Assembly: GCA_964016885.1 (NCBI GenBank)
Contig: OZ024742.1
Location: 343,232,001 to 343,296,000, forward strand
Length of the DNA: 64,000 bases
Direction: 5' to 3'
DNA from: Eledone cirrhosa
Taxonomy: Eukaryota
The notes below the pieces were generated by a model. It made no database searches and was not told where the DNA came from. It saw only the letters and a list, made by a program, of their open reading frames with translations. Made by a program: the position numbers and the translations under genes. The number at the start of each line of letters is the position of its first letter. Position 1 is the first letter of the stretch. This document shows, piece after piece, positions 1 to 64,000 of the stretch.

Positions 1-336
1 AAGTTAATATCAGTTATATTCACTTTGTTTCTCCTTTGTTGCAACTCTTCTGGCATCACCTCTTGCTCAAAGTCTGAAATACATTTCTCTTGCTTTATGG
101 TTTTAGTCTTCTTCTTCGCCCACTTACCACATCTTCCTGTGAGAGTTTTGAGGGAATAGTCCTCAAAGGCTAGGCAGAACAAAATTTGTAACAGGACTGG
201 CCCCTTGAATTACAGGTCCAACTCATTTTTGCTAGCTGAATAAATTGGAGTTTCTTCTTCTTCACCCACTTATTCCTTAATAATGAGGGAGTTATTCTCT
301 CTTCTTTTCACCTTTGCCCACTTATCCCTGACAATA

Positions 337-565
337 TCTTCTTCTTCGCCCACTTATTTTTGAGAGGGTTGTGGGGACAGAGTCCTCAAACACTCCTTCC
401 AGTGGAATCTGTCAGAAGCAACCATCTCCAATTGATCCGGCTGGATCCCTAAGCAACACCAGCCAAGCTCATAGATGTTATCCAACCATCTTACTCGGGG
501 TCTACCCCTGGGTCTCCTGCCAGCTGGTTTTGCCTGTAAAATCTGTCCAGCGATTCTTTCCTGGT
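337..565 (-). mobile_element. 3' fragment of a third RTE-clade LINE family (RTE-C) with (GAA)n tail
   Basis: Minus-strand translation QERIAGQILQAKPAGRRPRGRPRVRWLDNI...KECLRTLSPQPSQK* (RTE C-terminal GRRPRGRP..RW.D motif). Tail TAAGTGGGCGAAGAAGAAG; the same tail recurs at ~108-127 and ~252-273, and the same family is on + at 56340-56800. Confidence 0.7.
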
Positions 566-780
566 ATCAAATAGGTAAAAACTATAAGTATGCCGAGAAA
601 GATACTAAAGTAGAAGAATCTTGGATAATTTCCAAAAATATAAACTCTGTTGTGTAATGGAGTTGCTGGAATAAGGTAAAGTTAGCTGTTTGGTGGTGCA
701 GAAACTGGGGGAAAATCTTGAAAGTTATAAAAATTCCTGCTTTCGTTATCTAGATATGAACAACACATGTACATGTCTGT

Positions 781-841
781 GTGTATATATATATATATAT
801 TATGTATAATCTGTGCTAAGAATAAAAACTTGCTCTACGGT

Positions 842-873
<32 letters not shown>

Positions 874-957
874 CACACACACAAACACACGTGTGTGTGT
901 GTAACTGACCAACACTTGCTTGCAAGGAAAGTCACTTAAGTGATGTTGATGATTATA

Positions 958-1027
<70 letters not shown>

Positions 1028-1190
1028 TAAATATGAGCGTTATTGATCTAATTAGACTACTAATCCTCAGCAAACACCCTAAGCCGCATGCTAACCTGTA
1101 CCTATGATTCCTGCCAAACAAAGGATACTTAAATATATATATATATATAAGAGAGAGAGAAACATAGATATTGTATATATATATACACAA
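781..1190. repeat. (TA)n/(TG)n/(CA)n microsatellite tract; similar tracts at 5450-5810, 6366-6570, 11385-11660, 17889-18221, 20990-21430, 63360-63450
   Basis: Directly visible dinucleotide runs; they generate the YIYI/CVCV ORFs in the track. Confidence 0.95.
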
Positions 1191-1328
1191 CGTGTGAGTT
1201 ATGTTAACTTACAATGACACTGTTGTGTTCTCTTTAATGGAATCTATTGCTAGCAGCACCAGTTTATCTCAAACAGCCATTGTTGCTGCTGGAATTGCTA
1301 CTACATATAGATATAAGCGTGCGTGGTC

Positions 1329-1850
1329 CTGTAAATCCTGATGGAGTCCTAGGGGCGCCTTATCGACATTTCTAGGACAAATTTTAAACTTGGCGGAGCT
1401 CATCTTATCCCAAGGACTGAATACAGCAGATTTCTTCAAGAGAAAGATAGAGAGTGAGAGAAAGTAAGAAAGAGATATAGAGGAAGAATTGATCCCAGTA
1501 CTAGACTGGTACTATATTTGTGTGTATATATAGACCCGTAACTCCTGAGGGTGTTGTAGTGGTGCCATATTGACATACACCATTTCTAGGGCATTTTAAA
1601 ACTTGGCGCAGCCCATCTCCTCCGAGTTTGAATATAGTAGATTTCTTCTAGAGAGGAGTGAAGAGTGAGAGAAAGTAAGAAAGAGATATAGAGGAAGAAT
1701 TGACCTCAGTACAAGACTGGTACATTTTTTTTATTGACCTCGAAACGATGAAAGGCACAGTTGACCTGAACAAGATTTGAATTCAGAAAGTAGAAATGAA
1801 TATTGCAGTGCATTCTATCTGATGCTGTAATGGCTCGAATTCACCACCTT
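1329..1850. repeat. Diverged ~210-bp tandem duplication joined to a minus-strand SINE fragment
   Basis: CATTTCTAGG..TTTTAAACTTGGCG..GAGTGAGAGAAAGTAAGAAAGAGATATAGAGGAAGAATTGA..GACTGGTAC occurs at ~1367-1512 and ~1581-1723; related sequence near 51340-51640. Confidence 0.65.
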
Positions 1851-2006
1851 CAATGATATAAAATGATATAAAATTACCTTCTTTTAAAGTGTTCATACCT
1901 ATATTAGAACCAACCATCATAATTTGACCTAAGAAATATTTGTTATATAATGTTCAAAACATCAGTTTGCTAATGAAAAAGTCAGATATTTTACTAAATT
2001 TCTCAA

Positions 2007-2412
2007 TCATCATCATCATCATCATCATTGTGTAACGTCTATCTTCTACGCTAGCATGGGTTAGATGGGAATTGTCCCACTTGAGGCAAGATTGATCGGG
2101 TGACTGTCTCGCTTGTATAGGACTATCTGGTAGGTTTTCTATGGCGGGATGCCCTTCCTAACACCAACCACATTTACAGTGTGGACTGGGAACTTTTTAC
2201 CATGTTACCTATCATCCTCATCATCACCGTTTTACATCCGTTCTTCCACGTTAGCATGGGTTAGATGGGTTGTCCTGTTGTGAGCAGTGTCCAGTCGGCT
2301 GACCTTGCTTGCTTATACAGGAACTGATTCTGGCTTGATTTCTACAGCTGGATGCCCTTCCTAACACCAATCTCATTTACAGTGAGTGCTGGGTGCTTTT
2401 TTCCGTGGCGCC
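2007..2412 (-). mobile_element. Two adjacent short RTE 3' ends (subfamily A ~2007-2212, subfamily B ~2213-2412)
   Basis: Each has a (CAT)n tail on + followed by sequence matching the 3' UTRs of the long RTE copies (e.g. 38680-38880 and 11690-11865). Confidence 0.8.
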
Positions 2413-4048
2413 CATATTCTTGATTATTTTCAAAATTAATTAAAACACATTAACAATATCTATCATTAGAAATATGGTAATGAAAGGGTTAACAGTGTCT
2501 TGTGTAGACATTGAGCAATACCTAGATGGGCTACATTTTAGATTCTGTGTAGATTTGTGATTCCTGGTATAGATTTTATGGTTTTGTTTACAATCTTGTT
2601 TATCATATCCAGTGCTCCAGTTTTTATTGGTGTTGTTTTGACTCTCACGCCCTGCAGTATTGCAACTGGAGCATATTTTATTCTAGGCCTGCTCAGCCAG
2701 GTTTAACCTAAGACTAAATAATCTGCTAATGAGGGAGACTTTACTCTTGGTTACTTGACCTAGCAGCCAAACTTCCTTCAAATCACATTTATTGTGTTAA
2801 AAAGAGAAAAGACATAAAGCATGTCTTTGTTGTGTTTCATCTCCTTCTCCATTCAAATATTAAGGGTAAAAACAAAGTATTAAAACTATGTGACTAGAAC
2901 ACCATCCTTAAAAAAAAATAGTTGTGCAGAGAGAAATCTGTATTTATTATCTGGAGATTTTTCAGTTTGTTAAGGACCATCGTTGTTCAAGTAGTTGTAC
3001 TTTTACTCTGTACTTAGAACTTAACATAACCTTTCACCTATCCTTCCTACTTGACCTAAACATTAAAGCTTACTTTTTTGAGCCAGTGACAGAGAAGCCT
3101 CTACATACAGGAATGTACTCCTAGAAATAGAAGCTAAATTTCCCTCAATTCACAAACCCTCCATCAAAACTAATTGAACAGTATTTGGCATATTGGCTCC
3201 GTCATTGGAGCATTGAACAAAATGTTTTGCAGTATTTGCTAGAGTTTTCTTAGACCAAATCCTGCTGAGCTTCATCCTTTCACAGCCTATAAAATACCAA
3301 TCAAAGATGGCAAATTAGCAGAATTGTTAGTGCACTGAACGAGATTCATTGCAGAATTTGTTCCGGCTCTTTGTATTGAGTTCTTAGATGGTAGACATAA
3401 TCCATTGTCCGGTTTTAAGACCATTATGTGGTTCTTAAGTGTCTACTCCATTACAAGCATTCTGGGCAATTTTCTAGTTTCAGAAAACTTCTCCCCCCCC
3501 CCCCCCCCCCCCATCTTATCAGCATTGGAGTCCTTAAGAATTAAAAACGTCACATGAGTGCTGACCTTCTCTGTGTCACTAAGTGGTAGAAAAATATATA
3601 TCTTTCCTATTTTAAAGTTAGCATTTGAGTGAGATTTGTCTGTTATAACAAGTTCGGTGGCCATTTAGAGGATTTTATGTCTAAAAAATATGGTGATGGT
3701 CATGGCTGGAATGCTTTTTAGCATTCAACTGCTTGATCATGTTTTATCAGGTGCTAAATTAAATGAATAAAATGAGTTAACGAAGGCAGTAAACTCCATG
3801 TGGTTCCCTGACTTGCTGGAACTAGCAGCCAAATTCCCTTTAAATTGGGGGAAAAGTTGAGTTCAAACTGGCAAAGAATACTACACATTGTGTGTGTGTG
3901 TGTGTGTGTGTATGTATATATATATATATATCAAGATAAGCAGAACAAGTAAAATTCAACCAATTTTTCAAAATAAATCAAAATTAATATACAATTAAAA
4001 TTAATCAAAATTAAAAAATATAATATAAATATTTACCTATTCAAATGG

Positions 4049-4128
4049 CCCTAACTGTACAGTTTCACGTTGCAAAACATTAGATATCACGTGGATATTA
4101 ATGGAAAAGCAAAGATCATCAGAGAAGC
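4049..4128 (-). ncRNA. Type I hammerhead ribozyme-like motif with long stem II, within a probable Penelope pseudo-LTR (~3931-4570)
   Basis: Minus strand: gcttct CTGATGA t[ctttgc..catta atatc cacgt gatat c taatg..gcaacg]t GAAAC tgtaca GTT agggc. Core intact, palindromic stem III (AACTGTACAGTT), imperfect stem I. Confidence 0.55.
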
Positions 4129-4621
4129 ATTTTCCTATCCTAGGGTTAAAAACCCCAGGAACGATAAAATATATGACCTCACTCCAACTAATATGTATAT
4201 ATAAATATATATTCAGCGAGAATCGTATTTCGGCTGGTAGAAAAAGCGAAACGAAACGCTCAATAGTTAAGAAAAACTAGAGCTAAACAATATGTTAAAA
4301 CGCCATACAAACTGAAAAGTGGTCAAGAAGGCATTAACCACCTAAGCCAAAAAACAAGTCAAGTTAAACAGGTCAAACAAAATAAATGATACAAACAGAC
4401 CTGGACCCAAATGGAAATAATGGTAAAATCCAAATGCAGGGTTTCTATGACACCTAAATCAATAATACTGTCTGCTTAAAATTATAAACTTTCAGCATAA
4501 AGATCGAACAAGAAATATCACGTTATCAACAGGTATTTTGTTCTTTAACCAACTTTGTGAGTGACGCAGAACCTTGTATAGGCACATGCATAAGTCACAT
4601 ATTCATATACATACATATACA

Positions 4622-5066
4622 TATGGCAATTGCAATTGCCCTGATAAGACTACTTGCCCCCTCAACAACAACTGTCTAAAAAAATATCTTGTCTATATAT
4701 GCAATGTACTCTCAGGCCCCGATGAAAAAAGAAACTCGTACATCGGGATGACTTCTAACAGTTTTAAGACTCGCTGGTACGCCCACACACATTCGTTCCG
4801 GCGCCCAGACAAATCTAACCAAACAACACTCGCCGCCCACATCTGGCACCTTAAAAGGAACTCCATCCCCTTCAAGACCCAATGGAGACTACTCCAGAGA
4901 GCGCGATCTTACACGGGAGGCCATAATTGCTGTGACCTCTGTATCTCCGAGAGCTATGAGATTCTATTCGCCAAAGGCCCTCTCCTCAACAAGATCTCGG
5001 AACACTCCCCTAATTGCATGCACAAGAACTATGCAAATTACAAAAACTACAGACCCACCTGGCCCC
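4622..5066 (+). pseudogene. Penelope-like element GIY-YIG endonuclease fragment (Naiad/Chlamys-like), 5'-truncated
   Basis: Within ORF 4574-5176: CNCPDKTTCPLNNNC-LVY..SYIGMT..FKTRW..H..TTLAAHIWHLK..CDLCISE..LLNK..CMHKN. The upstream CxC..CPL..C and the CxxC insert fit this PLE group; the ORF N-terminus is microsatellite-derived. Confidence 0.85.
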
Positions 5067-5296
5067 CCCGATTGACACCCCCCCCCCATATCACCATCCC
5101 ACTTCCGTCCCTCCATCTCTCATTATTACCTTCTTTCCTCCCCTCTAGGTCTTTATATTGTGTTGTATGCCTCTGAGTAAGGTTCCGTGGCTGCACACAC
5201 ACATTCACGTATATATCTGCTCATGCTTGCATTTGTGCAGTTATGGACTGCTGCACGCACACGTTCAAGATTTATTTATTTATATATTTATTTGTT

Positions 5297-5327
<31 letters not shown>

Positions 5328-5532
5328 TAATGGTAAATAATAAATAATAATTATTTACTTGATGATAATATTAATAATTTAGTAGTGATAATAAATATTT
5401 TAATCTTTTATCAGGCTCAGTTTATAATTTGTCCCACTACTTTTTCCCAATATATATAGATACATATATGTGTGTGAACGAGTGCGTATATGTGTATGTA
5501 TTTGTATGTGTGTATGTGTATATATGTGTATA

Positions 5533-5587
<55 letters not shown>

Positions 5588-6310
5588 ATGTATGTGTGTG
5601 TGTATGTGTATGTATGTGTGTGTATATGTATGTATATGTATGTATAGAATAGTTTATACCAAGAGACATACATACATGTATATACATATATATATATATA
5701 TATATATGTATATATGTGTGTGTGTGTGTATGTGCTTTTTTGTGTGTGTATATATATATATATATGTATAGATATACATATATATATGTGTGTAAGTGTT
5801 TATGTATGTGGTTGTGAGTATGTAAATATATTTTATTCTTTTCATTCTACAAAAACACTCTGGCCACCTGTAGCTTGTATGTTAACTTGACCACTCACCA
5901 TAGAACAATGGTCTGTGCCATGATTCGGTCTTGTTTATCTTCTAATACCAACCCACCTAAAAAAATGTCCCTACTATATATCTGTTGAATTACTATTCTT
6001 GGGGTTTTTATTTATTTATTCATTTATTTATTTATTTATTTATTTACTTTTTCTTTCTCTTTTTCTTTCTCTTTTTCTTTCTCTTTTTCTTTCTCTTTTT
6101 CTTTCTCTTTCTCTTTTTCTTTTTTTTTTCTTTTTATTTTACAAAAGCACTCCGGCTAATTGACCACTCCTCAAAGAAAAAACGGTCTGTGCCATGTTAT
6201 GGTCCTGTGTATCTAAATACCAACCTACCCAAAAAATCCCCCCCCCCCAGCCACCACCCCTCCCTTACCACTACCTAAATGTATAAATACCAGAACTTAA
6301 TATGACACCC

Positions 6311-6361
6311 AGCTTCCTGAAGATTTCATCTGAATGAAACAGTTCTAGTCCTGTAGAAGCT
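6311..6361 (+). ncRNA. Type I hammerhead ribozyme motif at the 3' end of the Penelope remnant
   Basis: agcttc CTGAAGA t ttc atct gaa t GAAA cag ttctagtc ctg TA gaagct: perfect 6-bp stem I, 3-bp stem II, stem III ACAG/CTGT, GUA cleavage triplet. Lies downstream of the GIY-YIG ORF on the same strand. Confidence 0.7.
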
Positions 6362-6574
6362 CCTTCTATACAATAAATATATATGTATATATATATATGT
6401 ATATGAATATGTATATATATGTATATATATATATATATATGTATATGAATAGGTATATGTATGTATATGTATATATATATATGTATGTATATGTATATAT
6501 ATATCTATGTATGTATATGTATAAATATGTATATGTATATATATATGTATATATGTATATGTATATATAATGTA

Positions 6575-9500
6575 AATCTATTGCTAAAACAAATCTGCAT
6601 TTTTTGTTATCATTAATTGTTAGATACGAGAGTTTTTGTCGTATTGAACAGAACAAATCTTGTATTTTTGTTAATCGCTTGTTAAATACAAGGACCTCAT
6701 TCAATCATTACCTTCAATCCTTTCCTATCTCTTCTTCTTATAAATTCCTTAATTCCTTAATTCTAGCGTATTTTCAAAACAAAACAAAATCCTTTTCCTT
6801 CTTTCGAAAACTCTAAACTCCCGCTTCTACTAGCCCTCGACCCCCCTCCCCCCCCCCACCCTCTACTTCACGAGGGCATGGCGGTCAACCACCCCAATAC
6901 CTACATCATGCGGCCAAACTTCTCTCTCTCTCCCCCTCCCCCTCTCTCTCTCTTAGCTATATATATATATATAAGATAGTAATCACTTTCGTCAAATTTC
7001 ATTGCTGCTTCCTTCCACGGTATATCATGTAACGTAATGTACATATTTTTCTATCATCTCCACCTCCACACTTCTATTTCGTACCCAGTCCAAACATCCA
7101 ATCTATTGCTAAAACAAATCTGCATTTTTTGTTATCATTAATTGTTAGATACGAGAGTTTTTGTCGTATTAAACAGAACAAATCTTGTATTTTTGTTAAT
7201 CGCTTGTTAAATACAAGGACCTCATTCAATCATTACCTTCTAGCTAGCTACCCAACACCCCTCCCTCCCGCCCCCACGTACCACCATTGTTATTACGTGG
7301 ACCAATCATAAGCCAGAGCCCCCACGCATCACCATTATTATTATTACGCGGACCAATCATAAGCCAGAGGCCTATACTATCGCTTGCCTGGTTGCCTTTC
7401 GATATATAATGGATGGATGGACTGCGGAATCCTGGAGAGTGGAGGAGAGAGAGAAAAATCTGGACGCTCAGCGACAATGCCAAAGATAAAGACAAATTCA
7501 CCTCGTGGACGAGAATGCGAGCACTCCTCCTCTTTGTTTCGACCGCGGACGGCTAACATAACCCCATCGCCCCCCACCCCCAAACGCAATCCTAAACTTC
7601 AGAGTTGGTACCATAAATGTAGGCACCTTAAAGGGTCGCGCTAACGAGGTTGTAGAAATACTTGAACGTAAGGAGGTCGATGTTTGTTGTATTCAAGAGA
7701 CCAGGTGGAGGGGTGGGTCTGCTAGATTCATTGAGGGTAAAAAACGATGTTATAAGCTTTTCTGGGCGGGAAACGATGATGGGCTGGGTGGAGTAGGAAT
7801 CATGGTAGCAGAAAAGTGGGCAGATAAGATAATAGACGTAAATAGAGTGAACGACAGAATAATTAAAATAAGACTTGTCCTCAATAGAACTACAGTGACA
7901 GTAATATCTGCGTACGCACCCCAATCCGGACTGCCCGGCACTATAAATGACAGATTCTATGAGACACTGATGCTCACTACCTCCCAAATAACCGACAGTG
8001 ATTATATAATTATCACAGGCGACCTAAATGGTCACGTTCGACAACATTGTGACGGCTACGACGAAATCCATGGAGGCTATGGGTTTGGTACTAGAAATGA
8101 GGAAGGCTCCAGAATCCTGGAATTCTGTGACGCAAATAACCTAACTATCTGTAACACTAACTTCAAAAAACGTGACAATCACCTGATCACCTATAGATCC
8201 GGGGAACACACAAGCCAGGTAGATTATATCCTTACCAGAAGACGTGACAGAATGTCTGTTGTAAACACTAAATCCCTCCCCCACGAAGAATGCACCTCCC
8301 AACATAGACTGATAATTAGCGACCTCATAGTCAGGACGAGACGTACTCGACAACAGAAGAGGACTATCCTCAGGAGAAAAATATGGAAGCTAAAGGACCC
8401 CACAGCCAAAAATAAATTTCAAAGCATATTACTTGATGCTTTCGATGCTTTCGACAGTAAGGAAGAGCATTTAGAGTCGGACAATATAGAGGGACAGTGG
8501 GAATTTCTGAAAGCAAACCTGCTGATGGCGACAGACGAAGTCTGTGGCTGGAGCAGGCCTGTAGGCAGGAGGAGAGTAACATGGTGGTGGAACAGTAGGG
8601 TGGAGGGGTCAATTAAGGCCAAAAAGCAGGCTTGGAAAGTATGGCGGGATGGGGGAAGTAGAGAAGACTATCAAGTGGCCAGGAGGGAGGCTAGGAGACA
8701 AGTGTACTTCGCAAGAAGGGAAGCAGAGGAAAGAAAGTTCAAGCATGTTCTACAACGCGAGGACCAAAAACGTGAGGTGTTCAGGATTGCTAGACAATGT
8801 GTCAAAGAAAACCGTGATATTGTCGGGGAGAAGTGTGTACTTAATGATGACGGCGTACTTGCCATCACCGACGCTGATAAGAAGGTAGCTTGGAAGTGTC
8901 ACTATGAAAGGCTACTAAATGAGGAGAATAAATGGGAGAAAGACAGTCTCCCCCACATCGACCCAATAGAGGGACCAGCAGTGTTAGTCGAGGGTAGTAT
9001 AATAAGTAAGGCAATCAAGGATATGAAGACGGGTAAGGTGGCTGGGCCTTCGGAAATAGTTGCTGAGATGCTGAAGGCATCTGGCACGGTGGGACACACC
9101 TTGGTCACCCGGATAGTTAACCAAGTCGTACAGAATGGGGTTGTTCCGAAGGACTGGCATAGCAGCATCATCGTTAACTGTTATAAGGGTAAAGGAGATG
9201 CCCTAGATAGGAGTAACTATAGAGGCATTAAATTAATCGACCAGGTCATGAAGGTCATGGAAAAAGTAATAGCGCAACTAATCAGAGAGAGAATTGACCT
9301 AGATGAAATGCAGTTCGGGTTTGTGTCAGGCAAAAGTACCACAGACGCTCTTTTCATTGTACGTCAACTACAGGAGAAGTACCTAGCTAAAGGTAAACCC
9401 CTCTACTTAGCTTTTGTCGACTTGGAGAAAGCCTTCGACAGAGTCCCCCGTTCCATTATCTGGTGGGCCCTTAGAAAACTTAGTGTCGACGAATGGCTTG

Positions 9501-11038
9501 TGAGAGCTATACAAGCCATGTATAAAGAAACAGTCAGCATGGTTAGAATTAACAACGAATATAGTGAAGAGTTTAGCGTAAAAGTTGGCGTCCATCAGGG
9601 CTCTGTTCTCAGCCCCCTACTATTTATTATTGCCCTTCAGGCTATAACAGAGGAGTTCAAGACCGGCTGCCCATGGGAACTCCTATACGCAGATGATCTA
9701 ACGCTCATAGCTGAATCAATGACTGAACTAGAGAAGAAATTCCAAACATGGAAGCACGGCCTAGAATCAAAAGGCCTTAAAATTAACCTGGCTAAGACTA
9801 AAGTTCTAGTTTGTAGGAAAGAAAATAAGGCGGCGGTCCCTTCCGGGAAATGGCCATGCTCAGTGTGTAGGAAAGGTGTAGGTAAAAACTCCATTTTATG
9901 TCCCAAATGCAAAGTATGGGTGCATAAAAGATGTAGTGGGATCACAGGTAAGCTAACTAAGAACTTAGATTTTACATGTGGGCGGTGCTCTGGTGCAATA
10001 AGTAGCAGCGAGTGCCCACAAAATACTAACTCTTTCAATTGCGCAGAGGGCTCTATAGAAATAGTGGACAGCTTCCGTTACCTGGGTGACAAAATCAGCA
10101 GTGGGGGAGGGTGCTCTGAAAGTACAGTAGCTAGAGTCAGAACTAAATGGAAAAAGTTCAGAGAGCTTATACCACTATTAGCCGCTAAAGGGTTCTCCCT
10201 AAAAATGAAAGGCAGGTTGTATGATGCCTGCATACGAACAGCAATGTTGCATGGCAGTGAGACCTGGGCATTGTGTGCAGAGGATATACGCAGACTAGAG
10301 AGGAACGAAGCTTGCATGCTCCGCTGGATGTGTAATAGTAATATACGTGAACGCAAAGCATAAACGAACTAAGGAAAAAATTAGAAATAAGAGGGATCAG
10401 ATGTTGTTTACTCGAGAGAAGGCTACGTTGGTATGGTCACGTGATGCGCATGAAAGTCGATAGCTGTATAACAAAGTGCAGGGCAATAAAGATAGACGGT
10501 AGCCACGGAATAGGCAGACCTAGAAAATCCTGGGACGAGCTGATAAACTCCGACCTCACACACTTACACCTCTCCAAGACAATGTCACTGGACCGAGACC
10601 TTTGGCGGTACTCAGTAATAGAGAAGACCCGCCTTACCTAAATACATAGTAAAACCTACTACAGCCAGTAGGCATCTCTAACAAAATACAGCCCCGTCCC
10701 ACCACCCACACCCATCCACACCACCCCCTCCTATGTAAAGTTATGCTGGTGCCACAACATCCAGGCCGAAACAAATGAGATCGTGTAGGTGTCACGACAA
10801 AAAACACACAGTCCACGCTGTAATGTGGCCGTGTAGGCAACACGGTAAAAACCTCCCAGTCCCACACTGTAAATGTGGTTGGTGTTAGGAAGGGCATCCA
10901 ACTGTAGAAAACCTGCCAGATAGTCCTATGCGAGCAAGACAATCACTCTTGCCTCAAGTGGGAATACCCCCGTCCAATCCTATGCAAGCGTGGAACACGG
11001 ACGTTAAACATTGATGATGATGATGATGATGATGATGA
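6575..11038 (+). mobile_element. Near full-length RTE LINE, subfamily A (copy A1): APE endonuclease + RT with PHD finger, two frameshifts
   Basis: ATG at 7477; frameshift near the C-runs at ~7560-7581; ORF 7802-10363 (SAYAPQ, GDLNGH, DLEKAFD, HQGSVLSP, YADD); 1-nt loss near 10352; C-terminus ends 10641. Tail ACGTTAAACATT(GAT)n; duplicated 5' block at 6575-6716 and 7101-7240. Confidence 0.93.
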
Positions 11039-11065
11039 TATGTATGTATATGTATATATTTATAT

Positions 11066-11372
11066 AAGGCACATGGCTTAGTGGTTAGAGCATTGGCCTT
11101 GCAATCGAAAGGTTGTGAGTTCAATTCTCAGACCAGGGGATGTGTTGTTTCCTTGAGCAAGACAATTTATTTCACATTGCTCCAGTTTACTCAGCTGTAG
11201 AAATGAGATGAACGGAATGATAGGGACCCTAGTCCCTATCATTCCACTGAAAAGTGGTCATGGAGGTGCCACAGCAAAAAAGCACCCAGCACTCACTGTA
11301 AATGAGGTTGGTGTTAGGAAGAGCATCCAGCTGTAGAAATCAAGCCAGAATCAGTTCCCGTCCCACCCTTGC
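11066..11372 (+). mobile_element. tRNA-derived SINE with a 3' part matching the RTE-B 3' UTR; other copies at 18224-18473 (+) and 44150-44321 (-)
   Basis: A box TGGCTTAGTGG, B box GAGTTCAATTC, core CCTTGAGCAAGACA..CTCCAGTTTACTCAGCTG. Then GCACCCAGCACTCACTGTAAATGAGGTTGGTGTTAGGAAG, matching the reverse complement of ~11810-11850. Confidence 0.8.
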
Positions 11373-11964
11373 AAGCAGAGAAAAGCTGTATATATATGTA
11401 TTTGTATGTATATATATGTATACGTATATATATGTATATGTATATATATGTATACGTATATATATGTATACATATGTATATGTATATATATATGCATACG
11501 TATATATATGTATATATCTATATGTATATATATGTATACGTATATATATGTATACGTATAGATATGTATACGTATATATATATGTATATGTATGTATATA
11601 TATGTATACGTATATATATATATCTATATGTATATATATGTATAGATATGTATACGTATAGATCATCATCATCATCATCACCATTTTACGTCCGTTCTTC
11701 CACGCTAGCATGGGTTAGACGGGTTGTCCTGTTGTGGGCAGTGTCTGGTCGGCTGACCATGCCTTGCTCATACAGGAACTGATCTGGCTTGATTTCTACA
11801 GCTGGATGCCCTTCCTAACACCAACCTCATTTACAGTGAGTGCTGGGTGCTTTTTCGTGGCGCCTACACGTCCACTTTACAGTGTGGGCTGGGTGCTTTT
11901 TTGCCGTGGCACCTCCACGACCACCTTGCGGTGGGGGGGGGGGGGGGCATATTGTTTATATGCT

Positions 11965-14900
11965 TCAGCATGTACCCATGGGAGGTCGGGTACCCTGTAT
12001 TACTGCGTGACGCCAGAAGTCACGGTCGTGTGTCATTGACTTTGAGAGGTGTAGTTGGGTAAGGTCGGCTTTTATCACCTCATCCCAAGTCATCTTGGGT
12101 CTCCCCACTCCGCGGTTTCCATCAACTTCTAGTGCTCTGCACCTTTTTATGCAGCTGTCATCCTTCATACGCATCACATGTCCATACCAGCGTAACCGCC
12201 TCTCCTGCACGCAGCATTTGATTCCTCTTATGCTCAGTCTCTCTCTCAATTCATTTATGCTTTGTCGTTCACGTATATTACTGTTACACATCCATCGGAG
12301 CATGCAGGCTTCGTTTCTCTCTAATCTACGTAAGTCTTCCACCTTCAGCGCCCAGGTCTCACTACCATGCAACATCGCTGTTCGGATACACGCATCATAC
12401 AGTCTGCCTTTCATTCTGAGGGAGAAGCCTTTTGCAGCTAGCAGTGGTAGTAGTTCCCTAAACTTCTTCCATCCCGTTCTTACCCTAGTTATTGTACTTT
12501 CTGAGCACCCACCTCCGTTGCTAATTCGGTCACCTAGGTAGCAGAAGCTGTCTACTGTTTCTACAGGGCCCTCCCAGAGATTGGTGGTACTTGTTTCCTG
12601 TGGCTGTTTGCTTGCTGTTTCAGCACAGCTGCTGCATGTGAATCCTACATTCTTAATTAAGCTTCCTGAGATCCCGCTACATCTCTTGTGTACCCATTGT
12701 TTGCATTTGGGGCAAAGAATGGAGTTCCTACCTACACCTTTCCTACATACTGAGCAAGGCCATTTCCCTGAGGGGATCTGGGTTCTGTTTTCTCGTCTAC
12801 TTATAAGGACCTTAGTCTTTGTCATGTTGACTTTGAGGCCCTTTCTCTCTAGTCCCTGCTTCCAGGTTTGGAATTTATTCTCTAGTTCTACCATAGATTC
12901 AGCTATGAGTGCGAGGTCATCAGCATACAGGAGTTCCCATGGGCATCCGGTCTTAAACTCCTCCGTTATTGCCTGCAGGACTATGATGAACAGGAGAGGG
13001 CTAAGAACAGAGCCCTGGTGGACCCCAACCTGTACGCTAAATTCCTCGCTATACTCATTGCCAATCCTAACTTTGCTGACTGCTCCCCTATACATGGCTT
13101 GTACCGCTTTCACAAGCCATTCATCTACTCCTAGTTTTCTAAGAGCCCACCAGATTACTGCACGTGGAACTCTGTCAAAGGCTTTCTCAAGGTCGACAAA
13201 TGCCAGGTAGAGTGGCTTACTTTTAGCTAGGTACTTTTCCTGTAATTGCCTCACAAGGAAGAGCGCATCAGTGGTGCCTTTCCCTGGAACAAACCCAAAT
13301 TGCATCTCGTCTATATTCACCCGGTCCCTAATCAGCTGTGCTATAACTCTTTCTGTTACTTTCATGACCTGGTCCATCAACTTTATACCTCTATAGTTTC
13401 CTCTATCTAGTGCATCGCCTTTACCTTTGTAGCAGTTGACAATGATGCTACTGCACCAATCTTTTGGTATGGCCCCCTCTAGTATTACCTGGTTAACGAT
13501 ACGTGTGGTTATAGTGTGACCTACAGACCCAGATGCCTTCAGCATCTCGGCAGCTATACCCGATGGACCGGTTGCCTTCCCTATCTTCATATCTCTGATT
13601 GCCTTACTTACTACGCTGCCGCTGACTTGTACTGCTGGTCCCTCTATAGGGTCTACGTGGGGTAGGGTCTCTTCTTCCCATGCATTCTCCTCATTTAGTA
13701 ATCTATCATAATGACTCTTCCATGCATCTTTCTTCTCAGCACTTGTGAGGGCAAGCTCACCTTTATCATTCCGGATACACTTCTCTCCAATGACATCACA
13801 ACTATCTCTGACACACTGCCTCGCAATCTTGAATACCTCCTGTTTCTGGTCCTCACGTTGTAAAACATGCTTGAATTTTCTATCCTCTGCTTCCCTCCTA
13901 GCTAAGTATACTTGTCGCCTAGCTTCCCTCTTGGTCTCTATGTAATGTACCCTGCTCCCCCCGTTCTTCCATTCTTTCCATGCCTGTCTCTTGGCCTTGA
14001 CTGCTTCATCTACCTTATTGTTCCACCACCAAGTCACTCTCCTCCTGCTTGAGGTCTTACTCCAGCCACAAACCTCATCCGTCGCCTCTAGTAAGTTATT
14101 TTTTAGGAACTCCCAGTTCTCTTCTACGTTAAATGTCTCTATCTGTTCTTCTTTACTGTCGTAGGCGTTGAGTAAAATATCTTTAAATCTGTTACTGGTT
14201 GAGGGGACTTTCAGCTTCCAGATCTTTCTTCTCCAGGTTGGCCTCTGTTTCAGGGCTCGTCTAGTTCTGACCGTGAGGTCGCTGACAACTAAGCTATGTT
14301 GGGATGTACATTCCTCACTAGGGAAGGCTTTTGTGTTTACGACCGTCCATCTGTCACGTCCTCTGATGAGAATAAAATCTAACTGACTAGAGTGCTCCCC
14401 TGATCTATAGGTGATCAGGTGGTTGTCGGGTTTTTTAAAGTTTGTGTTACATATCGACATGTCATTGGCGTCGCAGAATTCTAGAAGTCTGAATCCTTCC
14501 TCATTCCTTGTGCCAACTCCATGGCCTCCATGTACTCTATTGAAGCCGTCGCAGTGTTTACCTACGTGTCCGTTAAAATCTCCTGCAATGATTAGGAAGT
14601 CCTTGTCGTCTGTTAGAGCAGTAGTGTGTATTAGGGACTCGTAAAACCTATCCTTAAGTTCGTCTGGCAGCCCCGATTGGGGTGCGTAAGCTGATATTAT
14701 TGTGGTAATTGTCTTATTCAGGACTAGTCTGAGTTTAATGATTCTTGCATTTACCCTGTACACTGAGATTACTTTATCTACCCACTTGTCAGCTAATAGT
14801 ATACCTACACCACCCATCCCATCGTCATTTCCCACCCAGAAAAATTTGTAGCACTGGCTTTTTCCTACAAGGACTCTAGCAGACCCTCCTCTCCATCTAG

Positions 14901-15084
14901 TCTCTTGCACACAGCATACATCAACTTCCTTTCGCTCTAGCATTTCTACGATTTCTCCTGCTCTTCCTTTCATTGAGCCTACATTGATGGTACCAACTCG
15001 GAGTTTTGGGCATTTGTCGACACTCGTAGGGGAGGGTCTCTGGGTTGGCGCTTCACGTGGGTGCTTGGTAGCTCGCAGATTCAT
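11965..15084 (-). CDS. Intact 1039-aa RTE ORF: APE endonuclease, reverse transcriptase with inserted PHD finger, RTE C-terminus
   Basis: VGTINV, CVQETRW, SAYAPQ, GDFNGHVG, SQLDFIL, SQH (APE); YRGIKL, QFGF, DLEKAFD, GVHQGSVLSPLLF, YADD, YLG (RT); RLRWYGHVMR and GRPKMTW. No stops or frameshifts. Confidence 0.96.
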   Translation of the reverse strand: MNLRATKHPREAPTQRPSPTSVDKCPKLRVGTINVGSMKGRAGEIVEMLERKEVDVCCVQETRWRGGSARVLVGKSQCYKFFWVGNDDGMGGVGILLADKWVDKVISVYRVNARIIKLRLVLNKTITTIISAYAPQSGLPDELKDRFYESLIHTTALTDDKDFLIIAGDFNGHVGKHCDGFNRVHGGHGVGTRNEEGFRLLEFCDANDMSICNTNFKKPDNHLITYRSGEHSSQLDFILIRGRDRWTVVNTKAFPSEECTSQHSLVVSDLTVRTRRALKQRPTWRRKIWKLKVPSTSNRFKDILLNAYDSKEEQIETFNVEENWEFLKNNLLEATDEVCGWSKTSSRRRVTWWWNNKVDEAVKAKRQAWKEWKNGGSRVHYIETKREARRQVYLARREAEDRKFKHVLQREDQKQEVFKIARQCVRDSCDVIGEKCIRNDKGELALTSAEKKDAWKSHYDRLLNEENAWEEETLPHVDPIEGPAVQVSGSVVSKAIRDMKIGKATGPSGIAAEMLKASGSVGHTITTRIVNQVILEGAIPKDWCSSIIVNCYKGKGDALDRGNYRGIKLMDQVMKVTERVIAQLIRDRVNIDEMQFGFVPGKGTTDALFLVRQLQEKYLAKSKPLYLAFVDLEKAFDRVPRAVIWWALRKLGVDEWLVKAVQAMYRGAVSKVRIGNEYSEEFSVQVGVHQGSVLSPLLFIIVLQAITEEFKTGCPWELLYADDLALIAESMVELENKFQTWKQGLERKGLKVNMTKTKVLISRRENRTQIPSGKWPCSVCRKGVGRNSILCPKCKQWVHKRCSGISGSLIKNVGFTCSSCAETASKQPQETSTTNLWEGPVETVDSFCYLGDRISNGGGCSESTITRVRTGWKKFRELLPLLAAKGFSLRMKGRLYDACIRTAMLHGSETWALKVEDLRRLERNEACMLRWMCNSNIRERQSINELRERLSIRGIKCCVQERRLRWYGHVMRMKDDSCIKRCRALEVDGNRGVGRPKMTWDEVIKADLTQLHLSKSMTHDRDFWRHAVIQGTRPPMGTC

Positions 15085-15328
15085 ATTTCATCTATTGATT
15101 CAGAGTTGCTCGTGTATTCCCAGCTCATCCATCCATAACGGTGGGAAAATTGAGGGCTAGAAGGACAGTGGTGGTGGGGTAATGGCAGGGTGTGTTGGGA
15201 TGCGCCAGAGGAGGAGAGAGTTAGTTAGGCAGGTAGTAGCAGCAGCAGCAGTGGAAATGGCATGCTAGGTTTGATTGGTCGAATAGACTATGGTGGTGTG
15301 TGGGGGTGGGGGGGAGGGAAATTGTGAG

Positions 15329-17733
15329 GTAGGAACTGAGGGTCGCATGGTAAATATCCAAGTTAATACTACATCAGTAAAATTAACAATAATAACGTCA
15401 TGAAAAAAGCTACTAAGAGAAACCCTCGAAAATTTATCGCTAATACAGCAGGGAAAATTTAACGCTAATACAGCAGGGAACATCATAATATTAACGACAT
15501 GAAAAAGCTACTAAGAGAAACCCTCGAAAATTTATCGCTAATACAGCAGGGAAAATTTAACGCTAATACAGCAGGGAACATCATAATATTAACGACAATA
15601 TGTAGGCTAAAATACCTTCGTAGATTAGGTGGATGGCTGGCTGGGAAAATTTGAATCAGCTCTACTGGTACATTTTAGCAGAGAAGAATGGCAAAGTGTC
15701 TTATCTCTTCAATATTTTCAGATTGAATGAATTAGGTTAAAGACAGGGTAGTAAGCCTTAAAGAAGTGCATAGAGGGGGGGGGGGGGTAGGAACTGAGGG
15801 TCGCATGGTAAATAACTGAGAGAGATACAATAGGATTAGAATACCGCATGGTAAATATCCAAGTTAATAAGTTAATACTACATCAGTAAAATTAACAATA
15901 ATAACGTCATGAAAAAAGCTACTAAGAGAAACCCTCGAAAATTTATCGCTAATACAGCAGGGAAAATTTAACGCTAATACAGCAGGGAACATCATAATAT
16001 TAACGACATGAAAAAGCTACTAAGAGAAACCCTCGAAAATTTATCGCTAATACAGCAGGGAAAATTTAACGCTAATACAGCAGGGAACATCATAATATTA
16101 ACGACATGAAAAAGCTACTAAGAGAAACCCTCGAAAATTTATCGCTAATACAGCAGGGAAAATTTAACGCTAATACAGCAGGGAACATCATAATATTAAC
16201 GACATGAAAAAGCTACTAAGAGAAACCCTCGAAAATTTATCGCTAATACAGCAGGGAAAATTTAACGCTAATACAGCAGGGAACATCATAATATTAACGA
16301 CATGAAAAAGCTACTAAGAGAAACCCTCGAAAATTTATCGCTAATACAGCAGGGAAAATTTAACGCTAATACAGCAGGGAACATCATAATATTAACGACA
16401 ATATGTAGGCTAAAATACCTTCGTAGATTAGGTGGATGGCTGGCTGGGAAAATTTGAATCAGCTCTACTGGTACATTTTAGCAGAGAAGAATGGCAAAGT
16501 GTCTTATCTCTTCAATATTTTCAGATTGAATGAATTAGGTTAAAGACAGGGTAGTAAGCCTTAAAGAAGTGCATAGAGGGGGGGGGGGGGTAGGAACTGA
16601 GGGTCGCATGGTAAATAACTGAGAGAGATACAATAGGATTAGAATACCGCATGGTAAATATCCAAGTTAATAAGTTAATACTACATCAGTAAAATTAACA
16701 ATAATAACGTCATGAAAAAAGCTACTAAGAGAAACCCTCGAAAATTTATCGCTAATACAGCAGGGAAAATTTAACGCTAATACAGCAGGGAACATCATAA
16801 TATTAACGACATGAAAAAGCTACTAAGAGAAACCCTCGAAAATTTATCGCTAATACAGCAGGGAAAATTTAACGCTAATACAGCAGGGAACATCATAATA
16901 TTAACGACATGAAAAAGCTACTAAGAGAAACCCTCGAAAATTTATCGCTAATACAGCAGGGAAAATTTAACGCTAATACAGCAGGGAACATCATAATATT
17001 AACGACAATATGTAGGCTAAAATACCTTCGTAGATTAGGTGGATGGCTGGCTGGGAAAATTTGAATCAGCTCTACTGGTACATTTTAGCAGAGAAGAATG
17101 GCAAAGTGTCTTATCTCTTCAATATTTTCAGATTGAATGAATTAGGTTAAAGACAGGGTAGTAAGCCTTAAAGAAGTGCATAGAGGGGGGGGGGGGGGGG
17201 GGGGTAGGAACTGAGGGTCGCATGGTAAATAACTGAGAGAGATACAATAGGATTAGAATACCGCATGGTAAATATCCAAGTTAATAAGTTAATACTACAT
17301 CAGTAAAATTAACAATAATAACGTCATGAAAAAAGCTACTAAGAGAAACCCTCGAAAATTTATCGCTAATACAGCAGGGAAAATTTAACGCTAATACAGC
17401 AGGGAACATCATAATATTAACGACATGAAAAAGCTACTAAGAGAAACCCTCGAAAATTTATCGCTAATACAGCAGGGAAAATTTAACGCTAATACAGCAG
17501 GGAACATCATAATATTAACGACATGAAAAAGCTACTAAGAGAAACCCTCGAAAATTTATCGCTAATACAGCAGGGAAAATTTAACGCTAATACAGCAGGG
17601 AACATCATAATATTAACGACATGAAAAAGCTACTAAGAGAAACCCTCGAAAATTTATCGCTAATACAGCAGGGAAAATTTAACGCTAATACAGCAGGGAA
17701 CATCATAATATTAACGACAATATGTAGGCTAAA
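15329..17733. repeat. Higher-order tandem array: blocks of 2, 5, 3 and 4 copies of a 98-bp unit separated by a constant ~310-bp spacer
   Basis: Unit CATGAAAAAGCTACTAAGAGAAACCCTCG..ATATTAACGA starts at 16007, 16105, 16203, 16301 etc. and contains an internal 25-bp direct repeat. The spacer (CAATATGTAGG..poly-G..TAGGAACTGAGG..) occurs three times. Confidence 0.95.
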
Positions 17734-18164
17734 TTTTCGAGGGTTTCTCTTAGTAGCTTTTTCATGTCGTTAATATTATGATGTTCCCTGCTGTATTAGC
17801 GTTAAATTTTCCCTGCTGTATTAGCGATAAATTTTCGAGGGTTTCTCTTAGTAGCTTTTTCATGTCGTTAATATTATGATGTTCCCTGATATGTATATGT
17901 ATTTAAATATATGTATATTTATATGTATATGTATTTATATGTATATGTATGTATATGTATGTATATGTATATATATATGTATATGTATATATACATGTAT
18001 ATGTAACAAAGGAAGTGTGGTAAGGAACCAGGTGGACCATATATACATATATGTATTTGTATATATATATATATGTATGTATTTGTATATATGTGTATAT
18101 GTATATATATTTATATATGTATGTATATATTTATATATGTATATGTGTGTATGTATATATATAT

Positions 18165-18225
<61 letters not shown>

Positions 18226-18473
18226 GGCACATGGCTTAGTGGTTAGAGCATCATCGAAAGGTTGTGAGTTCAATTCTCAGACCGGGTGATGTGTTGTTTC
18301 CTCGAGCAAGACACTTTATTTCACATTGCTCCAGTTTACTCAACTGTAGAAATGAGATGATAGGACTGGGGTCACTATCATTCCACTGCAAAGTGGTTGT
18401 GGAGGTGCCATGGCAAAAAAGCACCCACCGCTCACTGTAAATGAGGTTGGTGTTAGGAAGGGCATCCAGCTAT

Positions 18474-19012
18474 AGATCTCATTAGTTTGCACTGGATGTT
18501 GTGGTACCAACATAACGTTATAGAGAAAGTGTGGTGTTGGCGGGAGTGGGAGGATGGAGTGGGGTAGTGGGTTGGGGTGTATGTTTGGTTTGGAGGGGCT
18601 TACTGACTGTAGGTTCTGTAATACTGCATGAAGCCAAAGATCTCGATCCAGTGACATTGTCTTAGAGAGGGGCAATATACATATATAATACTGAAGACCT
18701 GCCTTCCCTTGCGCATACTCAGTAGTCACCCCTTAATATTCACCCCTTCCACACCCCCACCCTCTTCCACCCACACTATTCTTACTCTGTAAATTGGTCG
18801 TGTAGGTGTCACAACGAAAAGCACCCACCCACACTGTAAAGTGGTCGAGTAGGAGACATGGCAAAAAGCACCCAGCACACACTGTAAATGTGATTGACAT
18901 CCAGCCAGAAACAGTTCTGTTTGAGCAAGACACTGTCACCCAACTTGCCTCTAATGGGACAGAACTGTCTAACCCATGCTAGCATTGAAAATAGATGTTA
19001 AATGATGATGAT
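18474..19012. mobile_element. Rearranged RTE 3' remnants: inverted ORF end/3' UTR (18474-18672, -) followed by a forward 3' UTR and (GAT)n tail
   Basis: Minus translation LSKTMSLDRDLW; forward part ends AACCCATGCTAGCATTGAAAATAGATGTTAAATGATGATGAT. Confidence 0.65.
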
Positions 19013-19164
19013 ACTTAAAAGTACTATATTGTGTAAAATACATGGTAAACTGGCATAAAGCTTCCTAGGTACTACGAGATTCTTGAAGCAAATTGATATT
19101 ATTTGTCAGCCCTGACTGTGGTGACTTTCTGATGGCTGACAAATGAAGTAAAATCAACTAGTGG

Positions 19165-19210
<46 letters not shown>

Positions 19211-19212
19211 TT

Positions 19213-19400
19213 ATATATATTAAAATAACAGATTATAGTTTAAGCAAAGAACCGCTGCTTTCACCCTCAACGGGATCTTCTGAAACTAAAAAAAAATCAA
19301 TCTGTGAACGCAGAAGTAAATATTTCGAAAAACGTTGCAACCGAAGGAAAACAGGAAGACGATACTTTGGTTCGTGAAGACGTTCCCTGGCAATGAATAT
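19213..19400. repeat. Unclassified ~190-bp dispersed repeat in TA tracts; second copy at ~48628-48810
   Basis: TATTAAAATAACAGATT..GTTTAAGCAAAGAA..GAAAAACGTTGCAACCGAAGGAAAACAGGAAGAC..GACGTTCCCTG shared between the two sites. Confidence 0.8.
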
Positions 19401-19447
19401 ATATATTATCCTTATCGAGCCCTCTTGGATTTTATTATTATTATTAC

Positions 19448-19635
19448 TGTGGATTGGCAGTATCGGTAGAGGGTCGGACGCCATGCTTTCCAGCATAGTT
19501 ACGTCCCTTCGTGATCTGAGTTCAAATCCGGCCGAGGTTAACTTTGCCTTTCATCCTTACGGGGTCGATAAAATAAAGTACCAGTAATGCACTGGGTAAT
19601 TGCTTGTCTTGTGCCAAAAATAGGAACAATTATTA
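19448..19635 (+). mobile_element. Abundant tRNA-like SINE family with (TTA)n tail; copies also at ~35110-35290, 37595-37720, 50493-50685, 52670-52823, 57588-57806, 57978-58185, 58457-58572, 60644-60880, 60905-61070, 63661-63775
   Basis: A-box-like TGGCAGTATCGG, B box GAGTTCAAATCC, core CTTTCATCCTTACGGGGTCGATAAAATAAAGTACCAG, end GGCCTTGTGCC..GAAAC(A/C)ATTATTA. Confidence 0.85.
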
Positions 19636-19731
19636 CTATATATACTTATATATATGTGTGTTTGTGTTTATTTGTATATGTCTTTTTTTTTTTTTGTATT
19701 TAAAAAAATGTGTTTTGTTTTGATCTTTCAG

Positions 19732-19809
19732 GAACTTCAGACTTTGGTTAATATGGAAAATGACGAAAAAGATACATGGACCTACTTGACACATTCCGGT
19801 GAACAGAAT
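19732..19809 (+). CDS. Host gene exon A (78 nt, phase 0-0): ELQTLVNMENDEKDTWTYLTHSGEQN
   Basis: Acceptor tttgatctttcAG, donor GTATGT; joins exon B in frame; non-repeat sequence. Confidence 0.7.
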
Positions 19810-19885
19810 GTATGTATTCTATTCTATTCTAGTTTTGAATCAACTCACAGACAATTCTTTACTTGCAATTCAAAACACCTAAAGT

Positions 19886-19886
19886 A

Positions 19887-19919
<33 letters not shown>

Positions 19920-20455
19920 TTTTCCTTTCCAATGCTTACATTTGGTTGGACAGATCCTCTTTGAAACATTGCTTTGTGACTTGTTACATTCTGTCATCTC
20001 CTTTCTTATGTCCAGCATCCTGAGATCAGCTTTCACCACTTCTGCTCTCATCTTCTTTGGTTTTCTTTTCCATGACTTTCTTCCATGTGGAACTCCTCGC
20101 ATTTCTTTACCCTTGTTATCATCATCATCGTCGTGTACGTTTTCCATGCTAGAATCAGTTAGATGGATTGTCCCATTGTGATACAAGTCCATATCCTGCT
20201 CACACAGAACCATTTCTGGTTTGGTTTCTATGGCTAAATGCTCTTATTAACACCAACCACAGGGTGCTTTTTATCATGGCACCAAAACGACCACTTTACA
20301 ATGTGTGCTGAGCACTTTTTGTTGTAGAACCAAAACGACTACTTTACAATGTTGGCTGGGCACTTTTTGTTATGGCATAAACAGAAAAACTTTCAGTGTA
20401 GGCTGGGCACTTTTTATTGTGGCACCAAAACGACCACTTTACAGTGTGGGCTAGG
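19886..20455 (-). mobile_element. Degenerate RTE 3' fragments, including an expanded 3' UTR module (~20260-20455)
   Basis: (CAT)n tails at 19887 and 20117; minus translation ..RKPKKMRAEVVKADLRMLDI; ACCAAAACGACCACTTTACA repeated. Confidence 0.6.
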
Positions 20456-21427
20456 TGAAAAAAAACCCCAAAGTATTACACTTATAAGGGTTTTGCAATT
20501 TCCTTCTACGTAGAACTCCTGGCAAATCTTTACCCTTGTTAGTAACAAAACCCCCTCCCACAAAATACTATTTACTATGAGGGAAGGGGCCTCACTCAAT
20601 ATTTTGGAAGCACTTAGTTAAAAGGAACTTGATATATGATCACATCAAGCAGTGTGTACCCTCAAACTGCTGGGGGTCTTTGACTGAATGACAGTAAAAC
20701 GCAGATGTATTAGAGACATAGGAATATTTAGCAATATATGCAGTATATTCCATTTGACACTTGGACCAGCAAGATAGTCTCTCTGCAGGTCTATCATATA
20801 TATTGTTTTTCTTATGACAGGAGGTAGGGTTAGAACATAAAATGCTGGAACAAACACTGAAACCACCACTAGTTCCATCATAAATAAGAACCTTTGTTAA
20901 GTTATGTTCCAAACTCCAACATAATAATGAGATGTAACCTTGTAAGAGGCCAGATAAACCTCTACAAGTGTGGCTATAAGAACAAACAACATTCATACAT
21001 TTGTGTATATACATACACACTTACATATAGTTGTGTATATATATACTCACATATATGTATTTGTGTACATATGTATATATATATATCCATACATACATAC
21101 ACACATACACCTGTGTATATATACACACACACAGGCATACCTTTGTGAATATACACATACATTTGTACATATATTTGTGTACATACATTTATATGTACAA
21201 ATATATTTGCACACATAAAAATACGTCCTATACGAGCAAGACAACCAATCTTGCCTCAAGTGGGACAATTCCCGTCTAAACTCATGCTAGCGTGGAAGAT
21301 AGACGTTAAACGATGATGATGATGATAATACATTTATGTACATACATATAATACATATACATGCACATACATTTGTATATAAGCATACACATATACATAC
21401 ATTTGTATATAGGCATACACATATACA

Positions 21428-24182
21428 TACTAAATCCCTCCCTCGTGAAGAATGCACCTCCCAACATAGCCTAGTAGTTAGTGACCTCATAGTCAGGAAT
21501 AGACGTACTCGACGAGAGAGGAGGCCTACCTTGAGGAGAAGAATATGGAAGTTGAAGGACCTCATAGCCAGTGACAAATTTAAAAGCTTATTACTTGATG
21601 ACTTTGACAATAAGGAAGAGCAATTAGAGACGTGCAATATAGAGGAACAGTGACAATTCTTGAAAGTGAACGTGCTGAAAGCAACGGATGAAATCTGTGG
21701 CTGGAGGAGAGTAACTTGGTGGTGGAACAGTAAGGTAGAAGAGACAATCAAGGCCAAAAAGCAGGCTTGGAAAGTATGGCAGGATGGGGGAAGTAGAGAG
21801 CACTATCAAGTGGCCAGGAGAAAAGCTAGGAGACAAGTCTACCTTGCAAAATGGGAAACAGAGGAAAGAAAGTTCAAGCATGTTCTCCAACATGAGGACC
21901 AAAAATGCAAGGTATTCAGGATTGCTAGACAATGTGTCAAGGAAAACCGTGATATTGTCGGGGAGAAGTGTGTCCGTAATGATAACAGTGTACTTGCCCT
22001 CACTGATACTGATAAGAAGATAACCTGGAAGTGTCACTACAAGAGACTATTAAATGAGGAGAATAAGTGGGAAAAAGATAGTCTGCCCCAAATCGATCCA
22101 ATAGAAGGACCAGCGGTGCAAGTTAAAGGTATTATAATAAGTAAGGCAATCAAAGATATGAAGACAGGCAAGGCAGCTGGGCTTTCGGAGATAGTTGCTG
22201 AGATGGTGAAGGCATCTGGAATGGTGGGACATACTATGGTCACCCGTATAGTTAACCAAGTAATACAGAATGGGGTCATACCAAAAGACTGGCGTAGCAG
22301 CAGCATCATTAACTGCTACAAGGGTAAAGGAGATGCTCTAGATAGAGGAAACTATAGAGGCATTTAGTTAGTTGACCAGGTCATGAAGGTCACAGAAAGA
22401 GTTATAGCGCAACTAATCAGAGAGCGAATTGATCTAGATAAAATGCAGTTTGGGTTTGTGTCAGGTAAAAGTACCACAGACGCTCTTTTCCTTGTACGAC
22501 AACTACAGGAGAAGTACCTAGCTAAAAGTAAACCCCTCTACTTAGCTTTTGTAGACCTGGAAAAAGCCTTTGACAGAGTCCCCCGCTCTGATGGGCTCTT
22601 AGAAAACTAGGTGTAGATGTATGGCTTGTGAGAGCTATATAAGCTATGTATAATGAAACAGTCAGTAAGGTTAGAATTAACAATGAATATTGTGAAGAAT
22701 TTAGTGTAAAAGTTGGTGTTCACCAAGGCTCTGTCCTTATCCCCCTCCTATTTATTATTGCCCTTCAGGCTATAACAGAGGAGTTCAAGACTGGCTTCCC
22801 ATGGGAACTCCTATACACAGATGATCTAACGCTCATAGCTGAATCAATGGCTGAACTAGAGAAGAAATTCCAAACATGGAAACATTGCCTAGAATCAAAA
22901 GGCCTTAAAGTTAACTTGTCTAAGACTAAAGTTCTAGTTTGTAGAAAAGAAATTAAGGCACAGGTACCCTCAGAGAAATGGCCATGCTCAGTGTATAGGA
23001 AAGGAGTAGGCAGAAACTCCATTTTATGTCCCAAATGCAAAGTATGGGTACATAAAAGATGTAGTGGGATCACAGGTAAACTATCTAAGAACGTAGACGT
23101 TATATGTGGCCGATGCTCAGGTGCAATAGGTAGCAAGTGTCCACAGGATACTAGCCCCTTCTATTGCCCAGATGGTTCTATAGAAATAGTACACACTTTC
23201 CGTTACCTGGATGACAAAATCAGCAGTGGTGGAGGGTGTTCTGAAAGTACAGTAGCCAGAGTCAGAACGGGATGGAAAAAATTCAGAGAGCTTATACCAC
23301 TGTTGGCCACAAAAGGTTTCTCTCTAAAAATGAAAGGCAGATTGTATGATGCTTGTATACGAACAGCAATGCTACATGGCAGTGAGACATGGGCATTACG
23401 TGCAGAGGACCTGCGCAGACTGGAAAGGAACGAAGCATGCATGTTCTGTTGGATGTGTAATAGAAATATACGTGAACGGCAAAGCATGAATGAACTAAGT
23501 GAGAAATTAGGAATAAGGGGGATCAGATGCTGTTTACTTGAGAGAAGACTACGTTGGTATGGTCACGTGATGCGCATGAAAGACAACAGCTGTATAAAAA
23601 AGTGCAGGGCAATTAAAATTGATGGTAGTTACGGAGTAGGTAGACCCAGAAAAACCTGGGATGATCTGATAAATTCCGACCTTACACACTTGCACCTCTC
23701 TAAGACAATGTCACTGGACCAAGATCTTTGACACTACGCAGTAATACAGAAGACCCGCCTTTCCTATATACAATGCGAAACCTACAGTCAGTAGGGACCT
23801 CTTAACCAAATATACACCCCAATCCACTACTCCTACCCTATCCTCCCACTCCCACCAACACCACCCTCTGTCTATAAAGTTGGTACCACAACATCCAGTC
23901 CAAGTAAATGAGATAATGAGATCGAGATCATGTAGGTGTCACGAGAAAAAACACACAGTTCAAGCTGTAATGTGGTCGTGTAGGTAACACGGTAAAAAGT
24001 TCCCAGTTCCACACTGTAAATGTGGTTGGTGTTAGGAAGGGCATCCAACCGTAGAAAACCTGCCAGATAGTCCTATATGAGCGAGACATGGTCACCCGAC
24101 CAACCTTGCCTCAAGTGGGACAACTCCCGTCTAACCCATGCTAGCGTGGAAAATGGACGTTAAACGAAGATGATGATGATGA
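21428..24182 (+). mobile_element. 5'-truncated, decayed RTE-A copy (A2); a 100-bp 3' end of the same family lies at 21224-21325
   Basis: ORF pieces 21336-21653, 21660-22367, 22383-22610, 22646-23731 (YTDD), then 3' UTR and (GAT)n. A 36-bp flanking direct repeat at 21395-21430 and 24182-24217 (1 mismatch) is a possible TSD. Confidence 0.92.
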
Positions 24183-24334
24183 CATACATTTGTATATAGG
24201 CATAGACATATACATACATTTGTGTTTATTAATACATATGTATGTGAAGTTTAAAAGTATTTTGCTATCATGCAAAGTATGACAAAACATAAATTTTACC
24301 TATATAATAGTTGTAAATTAGATATATTCTCCAA

Positions 24335-24525
24335 ATATCGATCGAGCCATGGCAGTGGAGACTTCTGGTGTCTTTGGCCCTAGGGCCACATCCCTGCTCA
24401 CCACCATCAACACAGAGTTGGCTACCTGCAGATCTGAACCTCGCGAGCTGGATTGGCTCTTCCAGTGCGTCTCCCTCACCGTCCTCCGGAGAAACGCCTT
24501 CTCTATTCTGTCCATCGGGGCCACA
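24335..24525 (+). mobile_element. C-terminal fragment of an RLE-type (CRE-like) non-LTR retrotransposon
   Basis: AVETSGVFGPRA..LDWLFQCVSLTVLRRNAFSIL matches the AVET.G.WG..LFQR.S..+.RGNA.S+L C-terminal motif. Confidence 0.7.
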
Positions 24526-24950
24526 GGTTGGTCAGTGCAAGGATCCCCATTTGCTCACAATAGTGAGAGATGGGGAGAGCAGGAGAGATGGAGGCAGTGA
24601 CAATGGGAGTTTGGTCCTTTTGTGTTCAGAGCTGGTGCATATATAAGAGAGAATGAGTCTTTCCCACTATTAGTTAAGTTTGCACTGTTTAATATTTCAC
24701 ATGGTGTCTAAATATTTATAACTTTTCGATATATAACTCCTTGAGAGTATAAAGTAGATAATTGCCTGTGGGATTATCCACTTCAAGGGGTCATATTACC
24801 AATTTATTCTCAACAATTTTATAGTGGAAATTTAGGCATTGTTGTACTTTGTGTGATAGGAAAACACTTTGAAATTTCAATCTTACAATGTGCTTTGTAC
24901 ATGCTCTATTTGTATACATATATAAATTTGTCTACATACATATATACATA

Positions 24951-25148
24951 CAGGGGGACGCTGAAAAGTTCCTGGCTCTAAGGTTATCGCGAAAGGCCTG
25001 GTTGGAGGTCCAACTTTCCAAGGGCTTAGACAAACTGGACCGCTGCAATAAGTGTGTGAATCTGGGAGGAAAATATGTTGAATAAAATCATAATTAACTG
25101 ATCCTCCTTATTTTTACCCCAAACCAGGAACTTTTCAGCACCCCCTTG
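24951..25148 (+). mobile_element. Mariner-derived MITE (internally deleted)
   Basis: TIRs CAGGGGGACGCTGAAAAGTTCCTGG / CCAGGAACTTTTCAGCACCCCC after TA; retains the transposase end GLDKLDRCNKCVNLGGKYVE*. Confidence 0.8.
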
Positions 25149-25257
25149 TGTCCATACTCGCCCCCCTCGTCACCCCCCCCCCCATCTCCGACACCAACCA
25201 CGCCCTTTGCCTGTTCGACTCCCTCACTTACCCACCCGGCCCACACACCCTCCGCTT

Positions 25258-26255
25258 CACCCTCGGTCTAGACGTCGCCTGGTGGGTCGGTTCATGGAGC
25301 ACCTCCGAGATATTCGTCTCGGCGGGAGTTCCCCCATCGCCCGCCACTTTGGTTCCCCTGGACATTCCGCCCACCACCACACCGTCTGTGGCCTGATCCA
25401 ATGCCATGGGATACCCGGCACCCACCTTACGGTCAAGTAACACACCATCTTCACCCTACAGACTCCCCCCCTTGGCCTAAACTCCCCACTCCTCTTCCTT
25501 TAGCCTTCGCCCATCCCCCTCGCCCACACACCCTCTACTAACACCACTAAAACATTCCCTAGTTTCACTATCCCCTCCACCTCCAGTTATTCCCCCAACC
25601 CACCTTCCCCCTCACCACACACCATCACACATACACACACCCACGTACACACTGATATACCACCACTCCACACACACACTACCACCACTAACCCTCACTC
25701 ACACACCTGCATTCAACTCCCCCCCACCCCCCACCACCACTAATAATACTAACACCCACTCTACCACACACACACACACACACACATTCATATCCAAACG
25801 CGCACGCACGCACACACACCAGTACATTACACTCCCTCCTACTGTCCCCACCACCTTCTCCCCCCCCCGTTACCCCTCCCCACATCCCACTAACACTTCT
25901 ACTACTATACACACTGCCCCCCTCCCCCCACACACAAATACCGCCACCCTCTCCCTCTACCTGTCCACCGCATCTCCGCACCCACATACACACATTCTAC
26001 ACCCCATACTGACCATCACTAACACCTGTCAGCCTCCTCCTCCCTACTTTGCCTGCTGTCACCTTCCTACTGCTATCTCTTTTCTCCCTGCCTTGACCCT
26101 CTGACCACTTCCTGTTGCGCACTCACCCCACAACTCTCCACTTCCTCTATACTATACTAAGGATTTTACACCCCGCTCCACCTCTCCAGGCATCCACCCT
26201 GTTATACTCGCAATTTTCAACATCCGTTTCTACAGTCTGCGGAAAAACATCCAGG

Positions 26256-26327
<72 letters not shown>

Positions 26328-26840
26328 ATTTTCGCACCACGCAACCATACATCCACACCACACAAAAGCACACACACACACACATGCGTATCCTCACGTA
26401 CACACAGTCAGCCTCCGGACTCCACATGCCCCCTCTCCCCCACCCTGTCCGACCCCACTCCATCCACACACACACACACACTGACTTACACCCCACCCCA
26501 TGTATACACTGGTTTCCCTATTACCCGAACATGGAACCTCGTTCTTCCCCAAATTCTCATATTCACATCCACACACCTACACCTACACACACAGACACAC
26601 ACACCACCTTCAGCCCTCCCCGCTCGGTCTCCCTCTCCCATTTACCCCCTCCATCCACCTACCATCACCCCCTATACGCCTCACACCCTTTCACCACTTG
26701 TTTCATTTTAATTTTTTTACCCTCTAAAACAATTCCCCCCCCCCTCTTTTAATGTCTTTCCACCACTCCCTCTCACACAGTCGGAACTCTTTTCTGGCCC
26801 ACTTTTCTCCTGATGAAGGGCTTATGCCCAAAACGTCATC
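25258..26840 (+). mobile_element. Penelope-like remnant: GIY-YIG C-terminal half, C/A-rich 3' region, terminal hammerhead-like motif
   Basis: RRRLVGRFMEHLRDIR..SPIARHFGSPGHS..VCGLIQCHG..IFTLQT.PLGLN (25258-25503). At 26810, CTGATGAAGGGCTTATGCCCaAAACGTC (stem II GGGC/GCCC; GAAA changed to AAAA). Confidence 0.75.
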
Positions 26841-26947
26841 CCCCACCCCCCACTCTCAAGTGTGAAACTAATAACATTTTGTACTGCCTCTTCGCTTCGT
26901 TTTTTTTTGTTTTCTGTTTCAACTATAATATATGTATATATATATAT

Positions 26948-29877
26948 TGGTCACGTTAGACAACATTGTGACGGCTACGACGAAATCCATGGAGGCTATG
27001 GGTTTGGTACTAGAAATGAGGAAGGCTCCAGAATCCTGGAATTCTGTGACGCAAATAACCTAACTATCTGCAACACTAACTTCAAAAAACGAGACAATCA
27101 CTTGATCACCTACAGATCAGGGGAACATACCAGCCAGGTAGATTATATCCTTACCAGGAGACGTGACAGAGTGACTGTTGTAAACACTAAATCCCTCCCC
27201 CATGAAGAATGCACCTCCCAACATAGACTGATAATTAGCGACCTAATGGTCAGGACGAGACGTACTAGACAACAGAAGAGGACTATCCTCAGGAGAAAAA
27301 TATGGAAGCTAAAGGACCCCACAGCCAAAAATAAATTTCAAAGCATATTACTTGATGCTTTCGACAGTAAGGAAGAGCATTTAGAGTCGGACAATATAGA
27401 GGGACAGTGGGAATTTCTGAAAGCAAACCTGCTGATGGCGACAGATGAAGTCTGTGGCTGGAGCAGGCCTGTTGGCAGGAGGAGAGTAACTTGGTGGTGG
27501 AACAGTAAGGTGGAGGAGTCAATCAAGGCCAAAAAGCAGGCTTGGAAAGTATGGCAGGATGGGGGAAGTAGAGAAGACTATCAAGTGGCCAGGAGGGAAG
27601 CTAGGAGACAAGTGTACTTCGCAAGAAGGGAAGCAGAGGAAAGAAAGTTCAAGCATGTTCTACAACGCGAGGACCAAAAACGTGAGGTGTTCAGGATTGC
27701 TAGGCAATGTGTCAAGGAAAACAGTGATATTGTCGGGGAGAAGTGTGTACTTAATGATGACGGCGTACTTGCCATCACCGACGCTGATAAGAAGGTAGCT
27801 TGGAAGTGTCACTATGAAAGGCTACTAAATGAGGAAAATAAAAGGGAGAATGACAGTCTCCCCCACATCGACCCAATAGAGGGACCAGCAGTGTTAGTCG
27901 AGGGTAGTATAATAAGTAAGGCAATCAAAGATATGAAGACGGGTAAGGCGGCTGGGCCTTCGGAAATAGTTGCCGAGATGCTGAAGGCATCTGGTACGGT
28001 GGGACACACAATGGTCACCCAGATAGTCAACCAAGTCATACAGAATGGGGCTGTTCCGAAGGACTGGCGTAGCACCATCATCGTTAACTGTTATAAGGGT
28101 AAAGGAGATGCCCTAGATAGGAGTAACTATAGAGGCATTAAATTAATCGACCAGGTCATGAAGGTCACAGAAAAAGTAATAGCGCAACTAATCAGAGAGC
28201 GAATTGATCTTGATGAAATGCAGTTCGGGTTTGTGTCAGGAAAAAGTACCACACGCGCTCTTTTCATTGTACGACAACTACAGGAGAAGTACCTAGCTAA
28301 AAGTAAACCCCTATACTTAGCTTTCGTCGACTTGGAGAAAGCCTTCGACAGAGTCCCCCGTTCCATTATCTGGTGGGCTCTTAGAAAACTAGGTGTTGAT
28401 GAATGGCTTGTGAGAGCTATACAAGCCATGTATAAAGAAACAGTCAGCAAGGTTAGAATTAACAACGAATATAGTGAAGAGTTTAGTGTAAAAGTTGGTG
28501 TTCATCAGGGCTCTGTTCTTAGCCCCCTACTATTTATTATTGCCCTCCAGGCTATAACAGTGGAGTTCAAGACCGGCTGCCCATGGGAACTCCTATACGC
28601 AGATGATCTAACGCTCATAGCTGAAACAATGGCCGAGCTAGAGAAGAAATTCCAAACATGGAAGCACGGCCTAGAATCAAAAGGCCTTAAAATTAACCTG
28701 GCTAAGACTAAAGTTCTAGTTTGTAAGAAAGAAAATAAGGCGGCGGTCCCCTCCGGGAAGTGGCCATGCTCAGAGTGTAGGAAAGGCGTAGGTAGAAACT
28801 CCATTTTGTGTCCCAAATGCAAAGTTTGGGTGCATAAAAGATGTAGTGGGATCACAGGTAAGCTAACTAAGAACATAGATTTTACATGTGGCCGGTGTTC
28901 TGGGGCAATAAGTAGCAGCAAGTGCCCAAAAATGCTAGCTCTTTCAACTGCGCAGAGGGTTCTATAGAAATAGTGGACAGCTTCCGTTACCTGGGTGACA
29001 AAATCAGCAGTGGGGGAGGGTGCTCTGAAAGTACAGTAGCTAGAGTCAGAACTGGGTGGAAAAAGTTCAGAGAGCTCATACCACTATTAGCCGCTAAAGG
29101 GTTCTCTCTAAAAATGAAGGGCAGACTGTATGATGCCTGCATACGAACAGCAATGTTACATGGCAGTGAGACCTGGGCATTGTGTGCAGAGGATATACGC
29201 AGACTGGAGAGAAACGAAGCTTGCATGCTCCGCTGGATGTGTAATAGTAACATACGTGAACGGCAAAGCATAAACGTGCTAAGGGAGAAATTAGATGTTG
29301 TTTACTCGAGTAAAGACTACGTTGGTATGGTCACGTGATGCGCATGAAAGATGACAGCTGTATAAAAAAGTGCAGGGCAATAAAAATAGACGGTAGCCAC
29401 GGAGTAGGCAGACCCAGAAATCCTGGGACGACTTGATAAATTCCGACCTCACACACTTACACCTCTCCAAGGCAATGTCACTGGACCGAGAGCTTTGGCG
29501 CTACACAGTAATAGAGAAGACCCGCCTTACCTAAATACAAAGTAAAACCTACTACAGTCAGTAGGCACCTCTAACAAAATACACCCCGTCCCACTACCCC
29601 CACCCCATCCACACCACCCCTTCAATGTAAAGTTATGTTGGTGTCACAACATCCAGCCCGAAACAAATGAGGTAGTGTAGGTGTCACGACAAAAAAACAC
29701 ACAGTCCACGCTGTAATGTGGCCGTGTAGGCAACACGGTAAAAACCTCCCAGTCCACACTGTAAATGTGGTTGGTGTTAGGAAGAGCATCCAGCCGTAGA
29801 AAACCCGCCAGATAGTCCTATGCGAGCAAGATAACCACTCTTGCCTCAAGTGGGAAAAACCCTCCGTCCTATGATGA

Positions 29878-29880
<3 letters not shown>
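26948..29880 (+). mobile_element. 5'-truncated RTE-A copy (A3)
   Basis: ORF 26862-28967 (RTE from GHVRQH on; YADD), frameshift at ~28929, short deletion at ~29294, shortened 3' end plus (GAT)n; begins directly after (TA)n. Confidence 0.93.
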
Positions 29881-29922
<42 letters not shown>

Positions 29923-29924
<2 letters not shown>

Positions 29925-31975
29925 ACATAGATCCAATAGAGGGACCAGCAGTGTTAATCGAAGGTAGTATAATAAGTAAGGCAATCAAAGATATGAAGAC
30001 AGGTAAGGCGGCTGGGCCTTCGGAAATAGTTGCTGAAATGCTGAAAGCTTCTGGAACGGTGGGACACACCATGGTCACCCGGATAGTAAACCAAGTCATA
30101 CAGAATGGGGTTGTCCCGAAGGACTGGCGTAGCATCATCATCATTAACTGCTACAAGGGTAAAGGAGATGCCCTAGATAGGAGTAACTATAGAGGCATTA
30201 AATTAATCGACCAGGTCATGAAGGTCACAGAAAAAGTAATAGCGCAACTAATCAGAGAGAGAATTGATCTAGATGAAATGCAGTTCGGGTTTGTGTCAGG
30301 TAAAAGTATCACAGACGCTCTTTTCATTGTACGACAACTACAGGAGAAGTACCTAGCTAAAAGTAAACCCCTATACTTAGCTTTTGTCTACTTGGAGAAA
30401 GCCTTCTACAGAGTCCCTCGTTCCATTATCTGGTGGGCCCTTAGAAAACTAGGTGTTGATGAATGGCTTGTGAGAGCTATACAAGCCATGTATAAAGAAA
30501 GAGTCAGCAAGGTTAGAATTAACAACGAATATAGTGATGAGTTTAGCGTAAAAGTTGGTGTTCATCGGGGCTCCGTTCTTAGCCCCCTACTATTTATTAT
30601 TGCCCTTCAGGCTCTAACAGTGGAGTTCAAGACCGGCTGCCTATGGGAACTCCTATACGCAGAGGATCTAACGCTCATAGCTGAATCAATGGCCGAACTA
30701 GAGAAGAAATTCCAAACATGGAAGCATGGCCTAGAATCAAAAGGCCTTAAAATTAACCTGTCTAAGACTAAAGTTCTAGTTTGTAGGAAGGAAAATAGGA
30801 CACCGGTCCCATCCGGGAAATGGCCATGCTCAGTGTGTAGGAAAGGAGTAGGTAGAAACTCCATTTTATGTCCCAAATGCAAAGTATGGGTGCATAAAAG
30901 ATGTAGTGGGATCACAGGTAAGCTAACTAAGAACATAGATTTTATATGTGGCCAGTGCTCTGGTGCAATAAGTAGCAGCAAGTGCCCAAGAATACTAGCT
31001 CATTCCATTGCACATATGGTTCTATAGAAATAGTGGACACCTTCCGTTACTTGGGTGACAAAATCAGCAGTGGTGGAGAGTGCTCTGAAAGTACAGTAGC
31101 TAGAGTCAGAACTGGATGGAAAAAGTTCAGAGAGCTTATACCACTATTAGCCGCTAAAGGGTTCTCTCTAAAAATGAAAGGCTGGCTGCATGATGCCTGC
31201 ATACGAACAGCAATGTTACATGGCAGTGAGACCTGGGCATTGTGTGCAGAGGACATATGCAGACTGGAGAGAAACGAAGCTTGCATGCTCTGCTGGATGT
31301 GTAATAGTAATATACGTGAACGGCAAAGCATAAACGAACTAAGGGAAAAATTAGAAATAAGAGGGATCAGATGTTGTTTACTCGAGAGAAGACTACGTTG
31401 GTATGGTCACGTGATGCGCATGAAAGACGACAGCTGTATAAAAAAGTGCAGGGCAATAAAAATAGACAGAAAAACCTGGGACGACTTGATAAATTCCGAC
31501 CTCACACACTTACACCTCTCCAAGACAATGTCACTGGACCGAGATCTTTGGCGCTACACAATAATACAGAAGACCCGCCTTACCTACGTACAAAGTGAAA
31601 CCTACTACAGTCAGTAGGCACCTCTAAGAAAATACACCCCCGTCCCACTACCCCCACTCCATCCACTCCACCCCTTTCAGTGTGAAGTTATGTTGGTACC
31701 ACAACATCCAGTCCGAAACAAATGAGGTCGTGTAGGTGTCACAACAAAAAAACACACAATCCACGCTGTAATGTGGCCATGTAGGCAACACGGTAAAAAC
31801 CTCCCAGTTCCACACTGTAAATGTGGTTGGTGTTAGGAAGGGCATCCAGCCGTAGAAAACCCACCAGACAGTCCTATGCGAGTGAGACAACCACTCTTGC
31901 CTCAAGTGGGAAAACTCCCGTCCAAACCCATGCAAGCGTGGAAGATGGACGTTAAACGATGATGATGATGATGAT
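29923..31975 (+). mobile_element. 5'-truncated RTE-A copy (A4)
   Basis: ORFs 29951-31027 (YAED, catalytic Asp lost) and 30982-31617, 3' UTR, (GAT)n; separated from A3 only by a ~40-bp (TA)n run. Confidence 0.93.
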
Positions 31976-32495
31976 ATATATATATATATCAACTAGAAAT
32001 TGATTGACATATATATATATATATCTAAAATAAACACATGAAACAATCACAGATCTCCTGTGATTGATTCATGTGTTTATTTTAGATTGATATAAAATTT
32101 AGTTGATATAAAATGCTCTGATCTATTCATTGGAATCTTTGAGCATATTCTACAGTGGATATGGCGCATGTCTCGGAGATGACACCCTTAATTTAATTTT
32201 GGATATATATATATCAATGATATTAATAAATGGGAACTATTAATATCATTGATATTAATAAATTTATTAATATCATTGATAAATGGAAACTATATTCCAA
32301 ACGGAACCTGAACCTATAAGGTCTGGTTTCTAGGGTATGTCACTATAAAACAAATTTTGTATTTTATCTGATGAGGGCGTACCAAAGTTTTTAATATCAT
32401 TAATATCATTGATATTATACTCCAGGTAACCTGTTGAGTGCTTCGAATCTTATAAATAAATTTGTTAAATTACCAGCAAATTAAATATCTCTTTG

Positions 32496-33752
32496 ATATA
32501 TCTTGACTTTGCGAAGGCCTTTGTCAAGGTCGACCACGGAATGATATGTCACAAACTACATGGACTCGGCATAACTGGAAAAGTAGGTGAGTGGCTGCAT
32601 GACTTCCTAAAGGACAGAAGCCAGACAGTCGCAGCAAATGGGGCCCTCTGAAAGGAAACACCAATAACAAGTGGGGTTCCCCAGGGACAGTCCTGGGACC
32701 AGTACTGTTTTTGGTGGCTCTCTCAGACATGCCCTCTGTAGTACATACAACATCTCTCACTAGCTATGCTGATGACACTAAGGTAGCACAGACAATCAAA
32801 AACCCGGCTGACGCTGTCCTTTTACAACAAGATCTGGATGCCATATACAAATGGGCAGAAGAAAACAACATGCAGTTTAATGCTGGCAAATTCCAAGCCC
32901 TACAATACAAACCTCCAAACAAACCTGCAAACACAAATATAGTACAACACAACTACACAGGACCAGGAGGGACCGATATCCCCGTGTCAAAATCGATACG
33001 AGACCTGGGCATAGACATGAGTGATGATGCATCTTTTTCCTCACACATCATGAAAGTGGCGACAATGTGCAGACGACTCGCTGGCTGGATCTTGAGGACT
33101 TTCCGGACAAGAGACCGAGACACCATGTTGACACTATGGAGGACATTTGTCCTAATCCGCCTGGACTACTGCTCCCAGTTGTGGTCACCCCATAGTGTCA
33201 AACTAACCACGGAGCTTGAGACAATCCAGCGAAGCTACACCAAGGGGATTGCCACGATGAAGGAGACAAGCTACTGGGAGAGGCTAAAGGAACTGAACCT
33301 CTACTCCTTGGAACGAAGACGGGAGAGATACGCAGTGATCTACATGTGGAAAATCCTGGAGGGACTAGCACCAAACTTTGGCATTGGGAGCTGGACCAAC
33401 CGTTGAACAGGACGTCACTGTGTGGTGCCAAAGGTCCTGTCTTCCACATCTATAATAAGGAGCAGGTATTGCAATAGCCTGGGATTCAAGGGCCCTCAAC
33501 TCTTCAACAAGCTGCCGAGGGATCTGAGAGATTTGCATGACGTGGAGGTGTATGTCTTCAAGAAACATCTCAACACCTTGCTATCCAGGATCCCGGATGA
33601 GCCCACAGCAAGGCACGGGGGAAACCTAAGGGCAGCAGCAACAAACTCCCTCTTACACCAGTGGCCAACCTATACAGGCTGGAGATAAAATATGTAGCAA
33701 CAAGGGCGGTGCCCCAGCATGGCCTCAGCTGGATGGCTGAAACAGGTAAAAG
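32496..33752 (+). mobile_element. 5'-truncated CR1/L2-group LINE RT pseudogene
   Basis: YLDFAKAF.KVDHG..SGVPQG(frameshift)TVLGPVLF..SYADDTKV..LQQDLD..W..NNMQFN..RDLG..RLDYCSQLW..LYSLERRRER..LFNKLP; stops at ~32649 and 33404. Confidence 0.88.
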
Positions 33753-33773
33753 AGTATATATATCTATATATAA

Positions 33774-33967
33774 AATTTAATATAGAAATGGCTTCTACAG
33801 GATTAGAACTGTTTCATTCGAAAGAAATCACCAGGAAAGCCAACTGTTGTTGTAAAACGGTTGTATATTTATAAATACAACAATTTTACAATGACAGTTG
33901 GCTTTCCTGATGATTTCTTTTGAATGAAACAGTTCTAGTCCTGTAGAAACCATTTCTATATTAAATT
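33774..33967. ncRNA. ~95-bp-arm palindrome containing a hammerhead motif (+ strand, 33903-33949) and its inverted copy
   Basis: Right arm tttc CTGATGA tttcttttgaat GAAA cag ttctagtc ctg TA gaaa; the left arm is the reverse complement with CTGGTGA. Same family as 6311-6361. Confidence 0.7.
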
Positions 33968-34141
33968 ATGTTTACGCTCTTCCAATGTATTGAGTACCTT
34001 ACTTACTGTAGTTACCCTTGATTGAACCCGGGACTCACATAAATATATACATGCATATATATATATATATACATGCATATATATATATATATACACACAC
34101 TTCATTTCTAATGCTTTTATTTAAATCCTTCTTTCATTCAG

Positions 34142-34271
34142 GCCATAAATTCAGATATAGGTTCCCTCTCAAGCAGTTCCATTGAGTTCATCCAAGATGA
34201 CATGGTACATTATGGCCCAAGGAAGAGACGTGGAACTGGCAATGGTGGAGAGGAGGCTGTTGCTGATGAAG
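34142..34271 (+). CDS. Host gene exon B (130 nt, phase 0-1): AINSDIGSLSSSSIEFIQDDMVHYGPRKRRGTGNGGEEAVADE
   Basis: Acceptor cttctttcattcAG, donor AAG|GTATTT; open in the frame set by exon A. Confidence 0.8.
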
Positions 34272-34568
34272 GTATTTATAATGTTTACCTCACTGTTTAG
34301 CCTCCCATACTTGTCTTATTAACCCTTTTCGTGACATTGAAATACAATTGAAACTTAGAAATTTTTCAGCTCACACCTATGCAGGTTTAGCTGGCCTCTT
34401 ACCCAGTGGTATCTCTTAGGAGGTTTCTCGGATGTTTTAATGACATCATGAGAGTCCATATGAAATGAAAGACCTTACCCAAGAGCACAATCTGCTGCCT
34501 GATGCAGGAATCAAATCTATGACCTGATGTTCATGCATAATTAAATGTCCATGCATTAATTAAAAGTT

Positions 34569-34850
34569 GGTGTTAACTGGATGATGGATTAACTCTACCA
34601 CTCATAGGCCAGATGGTGGTGTTAAACTGGGTAATTGATTAACTCTACTACTCATGGGTCAAGTGATGGTGTCAAACTGGGTGATGGATTAACTCTACTA
34701 CTCAGGGGTCAAGTGATGGTGTCAAACTGGGTGATGGATTAAGTCTACTATTCAGGGGTCAGGTGGTGGTGTCAAACTGGGTGATGGATTAAGTCTACTA
34801 TTCAGGGGTCAGGTGGTGGTGTCAAACTGGGTGATGGATTAAGTCTGCTA
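34569..34850. repeat. 50-bp minisatellite, ~5.6 copies
   Basis: GGTGTCAAACTGGGTGATGGATTAACTCTACTACTCAGGGGTCAAGTGAT repeated with period 50. Confidence 0.9.
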
Positions 34851-35310
34851 TCAAGTAAGGTCACAGTGACTTTTCAACTCAGAACACAAAGAGTTGAAAT
34901 TATGAAGTATACAAATTAGATATAGTAAGAATAAAGCAACCACTCCAGAACACAATGTGGTGATCGTTCCAGGAATCATGAGCTCAATACTAACCACTGG
35001 GCCACTTACTTTCACCTTGAATCATTATGCTAGCAGGGAAAACATGTTAAAATGATGATGATGATAGATTGATAGACACCTTTTAGCTTATGTTATTATT
35101 TATGTGCCCAGGGTGGTGGATTGGCAGTAATCTATTGAGCATCGGACATTATGCTTTGTTAGCTTTGTCTTTCATCCTTATGGGATCAATAAAATAAAGT
35201 ACCAGTAACACACTGGGGTCGATATGATCAACTTTCCCCTCCCAACAAAATTGTTGGCCTTCTGCCTAAATCGTAAACCGTTATTATTTATGTGATCTGT
35301 TTGATTTCAG

Positions 35311-35467
35311 AAGAGATAGAAGAGGACCCTATTGAATTTATTGACAGTATTGAAAATATCCCCAGCAATGAGATTGTCCCCTTACAGCATCTTTCTCTCA
35401 ACCGGCTGCCATCATCTGCACCACATCCAACTGAAAAAGCCTCACCAATATCACAGACTGGCTCTGA
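35311..35467 (+). CDS. Host gene exon C (157 nt, phase 1-2): EEIEEDPIEFIDSIENIPSNEIVPLQHLSLNRLPSSAPHPTEKASPISQTGS
   Basis: Acceptor ctgtttgatttcAG, donor GTATGT; phases match exons B and D. Confidence 0.8.
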
Positions 35468-35536
35468 GTATGTTTTGGTTACTTTTTATTCTTGACTCTT
35501 TATGATGTGTACTTATATATATATATATATATATAT

Positions 35537-36626
35537 ATAACTAAGAACATAGATTTTACATGTGGCCGGTGCTCTGGTGCAATAAGTAGCAGCAAGTGCC
35601 CACAAAATACTAGCTCTTTCAATTGCGCAGAGGGTTCTATAGAAATAGTGGACAGCTTCCGTTACCTGGGCGATAAAATCAGCAGTGGGGGAGGGTGCTC
35701 TGAAAGTACTGTAGCTAGAGTCAGAACTGGTTGGAAAAAGTTCAGAGAGCTTATACCACTATTAGCTGCTAAAGGGTTCTCACTAAAAATGAAAGGCAGG
35801 TTGTACGATGCCTGCATACGAACAGCAATGCTGCATGGTAGTGAGACCTGGGCATTGTGTGCAGAGGATATACGCAGACTAGAGAGGAACGAAGCTTGCA
35901 TGCTCCGCTGGATGTGTAACAGTAATATACGTGAACGGCAAAGCATAAACGAACTAAGGAAAAAAATTAGAGATAAGAGGGATCAGATGTTGTTTACTCG
36001 AGAGAAGGCTACGTTGGTATGGACACGTGATGCGCATGAAAGTCGATAGCTGTATAACAAAGTGCAGGGCAATAAAGATAGACGGTAGTCACGGAATAGG
36101 CAGACCTAGAAAAACCTGGGACGAGCTGATAAACTCCGACATCACACACTTACACCTCTCCAAGACAATGTCACTGGACCGAGACCTTTGGCGGTACTCA
36201 GTAACAGAGAAGACCCGCCTTACCTAAATATATAGTAAAACCTACTCCAGCCAGTAGGCATCTCTAACAAAATACACCCCGTCCCACCACCACCACCCCC
36301 ACCCCATCCACACCACCCCGTTCTATGTAAAGTTATGTTGGTGCCGCGCCATCGAGGCCGAAACAAATGAGATCGTGTAGGTGTCACGACAAAAAAACAC
36401 ACAGTCCACGCTGTAATGTGGCCGTGTAGGCAACACGGTAAAAACCTCCCAGACCCACACTGTAAATGTGGTTGGTGTTAGGAAGGGCATCCAACTGTAG
36501 AAAACCTGCCAGACAGTCCTATGCGAGCAAGACAATCACTCTTGCCTCAAGTGGGACTACCCCCGTCCAAACCCATGCAAGCGTGGAACACGGACGTTAA
36601 ACGTTGATGATGATGATGATGATGAT
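35537..36626 (+). mobile_element. 5'-truncated RTE-A copy (A5)
   Basis: ORFs 35492-36049 and 36027-36227, 3' UTR, (GAT)n; inserted in (TA)n about 70 nt after the exon C donor. Confidence 0.92.
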
Positions 36627-37357
36627 ATATATATATATATAATTTGTTTTTGAATTTGTTTTGCGAGATTTCTTATCTGAAAACGTGTTTAAACAGATAT
36701 TGTTATGAAAACATGAGTGGAATAGCAACATCACAACTAGTAATTAAGGATAAAATGAAGACATACAGACACACACAAAAACCAAACTAACAAAACAAAT
36801 CAGACACACACACAGATAGAACAATCAACCAACTAGTGACAAGTAAATAAATAAATAAAAACAAACACACGCATACACATCCGGATGTAACGCATGCACA
36901 AACTAAGCACAGAACACACAAAAACAAGATGGTGTACGACAGAAGAAAGGAGAGAGACAAAATAAAAACCTAGTCACTGAGGAGGTCACAGAATATGTGA
37001 CAAAAGAGCTTTGACAATATATAAACAACCTTCCGGTTATTGAACCAACCAACCGGAAACTTATAATAAATTGAAGGGAAAATCAACAGGTGTGTGTTTT
37101 TATTGGCAACATGACCCTCCCAAAGTATAACAATATATATAGGTACCTTTTTTCTGTTTCTCCTTTCTGATCCTATCTCTATTGTGTCTTCCTGGAGAAA
37201 GGCTTAAGCACAACACATTGAACTTTCTTTCCAATATAAAGTGTGAAACTAATATGGATTTTTTACCTCTGTTTGTTGTCTCCTTGAATTTATATATATA
37301 TATCTGTGGAGGATATTCAATATTTAACCCTTTCATTACTATATTTCTTATGAAAGA

Positions 37358-37594
37358 CATCATCATTTTTCCACACTCAGAGTTGCTGAAGCATGGAACA
37401 AATTACCTGCATCAGTTGTTAGCTGCCCGGGCACTGCATCATTCAAAACATCCATGCTTCCTGAAATTCGCCAACACTACACCTGATATTTCCCCTCCAC
37501 ACACATGTGTGTGTGCATATCATGACTCAAACATTGTTCACTTTACTGACTTTTGTACTGCACCTGAGCACCGTACACAATAATCTTCATTATT
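37358..37594 (+). mobile_element. 3' end of a CR1-like LINE (unamplified counterpart of the 61-bp satellite source)
   Basis: HFSTLRVAEAWNKLPASVVSCPGTASFKTSMLPEIRQHYT*, then a 3' UTR ending GAGCACCGTACACAATAATCTTCATTATTA. Confidence 0.8.
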
Positions 37595-38074
37595 ACGGTC
37601 TGAGTTCAAATCCCGTTGAGGTTAACTTTACCTTTCATCCTTACGGAGTCGATAACATAAAGTACCAGTAATGTACTGGGATAATTGCTGGCCTTGTGCC
37701 AAAAGTAGAAACAATTATTATCATTTTTTATCCACTTCCTATGATTTTAAAATAACTTTGGAAATAATCAAGAATTTGGAGGGATTTAGTAATATAACTA
37801 ACTTCATAGAAGTGTAATGTGGGTGGTGTTAGGAAAGGCATCAGCCGTAGAAACTGAGCCCAAACCAGTTCTGTATGAGCAAGACATGGTCGTCTGATCT
37901 GACTTGTCTCACAACAGAACAGCTCATCTAAACTATGCTAGCATGGAAAATGGAAGTTGAACAGTGATTATGATGATGATGTAGTAGTTATTTATTGTTA
38001 AACTGTTTTCCATGATGATGATTTGGTAAGTTAATATAATGTTGTTTTCTTTTTCTTTCTTTTACCAATTCCAG

Positions 38075-38124
38075 GGATTCTTCTGATTCAGTGACAGTAC
38101 TATCAGTACCAAACTCTGATATAG
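38075..38124 (+). CDS. Host gene exon D (50 nt, phase 2-1): (E)DSSDSVTVLSVPNSDI
   Basis: Long pyrimidine tract + ccAG acceptor, donor TAG|GTAAGG; phase-compatible on both sides. Confidence 0.8.
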
Positions 38125-38504
38125 GTAAGGTTGAACTGGTCAGTTTATGGCAATCTCTCACCTGAATTGCTCTCGTTTTCAATATATGTGTGCGTATGTA
38201 TGTGTTTGTATGTTCTGCCCTCACACACGTGACTAGATCTACCTCCCCAATCCCCACACACCTCCCGCTACCCAGGTGACCAGTCCACACTGTATAGTGG
38301 TCGTTTTAGTATCACAACAAAAATCACCCAGTACTCACTGTAAGGTGGTCGGTTGTGTAGGTGACATGACAAAACACACTCAGTCCATACTGTAAAGTGG
38401 TCGTGTAGGGGACACAACAAAAAGCACCCAGCCCACACTGTAAAGTGGTCATGTAGGTGACATGTTGAATAAAATAATATATTTCACATTACTCCTTCTG
38501 CCAG

Positions 38505-38604
38505 GTGTTACAACCAACAACAATGGGAAGACCAACGGAAACATTGCTTCCTCTGTCCAATCTGACCATCAGCTCCTTTCTGATATATATAAGGATGATG
38601 ATAT
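38505..38604 (+). CDS. Host gene exon E (100 nt, phase 1-2): (G)VTTNNNGKTNGNIASSVQSDHQLLSDIYKDDD
   Basis: Acceptor actccttctgccAG, donor GTATGT at 38605; frame continues from exon D. Confidence 0.72.
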
Positions 38605-38605
38605 G

Positions 38606-38672
<67 letters not shown>

Positions 38673-38677
38673 TCTAT

Positions 38678-41600
38678 ATTATCATCTTCGTTTAACGTCC
38701 ATCTTCCACGCTAGCATGGGTTAGACGGGAGTTGTCCCACTTGAGGCAAGGTTGGTCGGGTGACCATGTCTCGCTCATATAGGACTATCTGGCAGGTTTT
38801 CTACGGCTGGATGCCCTTCCTAACACCAACCACATTTACAGTGTGGAACTGAGAACTTTTTACCATGCTACCTACATGGCCACATTACAGAGTGGACTGT
38901 GTGTTTTTTTTCTCGTGACACCTACATGATCTCGATCCCATTATCTCATTTATTTGGACTGGATGTTGTGGTACCAACTTTACAGAGAGAGGGTGGTGTT
39001 GGTGGGAGTTGGAGGATTTGATAGGGTAGTGGATTTGGGTGTATATTTGGTTAAGAGGTCCCTACTGACTGTAGGTTTCGCTTTGTACATAGGCAAGGCA
39101 GATCTTCTGTATTACTGCGTAGTGTCAAAGATCTCGGTCCAGTGACATTGCCTTAGAGAAGTGCAAGTGTGTAAGGTTGGAATTTATCAGATCGTCCCAG
39201 GTTTTTCTGGGTCTACCTACTCCGTAACTACCATCAATTTTGATCGCCCTGCAATTTTTATACAGCTGTCGTCTTTCATGCACATCACGTGGCCATACCA
39301 ACGTAGTCTTCTCTCAAGTAAACAGCATCTGATCCCCCTTATTCCTAATTTCTCACTTAGTTCATTCATGCTTTGCCGTTAACGTATATTACTATTACAC
39401 ATCCAACAGAGCATGCATGCTTCGTTCCTTTCCAGTCTGCGCACGTCCTCTGCACGTAATGCCCATGTCTCACTGCCATGTAGCATTGCTGTTCGTATAC
39501 AAGCATCATACAATCTACCTTTCATTTTTAGAGAGAAATCTTTTGTGGCGGTATAAGCTCTCTGAACTTTTTCCATCCCGTTCTGATTCTGGCTACTGTA
39601 CTTTCAGAACACCCTCCACCACTGCTGATTTTGTCACCCAGGTCATGAAAAGTGTCCACTATTTCTATAGAACCATCTGGGCAATAGAAGGAGCTAGTAT
39701 CCTGTGGACACTTGCTACTTATTGCACCTGAGCATCGGCCACATATAAAGTCTATGTTCTTAGATAGTTTACCTGTGATCCCACTACATCTTTTATGTAC
39801 CCATACTTTGCATTTGGGACATAAAATGGAATTTCTGCCTACTCCTTTCCTACACACTGAGCATGGCCATTTCCCTGAGGGTACCTGTGCCCTATTTTCC
39901 TTTCTACAAACTAGAACTTTAGTCTTAGACAAGTTAACTTTAAGGCCTTTTGATTCTAGGCAATGCTTCCATGTTTGGAATTTCTTCTCTAGTTCAGCCA
40001 TTGATTCAGCTATGAGCGTTAGATCATCTGCGTATAGGAGTTCCCATGGGAAGCCAGTCTTGAACTCCTCTGTTATAGCCTGAAGGGCAATAATAAATAG
40101 GAGGGGGCTAAGGACAGAGCCTTGATGAACACCAACATTTACACTAAATTCTTCACAATATTCATTGTTAATTCTAACCTGACTGACTGTTTCTTTATAC
40201 ATAGCTTGTATAGCTCTCACAAGCCATTCATCTACACCTAGTTTTCTAAGAGCCCACCAGATAATGGAGCGGGGGACTCTGTCAAAGGCTTTCTCCAGGT
40301 CTACAAAAGCTAAGTAGAAGGGGTTTACTTTTAGCTAGCTACTTCTGTAGTTGTCGTACAAGAAAAAGAGTGTCTGTGGTACTTTTACCTGACACAAACC
40401 CAAACTGCATTTCATCTAGATCAATTCACTCTCTGATTAGTTGCACTATAACTCTTTCTGTGACCTTCATGACCTGGTCAATTAACTTAAAGCCTCTATA
40501 GTTTCCCCTATCTAGAGCATCCCCTTTACCCTTGTAGCAGTTAATTACTTATTATAATACCTTTAACTTGCACCGCTGGTCCTTCTATTGGATCGATTTG
40601 GGGCAGACTATCTTTTTCCCATTTATTCTCCTCATTTATTAGTCTCTCGTAGTGACACTTCCAGGCTATCTTCTTATCAGTATCAGTGAGGGCAAGTACA
40701 CCGTTATCATGACGGACACACTTCTCCCTGACAATATCACGGTTTTCCTTGACACATTGTCTAGCAATCCTGAACACCTCACGTTTTTGGTCCTCACGTT
40801 GTAGAACATGCTTGAACTTTCTATGCTCTGCTTCCCTTTTTGCAAGGTACACTTGTCTCCTAGTTTCTCTCCTGGCCACTTGGTAGTGCTCTCTACTTCC
40901 CCCATCCTGCCATACTTTCCAAGCCTGCTTTTTGGCCTTGATTGTCTCCTCCTCCTTACTGTGCCACCACCAACTTACTCTCCTCCTGCCAATAGGTCTG
41001 CTCCAGCCACAGATTTCATCCGTTGCTTTCAGCAGGTTCACTTTCAAGAATTGCCACTGTTCCTCTATATCGCACGTCTCTAATTGCTCTTCCTTATTGT
41101 GAAAGGCATAAAGTAATAAGCTTTTAAATTTGTCACTGGCTATGGGGTCCTTCAACTTCCATATTCTTCTCCTCAAGGTAGGCCTCCTCTGTTGTCGAGT
41201 ACGTCTATTCCTGACTATGAGGTCACTAACTACTAGGCTATGTTGGGAGGTGCATTCTTCACGGGGGAGGGATTTAGTGTTTACAACAGACATTTTGTCC
41301 CATCTTCTAGTAAGGATATAATCTATCTGGCTGGCGTGTTCGCCTGATCTATAGGTGATCAAGTGGTTTTCTCGTTTTTTTAAGTTTGTGTTAGAGATAA
41401 TTAGGTTATTAGTGTCACAGAATTCCAGGATTCTGAAGCTCTCTTCATTTCTATTTCCAACCCCATAGCCTCCATGGATTCCATCATAGCCATCACTATG
41501 TTGTCCAACGTGACCATTTAGGTCGCCAGCAATAATTAAGTAGTCGCTGTCGGTTATTTGGGAGGTAGTGTGCATTAGCATCTCATAGAACCTGTCCTTT

Positions 41601-42398
41601 ATAACGTCAGGTAGACCAGATTGGGGTGCATAAGCGGATATTATTGTCACAGTAGTTCTATTTAGAACTAGTCTTATTTTAATTATTATGTCATTCACTC
41701 TATTACGTCAATTACCTTATCTACCCATTTTTCAGCTAACATAATTCCTACACCACCCAGTCCGTTGTCATTTCCTACCCAGAAAAGTTTATAGCATCGT
41801 TTTTTACCCACGATGAATCTGGCAGACCCACCTCTCCACCTAGTCTCTTGAATACAACAAACATCAACTTCTTTACGTTCAAGCATCTCTACAACCTCAT
41901 TTGCGCGACCTTTCAATGTGCCTACTTTCATGGTACCAACTCTGAAGTTGGGAGGGTGGAATGGATGGGTTGGAGGGGCAGGGAGGGGTGTGGAAGACGG
42001 AATTATGTTGGTCATCCGTGTCTGAAATAAAGAGGGGTGCTTGTATTCTCGTCCTGCAGCGGGAGGTGAATTTATCTTTATCTGTGACATTGTCATTGAG
42101 TGCTTAGACTTTCCAAATTCCGCAGTCCACCCATTAAATAGGTCTAAACTTAAGGAGTAGTAACCGAGGTGGTAGCTTTGCTATACTGATTTCTTAGAGA
42201 ACTTACTATAAGCCTCTGATTTATGATTGGACCATATAGCAATGGTGCTGTATGGGGGGGGGGGGTAACTTTAGGAGAAGATTAGTTTTTAGGAAGTGTC
42301 CAACATATTACTGGCATAAATAGGAGTTTAAAACACTGCTTATTGAGTCAACTTTATGGGTAACTTTAGGAGAAGGTTAGTTTTTAGGAAGGGTCCAA
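38678..42398 (-). mobile_element. Near full-length decayed RTE-A copy (A6) with ~165-nt internal deletion
   Basis: ORF pieces 41695-42096, 40541-41698, 39528-40220; deletion junction near 40546 (IIISN to NCYKG); duplicated ~40-nt 5' motif at ~42263-42302 and 42358-42398. Confidence 0.92.
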
Positions 42399-42463
42399 AT
42401 ATATGTATATATCTAAACTTATGCTAGTGTGGAAGATAGACGTTAAACGATGATGATAATGTA

Positions 42464-42497
<34 letters not shown>

Positions 42498-44329
42498 AAC
42501 ATATGGTAGCCTTGCACTGAAAAATATTTTTTCTATGATAGCGAGGTTACCATATAGTATATGCTTTCATATACACCTCTATTATGTTTAAACACTGTCT
42601 TACTGGTACTTCCATTTATATATATATATAATTCGTATATAAATACATTTGTGTGTGTGTATATATATATAAGGGTATGGGTAAAGACCCCTTTCGTCAT
42701 GAATGTCAATGGGATTTGCACCTAGAAAGATCTCCTCCGAGGCACAAGCCCAGGAAAGTTTGTTTGTGGAAGACCAGCAGTCACCCATGCATACGAGTTC
42801 CCTCTCTCCACGCCACCGATGTTGTCCACAGGAAAGCCATAGGTTGATAGAGCTTGGCACTAATGACGTCACAACTCATTTCTACAGCTGAGTGAACTGG
42901 ATGCAACACATCACCCAGTCTGGGATATAATGATGATATGGGTTCCTACCCGTCGGCTCCTACCCTTACTTCCTTGCAGATTCTGCCCTCCTTCCCCCCT
43001 CTTAAATTTAACACTCCTTCACTCCTCTCAGGATCACCATCATTCCTTAAAATCCTAATATAGCACCAGTTTACTGCTCCACTCTCCTCCACCCCATCCA
43101 GTAACTGTTACCATAGTATCTCCCACGATATTGGATGGAGGTTGCCTCCCACCCATTTTCTCCCCCGTTTACTTCCCTGTTAAATGCCACTACTACATCT
43201 ACACAGTTTCGACCCCTACTAATCAATGGTACTGCTGGTCCATCTGGAATTAGGGGTTGAAATTGTGTATGTCTTTTCTGAAAGCCACAGAGTTTTCTAG
43301 CTGCTGCCAATATTGCAATATTATCCATGATGATGATGATGATGCTTGTCGCGGCTTCCTCTCCTTTTCTTTGGTTTTGCTTTATTTATTTTGTTTTACA
43401 TATTCGAAACGGCTATTTCTACCCTACCCCTAACACCTAACCCTTAAATTTCATTTCTGATGTGTGTTTATAACCTGTCAAACCCATGCCAGCAGCATGG
43501 TTACTGGCTGGCCAGCTGTAAAATCATTTTGTTCGTTTGTTTTATTGCTTCGTTAATTTATTAATTACTACCCCCACCATCACCCTCGCCACTACCATCC
43601 CTCAACCCCACCCCCACCATCACCCTCACTACTACCAGCCCTCATCACCTCTCCCACTTTCACCCCTACTACTATTACTCCAAAAAACAAAATGAAAAAG
43701 AATGAATGTGTAAATTCATACTTTATGTAAGTTTTCCAAATTGTTAAAACCTTTATCAGCCACTTTAGTACTTTTTGAAAGTTTACTGGAGTATATTTTG
43801 TGCTTAATTCCTCTACTTTCCTATACAGCCAGATCTGCCCTTCTTTACCTCCTCCCCCCTTTTTTTACTTAATCTTTTTTTAATATTTACGTCATTGAAT
43901 AACTTTTGTTTGTAAAATATCTAAAATTAAAGTCTCAAGCCAGGAGGCTTGTCAGGCCGGTGTTTATCCTGGGTAAAGCGATTGAGAGTACAAGAATCCC
44001 GACTCAACAGTTTGCCAGTCCATTGCAGGGTTGAAGTCTGTCTTGAGCCTCCTGAGGCTCATCAGTATATGTATGTATGTTACAGCTCACACCTATGCAA
44101 GTTTAGCTGGTCTCCTCCAAGGTATATCTCGTTGGAGGTGTCTTAGGTAATTTAATGATAGGGACCCCAGTCCTATCATCTCATTTCTACAGCTGAGTAA
44201 ACTGGAGCAACATGAAATAAAGTGTCTTGCTCAAGGAAACAACACATCACCCAGTCCGAGAATTGAACTCACAACCTTTCGATTGCAAGCCCAATGCTCT
44301 AACCACTAAGTCATGTGCCTTCACCAGGC

Positions 44330-44561
44330 TCACCAGGCAGGGACTTATCCCTGTTTTGTAGAATGAAGCAGCTGAGAGTACATAATGACAGTTCATTGCA
44401 GGGTTAAACCCCAAGATATTGCTGGTACCCATTTTCAGCTGAGTATACTGGAGCAGCGTGAAATGAAGTGTTTTGCTCAAGAACACAACACACAACCGAG
44501 CCGAGGAATTGAATCTATGACATTATGATCCAACACCCTTACCACTAGGCCACGCACCTCC
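44330..44561 (-). mobile_element. tRNA-derived SINE (third family); second copy at ~50850-51128 (-)
   Basis: Minus: GGAGGTGCGTGGCCTAGTGGTAAGGGTGTTGG..GATTCAATTCC..TTCTTGAGCAAAACACTTCATTTCAC..CTCAGCTGAAAATGGGTACCAGC. Confidence 0.75.
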
Positions 44562-45043
44562 ATATCAAATATAGTTGACATAATATAGAAAAATATTCAA
44601 GACATAAAATGACTAAATGTTATATGAAAATTTATAATTGGAATTATGAAAAAAATTAAGGTCTTAACGAAGAAATTGTTAACAATAACATCAACATCTT
44701 TGTTTTTTTAATTAAAAGTCCATATAATGTTTTAAGGAATATTGTATAAACAGCTCCTCATTATCTTCGTTAACTGAACAGTTTTTCTCTCTTTGCTAAT
44801 TAAACAGCTTTTTTTTTGGCATACCTCGTATGAAATATCTGTCTTCTTTTTCTTTCTTTCTTTCTTTCTGTCCGCCTTTCTTTCTTTCTCTTTTGATTTA
44901 CTTCTTCAGATGTTTATATTGAAATGTTGAGAATTGGCTTTTAACAATTCTGAATTCTTAACAAAAGCTGCTGCTCCATCTTGGCCTGGCATGGCCTACT
45001 ATATAAATTTATGTTTATAGATATGTGTGTGTGTGTCTATATA

Positions 45044-45076
<33 letters not shown>

Positions 45077-45470
45077 TGAGAAAGCAACACAAAATAAAAT
45101 GAATATTAAAACTCTACTTCAATATTGAGTATTTCTTTCTCTCAGCCACCAACCACTTATGGATATATATATATATACTTACACACACACACAGACTTGT
45201 TATTTCATGATCTTTTCCAACCAGTTCGTTCACTAAATCTTTCATTGTTTATGTTGTTATTTACTGTTGTTGTTGTTGTATAACTACACTTTATTCTTCA
45301 ACCCCTCCCTTCACACGCTGACTCTGTTTCCTTATAAACTTTCTTAATAATGCATTGTTTTTTCTTTTTATGAAATTTTTGAAGAGATACATTTTCAAAC
45401 ACTTTGCATTCTTTTCTCATTGCCTCATAATATGGACAACCCGTTTAACCAATGCAGGCAGGGAAAAACA

Positions 45471-45515
<45 letters not shown>

Positions 45516-45520
<5 letters not shown>

Positions 45521-45634
45521 AACCTGTAAGACCCCGGCAGCTGAGCTCAAGCCGTTTCGACGGCTAATTCTGGAGTCCAGAATTAGCCGTCGAAACGGCT
45601 TGAGCTCAGCTGTCGGGGTCTTACTGGTTCCTAT
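45516..45634. repeat. Near-perfect 119-bp palindrome heading a short element (to ~45712) inserted in (TA)n
   Basis: Arms centred on 45575 with 2 mismatches; the right arm holds GAAAC GGCT tgagctc AGCT GTC (hammerhead 3' half). The element's last ~38 nt recur inverted at 18003-18040. Confidence 0.9.
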
Positions 45635-45888
45635 TACCCACTCTACTACCTCAAGTATTGAGTACTTTGGTGCGTGATGGTCCACCTGGTTCCTTACCAC
45701 ATTTCCTTCGTTATATATATATATATATATATAGTTGAGCACTGTACACAATAATTTTCATTTTTCATTATTATTTATATTGTCATGCTAGCATTGAAAA
45801 TGGGTGTTAAATGCGTACGCTGAAACACTCATCATTATAGGATACTCTAACCTTGAACTTGGGAAACCCAAGACAATATCTATACCTG

Positions 45889-45928
<40 letters not shown>

Positions 45929-46223
45929 CAAGTATTGCACCAATCAAAATATTAGGAATTTATTTTGCTTTAACATATGTTTCTGCTGTCTATTATAATC
46001 GTCTACATATGCTGATTACAATATGTATTGTTCAATCAAAAGCAGTAGTTAATTATTTATCAAACTTCATCATAAAGCCTATAATTGTGGAAGGGACTAT
46101 TCACTACAGGTAGAATTCAGGAATATATATATATATATATATATATTTCCTTGTATTTCAAGCATTAAACTAATATATTCCTTCCCTCTACTGTACCAAT
46201 TGTGTTGTTTCTGTTTACCTTTT

Positions 46224-46280
<57 letters not shown>

Positions 46281-46559
46281 AAAGGTAAACAGAAATAACA
46301 ACACAATCGGTACAGTATATGGAAGGGATATATATATATATTTGTGACACATTCAGCTTTGTTGGTAACGTGAAATTAAATAAATGAATTAATAAGCAAT
46401 TGTCAGGTGGTTGCTGATAGGAAGGGGATCCAGCTAGAGAAAATTGGCAAAATAAAGGGTCGAGAGGATCCTTCAGTTGTTTCAAGGGCACAGCAACATG
46501 TCCTGTGTTGGTGATATGATAAAATACACCCATTTTAAAGGATTTCAACTTAAAATCTT

Positions 46560-47860
46560 CCAATATAATTTTGTATAAGAACCACTGTGTACAGTGCTCA
46601 CATGCACTACAACTCATCAAAGGTTCATGTATAATAGAATAATGTTCAAATGCCAGGAAAGTTAACAGTGTATGAGTCATGACACACACACATGCCTATG
46701 TGTGTATGGAGGGGGAATATCAGGTATAGTGTTGGCGAATTTTGGGAAGCATGGAAGTTTTAAAGGATGCAGTGTCCTGACAGCTAACAACTGATGCAGG
46801 TAGTTTGTTCCATGGAAGTTTTTAAGGATGCAGTGTCCTGACAGCTAACACCTGATGCAGGTAGTTTGTTCCATGGAAGTTTTAAAGGATGCAGTGTCCT
46901 GACAGCTAACAACAGATGCAGGTAGTTTGTTCCATGGAAGTTTTTAAGGATGCAGTGTCCTGACAGCTAACAACTGATGCAGGTAGTTTGTTCCATGGAA
47001 GTTTTTAAGGATGCAGTGTCCTGACAGCTAACACCTGATGCAGGTAGTTTGTTCCATGGAAGTTTTAAAGGATGCAGTGTCCTGACAGCTAACAACAGAT
47101 GCAGGTAGTTTGTTCCATGGAAGTTTTTAAGGATGCAGTGTCCTGACAGCTAACACCTGATGCAGGTAGTTTGTTCCATGGAAGTTTTAAAGGATGCAGT
47201 GTCCTGACAGCTAACAACAGATGCAGGTAGTTTGTTCCATGGAAGTTTTTAAGGATGCAGTGTCCTGACAGCTAACACCTGATGCAGGTAGTTTGTTCCA
47301 TGGAAGTTTTAAAGGATGCAGTGTCCTGACAGCTAACAACTGATGCAGGTGGTTTGTTCCATGGAAGTTTTTAAGGATGCAGTGTCCTGACAGCTAACAA
47401 CTGATGCAGGTAGTTTGTTCCATGGAAGTTTTTAAGGATGCAGTGTCCTGACAGCTAACAACTGATGCAGGTAGTTTGTTCCATGGAAGTTTTTAAGGAT
47501 GCAGTGTCCTGACAGCTATCACCTGATGCAGGTAGTTTGTTCCATGGAAGCTTTTAAGGATGCAGTGTCCTGACAGCTAACAACTGATGCAGGTAGTTTG
47601 TTCCATGGAAGTTTTTAAGGATGCAGTGTCCTGACAGCTATCAACTGATGCAGGTAGTTTGTTCCATGGAAGCTTTTAAGGATGCAGTGTCCTGACAGCT
47701 AACAACTGATGCAGGTAGTTTGTTCCATGCTTCAGCAACTATAAGCATGAAAAAATGTTTCTGAAAGTCATGGGAGCTGTACTGTTTTCTGATTTTGTAG
47801 GCATGTCCATGGGTGTTAGACATGGAATTCATAAAAGTGCTCAGGGTTGTTGTTGGAAAG
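46560..47860 (-). mobile_element. 3' fragment of a CR1-like LINE containing the 61-bp satellite
   Basis: Minus: SNTHGHAYKIRKQYSSHDFQKHFF..AEAWNKLPASVVSC before the array; TSMLPKIRQHYT* and 3' UTR after it. Confidence 0.82.
46750..47725. repeat. 61-bp tandem repeat, 16 copies
   Basis: CATGGAAGTTTT(A/T)AAGGATGCAGTGTCCTGACAGCTAACAACTGATGCAGGTAGTTTGTTC starts at 46750, 46811 ... 47665. Confidence 0.97.
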
Positions 47861-48219
47861 ATATCATCATCATCTGTTTAACGTCCTTTTTTCAACACTA
47901 GCATTGGTTGCACATGTCCTGTTGTGAGACAAGCCAGATCATATGACCAAATCAATAATTTTAGCAAATCCTTCAAAATTCTTCATTAATTAATTAAAAT
48001 GGAGTGTATTTCATTAAGAATACAATCATGAAAGGATTAAGAAAGTTACATGGAAACAAAGTTGTGGTGAGGTTGATACTAAACTGTAGTTATGCTGGTT
48101 TATATATTTGTTCTTTTCTTTTCTAACTAAATCTTGTTTTATTTCTACTAAATTCTTGTTCTACTCAGTGTTGTTATTGTCTCTTTCTGTCTTTTAATCT
48201 ACTGGAATGATTTAACCAG

Positions 48220-48246
48220 AAAATTTGCCTGAGGACTTTTGGTTTG
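48220..48246 (+). CDS. Candidate 27-nt micro-exon (phase 1-1): (E)NLPEDFWF
   Basis: Acceptor tttaaccAG, consensus donor TTG|GTAAGT; needs a phase-1 upstream partner that I could not identify. Confidence 0.3.
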
Positions 48247-48431
48247 GTAAGTTCTTTGCATTGGATATTAGAAAATAAGTTATTGTATTTGAACATGTAC
48301 TTAAATAAGTAATAAATACTTAAATAATAATACATGATGTGTACACAGCTGACATACATATACATACACACATACATCCACATACACACATGTAGATCAA
48401 ACCTATACATAAATGAATACTTTATAATACA

Positions 48432-49199
48432 CTAGCAGAATGGCCCGGCGTTGCTTGGGATTCTAAACATAGATTGGCATGTTTATCCCTCCTTTCTGAA
48501 ACAGTACAGAGAAGTGCGGAATGCCTCGGGATGGTGTCTCCATTTTGTGCTTTCGTGAAATAAATACGTTTGTTTATATTTTGTTTTTGTGTATGCAAAA
48601 ATATCTGTACACGAATATATAATTATATATATATATTAAAATAACAGATTAAAGTTTAAGCAAAGAATCGCTGCTTTCACCCTTAACAGGATCTTCTGAA
48701 ACTAAAAAATCAATCTGTGAATGCAGAAGTAAATATTTCGAAAAACGTTGCAACCGAAGGAAAACAGGAAGACTATACTTTGGTTTGTGAAGACGTTCCC
48801 TGACAATGAATGGAAAATAGTGAAGATAATACGTCAGCAATGAGAACAATATATATATATATATATACACACACTATATATACATATATACACACACACA
48901 GATAGTGAAGTCAATGTTTTCATAATATCGTAATGCAGACAGCCAGACATACAGACAGATATTATAAGGGTGCGACGTTATAGCTATGTATCTATCTAAA
49001 AAGACAGACTAAGAAAGAGAGAGAGATCGCTAACCGGCGCCTAATGCGGTCTCTAGGGCATTGAAAATTTGAAATATTTGTTGCTCAAAACACTCAGGCG
49101 ACCATAAATATTACATGTGTAAAGTTTGAAAAACATTGGTTGGGTGGTTCTCGAGTTTTAGGGGAGAAAGAGAGACATTCCCTGTTTTAGATATATAGA
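48432..49199 (-). mobile_element. Non-autonomous Helitron
   Basis: Minus strand reads A|TCTATATATC ... CCCAAGCAACGCCGGG CCATTCTG CTAG|T: 5' TC, subterminal GC-rich imperfect hairpin, 3' CTAG, A/T target, no TSD. Confidence 0.72.
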
Positions 49200-51806
49200 T
49201 GATGCATATATATATATATATATATATATAAACACACACACAGATCATCATCATCATTGCCATACATCTGTGCTGGTGTGGGTTTGATGGATCATTACAG
49301 GCCAAGTCAATAGCTAATCAAAGCTGTTGCCCTCCGAGTCAGGTCAGAAGACCATATCTTATTCAATTCATTCCAGTTTTGGTATGGTTTCTACAATTGG
49401 ATGCCCTTCTTATTACCAACCACTTTACAGAGTGTACTGGGTACATTCTGTTGTGCCATCAGCACTAGAGAACTTGTCATGTCCTTGTCTTTATTGTAAA
49501 ATTGATTCATAAAGGTCCATATTATAAGGTTCTTTACTCTCTTGGCCAAAACCAGCTCTGGTTCTATGAAACAAAACCCCCCATTTTAAAGAAATCCTAT
49601 TTCAATTAAAATGTTCCCACCAAATTTTACATAAGAACAATGTATTAAGTTACTATCTTAGTAATAGAGTAATTAATAACTTTTGTAAATCCCCCACAAA
49701 AAACTTAATTAATTAATTGAAAATACAGTATATGTGTGTGTAATTCATATATGATGGCTGCCCCCTCGTTATCGAGTGCGGCCATTGCACGATATACCAT
49801 TATTAATTAATTCTATCGTGCAATGCCTGTGCGTGAAGATATTTTTTAAAGTGAGGAAAGACTGTGCACTGAGCCAATCCCACTCTCTGAGCGACAGTAG
49901 CTATAACCCGAAAAGAAGAAAAGATCAACATCATCGGTAACTACTGAGCCGCAGGTTTTATATCAGAGTTATCCCAGTTTCCTGAGTTGCCTTCTCCTAG
50001 AAGAATGCTCTGACAAAGGCTAGGGGTCCTTCACTCCCAGTGGTTAAACCGCACGGTACATGTGTATATACATATTTGCACTCTTTCGGATGGCCGTTGA
50101 CTCTTATGAGTTCTTCCGCTCTTTGTCAGGTTTTGTTTTTTGTCCTGCAGGGTGTCCAAAATCACCCTCCTCACCAAGTAAACTTGGTGGGGTTGCCGGT
50201 TTAGTCGCCGACGACCCGACCATACAACAGGTTGTACTGGATTACATGTTACCAGTAGCACTCAAGAGTGACCCGACATGCATAGATACATACATACATA
50301 CACACACATAAAACGTCTGTGCATAGATACATACATATACTATTGCTACATAGTTATGCAAGCCTTTCTGATGCAAGTTTATGGTGTACTCATGCATTAA
50401 TGTCTATATTATTTTATTTTCGTGCTTGTAACATTTGTAATTACTTTATTTCTGTTTTTATTTCCTTATTTCCACCATTATTATTTCCTTGTTGGCGGTG
50501 GATTGGCAGTATTGGTAGAGGGTAGGACGCCATGCATTGACGCAGAGTTATGGCCCTTGTCATTCTGAGTTCAAATCCTGCAGAAGTTAACTTTACCTTT
50601 CATCCTTACGGGCTCGATAAAATAAAGTACCACTAATGTACTGGGTAATTGCTGGCCTTGAGCCAAAAGTAGAAACAATTATTATTTCCTTGTTCTGATA
50701 TAAGGGATGGAGCATCAGACAGAATGCTTTGTGGCATTTACTTAAATCTCTTTAAGTTCTGAGTTCAAATTCTGCCAAGGTCAACTTTACCTGTCATCCC
50801 TTAATGAAATAAAGTACTAGCAAAATTAAGTTAAAGTTAATTCAAAACCCATCTTGAGCCTCCTGAGGCTCATCAGGTTGATGTTTATCCCGATTTCTGT
50901 GTCGTGAAATGATTGAGAATACAACACTTCCCCCTGGACAGGATGCCAGTCCATCACAGGGTTAACCCCTCAGCTATTGCTGGTACTCATTTTCAGCTGA
51001 GCATACTGGAGCAATGTGAAATGAAGTTTTTTGTTCAAAAACACAACACACAACCCAGTCTAGGAATCAAAGCCACAACATTATGATTGTAAGTCCAACA
51101 CCCTTACCACTAGGCCATGCACCTCCACTAGCAAAGTACTGGGTCAATTTTAACACCCACTCCCATCCACAACAAATTTGACTGGCCTTGTGCCTATGCT
51201 AGAAACAATTATTATGTGGTTCTGATATAAAAGGATAGTTTGTATTTCCTCATAGCTGTATGTTTTGTGTTTATGTGTGTAGCAGCAAACTTTACACACA
51301 CAGAAACACACTCACGCAACACAAATAATTTACATAATGGACTCATAACTTCTAGTTGAATCATAGGGGCGCTGTAGTTCCATACTCTGCTTCTTGGGCA
51401 TTATAAACCTGCTGGAAGCCAGCTCCTCTCCAGATGTTTGAACACATCTGATTTCTTCCAGAGGGGAAGTGAGAAATATATATAGAGGAAGAATCAACCC
51501 AATTTGGACTGGTGCTTTTTTTTTATTGACCTCAAAGTTGAGCACAGTGAGATTTGATCTCAATGCACAGAGAGCCTGAATAAAAACTGAAAAGCATTCT
51601 TCCCAATCTTCCAAAGTCTTGGCCAATTTACCACCTACATATTTTACATACCTCATACAGAATATTCTGGAATGTATTTTTTTGTGTTGGCAATTATTCC
51701 TTTCCCCCACCTGAATTTTATGGTTGGGTGCCAATATTTTAGAAACCATTTTTGTTGTTATCATTGCTGGTTTACACAGTAAATATGAGGATTAGTTGTT
51801 CTTCTA

Positions 51807-52021
51807 CCGGGGTGCTGAAAAGTTCTTGGCTTTGGGTAAGTGAAAATGCAGGAGGATCAGGTAAAAGAAAATAGAGAAAAATCAGTTAAAAGTAAATACA
51901 GGAGGATCAATTATGATTTTCAACATATTCCCCTCTCAGATTTACACACTTATTGCAGCAGTCCTACATCCCCTGTAAAGGTAACATCCCTACCCTTAAA
52001 CCAGGAACTTTTCAGCACCCA
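51807..52021 (-). mobile_element. Second mariner-derived MITE of the same family as 24951-25148
   Basis: TIRs GGGGTGCTGAAAAGTTCTTGG / CCAGGAACTTTTCAGCACCC; reverse complement of the NKCVNL.G.YVE coding end. Confidence 0.75.
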
Positions 52022-53084
52022 GCTACTGCTTATCAAGTCTCAACAAGGCCCTTAGATTGACGGTTTTTTTCTGAGTATATGTAAAGTACCTAACAGGCAG
52101 TCTTTTTTTAGGAGAGCAATATGTGTATTAACATTTATTTGCTCAAGATACCTTCTCAGTTTCAGTGGTATCAAGTCCAAAACTCCACTAACAACTGGGC
52201 AGTCTTTTGTAGGAGAACAATTTGTGACTCAAGGTCTATTTTCCCAAGATATACCCTTCACAGTTTTAGTGGTGTCAAAGCCCAAGTTTCTATGATAACT
52301 AAAATTATCTTGTTATCAGTCTTTATGTCAGTATATTCTATTTACTATTCACCCCACCAAAAATAACTGCTGGCCCTGTGCCTAAACTATAGACTATTAT
52401 TATCATTGCTCTGTCTCGCAGTGCAGATGAATAATGCACCAGGGTATTTAGTTATCTGTCAAGTTGCAACAAGGACCTCAGACAGATAATACTTTCCTCA
52501 AAATGTCCACAGTACCTAACAAAGCCACCTTTTGTGTAACACCCAACCTGTATAGCATTACCATTTGCTTTAAGAAATCTTGAATTTTCAATGGGCTTGA
52601 CCCTAATACCTCCAAAATCACAACTGGTATCACTTTCACATTACCCTCTTGCATTCCAAATAGTCTTTACAGTCTGAGTTCAAATCCCACCGAGATTAAC
52701 TTTGCCTTTCATCCTTACGGGGTCGATAAAATAAAGTACCAGTAATGCACTGGGGTTGATTTAATTGACTTTCCTTTCCACTCCAAATTGCTGGCCTTGT
52801 GTCTATAGTAGAAACAATTATTATGACAATGCAGTGGCAGATTTGGTAGACTGTAGTATTGTACTCAGTTATATTCTAAGTTCAAATCCTGTCACAGTCA
52901 ACTTCATTCTTCCAGGGTTGATAAAATGAAGTACCAGTCAAATACGATTTAGTTGACTGCTCACCCCACTATTTCGGGTCATGGGCTTATGTTAGAAATT
53001 ATGGACAAATCAGCAGTTGATTGGTAGAATCACTAGAGCATCAGGCAAAATAATTTGCAACATTTAGTTATGGCACTTTAGGTT

Positions 53085-55751
53085 CATCATCATCATCGTC
53101 ATCATCACCGTTTTACATCCATTCTTCCATGCTAACATGGGTTAGACGGGTTGTCCTGTTGTGGGCAGTGTCTGGTCGGCTAACCATGCCTTGCTCATAC
53201 AGGAACTGATTTTGGCTTGATTTTTACAGCTGGATGCCCTTCCTAACACCAGCCTCATCTACAGTGAGTGCCGGGTGCTTTTTCCGAGGCGCCTACACGT
53301 CCACTTTAAAGTGTGGGCTGGGTGCTTTTTTGCCATGGCGCCTACACGACCACCTTGCAGTGGGAGGGTGTGGGGGCATATTGTCTATATGCTTCAGCTT
53401 GTACCCATGGGAGGTCGGGTACCCTGTATTACTGCGTGACGCCAGAGGTCACGGTCGCTTCTCTCCAATGACATCACAATTCTCTCTGACACACTGCCTC
53501 GCAATCTTGAACACCTCCTGTTTCTGGTCCTCACGTTGCAAAACATGCTTGAATTTTCTATCCTCTGCTTCCCTCCTAGCTAAGTATACTTGTCGCCTAG
53601 CTTCCCTCTTTGTCTCTATGTAATGTACCCTGCTTCCCCCATTCTTCCATTCTTTCCATGCCTGTCTCTTGGCCTTAACTGCCTCATCTACCTTATTGTT
53701 CCACCACCAAGTCACTCTCCTCCTGCTTGTGGTCTTACTCCAGCCACAGACTTCATCCGTCGCCTCTAGTAAGTTATTTTTTAGGAACTCCTAGTGCTCT
53801 TCTACATTGAATGTCTGTATCTGTTCTTCTTTACTGTCGTAGGCGTTGAGTAAAATATCTTTAAATCTGTTACTGGCTGAGGGGTCTTTCAGCTTCCAGA
53901 TCTTTCTTCTCCAGGTTGGCCTCTGTTTTCAGGTTCGTCTAGTTCTGACCGTGAGGTCGCTGACAACTAAGCTATGTTGGGATGTACATTCCTCACTAGG
54001 GTATGCTTTTGTGTTTACGACCATCCATCTGTCACGTCCTCTGATGAGGATAAAATCTATCTGACTAGAATGCTCCCCTGAACTATAGGTGATCAGGTGG
54101 TTGTCGGGTTTTTTGAAGTTTGTGTTACATATCGACATGTCATTGGCGTCGCAGAATTCTAGAAGTCTGAATCCTTCCTCATTTCTTGTGCCAACCCCAT
54201 GGCCTCTATGGACTCTATTGAAGCCGTCACAGTGTTTACCTACGTGTCCGTTAAAATCTCCTGCGATGATTAGGAAGTCATTGTCGTTTGTTAGAGCAGT
54301 AGTGTGCATTAGGGACTCGTAAAATCTATCCTTAAGTTTGTCTGGCAACCCCGATTGGGGTGCGTAAGCTGATATTATTGTGGTAATTGTTTTATTCAGG
54401 ACTAGTCTGAGTTTAATGATTCTTGCATTTACCCTGTATACTGAGATTACTTTATCTACCCACTTGTCAGCTAGTAGTCTCCCTACACCACCCATCCCAT
54501 CGTCATTTCCCACCCAGAAAAATTTGTAGCACTGACTTTTTCCTACAAGGACTCTAGCAGACTCTCCTCTCCATCTAGTCTCTTGCACACAGCATACATC
54601 AATTTCCTTTCGCTCTAGTATTTCTACGATTTCTCCTGCTCTTCCTTTCATTGTGCTTACATTGATGGTACCAACTTTGAGTTTTGGTCATTTGTCGACG
54701 CTCGTAGGGGAGGGTCGATTTTTGCAGGGGTGCGTGTGTGCTTCCTCTCTCTGGATTGGGGCTTCACATGGGTGCTTGGTAGCTCGCGGATTCATATTCA
54801 TTTCATCTATTAATTCAGAGATGCTCCTATTTATTCTCAGCTCATCCATACATAATGGTAGGAAAATTTCAGGGCTAGAAGAACAGTGGTGGTGGTAATA
54901 ATGGCAGAGTGTGTTGGGCTGGTACAGGGGAGGAGAGAGTTAGGTAGTAGTAGTAGTAGTAGAAGAAATGACATGCTGAGGTTTGATTGGTCGAATAGGC
55001 TATGGTGGGTGGGAGGGAAATTGTGAGGTAGGCAGCCAGTCATGGCTATCAAAATAACCGATAGAATACAGCATGGCAAAATGACCGATAGAAATGAATA
55101 CAGCTACAATAATAATAATTGTTTCTACGTTAGGCACAAGGCCAGCAATTACCCAGTGCATTACTGGTACTTTATTTTATCGACCCCGTAAGGATGAAAG
55201 GCAAAGTCAACCTCGGCGGGATTTGAACTCAGATCGTAAAGCGACGTAACTATGCTGGAAAGCATGGCATCCGACCCTCTATTGATACTACCAATCCACC
55301 GCCCTCAGCTACAATAATAACAATAATAATAGCCAGTCATGGCCTGTAGCCTTTGATGGGAAAATAGACAGATAGAGAGGCAGCATGGTAAGAGAAAATG
55401 AGGGTAACAGAATAAATGTGTTGTGGTAGCTAGCAAAGTGATAAATACAGCAATAGTTGCGAGCAGAAAATTTGCAATTGGGGAAATAGGGATACCTAAG
55501 ATTTGTATGGATGGATGGCTGGAACGTAGCTAAACAGCTCTTAGTGATTCATTTTAGCCTTTCAGAGTAGAGTGTGTCTTATCTCTTCAATAACTTCAAG
55601 ATGAGGGAGGTAATAGGTGGCTTAAGAGAGGGTAGCCATCATAGAGAGAGGCTCGCCGTCATGGCTATCAAAATAAACAATAGAAATTGATACAGCTACA
55701 ATAATAATAATAGCCAGTCATGGCCTGTAGTCTTTGATGGAAAAATAGACA
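53085..55751 (-). mobile_element. RTE-B deletion derivative (B2): 5' region + APE + 3' end, RT missing
   Basis: Colinear with B1 except for a junction at 53457/53458 equivalent to loss of B1 12029-13779; ORFs 53929-54651 and 53449-53715; (GAT)n tail at 53085. Confidence 0.92.
55116..55305 (-). mobile_element. SINE inserted in the B2 5' region with a 15-bp TSD
   Basis: CAGCTACAATAATAA at 55101-55115 and 55306-55320 flanks a complete copy of the (TTA)n-tailed SINE. Confidence 0.9.
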
Positions 55752-56339
55752 ACTTTTATCTTTCACTCTTCCAGAGTTGATAAAATAAAATACTAGCCAA
55801 GTACTGGAGTTAATATGCTCAACTGTATCCCCTGCCCCAAACTGTTGGCTTTGCACCTCAGTTAGAAACTGTTAGGGCAGTAGATTACTAAAATCGTTAG
55901 ACAAAATCTTTGCAGTGTTTATTTGATAAAATAAAGTACCAGCCCAGTACTGGGGTTGATATTTTCAATTTTCCCTATTGCACCAAACTGTTGGCTTTGT
56001 TCCTAAGTTAGAAACCATTAGGGCAGTGGATTAGCAGAAGCATTAGAGCATCAGACAAAATACTTTGCAGTGTTTATTCTGACTCTTTACATTCTTAGTT
56101 TAAATTATATTGAGGTCGACTTACCCACAGTAAAATGCATCCAGTACATTCTGTAAAGTGGTTAACAATTGGAAGAGCATCTAGCTCTAGAAACCATGCC
56201 GAAATATGGAAATGTATAAAGGTTGTGTATTTTTACAACCATGTCTTGTCTTAGACCGGAGTAACCCATCCAACCCATGCCAACATGAAAAACAGACATA
56301 AAATAGATTAATGATGATGAATATTATATTTAATTCACC

Positions 56340-56800
56340 AGCATTCAGTAGTCAAAAGCAAGGTAGGTGTAAAAGCCAAACTCGCTATCTTCAATTCGGT
56401 ATTTGTGCCAACCATTAACTATGGTCATGAATCTTGGGTAATGACCGAAAGAATACAATCATGAAATGGGTCTTTGGAGTAACGTTGCTTGAAAGTTGCA
56501 TACCTCGGAGATCAGAGAGTCTCTCCGAATTGAGAGATCACAGCTCCGATACTATGGGCATGTGGTTAGAATGTCTCAGGAAATAACCGCTGGACAGATT
56601 TTATGAGCAAAACCAACTGGGAGGCGACCGAGAAGTAGACCCCAAGCGAGATGGCTGGATAACATCCATGGGCTTAGCTGGTCTTGTTTGGGAATCCAGC
56701 CAGATCAGTTGGAGACGGTTGCTTCTGACAGGACCTGTTGGAAGGAGTTGTTTGAGGACGCTGGCCCCATCACCTCAGGAATAAGTAGACAAAGAAGAAG
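56340..56800 (+). mobile_element. Decayed 3' fragment of RTE-C
   Basis: VKAKLAIFNSVFVPTL..IERSQLRYYGHVVRM..KPTGRRPRSRPQARWLDNI; ends AAGAAGAAG. Confidence 0.75.
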
Positions 56801-58593
56801 ACATACCAGCCCTACAAATTCTTAGATATCTTTTCTTCCTGTCCTTTCATTTTTCTTTAGCCTCCATATTAAAATTATTTTGTTTTATAACCACCTCACT
56901 CCATTTTATGTTTTTTTCTTCAGGCTTTGTTTTGATTTGCCATTTGTTGTTGTTGCTGTTTTTTTTATTATTTTTCATTAAAAAATATTTTAAAAATTTA
57001 TTTTGTTTCTCAGCCAGATTGACAACTATAATTGTAGAACTCAATATTGGTGCTGTTGGCTTCACTTAGCAAAACCTTGTTTTATTTACAGTGGAATCTG
57101 CTTATTGCAATCATGGACAATGTTATCAAGTAGTTACATTCAGGATTATTGTTATCAAAATTAGTAGGTTACAACCATACTTAGGATATTGTTAGATCTT
57201 CCGCTTAATGTAAACAGCTGGTTATTGTTATCAAAATTATTGATCCAAAAACATACTAAGGATATTGTTTTAACCTCTGTTTAATGTTATCAAACACTTA
57301 TTGTTATTTGAAAGGCTGTCTCAAAGTGATTACAATAAGCAACTTCCATTGAATGTTTTTAAATGAAATATTCATTATTATTTTTATTATTATTTTGCAT
57401 GACCACAGCTCAGGTTTGTTAGGTTTAATCCTCTACACCTGACATTGGAACATTTTTGTTTAATTTCTTTTTTGTTTTTTGTTTAGCATATATTGTTTGC
57501 GGCTGTCCCTAAAGTTCCACATTTCACAGCTTTCAAATGAATGTCTTTGATAGCGTGTCGTCATTGCTCTTTATATTATCATTATTTTAGGGCGGTGAAT
57601 TGGCAGTATCGGTAGAGTATTCGGACGCCATGCTTTCCAGCACAGAGTTACGGCCCTTTACGGACTGAGTTAAGGTTAACTTTGCCTTTCAACCTTACAG
57701 GGTCAATAAAATAAAGTACCAGTAATGCACTGGGGTCGATTTAATCGGCTTCCCCCCCCCCAAAAAAAAAATTGATGGCCTTGTGCCTAAATCAGAAACC
57801 ATTATTGTTCCCTAAGTCACCCCTGGTTGGTCCTTCCCCCTATTTTGGGAATTTTCATTGTTGTAATTCTTTGGTTCATTGTTATTTGTTTGTTAATTTC
57901 TTTCTACTCGTTTTCAGTGTACCCCCTCCCACTATCCCTGCCTACTGTATTGTCTGTCCCCTCTTTTTGTTAGCCCTTGTGGATTGCCAGAATCGGTAGA
58001 GCGTCAGACACCATGCTTTGCAGCATAGAGTTACAGCCCTTTACGTTCTGAGTTCAAATCCCACTGAGGTTAGCTTTGCTTTTCATCCTTACAGGATCGA
58101 TAAAATAAAGTACCAGTAACGTACTGGGGTCGATTTAATCAACTTTCCTCTCCCCCAACATCAGAAACCATTATTATTATTATTCAGGGCAAGTGCTCGC
58201 TCTCAGTTCTCTACCTCCAATATACAGGTGCATACTTAGAGCAGGCCTGTCAGCTAGGGTGATGTTGTGACCCTTGGAAGTCCTCCCCCCTCTTTTGAGG
58301 GAATTTACTTTGTTTTAATTTGTTTTTATATTTCGTTATATGAATTTTTTTACACACTAAAACCCCCAATTTTCCATCCTGTTCCGTCTGTACAATCTTT
58401 AATATTTTTCTTCATGTCAGCCCTGCATGGCTAATAAAGAAATCATTATTATTAACATCCTTACGGGGTCGATAAAATAATGTACCAGTCATGCACTGGG
58501 GGTCGATTTAATAGACTTACCCCTCCCCCAAAATTGTTGGGCTTGTGCCTATATAAGAAACAATTATTATTATTAACATTATCATCATTATTA

Positions 58594-60626
58594 TTTTGCA
58601 CATCACCACTGCATTACCGAGCGTATTCTTTGTAATATGTGTGTGGTACCTAGTATTGCTGTTTTTTGTGGTGTTGTTTCTATTGTATTGAAAGTATTCT
58701 TTGTAATATGTGTGTGGTACCTAGTATTGCTGTTTTTTGTGGTGTTGTTTCTATTGTATTGAAAGTATTCTTTGTAATATGTGTGTGGTACCTAGTATTG
58801 CTGTTTTTTGTGGTGTTGTTTCTATTGTATTGAAAGTATTCTTTGTAATATGTGTGTGGTACCTAGTATTGCTGTTTTTTGTGGTGTTGTTTCTATTGTA
58901 TTGAAAGTATTCTTTGTAATATGTGTGTGGTACCTAGAGTATTGCTGTTTTTTGTGGTGTTGTTTCTATTGTATTGAAAGTATTCTTTGTAATATGTGTG
59001 TGGTACCTAGAGTATTGCTGTTTTTTGTGGTGTTGTTTCTATTGTATTGAAAGTATTCTTTGTAATATGTGTGTGGTACCTAGTATTGCTGTTTTTTGTG
59101 GTGTTGTTTCTATTGTATTGAAAGTATTCTTTGTAATATGTGTGTGGTACCTAGTATTGCTGTTTTTTGTGGTGTTGTTTCTATTGTATTGAAAGTATTC
59201 TTTGTAATATGTGTGTGGTACCTAGAGTATTGCTGTTTTTTGTGGTGTTGTTTCTATTGTATTGAAAGTATTCTTTGTAATATGTGTGTGGTACCTAGTA
59301 TTGCTGTTTTTTGTGGTGTTGTTTCTATTGTATTGAAAGTATTCTTTGTAATATGTGTGTGGTACCTAGTATTGCTGTTTTTTGTGGTGTTGTTTCTATT
59401 GTATTGAAAGTATTCTTTGTAATATGTGTGTGGTACCTAGTATTGCTGTTTTTTGTGGTGTTGTTTCTGTTGTATTGAAAGTATTCTTTGTAATATGTGT
59501 GTGGTACCTAGAGTATTGCTATTTTTTGTGGTGTTGTTTCTATTGTATTGAAAGTATTCTTTGTAATATGTGTGTGGTACCTAGTATTGCTATTTTTTGT
59601 GGTGTTGTTTCTATTGTATTGAAAGTATTCTTTGTAATATGTGTGTGGTACCTAGTATTGCTATTTTTTGTGGTGTTGTTTCTATTGTATTGAAAGTATT
59701 CTTTGTAATATGTGTGTGGTACCTAGTATTGCTGTTTTTTGTGGTGTTGTTTCTATTGTATTGAAAGTATTCTTTGTAATATGTGTGTGGTACCTAGTAT
59801 TGCTATTTTTTGTGGTGTTGTTTCTATTGTATTGAAAGTATTCTTTGTAATATGTGTGTGGTACCTAGTATTGCTGTTTTTTGTGGTGTTGTTTCTATTG
59901 TATTGAAAGTATTCTTTGTAATATGTGTGTGGTACCTAGTATTGCTGTTTTTTGTGGTGTTGTTTCTATTGTATTGAAAGTATTCTTTGTAATATGTGTG
60001 TGGTACCTAGTATTGCTATTTTTTGTGGTGTTGTTTCTATTGTATTGAAAGTATTCTTTGTAATATGTGTGTGGTACCTAGAGTATTGCTATTTTTTGTG
60101 GTGTTGTTTCTATTGTATTGAAAGTATTCTTTGTAATATGTGTGTGGTACCTAGTATTGCTGTTTTTGTGGTGTTGTTTCTATTGTATTGAAAGTATTCT
60201 TTGTAATATGTGTGTGGTACCTAGTATTGCTGTTTTTTGTGGTGTTGTTTCTGTTGTATTGAAAGTATTCTTTGTAATATGTGTGTGGTACCTAGTATTG
60301 CTGTTTTTTGTGGTGTTGTTTCTATTGTATTGAAAGTATTCTTTGTAATATGTGTGTGGTACCTAGTATTGCTGTTTTTTGTGGTGTTGTTTCTATTGTA
60401 TTGAAAGTATTCTTTGTAATATGTGTGTGGTACCTAGTATTGCTGTTTTTTGTATGTTGCATATATTTGTAAGTCCTGGAGTTTTGGTTATATATCTGTT
60501 TGTGTGTGTTCAATCATTCCCAGAGAACCTATAATTATAGGGATGTTTCTGTTTTCATCATCCACATTCAGGTTATTTGTATCTCTAGATCTTTATATTG
60601 GAGAAGTTTCTCCATTTTCTTGGTAG
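58594..60626 (-). mobile_element. 3' fragment of an R4/Dong-like RLE retrotransposon in (TAA)n, containing the 71-bp satellite
   Basis: Minus 60626-60390: KMEKLLQYKDLEIQIT*MW.MKTET/PIIIGSLGMI../YITKTPGLTNICNIQKTAILGTTHILQRILSIQ*; (TTA)n-type runs on both flanks. Confidence 0.78.
58623..60452. repeat. 71-bp tandem repeat, 25 full copies plus 1 partial (some 73-bp variants)
   Basis: GTATTCTTTGTAATATGTGTGTGGTACCTAGTATTGCTGTTTTTTGTGGTGTTGTTTCTATTGTATTGAAA; variants with CCTAGAG or GCTATTT interspersed. Confidence 0.97.
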
Positions 60627-61382
60627 ATATATTATTATTATTAAGGGTGGTAGATTGGAAAAATTGATAGTATATTGGATAAAATGTCACTGCAGTATTT
60701 GCTCTGGCTCATTTACATTCTGAGTTCAAATCCTGGCAAGATTAACTTTGCCCTTCATTATTTTAAGGCCGATAAAATAAAGCATCAGTAACGCACTGGA
60801 AACAATTTAATCAACTTTCCCCTTCCCCAAAATAATTGGCCTTGTGCCTAAATCAGAAACCATTATTATTATTATTATTTAAAAAAAAAGAAACACAGCC
60901 CATTATGTTCTGGGTTCAAATACTGCCGAGGTTAGCTTTGCTTTTCATCTTTATGGGATCGATAAAATAAGTACCAGTAATACACTGGGGTCGATTTAAT
61001 TGACTTTCCCTTCTCCAAAATTGTTGGCCTTTTGCCTAAATCAGAAACCATTATTATTATTATTATTATTATATGTATGGATTAGGGATTGACACAAATC
61101 AGAGCATCAAACAAAATACCTTCCCTTATTTAATTATCGTCCTTTACGTTCTGATTTGAAATCTCACCAAGGTCATCTTTTCCTTTCACCCTTTCAAATC
61201 TCATAAAATAAAGTACCTGTCAAGTACTGCAGTTAATATAATTGTCTGCTCTTCTACCTATCTGAGATAATGCATGTGGATTAGAATGGTGGAAGATGGC
61301 AAAATTGGTAGGGATCTAAGGAATCATGCTATTTAGTTATGTCTCTTTCTGTTCTAGGTTCAAATTTCACCTAGGGCTGACA

Positions 61383-61435
61383 TTGCTCAAGTAAGTAGCA
61401 AAGCTGGCTCAAATATACAATAATGAGATAGTGTA

Positions 61436-61475
<40 letters not shown>

Positions 61476-62185
61476 AATGAATAATAACAGGTAGACATCA
61501 TAAAAAGGTAATTTATATATATATATTTAATATATATATATTTAAGTAGCTGAAGAAACAGTACAGGACCTACACATATATAAGAACTAGCTCAAATAAG
61601 CAGCAGAAGAAATAGTGCTGTATTTATATATATATATAAAATCTGGCTCAAATAAACAATAGATCTGGCTAAAATAAGCAGCAGAACTGGCTAAAGTAAG
61701 CAGCAAACAAAACTGTTGTGTTTATATATAAATGAGCAGGCTCAAACCAAAAGTAGATGTGGCTCAAGTAAGCTGCAAACAAAACTGCTGTATGTATATA
61801 TAAATGGACAGACTCAAGCCATAAGTATATATGGCTCAAGTAAACAGCAAATCTGACTAAAGCAAGTAATAGATCTGGCTCAAGTAAGCAGCAAAAGAAT
61901 CGGTGCTGTATTTATATATATAAAGTAGCTGGCTCAAGTAAACATCAGAAGAAACGGTGTAGGACATATATATGTATATAAAATACCTAGATGTATGTAG
62001 TAATAAGTTGACTCAATTTTCAATAGAATTGGTTTAAGTAAACACAGCTGACTCAAGTGTAGACAGTACAGGGTTTATATATTAAAATACTGGCTCAAGT
62101 GAACAGCAAAAGAGACAATGTAGTGTTTATATATGAAAGGACTAGTTCTACCAAATAGCAGAACTGGCACAATCAAGTAGCAAAA
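61383..62185. repeat. Old, irregular array of a TGGCTCAAGTAA(G/A)CAGCA motif alternating with short TA runs
   Basis: More than 12 degenerate occurrences of GGCTCAAGTAA/GGCTCAAATAA with variable spacing. Confidence 0.7.
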
Positions 62186-62480
62186 GAAAAAAAAAGGGGG
62201 GGGGGGGGGTCAGGACTTATATATACCATTTGGTGGCACCAGTGTTTTGCATTTTTGTATTTTTTTTTTTTTGCTCATATTTTTGGCTATTTTGTTCTTT
62301 TTTGATTATTTTCCTGATTTTGGCTACCTAGCTCTACATTCAGCACTGTATCTACACATGTTTTAAACTCCTGTTGTACAAGTAATGTAAGCATACATCT
62401 ACACATATATATAATTAAGAATGGTTTTCAGAATGGGATCGGAAAGAAGCCACAGTTAAATAAAGTATTCAGTACATATT

Positions 62481-62608
62481 TATTTCAAATAGAAATGACT
62501 TCTACAGGTCAAAAACTGTTTCATTCATTTGAAATCACCAGATGTTCCTGATGATTTCAAATGAATGTAACAGTTCTTGTCCTGTAGAAGTCATTTCTAT
62601 ATGAAATA
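62481..62608. ncRNA. Palindrome containing two inverted, mutated hammerhead motifs (family of 6311 and 33903)
   Basis: Right arm ttc CTGATGA tttcaaatgaat GTAA cag ttcttgtc ctg TA gaa; the left arm reverse complement is CTGGTGA tttcaaatgaat GAAA cag tttttgac ctg TA gaa. Confidence 0.65.
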
Positions 62609-63100
62609 TATGTGGAAGCAAGACATGGGTGCTGATTTTGGAGCAGCTGAGAAGGTTTGAATGAATGGAAATGAGAATGGTTCTGTGACTGAGCTGAATA
62701 TTGCTCAGGGAGAGGAAGACAAGCAATGAATTGCAGAGAATGGTGGGAAAAGAGCTAGTGGTTAATGTTATGAAGAGAAATGGAATGAGATGGCTGAGTC
62801 ATGTGTTCAGGAAAAATGAAAATAGCTGGTTGAGGAATAGAACCTGTTATGGATGTTGTGAAGAGAAATGGAATGTGATGGTTGGGTCATGTGTTGAGGA
62901 AGTATGAAATTGGCTGGGTGGTTGAGTGGAGTGATGGAAATGAATGTATCAGGAAGAAAAGGAAGAGAAAGACCAGAAAAAACATGGCTAAAGATGGAGC
63001 AGGAAATGAAAGCCTGGAGTTAGTGAGAAGTGATGTAGACAATAGGACAAAATGGAAAAGCTTGTCATAGGGCCTGCTAGGTTAATCCCTGTTTTAGCTG
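62605..63100 (+). mobile_element. Ancient RTE 3' fragment
   Basis: GSKTWVL..LRRFE*MEMRM..LRERKTSNELQRMVG..KRNGMRWLSHVFRK..RKRKRKTRK; multiple stops. Confidence 0.65.
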
Positions 63101-63360
63101 AGAAATGTTTGTGTATGTATATATATCTAATACATTAAAAATAAGACCAAATACTGTTAATTATATCATTTAATGCATGTTTCTTCCATATTACAGGATA
63201 TATAATTAATTATTAGTTAATTAATTATATAATCCAATAACTGGGTTCATCAGAATTAATAAAAAATATAAGAAACATTATTTCCTTTACAAATCATTTC
63301 CTATATGTGTTTACCTTACTGGTAAAATGTTTATATTTGAATATTCTAAATATGTGTGTG

Positions 63361-63442
<82 letters not shown>

Positions 63443-63504
63443 TATATATATAAATATAAATAAATTAATTAATGTACATATTTTTGTCTTTAAACCATTT
63501 CAAG

Positions 63505-63627
63505 ATTCTGACTTTGAACTCCTCAATCAGCAAAGCTTCTCAGATTTAGCATACCTTCAGCTCGCTGCAAGAACTGGATGTTTACTGAATTCATCTGACC
63601 AATGTGACCTCAAGTTCAGAAATTCAG
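63505..63627 (+). CDS. Host gene exon F (123 nt, phase 1-1): (D)SDFELLNQQSFSDLAYLQLAARTGCLLNSSDQCDLKFRNS
   Basis: Acceptor tttaaaccatttcaAG, donor CAG|GTGAGA; open, non-repeat, coding-like. Requires a phase 2-to-1 linker exon after exon E. Confidence 0.68.
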
Positions 63628-63804
63628 GTGAGATTGTTGTTATTATTATTATTATTATTATTTCAAATCCCGTCGAGGTTAGCTTTGTAACACACTAGGG
63701 TTGATTTAATTGACTTTCCCCTTCCCCCAAAATTGCTGGCCTTGTGCCTATAGTAGAAATCATTATTATTATTATCATCATTCTTAACACTTTTACTCTT
63801 GCAG

Positions 63805-63831
63805 ATATTATACCAATACTATTCCAAAAGA
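63805..63831 (+). CDS. Candidate 27-nt micro-exon (phase 1-1): (D)IIPILFQK
   Basis: Branch-like TTAAC, tract cttttactcttgcAG, donor A|GTGAGC; in frame with exon F. Confidence 0.35.
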
Positions 63832-63894
63832 GTGAGCCATAGCCAAAGGTCAAAGGTCCTTTGGGTTATTCCTTCTCCTTCACCCCCCCCCCCC

Positions 63895-64000
63895 TTAGAA
63901 TCCTTGCTGTTCCTCGCAAGGCTGTTTCCTGCAACAATTCCATCCTGTTGGTAATTCCTAGCTTCTGCCATGCATCTAACCTTTTACTAACTGTTCCCAG
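63895..64000 (-). mobile_element. C-terminal end of another R4/Dong-like element, running off the window
   Basis: Minus: LGTVSKRLDAWQKLGITNRMELLQETALRGTARILR (QK.A.LGTA.ILR motif). Confidence 0.7.

Follow-up and report, generated by a model that had tools for sequence, protein, structure and literature searches.

A candidate CCPG1/PBXIP1 homologue in the octopod Eledone cirrhosa with features of an ER-phagy receptor

Introduction

The ER-phagy receptor CCPG1 is called vertebrate-specific in primary papers and in a review, and a published PSI-BLAST search turned up no relatives when queried with its cargo-binding regions. The LIR of human CCPG1 is W14-I17, within CGWTVI. The core of FIP200-binding (FIR) motifs spans five positions, [DE or phospho-S/T]-hydrophobic-x-x-[LIV] (PMC7946963), and a signalling-scaffold role of CCPG1 is cited in PMC9126229. 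The hallmark of the FAM134/RETREG receptors is a reticulon-homology domain made of two long hydrophobic hairpins. Yeast Atg39 is a type II membrane protein with a lumenal domain, whose disordered cytosolic N-terminus bears Atg8- and Atg11-binding motifs. A net-negative disordered tail is a trait common to organellophagy receptors.

The protein encoded at the E. cirrhosa locus follows the order of CCPG1, with an N-terminal W-T-x-[IL] LIR, an S-x-I-E FIR1-like core, a FIR2-like core at about aa 105-125, one membrane helix (aa 230-280), a coiled coil, an L-W-x-R-L-Y helix (CIR1), possibly a CIR2-like amphipathic helix (judged by eye), a basic stretch and a C-terminal helical domain beginning at a Cys.

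Gene structure and orthologues

The window, that is the whole 64,000-nt stretch analysed (contig OZ024742.1), contains the 5' part of the gene, which extends past the 3' end of the window. Its features are listed below in window numbering, extended past 64000; adding 343232000 gives the contig coordinate.

19732-19809, + strand: exon A, 78 nt; ATG at 19753; LIR core W9-T-Y-L12 with acidic/Thr residues upstream
34142-34271, + strand: exon B, 130 nt; FIR1-like core S-I-E-F-I (aa 32-36)
35311-35467, + strand: exon C, 157 nt; acidic linker; PIEFI motif kept only in Octopus-like sequences
38075-38124, + strand: exon D, 50 nt; FIR2-like core S-V-T-V-L (aa 120-124)
38505-38604, + strand: 100-nt exon of the preliminary description, outside the coding chain (frame-breaking, unmatched in orthologues)
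48220-48246, + strand: alternative micro-exon, 27 nt, 9 aa, residues identical to Octopus records
63505-63627, + strand: exon F, 123 nt; second LIR/FIR core D-F-E-L-L; conserved S-D-L-x-x-L
63628-64000, + strand: start of the intron after exon F, in which the window ends
76483-76794, + strand: exon G, predicted transmembrane helix (aa 263-281); beyond the window
79955-80007, + strand: exon H; beyond the window
83714-84620, + strand: exon I, coiled coil, 11-aa repeat; beyond the window
88095-89844, + strand: exon J, CIR1-like helix, basic region, Cys-rich domain; beyond the window
91668-91839, + strand: exon K, stop codon; beyond the window

The coding chain comprises 10 exons and an optional 27-nt micro-exon, with AG/GT ends, and encodes 1,236-1,245 aa over about 72 kb. 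The preliminary description had joined five GT-AG exons in one frame and added exon F. Exons A to D indeed share one open frame and exon F carries it onward, but the fifth, 100-nt exon breaks it; exon D joins exon F directly or via the micro-exon. The exons follow the same order in the orthologues, namely P0001 (1,116 aa, on a 3,918-nt contig) and the records from Octopus, Argonauta and cuttlefish, and the chain is therefore not a product of chance. It is a genuine gene.

The 100-nt exon was considered as a cassette, but it exits in phase 2 while exon F requires phase 1, with a stop two codons past the junction. No internal GT donor rescues the frame, and BLASTP found no match to it in 16 orthologue records. 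As an alternative terminal exon it reads into an AT repeat and is unsupported. The micro-exon and the five exons past the window end had been overlooked. The micro-exon is included in 6 of the 14 orthologue records that span the exon D/F junction; its inclusion creates an S-D-I-E-N-L core and places aromatic residues ahead of the second LIR. A longer N-terminus was also considered, since Octopus sinensis models reach upstream, yet conservation begins at the exon A Met, and neither the 100 kb preceding the window nor the part of the window 5' of exon A yielded a matching upstream exon.

None of the orthologues found in Octopus, Argonauta and cuttlefish is annotated as CCPG1. Searched against the genome, the C-terminal domain gave one match. 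Another record, P0003, was examined as a secreted paralogue and rejected, because by eye it corresponds to an internal part of P0016, a cuttlefish-type sequence, and looks like a big-exon ORF.

Similarity to CCPG1 in database searches

The preliminary description had named CCPG1 as the likeness beforehand, and this family indeed ranked first in a feature search of the ESM Atlas (7.7 million clusters). The query was the O. bimaculoides orthologue, whose record lacks the LIR exon. CCPG1 clusters occupied ranks 1-3 with a score of 0.91, a value to be read against shuffled proteins, which attain 0.9 in 4-10 of 100 cases. They shared 198-199 of 256 features with the query; 17 of the 30 hits agreed, as did 10 of the 10 best family-bearing hits. 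PBXIP1 followed at rank 12 (clusters at 0.84-0.88). CCPG1 and PBXIP1 clusters share their Pfam families, CCPG1_N and CCPG1_C (PF27636/PF27631 in Pfam 38.1). When lumenal residues 335-625 were searched alone, in the absence of every motif named in the preliminary description, CCPG1 again held ranks 1-3 (0.78-0.80, to be taken as a lead only) and was the sole family among the matches listed. The whole-protein and lumenal results count as one kind of evidence.

Sequence searches stayed within cephalopods. HMMER searches gave 0, 3 and 4 hits, all cephalopod-type, and reached no vertebrate or other non-cephalopod protein. Word-index searches found no match with exon C alone, nor with exon J alone among proteins of up to 1,022 aa, a limit above which most orthologues lie. 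An older Pfam release, which lacks PF27636, assigned no family above the cut-off, orthologues included; a PDB sequence search with the orthologue P0012 gave 0 matches, and none of 136 pattern matches in a metagenome scan was confirmed.

As for gene order, none of 10 PIGB-family, 1 PIERCE and 2 L24e matches lies on the contig of the gene, where the closest neighbours observed are one gene of BTB type and one for RNase PH. RSL24D1 is a gene neighbour of CCPG1. This failure of synteny carries low weight, because coleoid genomes are heavily rearranged.

N-terminal LIR and FIR-type motifs

In keeping with the acidic Ser-rich protein of the preliminary description, the N-terminal 262 aa are acidic and Ser/Thr-rich, with a net charge of -35. 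All motifs named there lie on the + strand, SEDSSDSVTVL arising only across the exon C/D junction, and the human motifs it named are found in print as CGWTVI, S22-D23-I24-E25 and SDDSDIVTL for CCPG1 and DDFELLD for FAM134B.

The expected conservation in mollusc orthologues held for the LIR and several FIP200-type cores. Across five aligned sequences, W9 and L12 of the LIR, all five residues of S-I-E-F-I and the DSDFEL stretch are invariant, against a background of 52 invariant positions out of 260 in the cytosolic region. The FIR2-like core reads S-[VI]-x-x-L in 5/5 sequences. EDPIEFI, by contrast, is present here but has 0 of 5 invariant columns and is not conserved in Argonauta or cuttlefish. 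In all five sequences the five-position FIR core accommodates both S-I-E-F-I and S-[VI]-x-x-L; the stricter six-position form does so in four of five each. Patterns of this type are common by chance, with 8 six-position matches in 262 aa. Since Ser, not Asp, precedes its hydrophobic residue, the FIR2-like core would need phosphorylation.

The preliminary description also places SHEG after the human LIR and extends the first human FIR motif by two residues to SDIEML. The LIR lies at aa 9-12 here versus 14-17 in the human protein, FIR2 at 119-124 versus 104-109, and the membrane helix after 262 versus about 230 aa. The FIR1-like core stands 24 residues past the LIR Trp (I33 versus W9), compared with 10 in human CCPG1.

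The second LIR resembles that of FAM134B (D-D-F-E-L-L-D versus D-S-D-F-E-L-L, to which cuttlefish adds D-Q) and is followed by a conserved, potentially helix-forming stretch, as in helix-extended LIRs. Unlike FAM134/RETREG proteins, the cephalopod protein lacks a reticulon-homology domain and has one hydrophobic segment, with the LIR N-terminal to it; judged from sequence, the likeness is one of motif and not of homology.

It is very improbable that the locus encodes an unrelated cephalopod membrane protein, with motifs that match by chance or serve as sorting signals. Acidic Ser-rich sequence often contains short motifs, the final position of DFELL is Met in Argonauta, D-F-E-L-L also fits the GGA-binding pattern D-x-x-L-L, and no Pfam family exceeded the cut-off. 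However, the joint motif score was equalled in only 0-2 of 2,000 shuffles for each of the five sequences (the motifs having been picked after the resemblance was noticed), and the Atlas put the family predicted beforehand at the top with both the whole query and the lumenal part.

The W9-x-x-L12 motif likely binds ATG8, and the genome holds seven ATG8-family matches at four loci. A search for FIP200 via the ATG11 family gave 0 matches in the genome, as did its controls, and an ATG17-like search gave 52 that resemble coiled-coil or repeat noise.

Predicted membrane topology and lumenal region

The single transmembrane helix and lumenal coiled coil anticipated in the preliminary description were both found. 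There is one hydrophobic window, at aa 263-281 (KD19 2.37, next best 0.82), and it is the single peak in 5/5 sequences. Eight of nine N-glycosylation sequons lie C-terminal of the helix, while in P0012 four of ten are N-terminal of it. The protein is presumably of type II topology, its N-terminus facing the cytosol. In the coiled coil (region A of CCPG1), a heptad signal covers aa 316-377, coiled-coil Pfam families match below threshold, and the AlphaFold model of full P0012 places a helix at 309-381, its low confidence (pLDDT 32.6) making it usable for rough helix placement only.

The region after the membrane helix is about 960 aa long (518 in human CCPG1). Seven of nine residues of the CIR1 (region B) core in the published vertebrate alignment are identical in P0001, and the best gapless match to this core sits after the coiled coil in every sequence. 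Of 2,000 shuffles, 0-1 match its score in each of four octopod sequences and 19 do so in cuttlefish, the core having been chosen for shuffling after the resemblance was noticed. By eye, the CIR1 region shows gapless identities of 12/24 between P0016 and zebrafish, and 9/23 between this protein and human. Judged by eye only, against the alignment in a published supplement, an A-K-E helix may correspond to CIR2 (region C) and a W-x13-G-hydrophobic spacing to CIR3 (region D), and the C-terminal Cys-rich domain resembles CIR3 weakly, also by eye. Modelled alone, this domain (pLDDT 61.7) gave 0 Foldseek hits at E<=0.001 and a best VIA-align Z of 6.5, to generic helical bundles.

A multi-LIR type II receptor could have arisen by convergence, its acidic tail, single membrane helix and coiled coils looking CCPG1-like to a language model; no significant alignment to vertebrate proteins and no synteny were found, and Atg39, a functional analogue only, has the same layout. 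Nevertheless, the lumenal part by itself retrieves CCPG1, and the CIR1 core survives in its expected position as complementary halves, one in octopods and the other in cuttlefish, which makes convergence improbable. The gene is likely the single cephalopod pro-orthologue of CCPG1/PBXIP1.

Proposed function

The cephalopod protein is probably an ER-phagy receptor. W9-x-x-L12 (and F144-x-x-L147) would dock into ATG8/GABARAP, and the FIP200 Claw would recognise S-D-L-x-x-L and, once Ser-phosphorylated, S-I-E-F-I and S-V-T-V-L. In the lumen, misfolded cargo would be held by the CIR1-like helix and the Cys-rich domain, and the receptor would thereby link ER cargo to autophagosome initiation. Micro-exon inclusion would supply an extra, phosphorylation-independent FIR core.

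The protein differs from CCPG1 in being about 490 aa longer, with an extra FAM134B-like LIR and S-D-L-x-x-L core, the micro-exon, a longer LIR-FIR1 gap, a Ser-type FIR2, an 11-aa lumenal repeat and a C-terminal domain with eight invariant Cys; HMMER gives no link and the gene neighbours are different. A true CCPG1/PBXIP1 homologue could also act as a scaffold, or as the receptor of a compartment other than the ER (Golgi, secretory granules), nearer to PBXIP1 or to the scaffold role cited for CCPG1. PBXIP1/HPIP bears the same Pfam families and scores 0.84-0.88 in the Atlas, no ER-retention signal was identified in the protein, and the long lumenal region adds an extended basic stretch and the Cys-rich domain. 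This alternative is unlikely, though less so than the other two: CCPG1 stands above PBXIP1 and is the only family listed for the lumenal part, octopods and cuttlefish alike retain the canonical LIR and the FIR-type cores amid an otherwise diverged tail, and that tail is net-negative and disordered as in organellophagy receptors.

Significance

The finding extends a known family, and the mechanism is not new; orthology databases may already contain this grouping. Membership of a cephalopod protein would nonetheless contradict the published "vertebrate-specific" label, and would give a name to a gene that Octopus and Argonauta records list as 'uncharacterized' and cuttlefish records, wrongly, as EPS15. 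The balance tips slightly towards a dual ATG8/FIP200 receptor CCPG1, complete with its lumenal cargo-binding helix, that predates the protostome-deuterostome split and persists unrecognised in molluscs, and an octopod micro-exon that tunes autophagy initiation by splicing. If so, lumenal-cargo ER-phagy would originate at least in the bilaterian ancestor, and ER-recycling machinery of the CCPG1 type would be far older than vertebrates. The few CIR1 residues common to cephalopods and vertebrates would then act as a deep-time filter, marking direct candidates for the cargo-binding surface.

Structure of the gene and its surroundings

The gene was modelled with 11 exons, AG/GT at each junction, and 1,245 codons followed by a single stop. 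Exons A to D, exon F and a micro-exon lie in the window, while the last five exons were located beyond its end (same numbering):

76483-76794, exon G
79955-80007, exon H
83714-84620, exon I
88095-89844, exon J
91668-91839, exon K

The preliminary description had proposed five exons leading into exon F and a product bearing LIR-like (ATG8-binding) and FIR-like (FIP200-binding) motifs paralleling those of CCPG1. Every one of these motifs was located in the window sequence, and the in-frame joining of exons A to D was borne out. Exon F is also in frame, but D joins it directly, without the proposed 100-nt exon. The latter has the wrong exit phase, no internal GT donor mends it, and it has no match in 16 orthologue records. 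A search of the I-J intron (L011:621-4094) did not find a 13-14-aa segment carried by records from Octopus and Argonauta (best score 5).

The genome is 3.0 Gb in size, and the window is rich in microsatellites and retrotransposon frames. The features in and around it are:

4565-5176, plus strand, 203-aa frame like the GIY-YIG endonuclease of Penelope-like elements (by eye)
7562-10363 (minus), 11965-15087 (minus) and 26817-28967 (plus), long non-LTR retrotransposon frames with endonuclease and reverse transcriptase with YADD (by eye)
15388-17719, near-perfect tandem array, 98-bp unit
46750-47729, near-perfect tandem array, 61-bp unit
58623-60453, near-perfect tandem array, 71-bp unit
L020:8870-9601 (outside the window), plus strand, RNase PH exosome-subunit gene (Pfam E 6.5e-27)
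about 60 kb upstream of the window, minus strand, BTB-domain kelch-like frame (by eye)
L028 (outside the window), minus strand, Cys-rich chitin-binding-like frame (by eye)

Many further fragments of non-LTR retrotransposons are present in the window, and a 1,040-aa frame looks near complete.

Orthologues and probable transcripts

A phmmer search with exon J against 1.84 billion representatives found 3 matches, and a profile search, which scored 7,993 candidates, found 4; neither reached a vertebrate protein, and no non-cephalopod sequence was reached by these searches or by cluster look-ups. The look-ups yielded O. bimaculoides LOC106877925, O. sinensis LOC115217867, O. vulgaris, Argonauta hians and one cuttlefish record. 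The nearest named relatives are octopod. The cuttlefish orthologue (P0005) is labelled EPS15, and the remaining records are "uncharacterized", "hypothetical" or nameless. Over the first 380-400 aa, identity is 69-76% to the Octopus-type records covering this region and 32% to cuttlefish. In the O. bimaculoides model P0004, the LIR exon is missing and the N-terminus is unrelated.

Record P0001 (1,116 aa, from a 3,918-nt contig) and the cuttlefish-type record P0016 (680 aa, from a 2,714-nt contig) most likely represent spliced transcripts of relatives, since both read across junctions whose introns extend tens of kilobases in Eledone cirrhosa.

Conserved motifs of the predicted cytosolic tail

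Residues 1-262 have a net charge of -35 and 20% Ser/Thr (charges of -26 to -45 in four orthologues). The Eledone model was compared with records P0012, P0001, P0002 and P0016. The remaining 12 of the 16 records were set aside as near-duplicates or partial. Invariant positions (52 of 260) cluster at W9, L12, S15-G-E17, S32-I-E-F-I36, S117-S118, S120, L124, D141-S-D-F-E-L146 and S153-D-L155/L158/L160. The LIR core is [WFY]-x-x-[LIV] (PMC7615515), and the FIR core is an acidic residue or phospho-S/T, a hydrophobic residue, two of any kind and [LIV] (PMC7946963). The six-position FIR pattern occurs eight times in 262 aa, so that only conserved cases count. Of the motifs expected to be conserved among molluscs, W9/L12, SIEFI and DSDFEL are invariant in the five sequences, but PIEFI is not conserved.

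When an Octopus peptide was scored against the D-F intron, a 27-nt micro-exon (48220-48246) scored 51, versus 26 for the runner-up. It is included in six of the 14 records spanning its junction, and both splice forms occur within O. vulgaris and within O. sinensis. Its inclusion creates an S-D-I-E-N-L core at the junction, which is absent from the other form; the core has the same residues as S22, D23, I24 and E25 of human CCPG1 FIR1, mutated in PMC5791736. The 61-bp array stops about 490 bp ahead of the micro-exon.

Predicted topology and lumenal region

A single transmembrane helix and a downstream coiled coil had been anticipated. A single outstanding hydrophobic window was found in all five sequences, followed by a heptad pattern, an acidic repeat and an L-W-K-R-L-Y helix. 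After these come an amphipathic helix, a long stretch of basic residues and a domain whose eight Cys are invariant across six sequences. No hydrophobic signal peptide was found in the protein sequence, and sequons at no fewer than three C-terminal places recur in the four octopod sequences compared; from these two features, it appears to be a type II membrane protein. No ER-retention signal was identified in it. The structure predictions were weak, and searches by fold gave no useful information.

Exon I (L010:9714 to L011:620) carries an in-frame 11-aa acidic repeat with 14 pattern matches, between the coiled coil and the helix resembling CIR1, the first of three lumenal cargo-binding regions of vertebrate CCPG1. 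This place holds another acidic repeat in Argonauta and no repeat in Octopus, which suggests independent expansion of the linker.

Probable relationship to CCPG1

An ESM Atlas search with P0004, which lacks the LIR exon, placed CCPG1, named in advance by the preliminary description, at ranks 1-3 (0.91, 198-199 shared features). Seventeen of the 30 matches belong to the CCPG1 set, and PBXIP1, of the same Pfam families, is at ranks 12 and 24. In calibration, 0.9 was reached by 4-10 of 100 shuffled proteins, and at least 170 shared features by 9 of 10 true family members versus 1-2 of 10 chance matches. Residues 335-625 alone gave the same kind of evidence (CCPG1 at ranks 1-3, 0.78-0.80, 146-147 features), a lead only, the calibration not being for parts.

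The invariant vertebrate CIR1 core was taken from the Fig. S7A text in the supplement of PMC10092646. In the five sequences, its nine-residue end scores 34, 37, 41, 32 and 25, values attained by 1, 0, 0, 0 and 19 of 2,000 local shuffles, respectively; the ordered N-terminal motif score was matched by 2, 1, 0, 1 and 57 of 2,000. These counts are optimistic, because the motifs were picked after the resemblance had been seen and the scorer may choose placements other than those of the preliminary description. By eye, the CIR1 region is identical at 12 of 24 gapless positions between P0016 and zebrafish, and at 9 of 23 between Eledone cirrhosa and human; octopods retain L-W-x-R-L-Y and cuttlefish R-x-D-x-x-E-x-L-Y-x-E. 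Any resemblance to CIR2 and CIR3 is tentative, the matches being by eye only.

No synteny was seen, as none of the PIGB-, PIERCE- and L24e-family matches in the genome lies on the contig of this gene. ATG8-family genes gave seven matches at four loci; FIP200 was not located in the genome, either by an ATG11-family search that was also silent on controls or by an ATG17-like search, whose 52 matches resemble noise from coiled coils or repeats. The cephalopod protein is likely homologous to CCPG1 and, with less confidence, probably an ER-phagy receptor.

Possible mechanism and novelty

Mammalian CCPG1 binds ATG8 via its LIR and FIP200 via two FIRs, both being required for ER-phagy (PMC5791736), and its CIRs bind lumenal cargo (PMC10092646); a net-negative disordered tail is common to such receptors (PMC12431859). 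By analogy, the lumenal helices would gather misfolded cargo, Ser phosphorylation would switch on the FIR-like cores and recruit FIP200/ULK, the LIRs would then bind lipidated ATG8, and the ER piece would be engulfed. Most speculatively, the micro-exon may give stronger FIP200 recruitment without phosphorylation.

CCPG1 is called "vertebrate-specific" in PMC5791736, PMC10092646 and PMC9126229 and in the abstract of PMC6154861. Literature searches, which covered few subscription papers, found none on CCPG1 in cephalopods and, for CCPG1 with Crassostrea, no title on invertebrate CCPG1. Invertebrate members may already be listed in supplementary gene tables, bioRxiv supplements or orthology databases. 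Rank 18 of the P0004 search is an uncharacterised 1,172-aa cluster (95 members, score 0.87) whose commonest phylum is Arthropoda (phylum known for two members), a lead to wider protostome members. The cephalopod protein would be an additional member of the known CCPG1 family, not a new kind.
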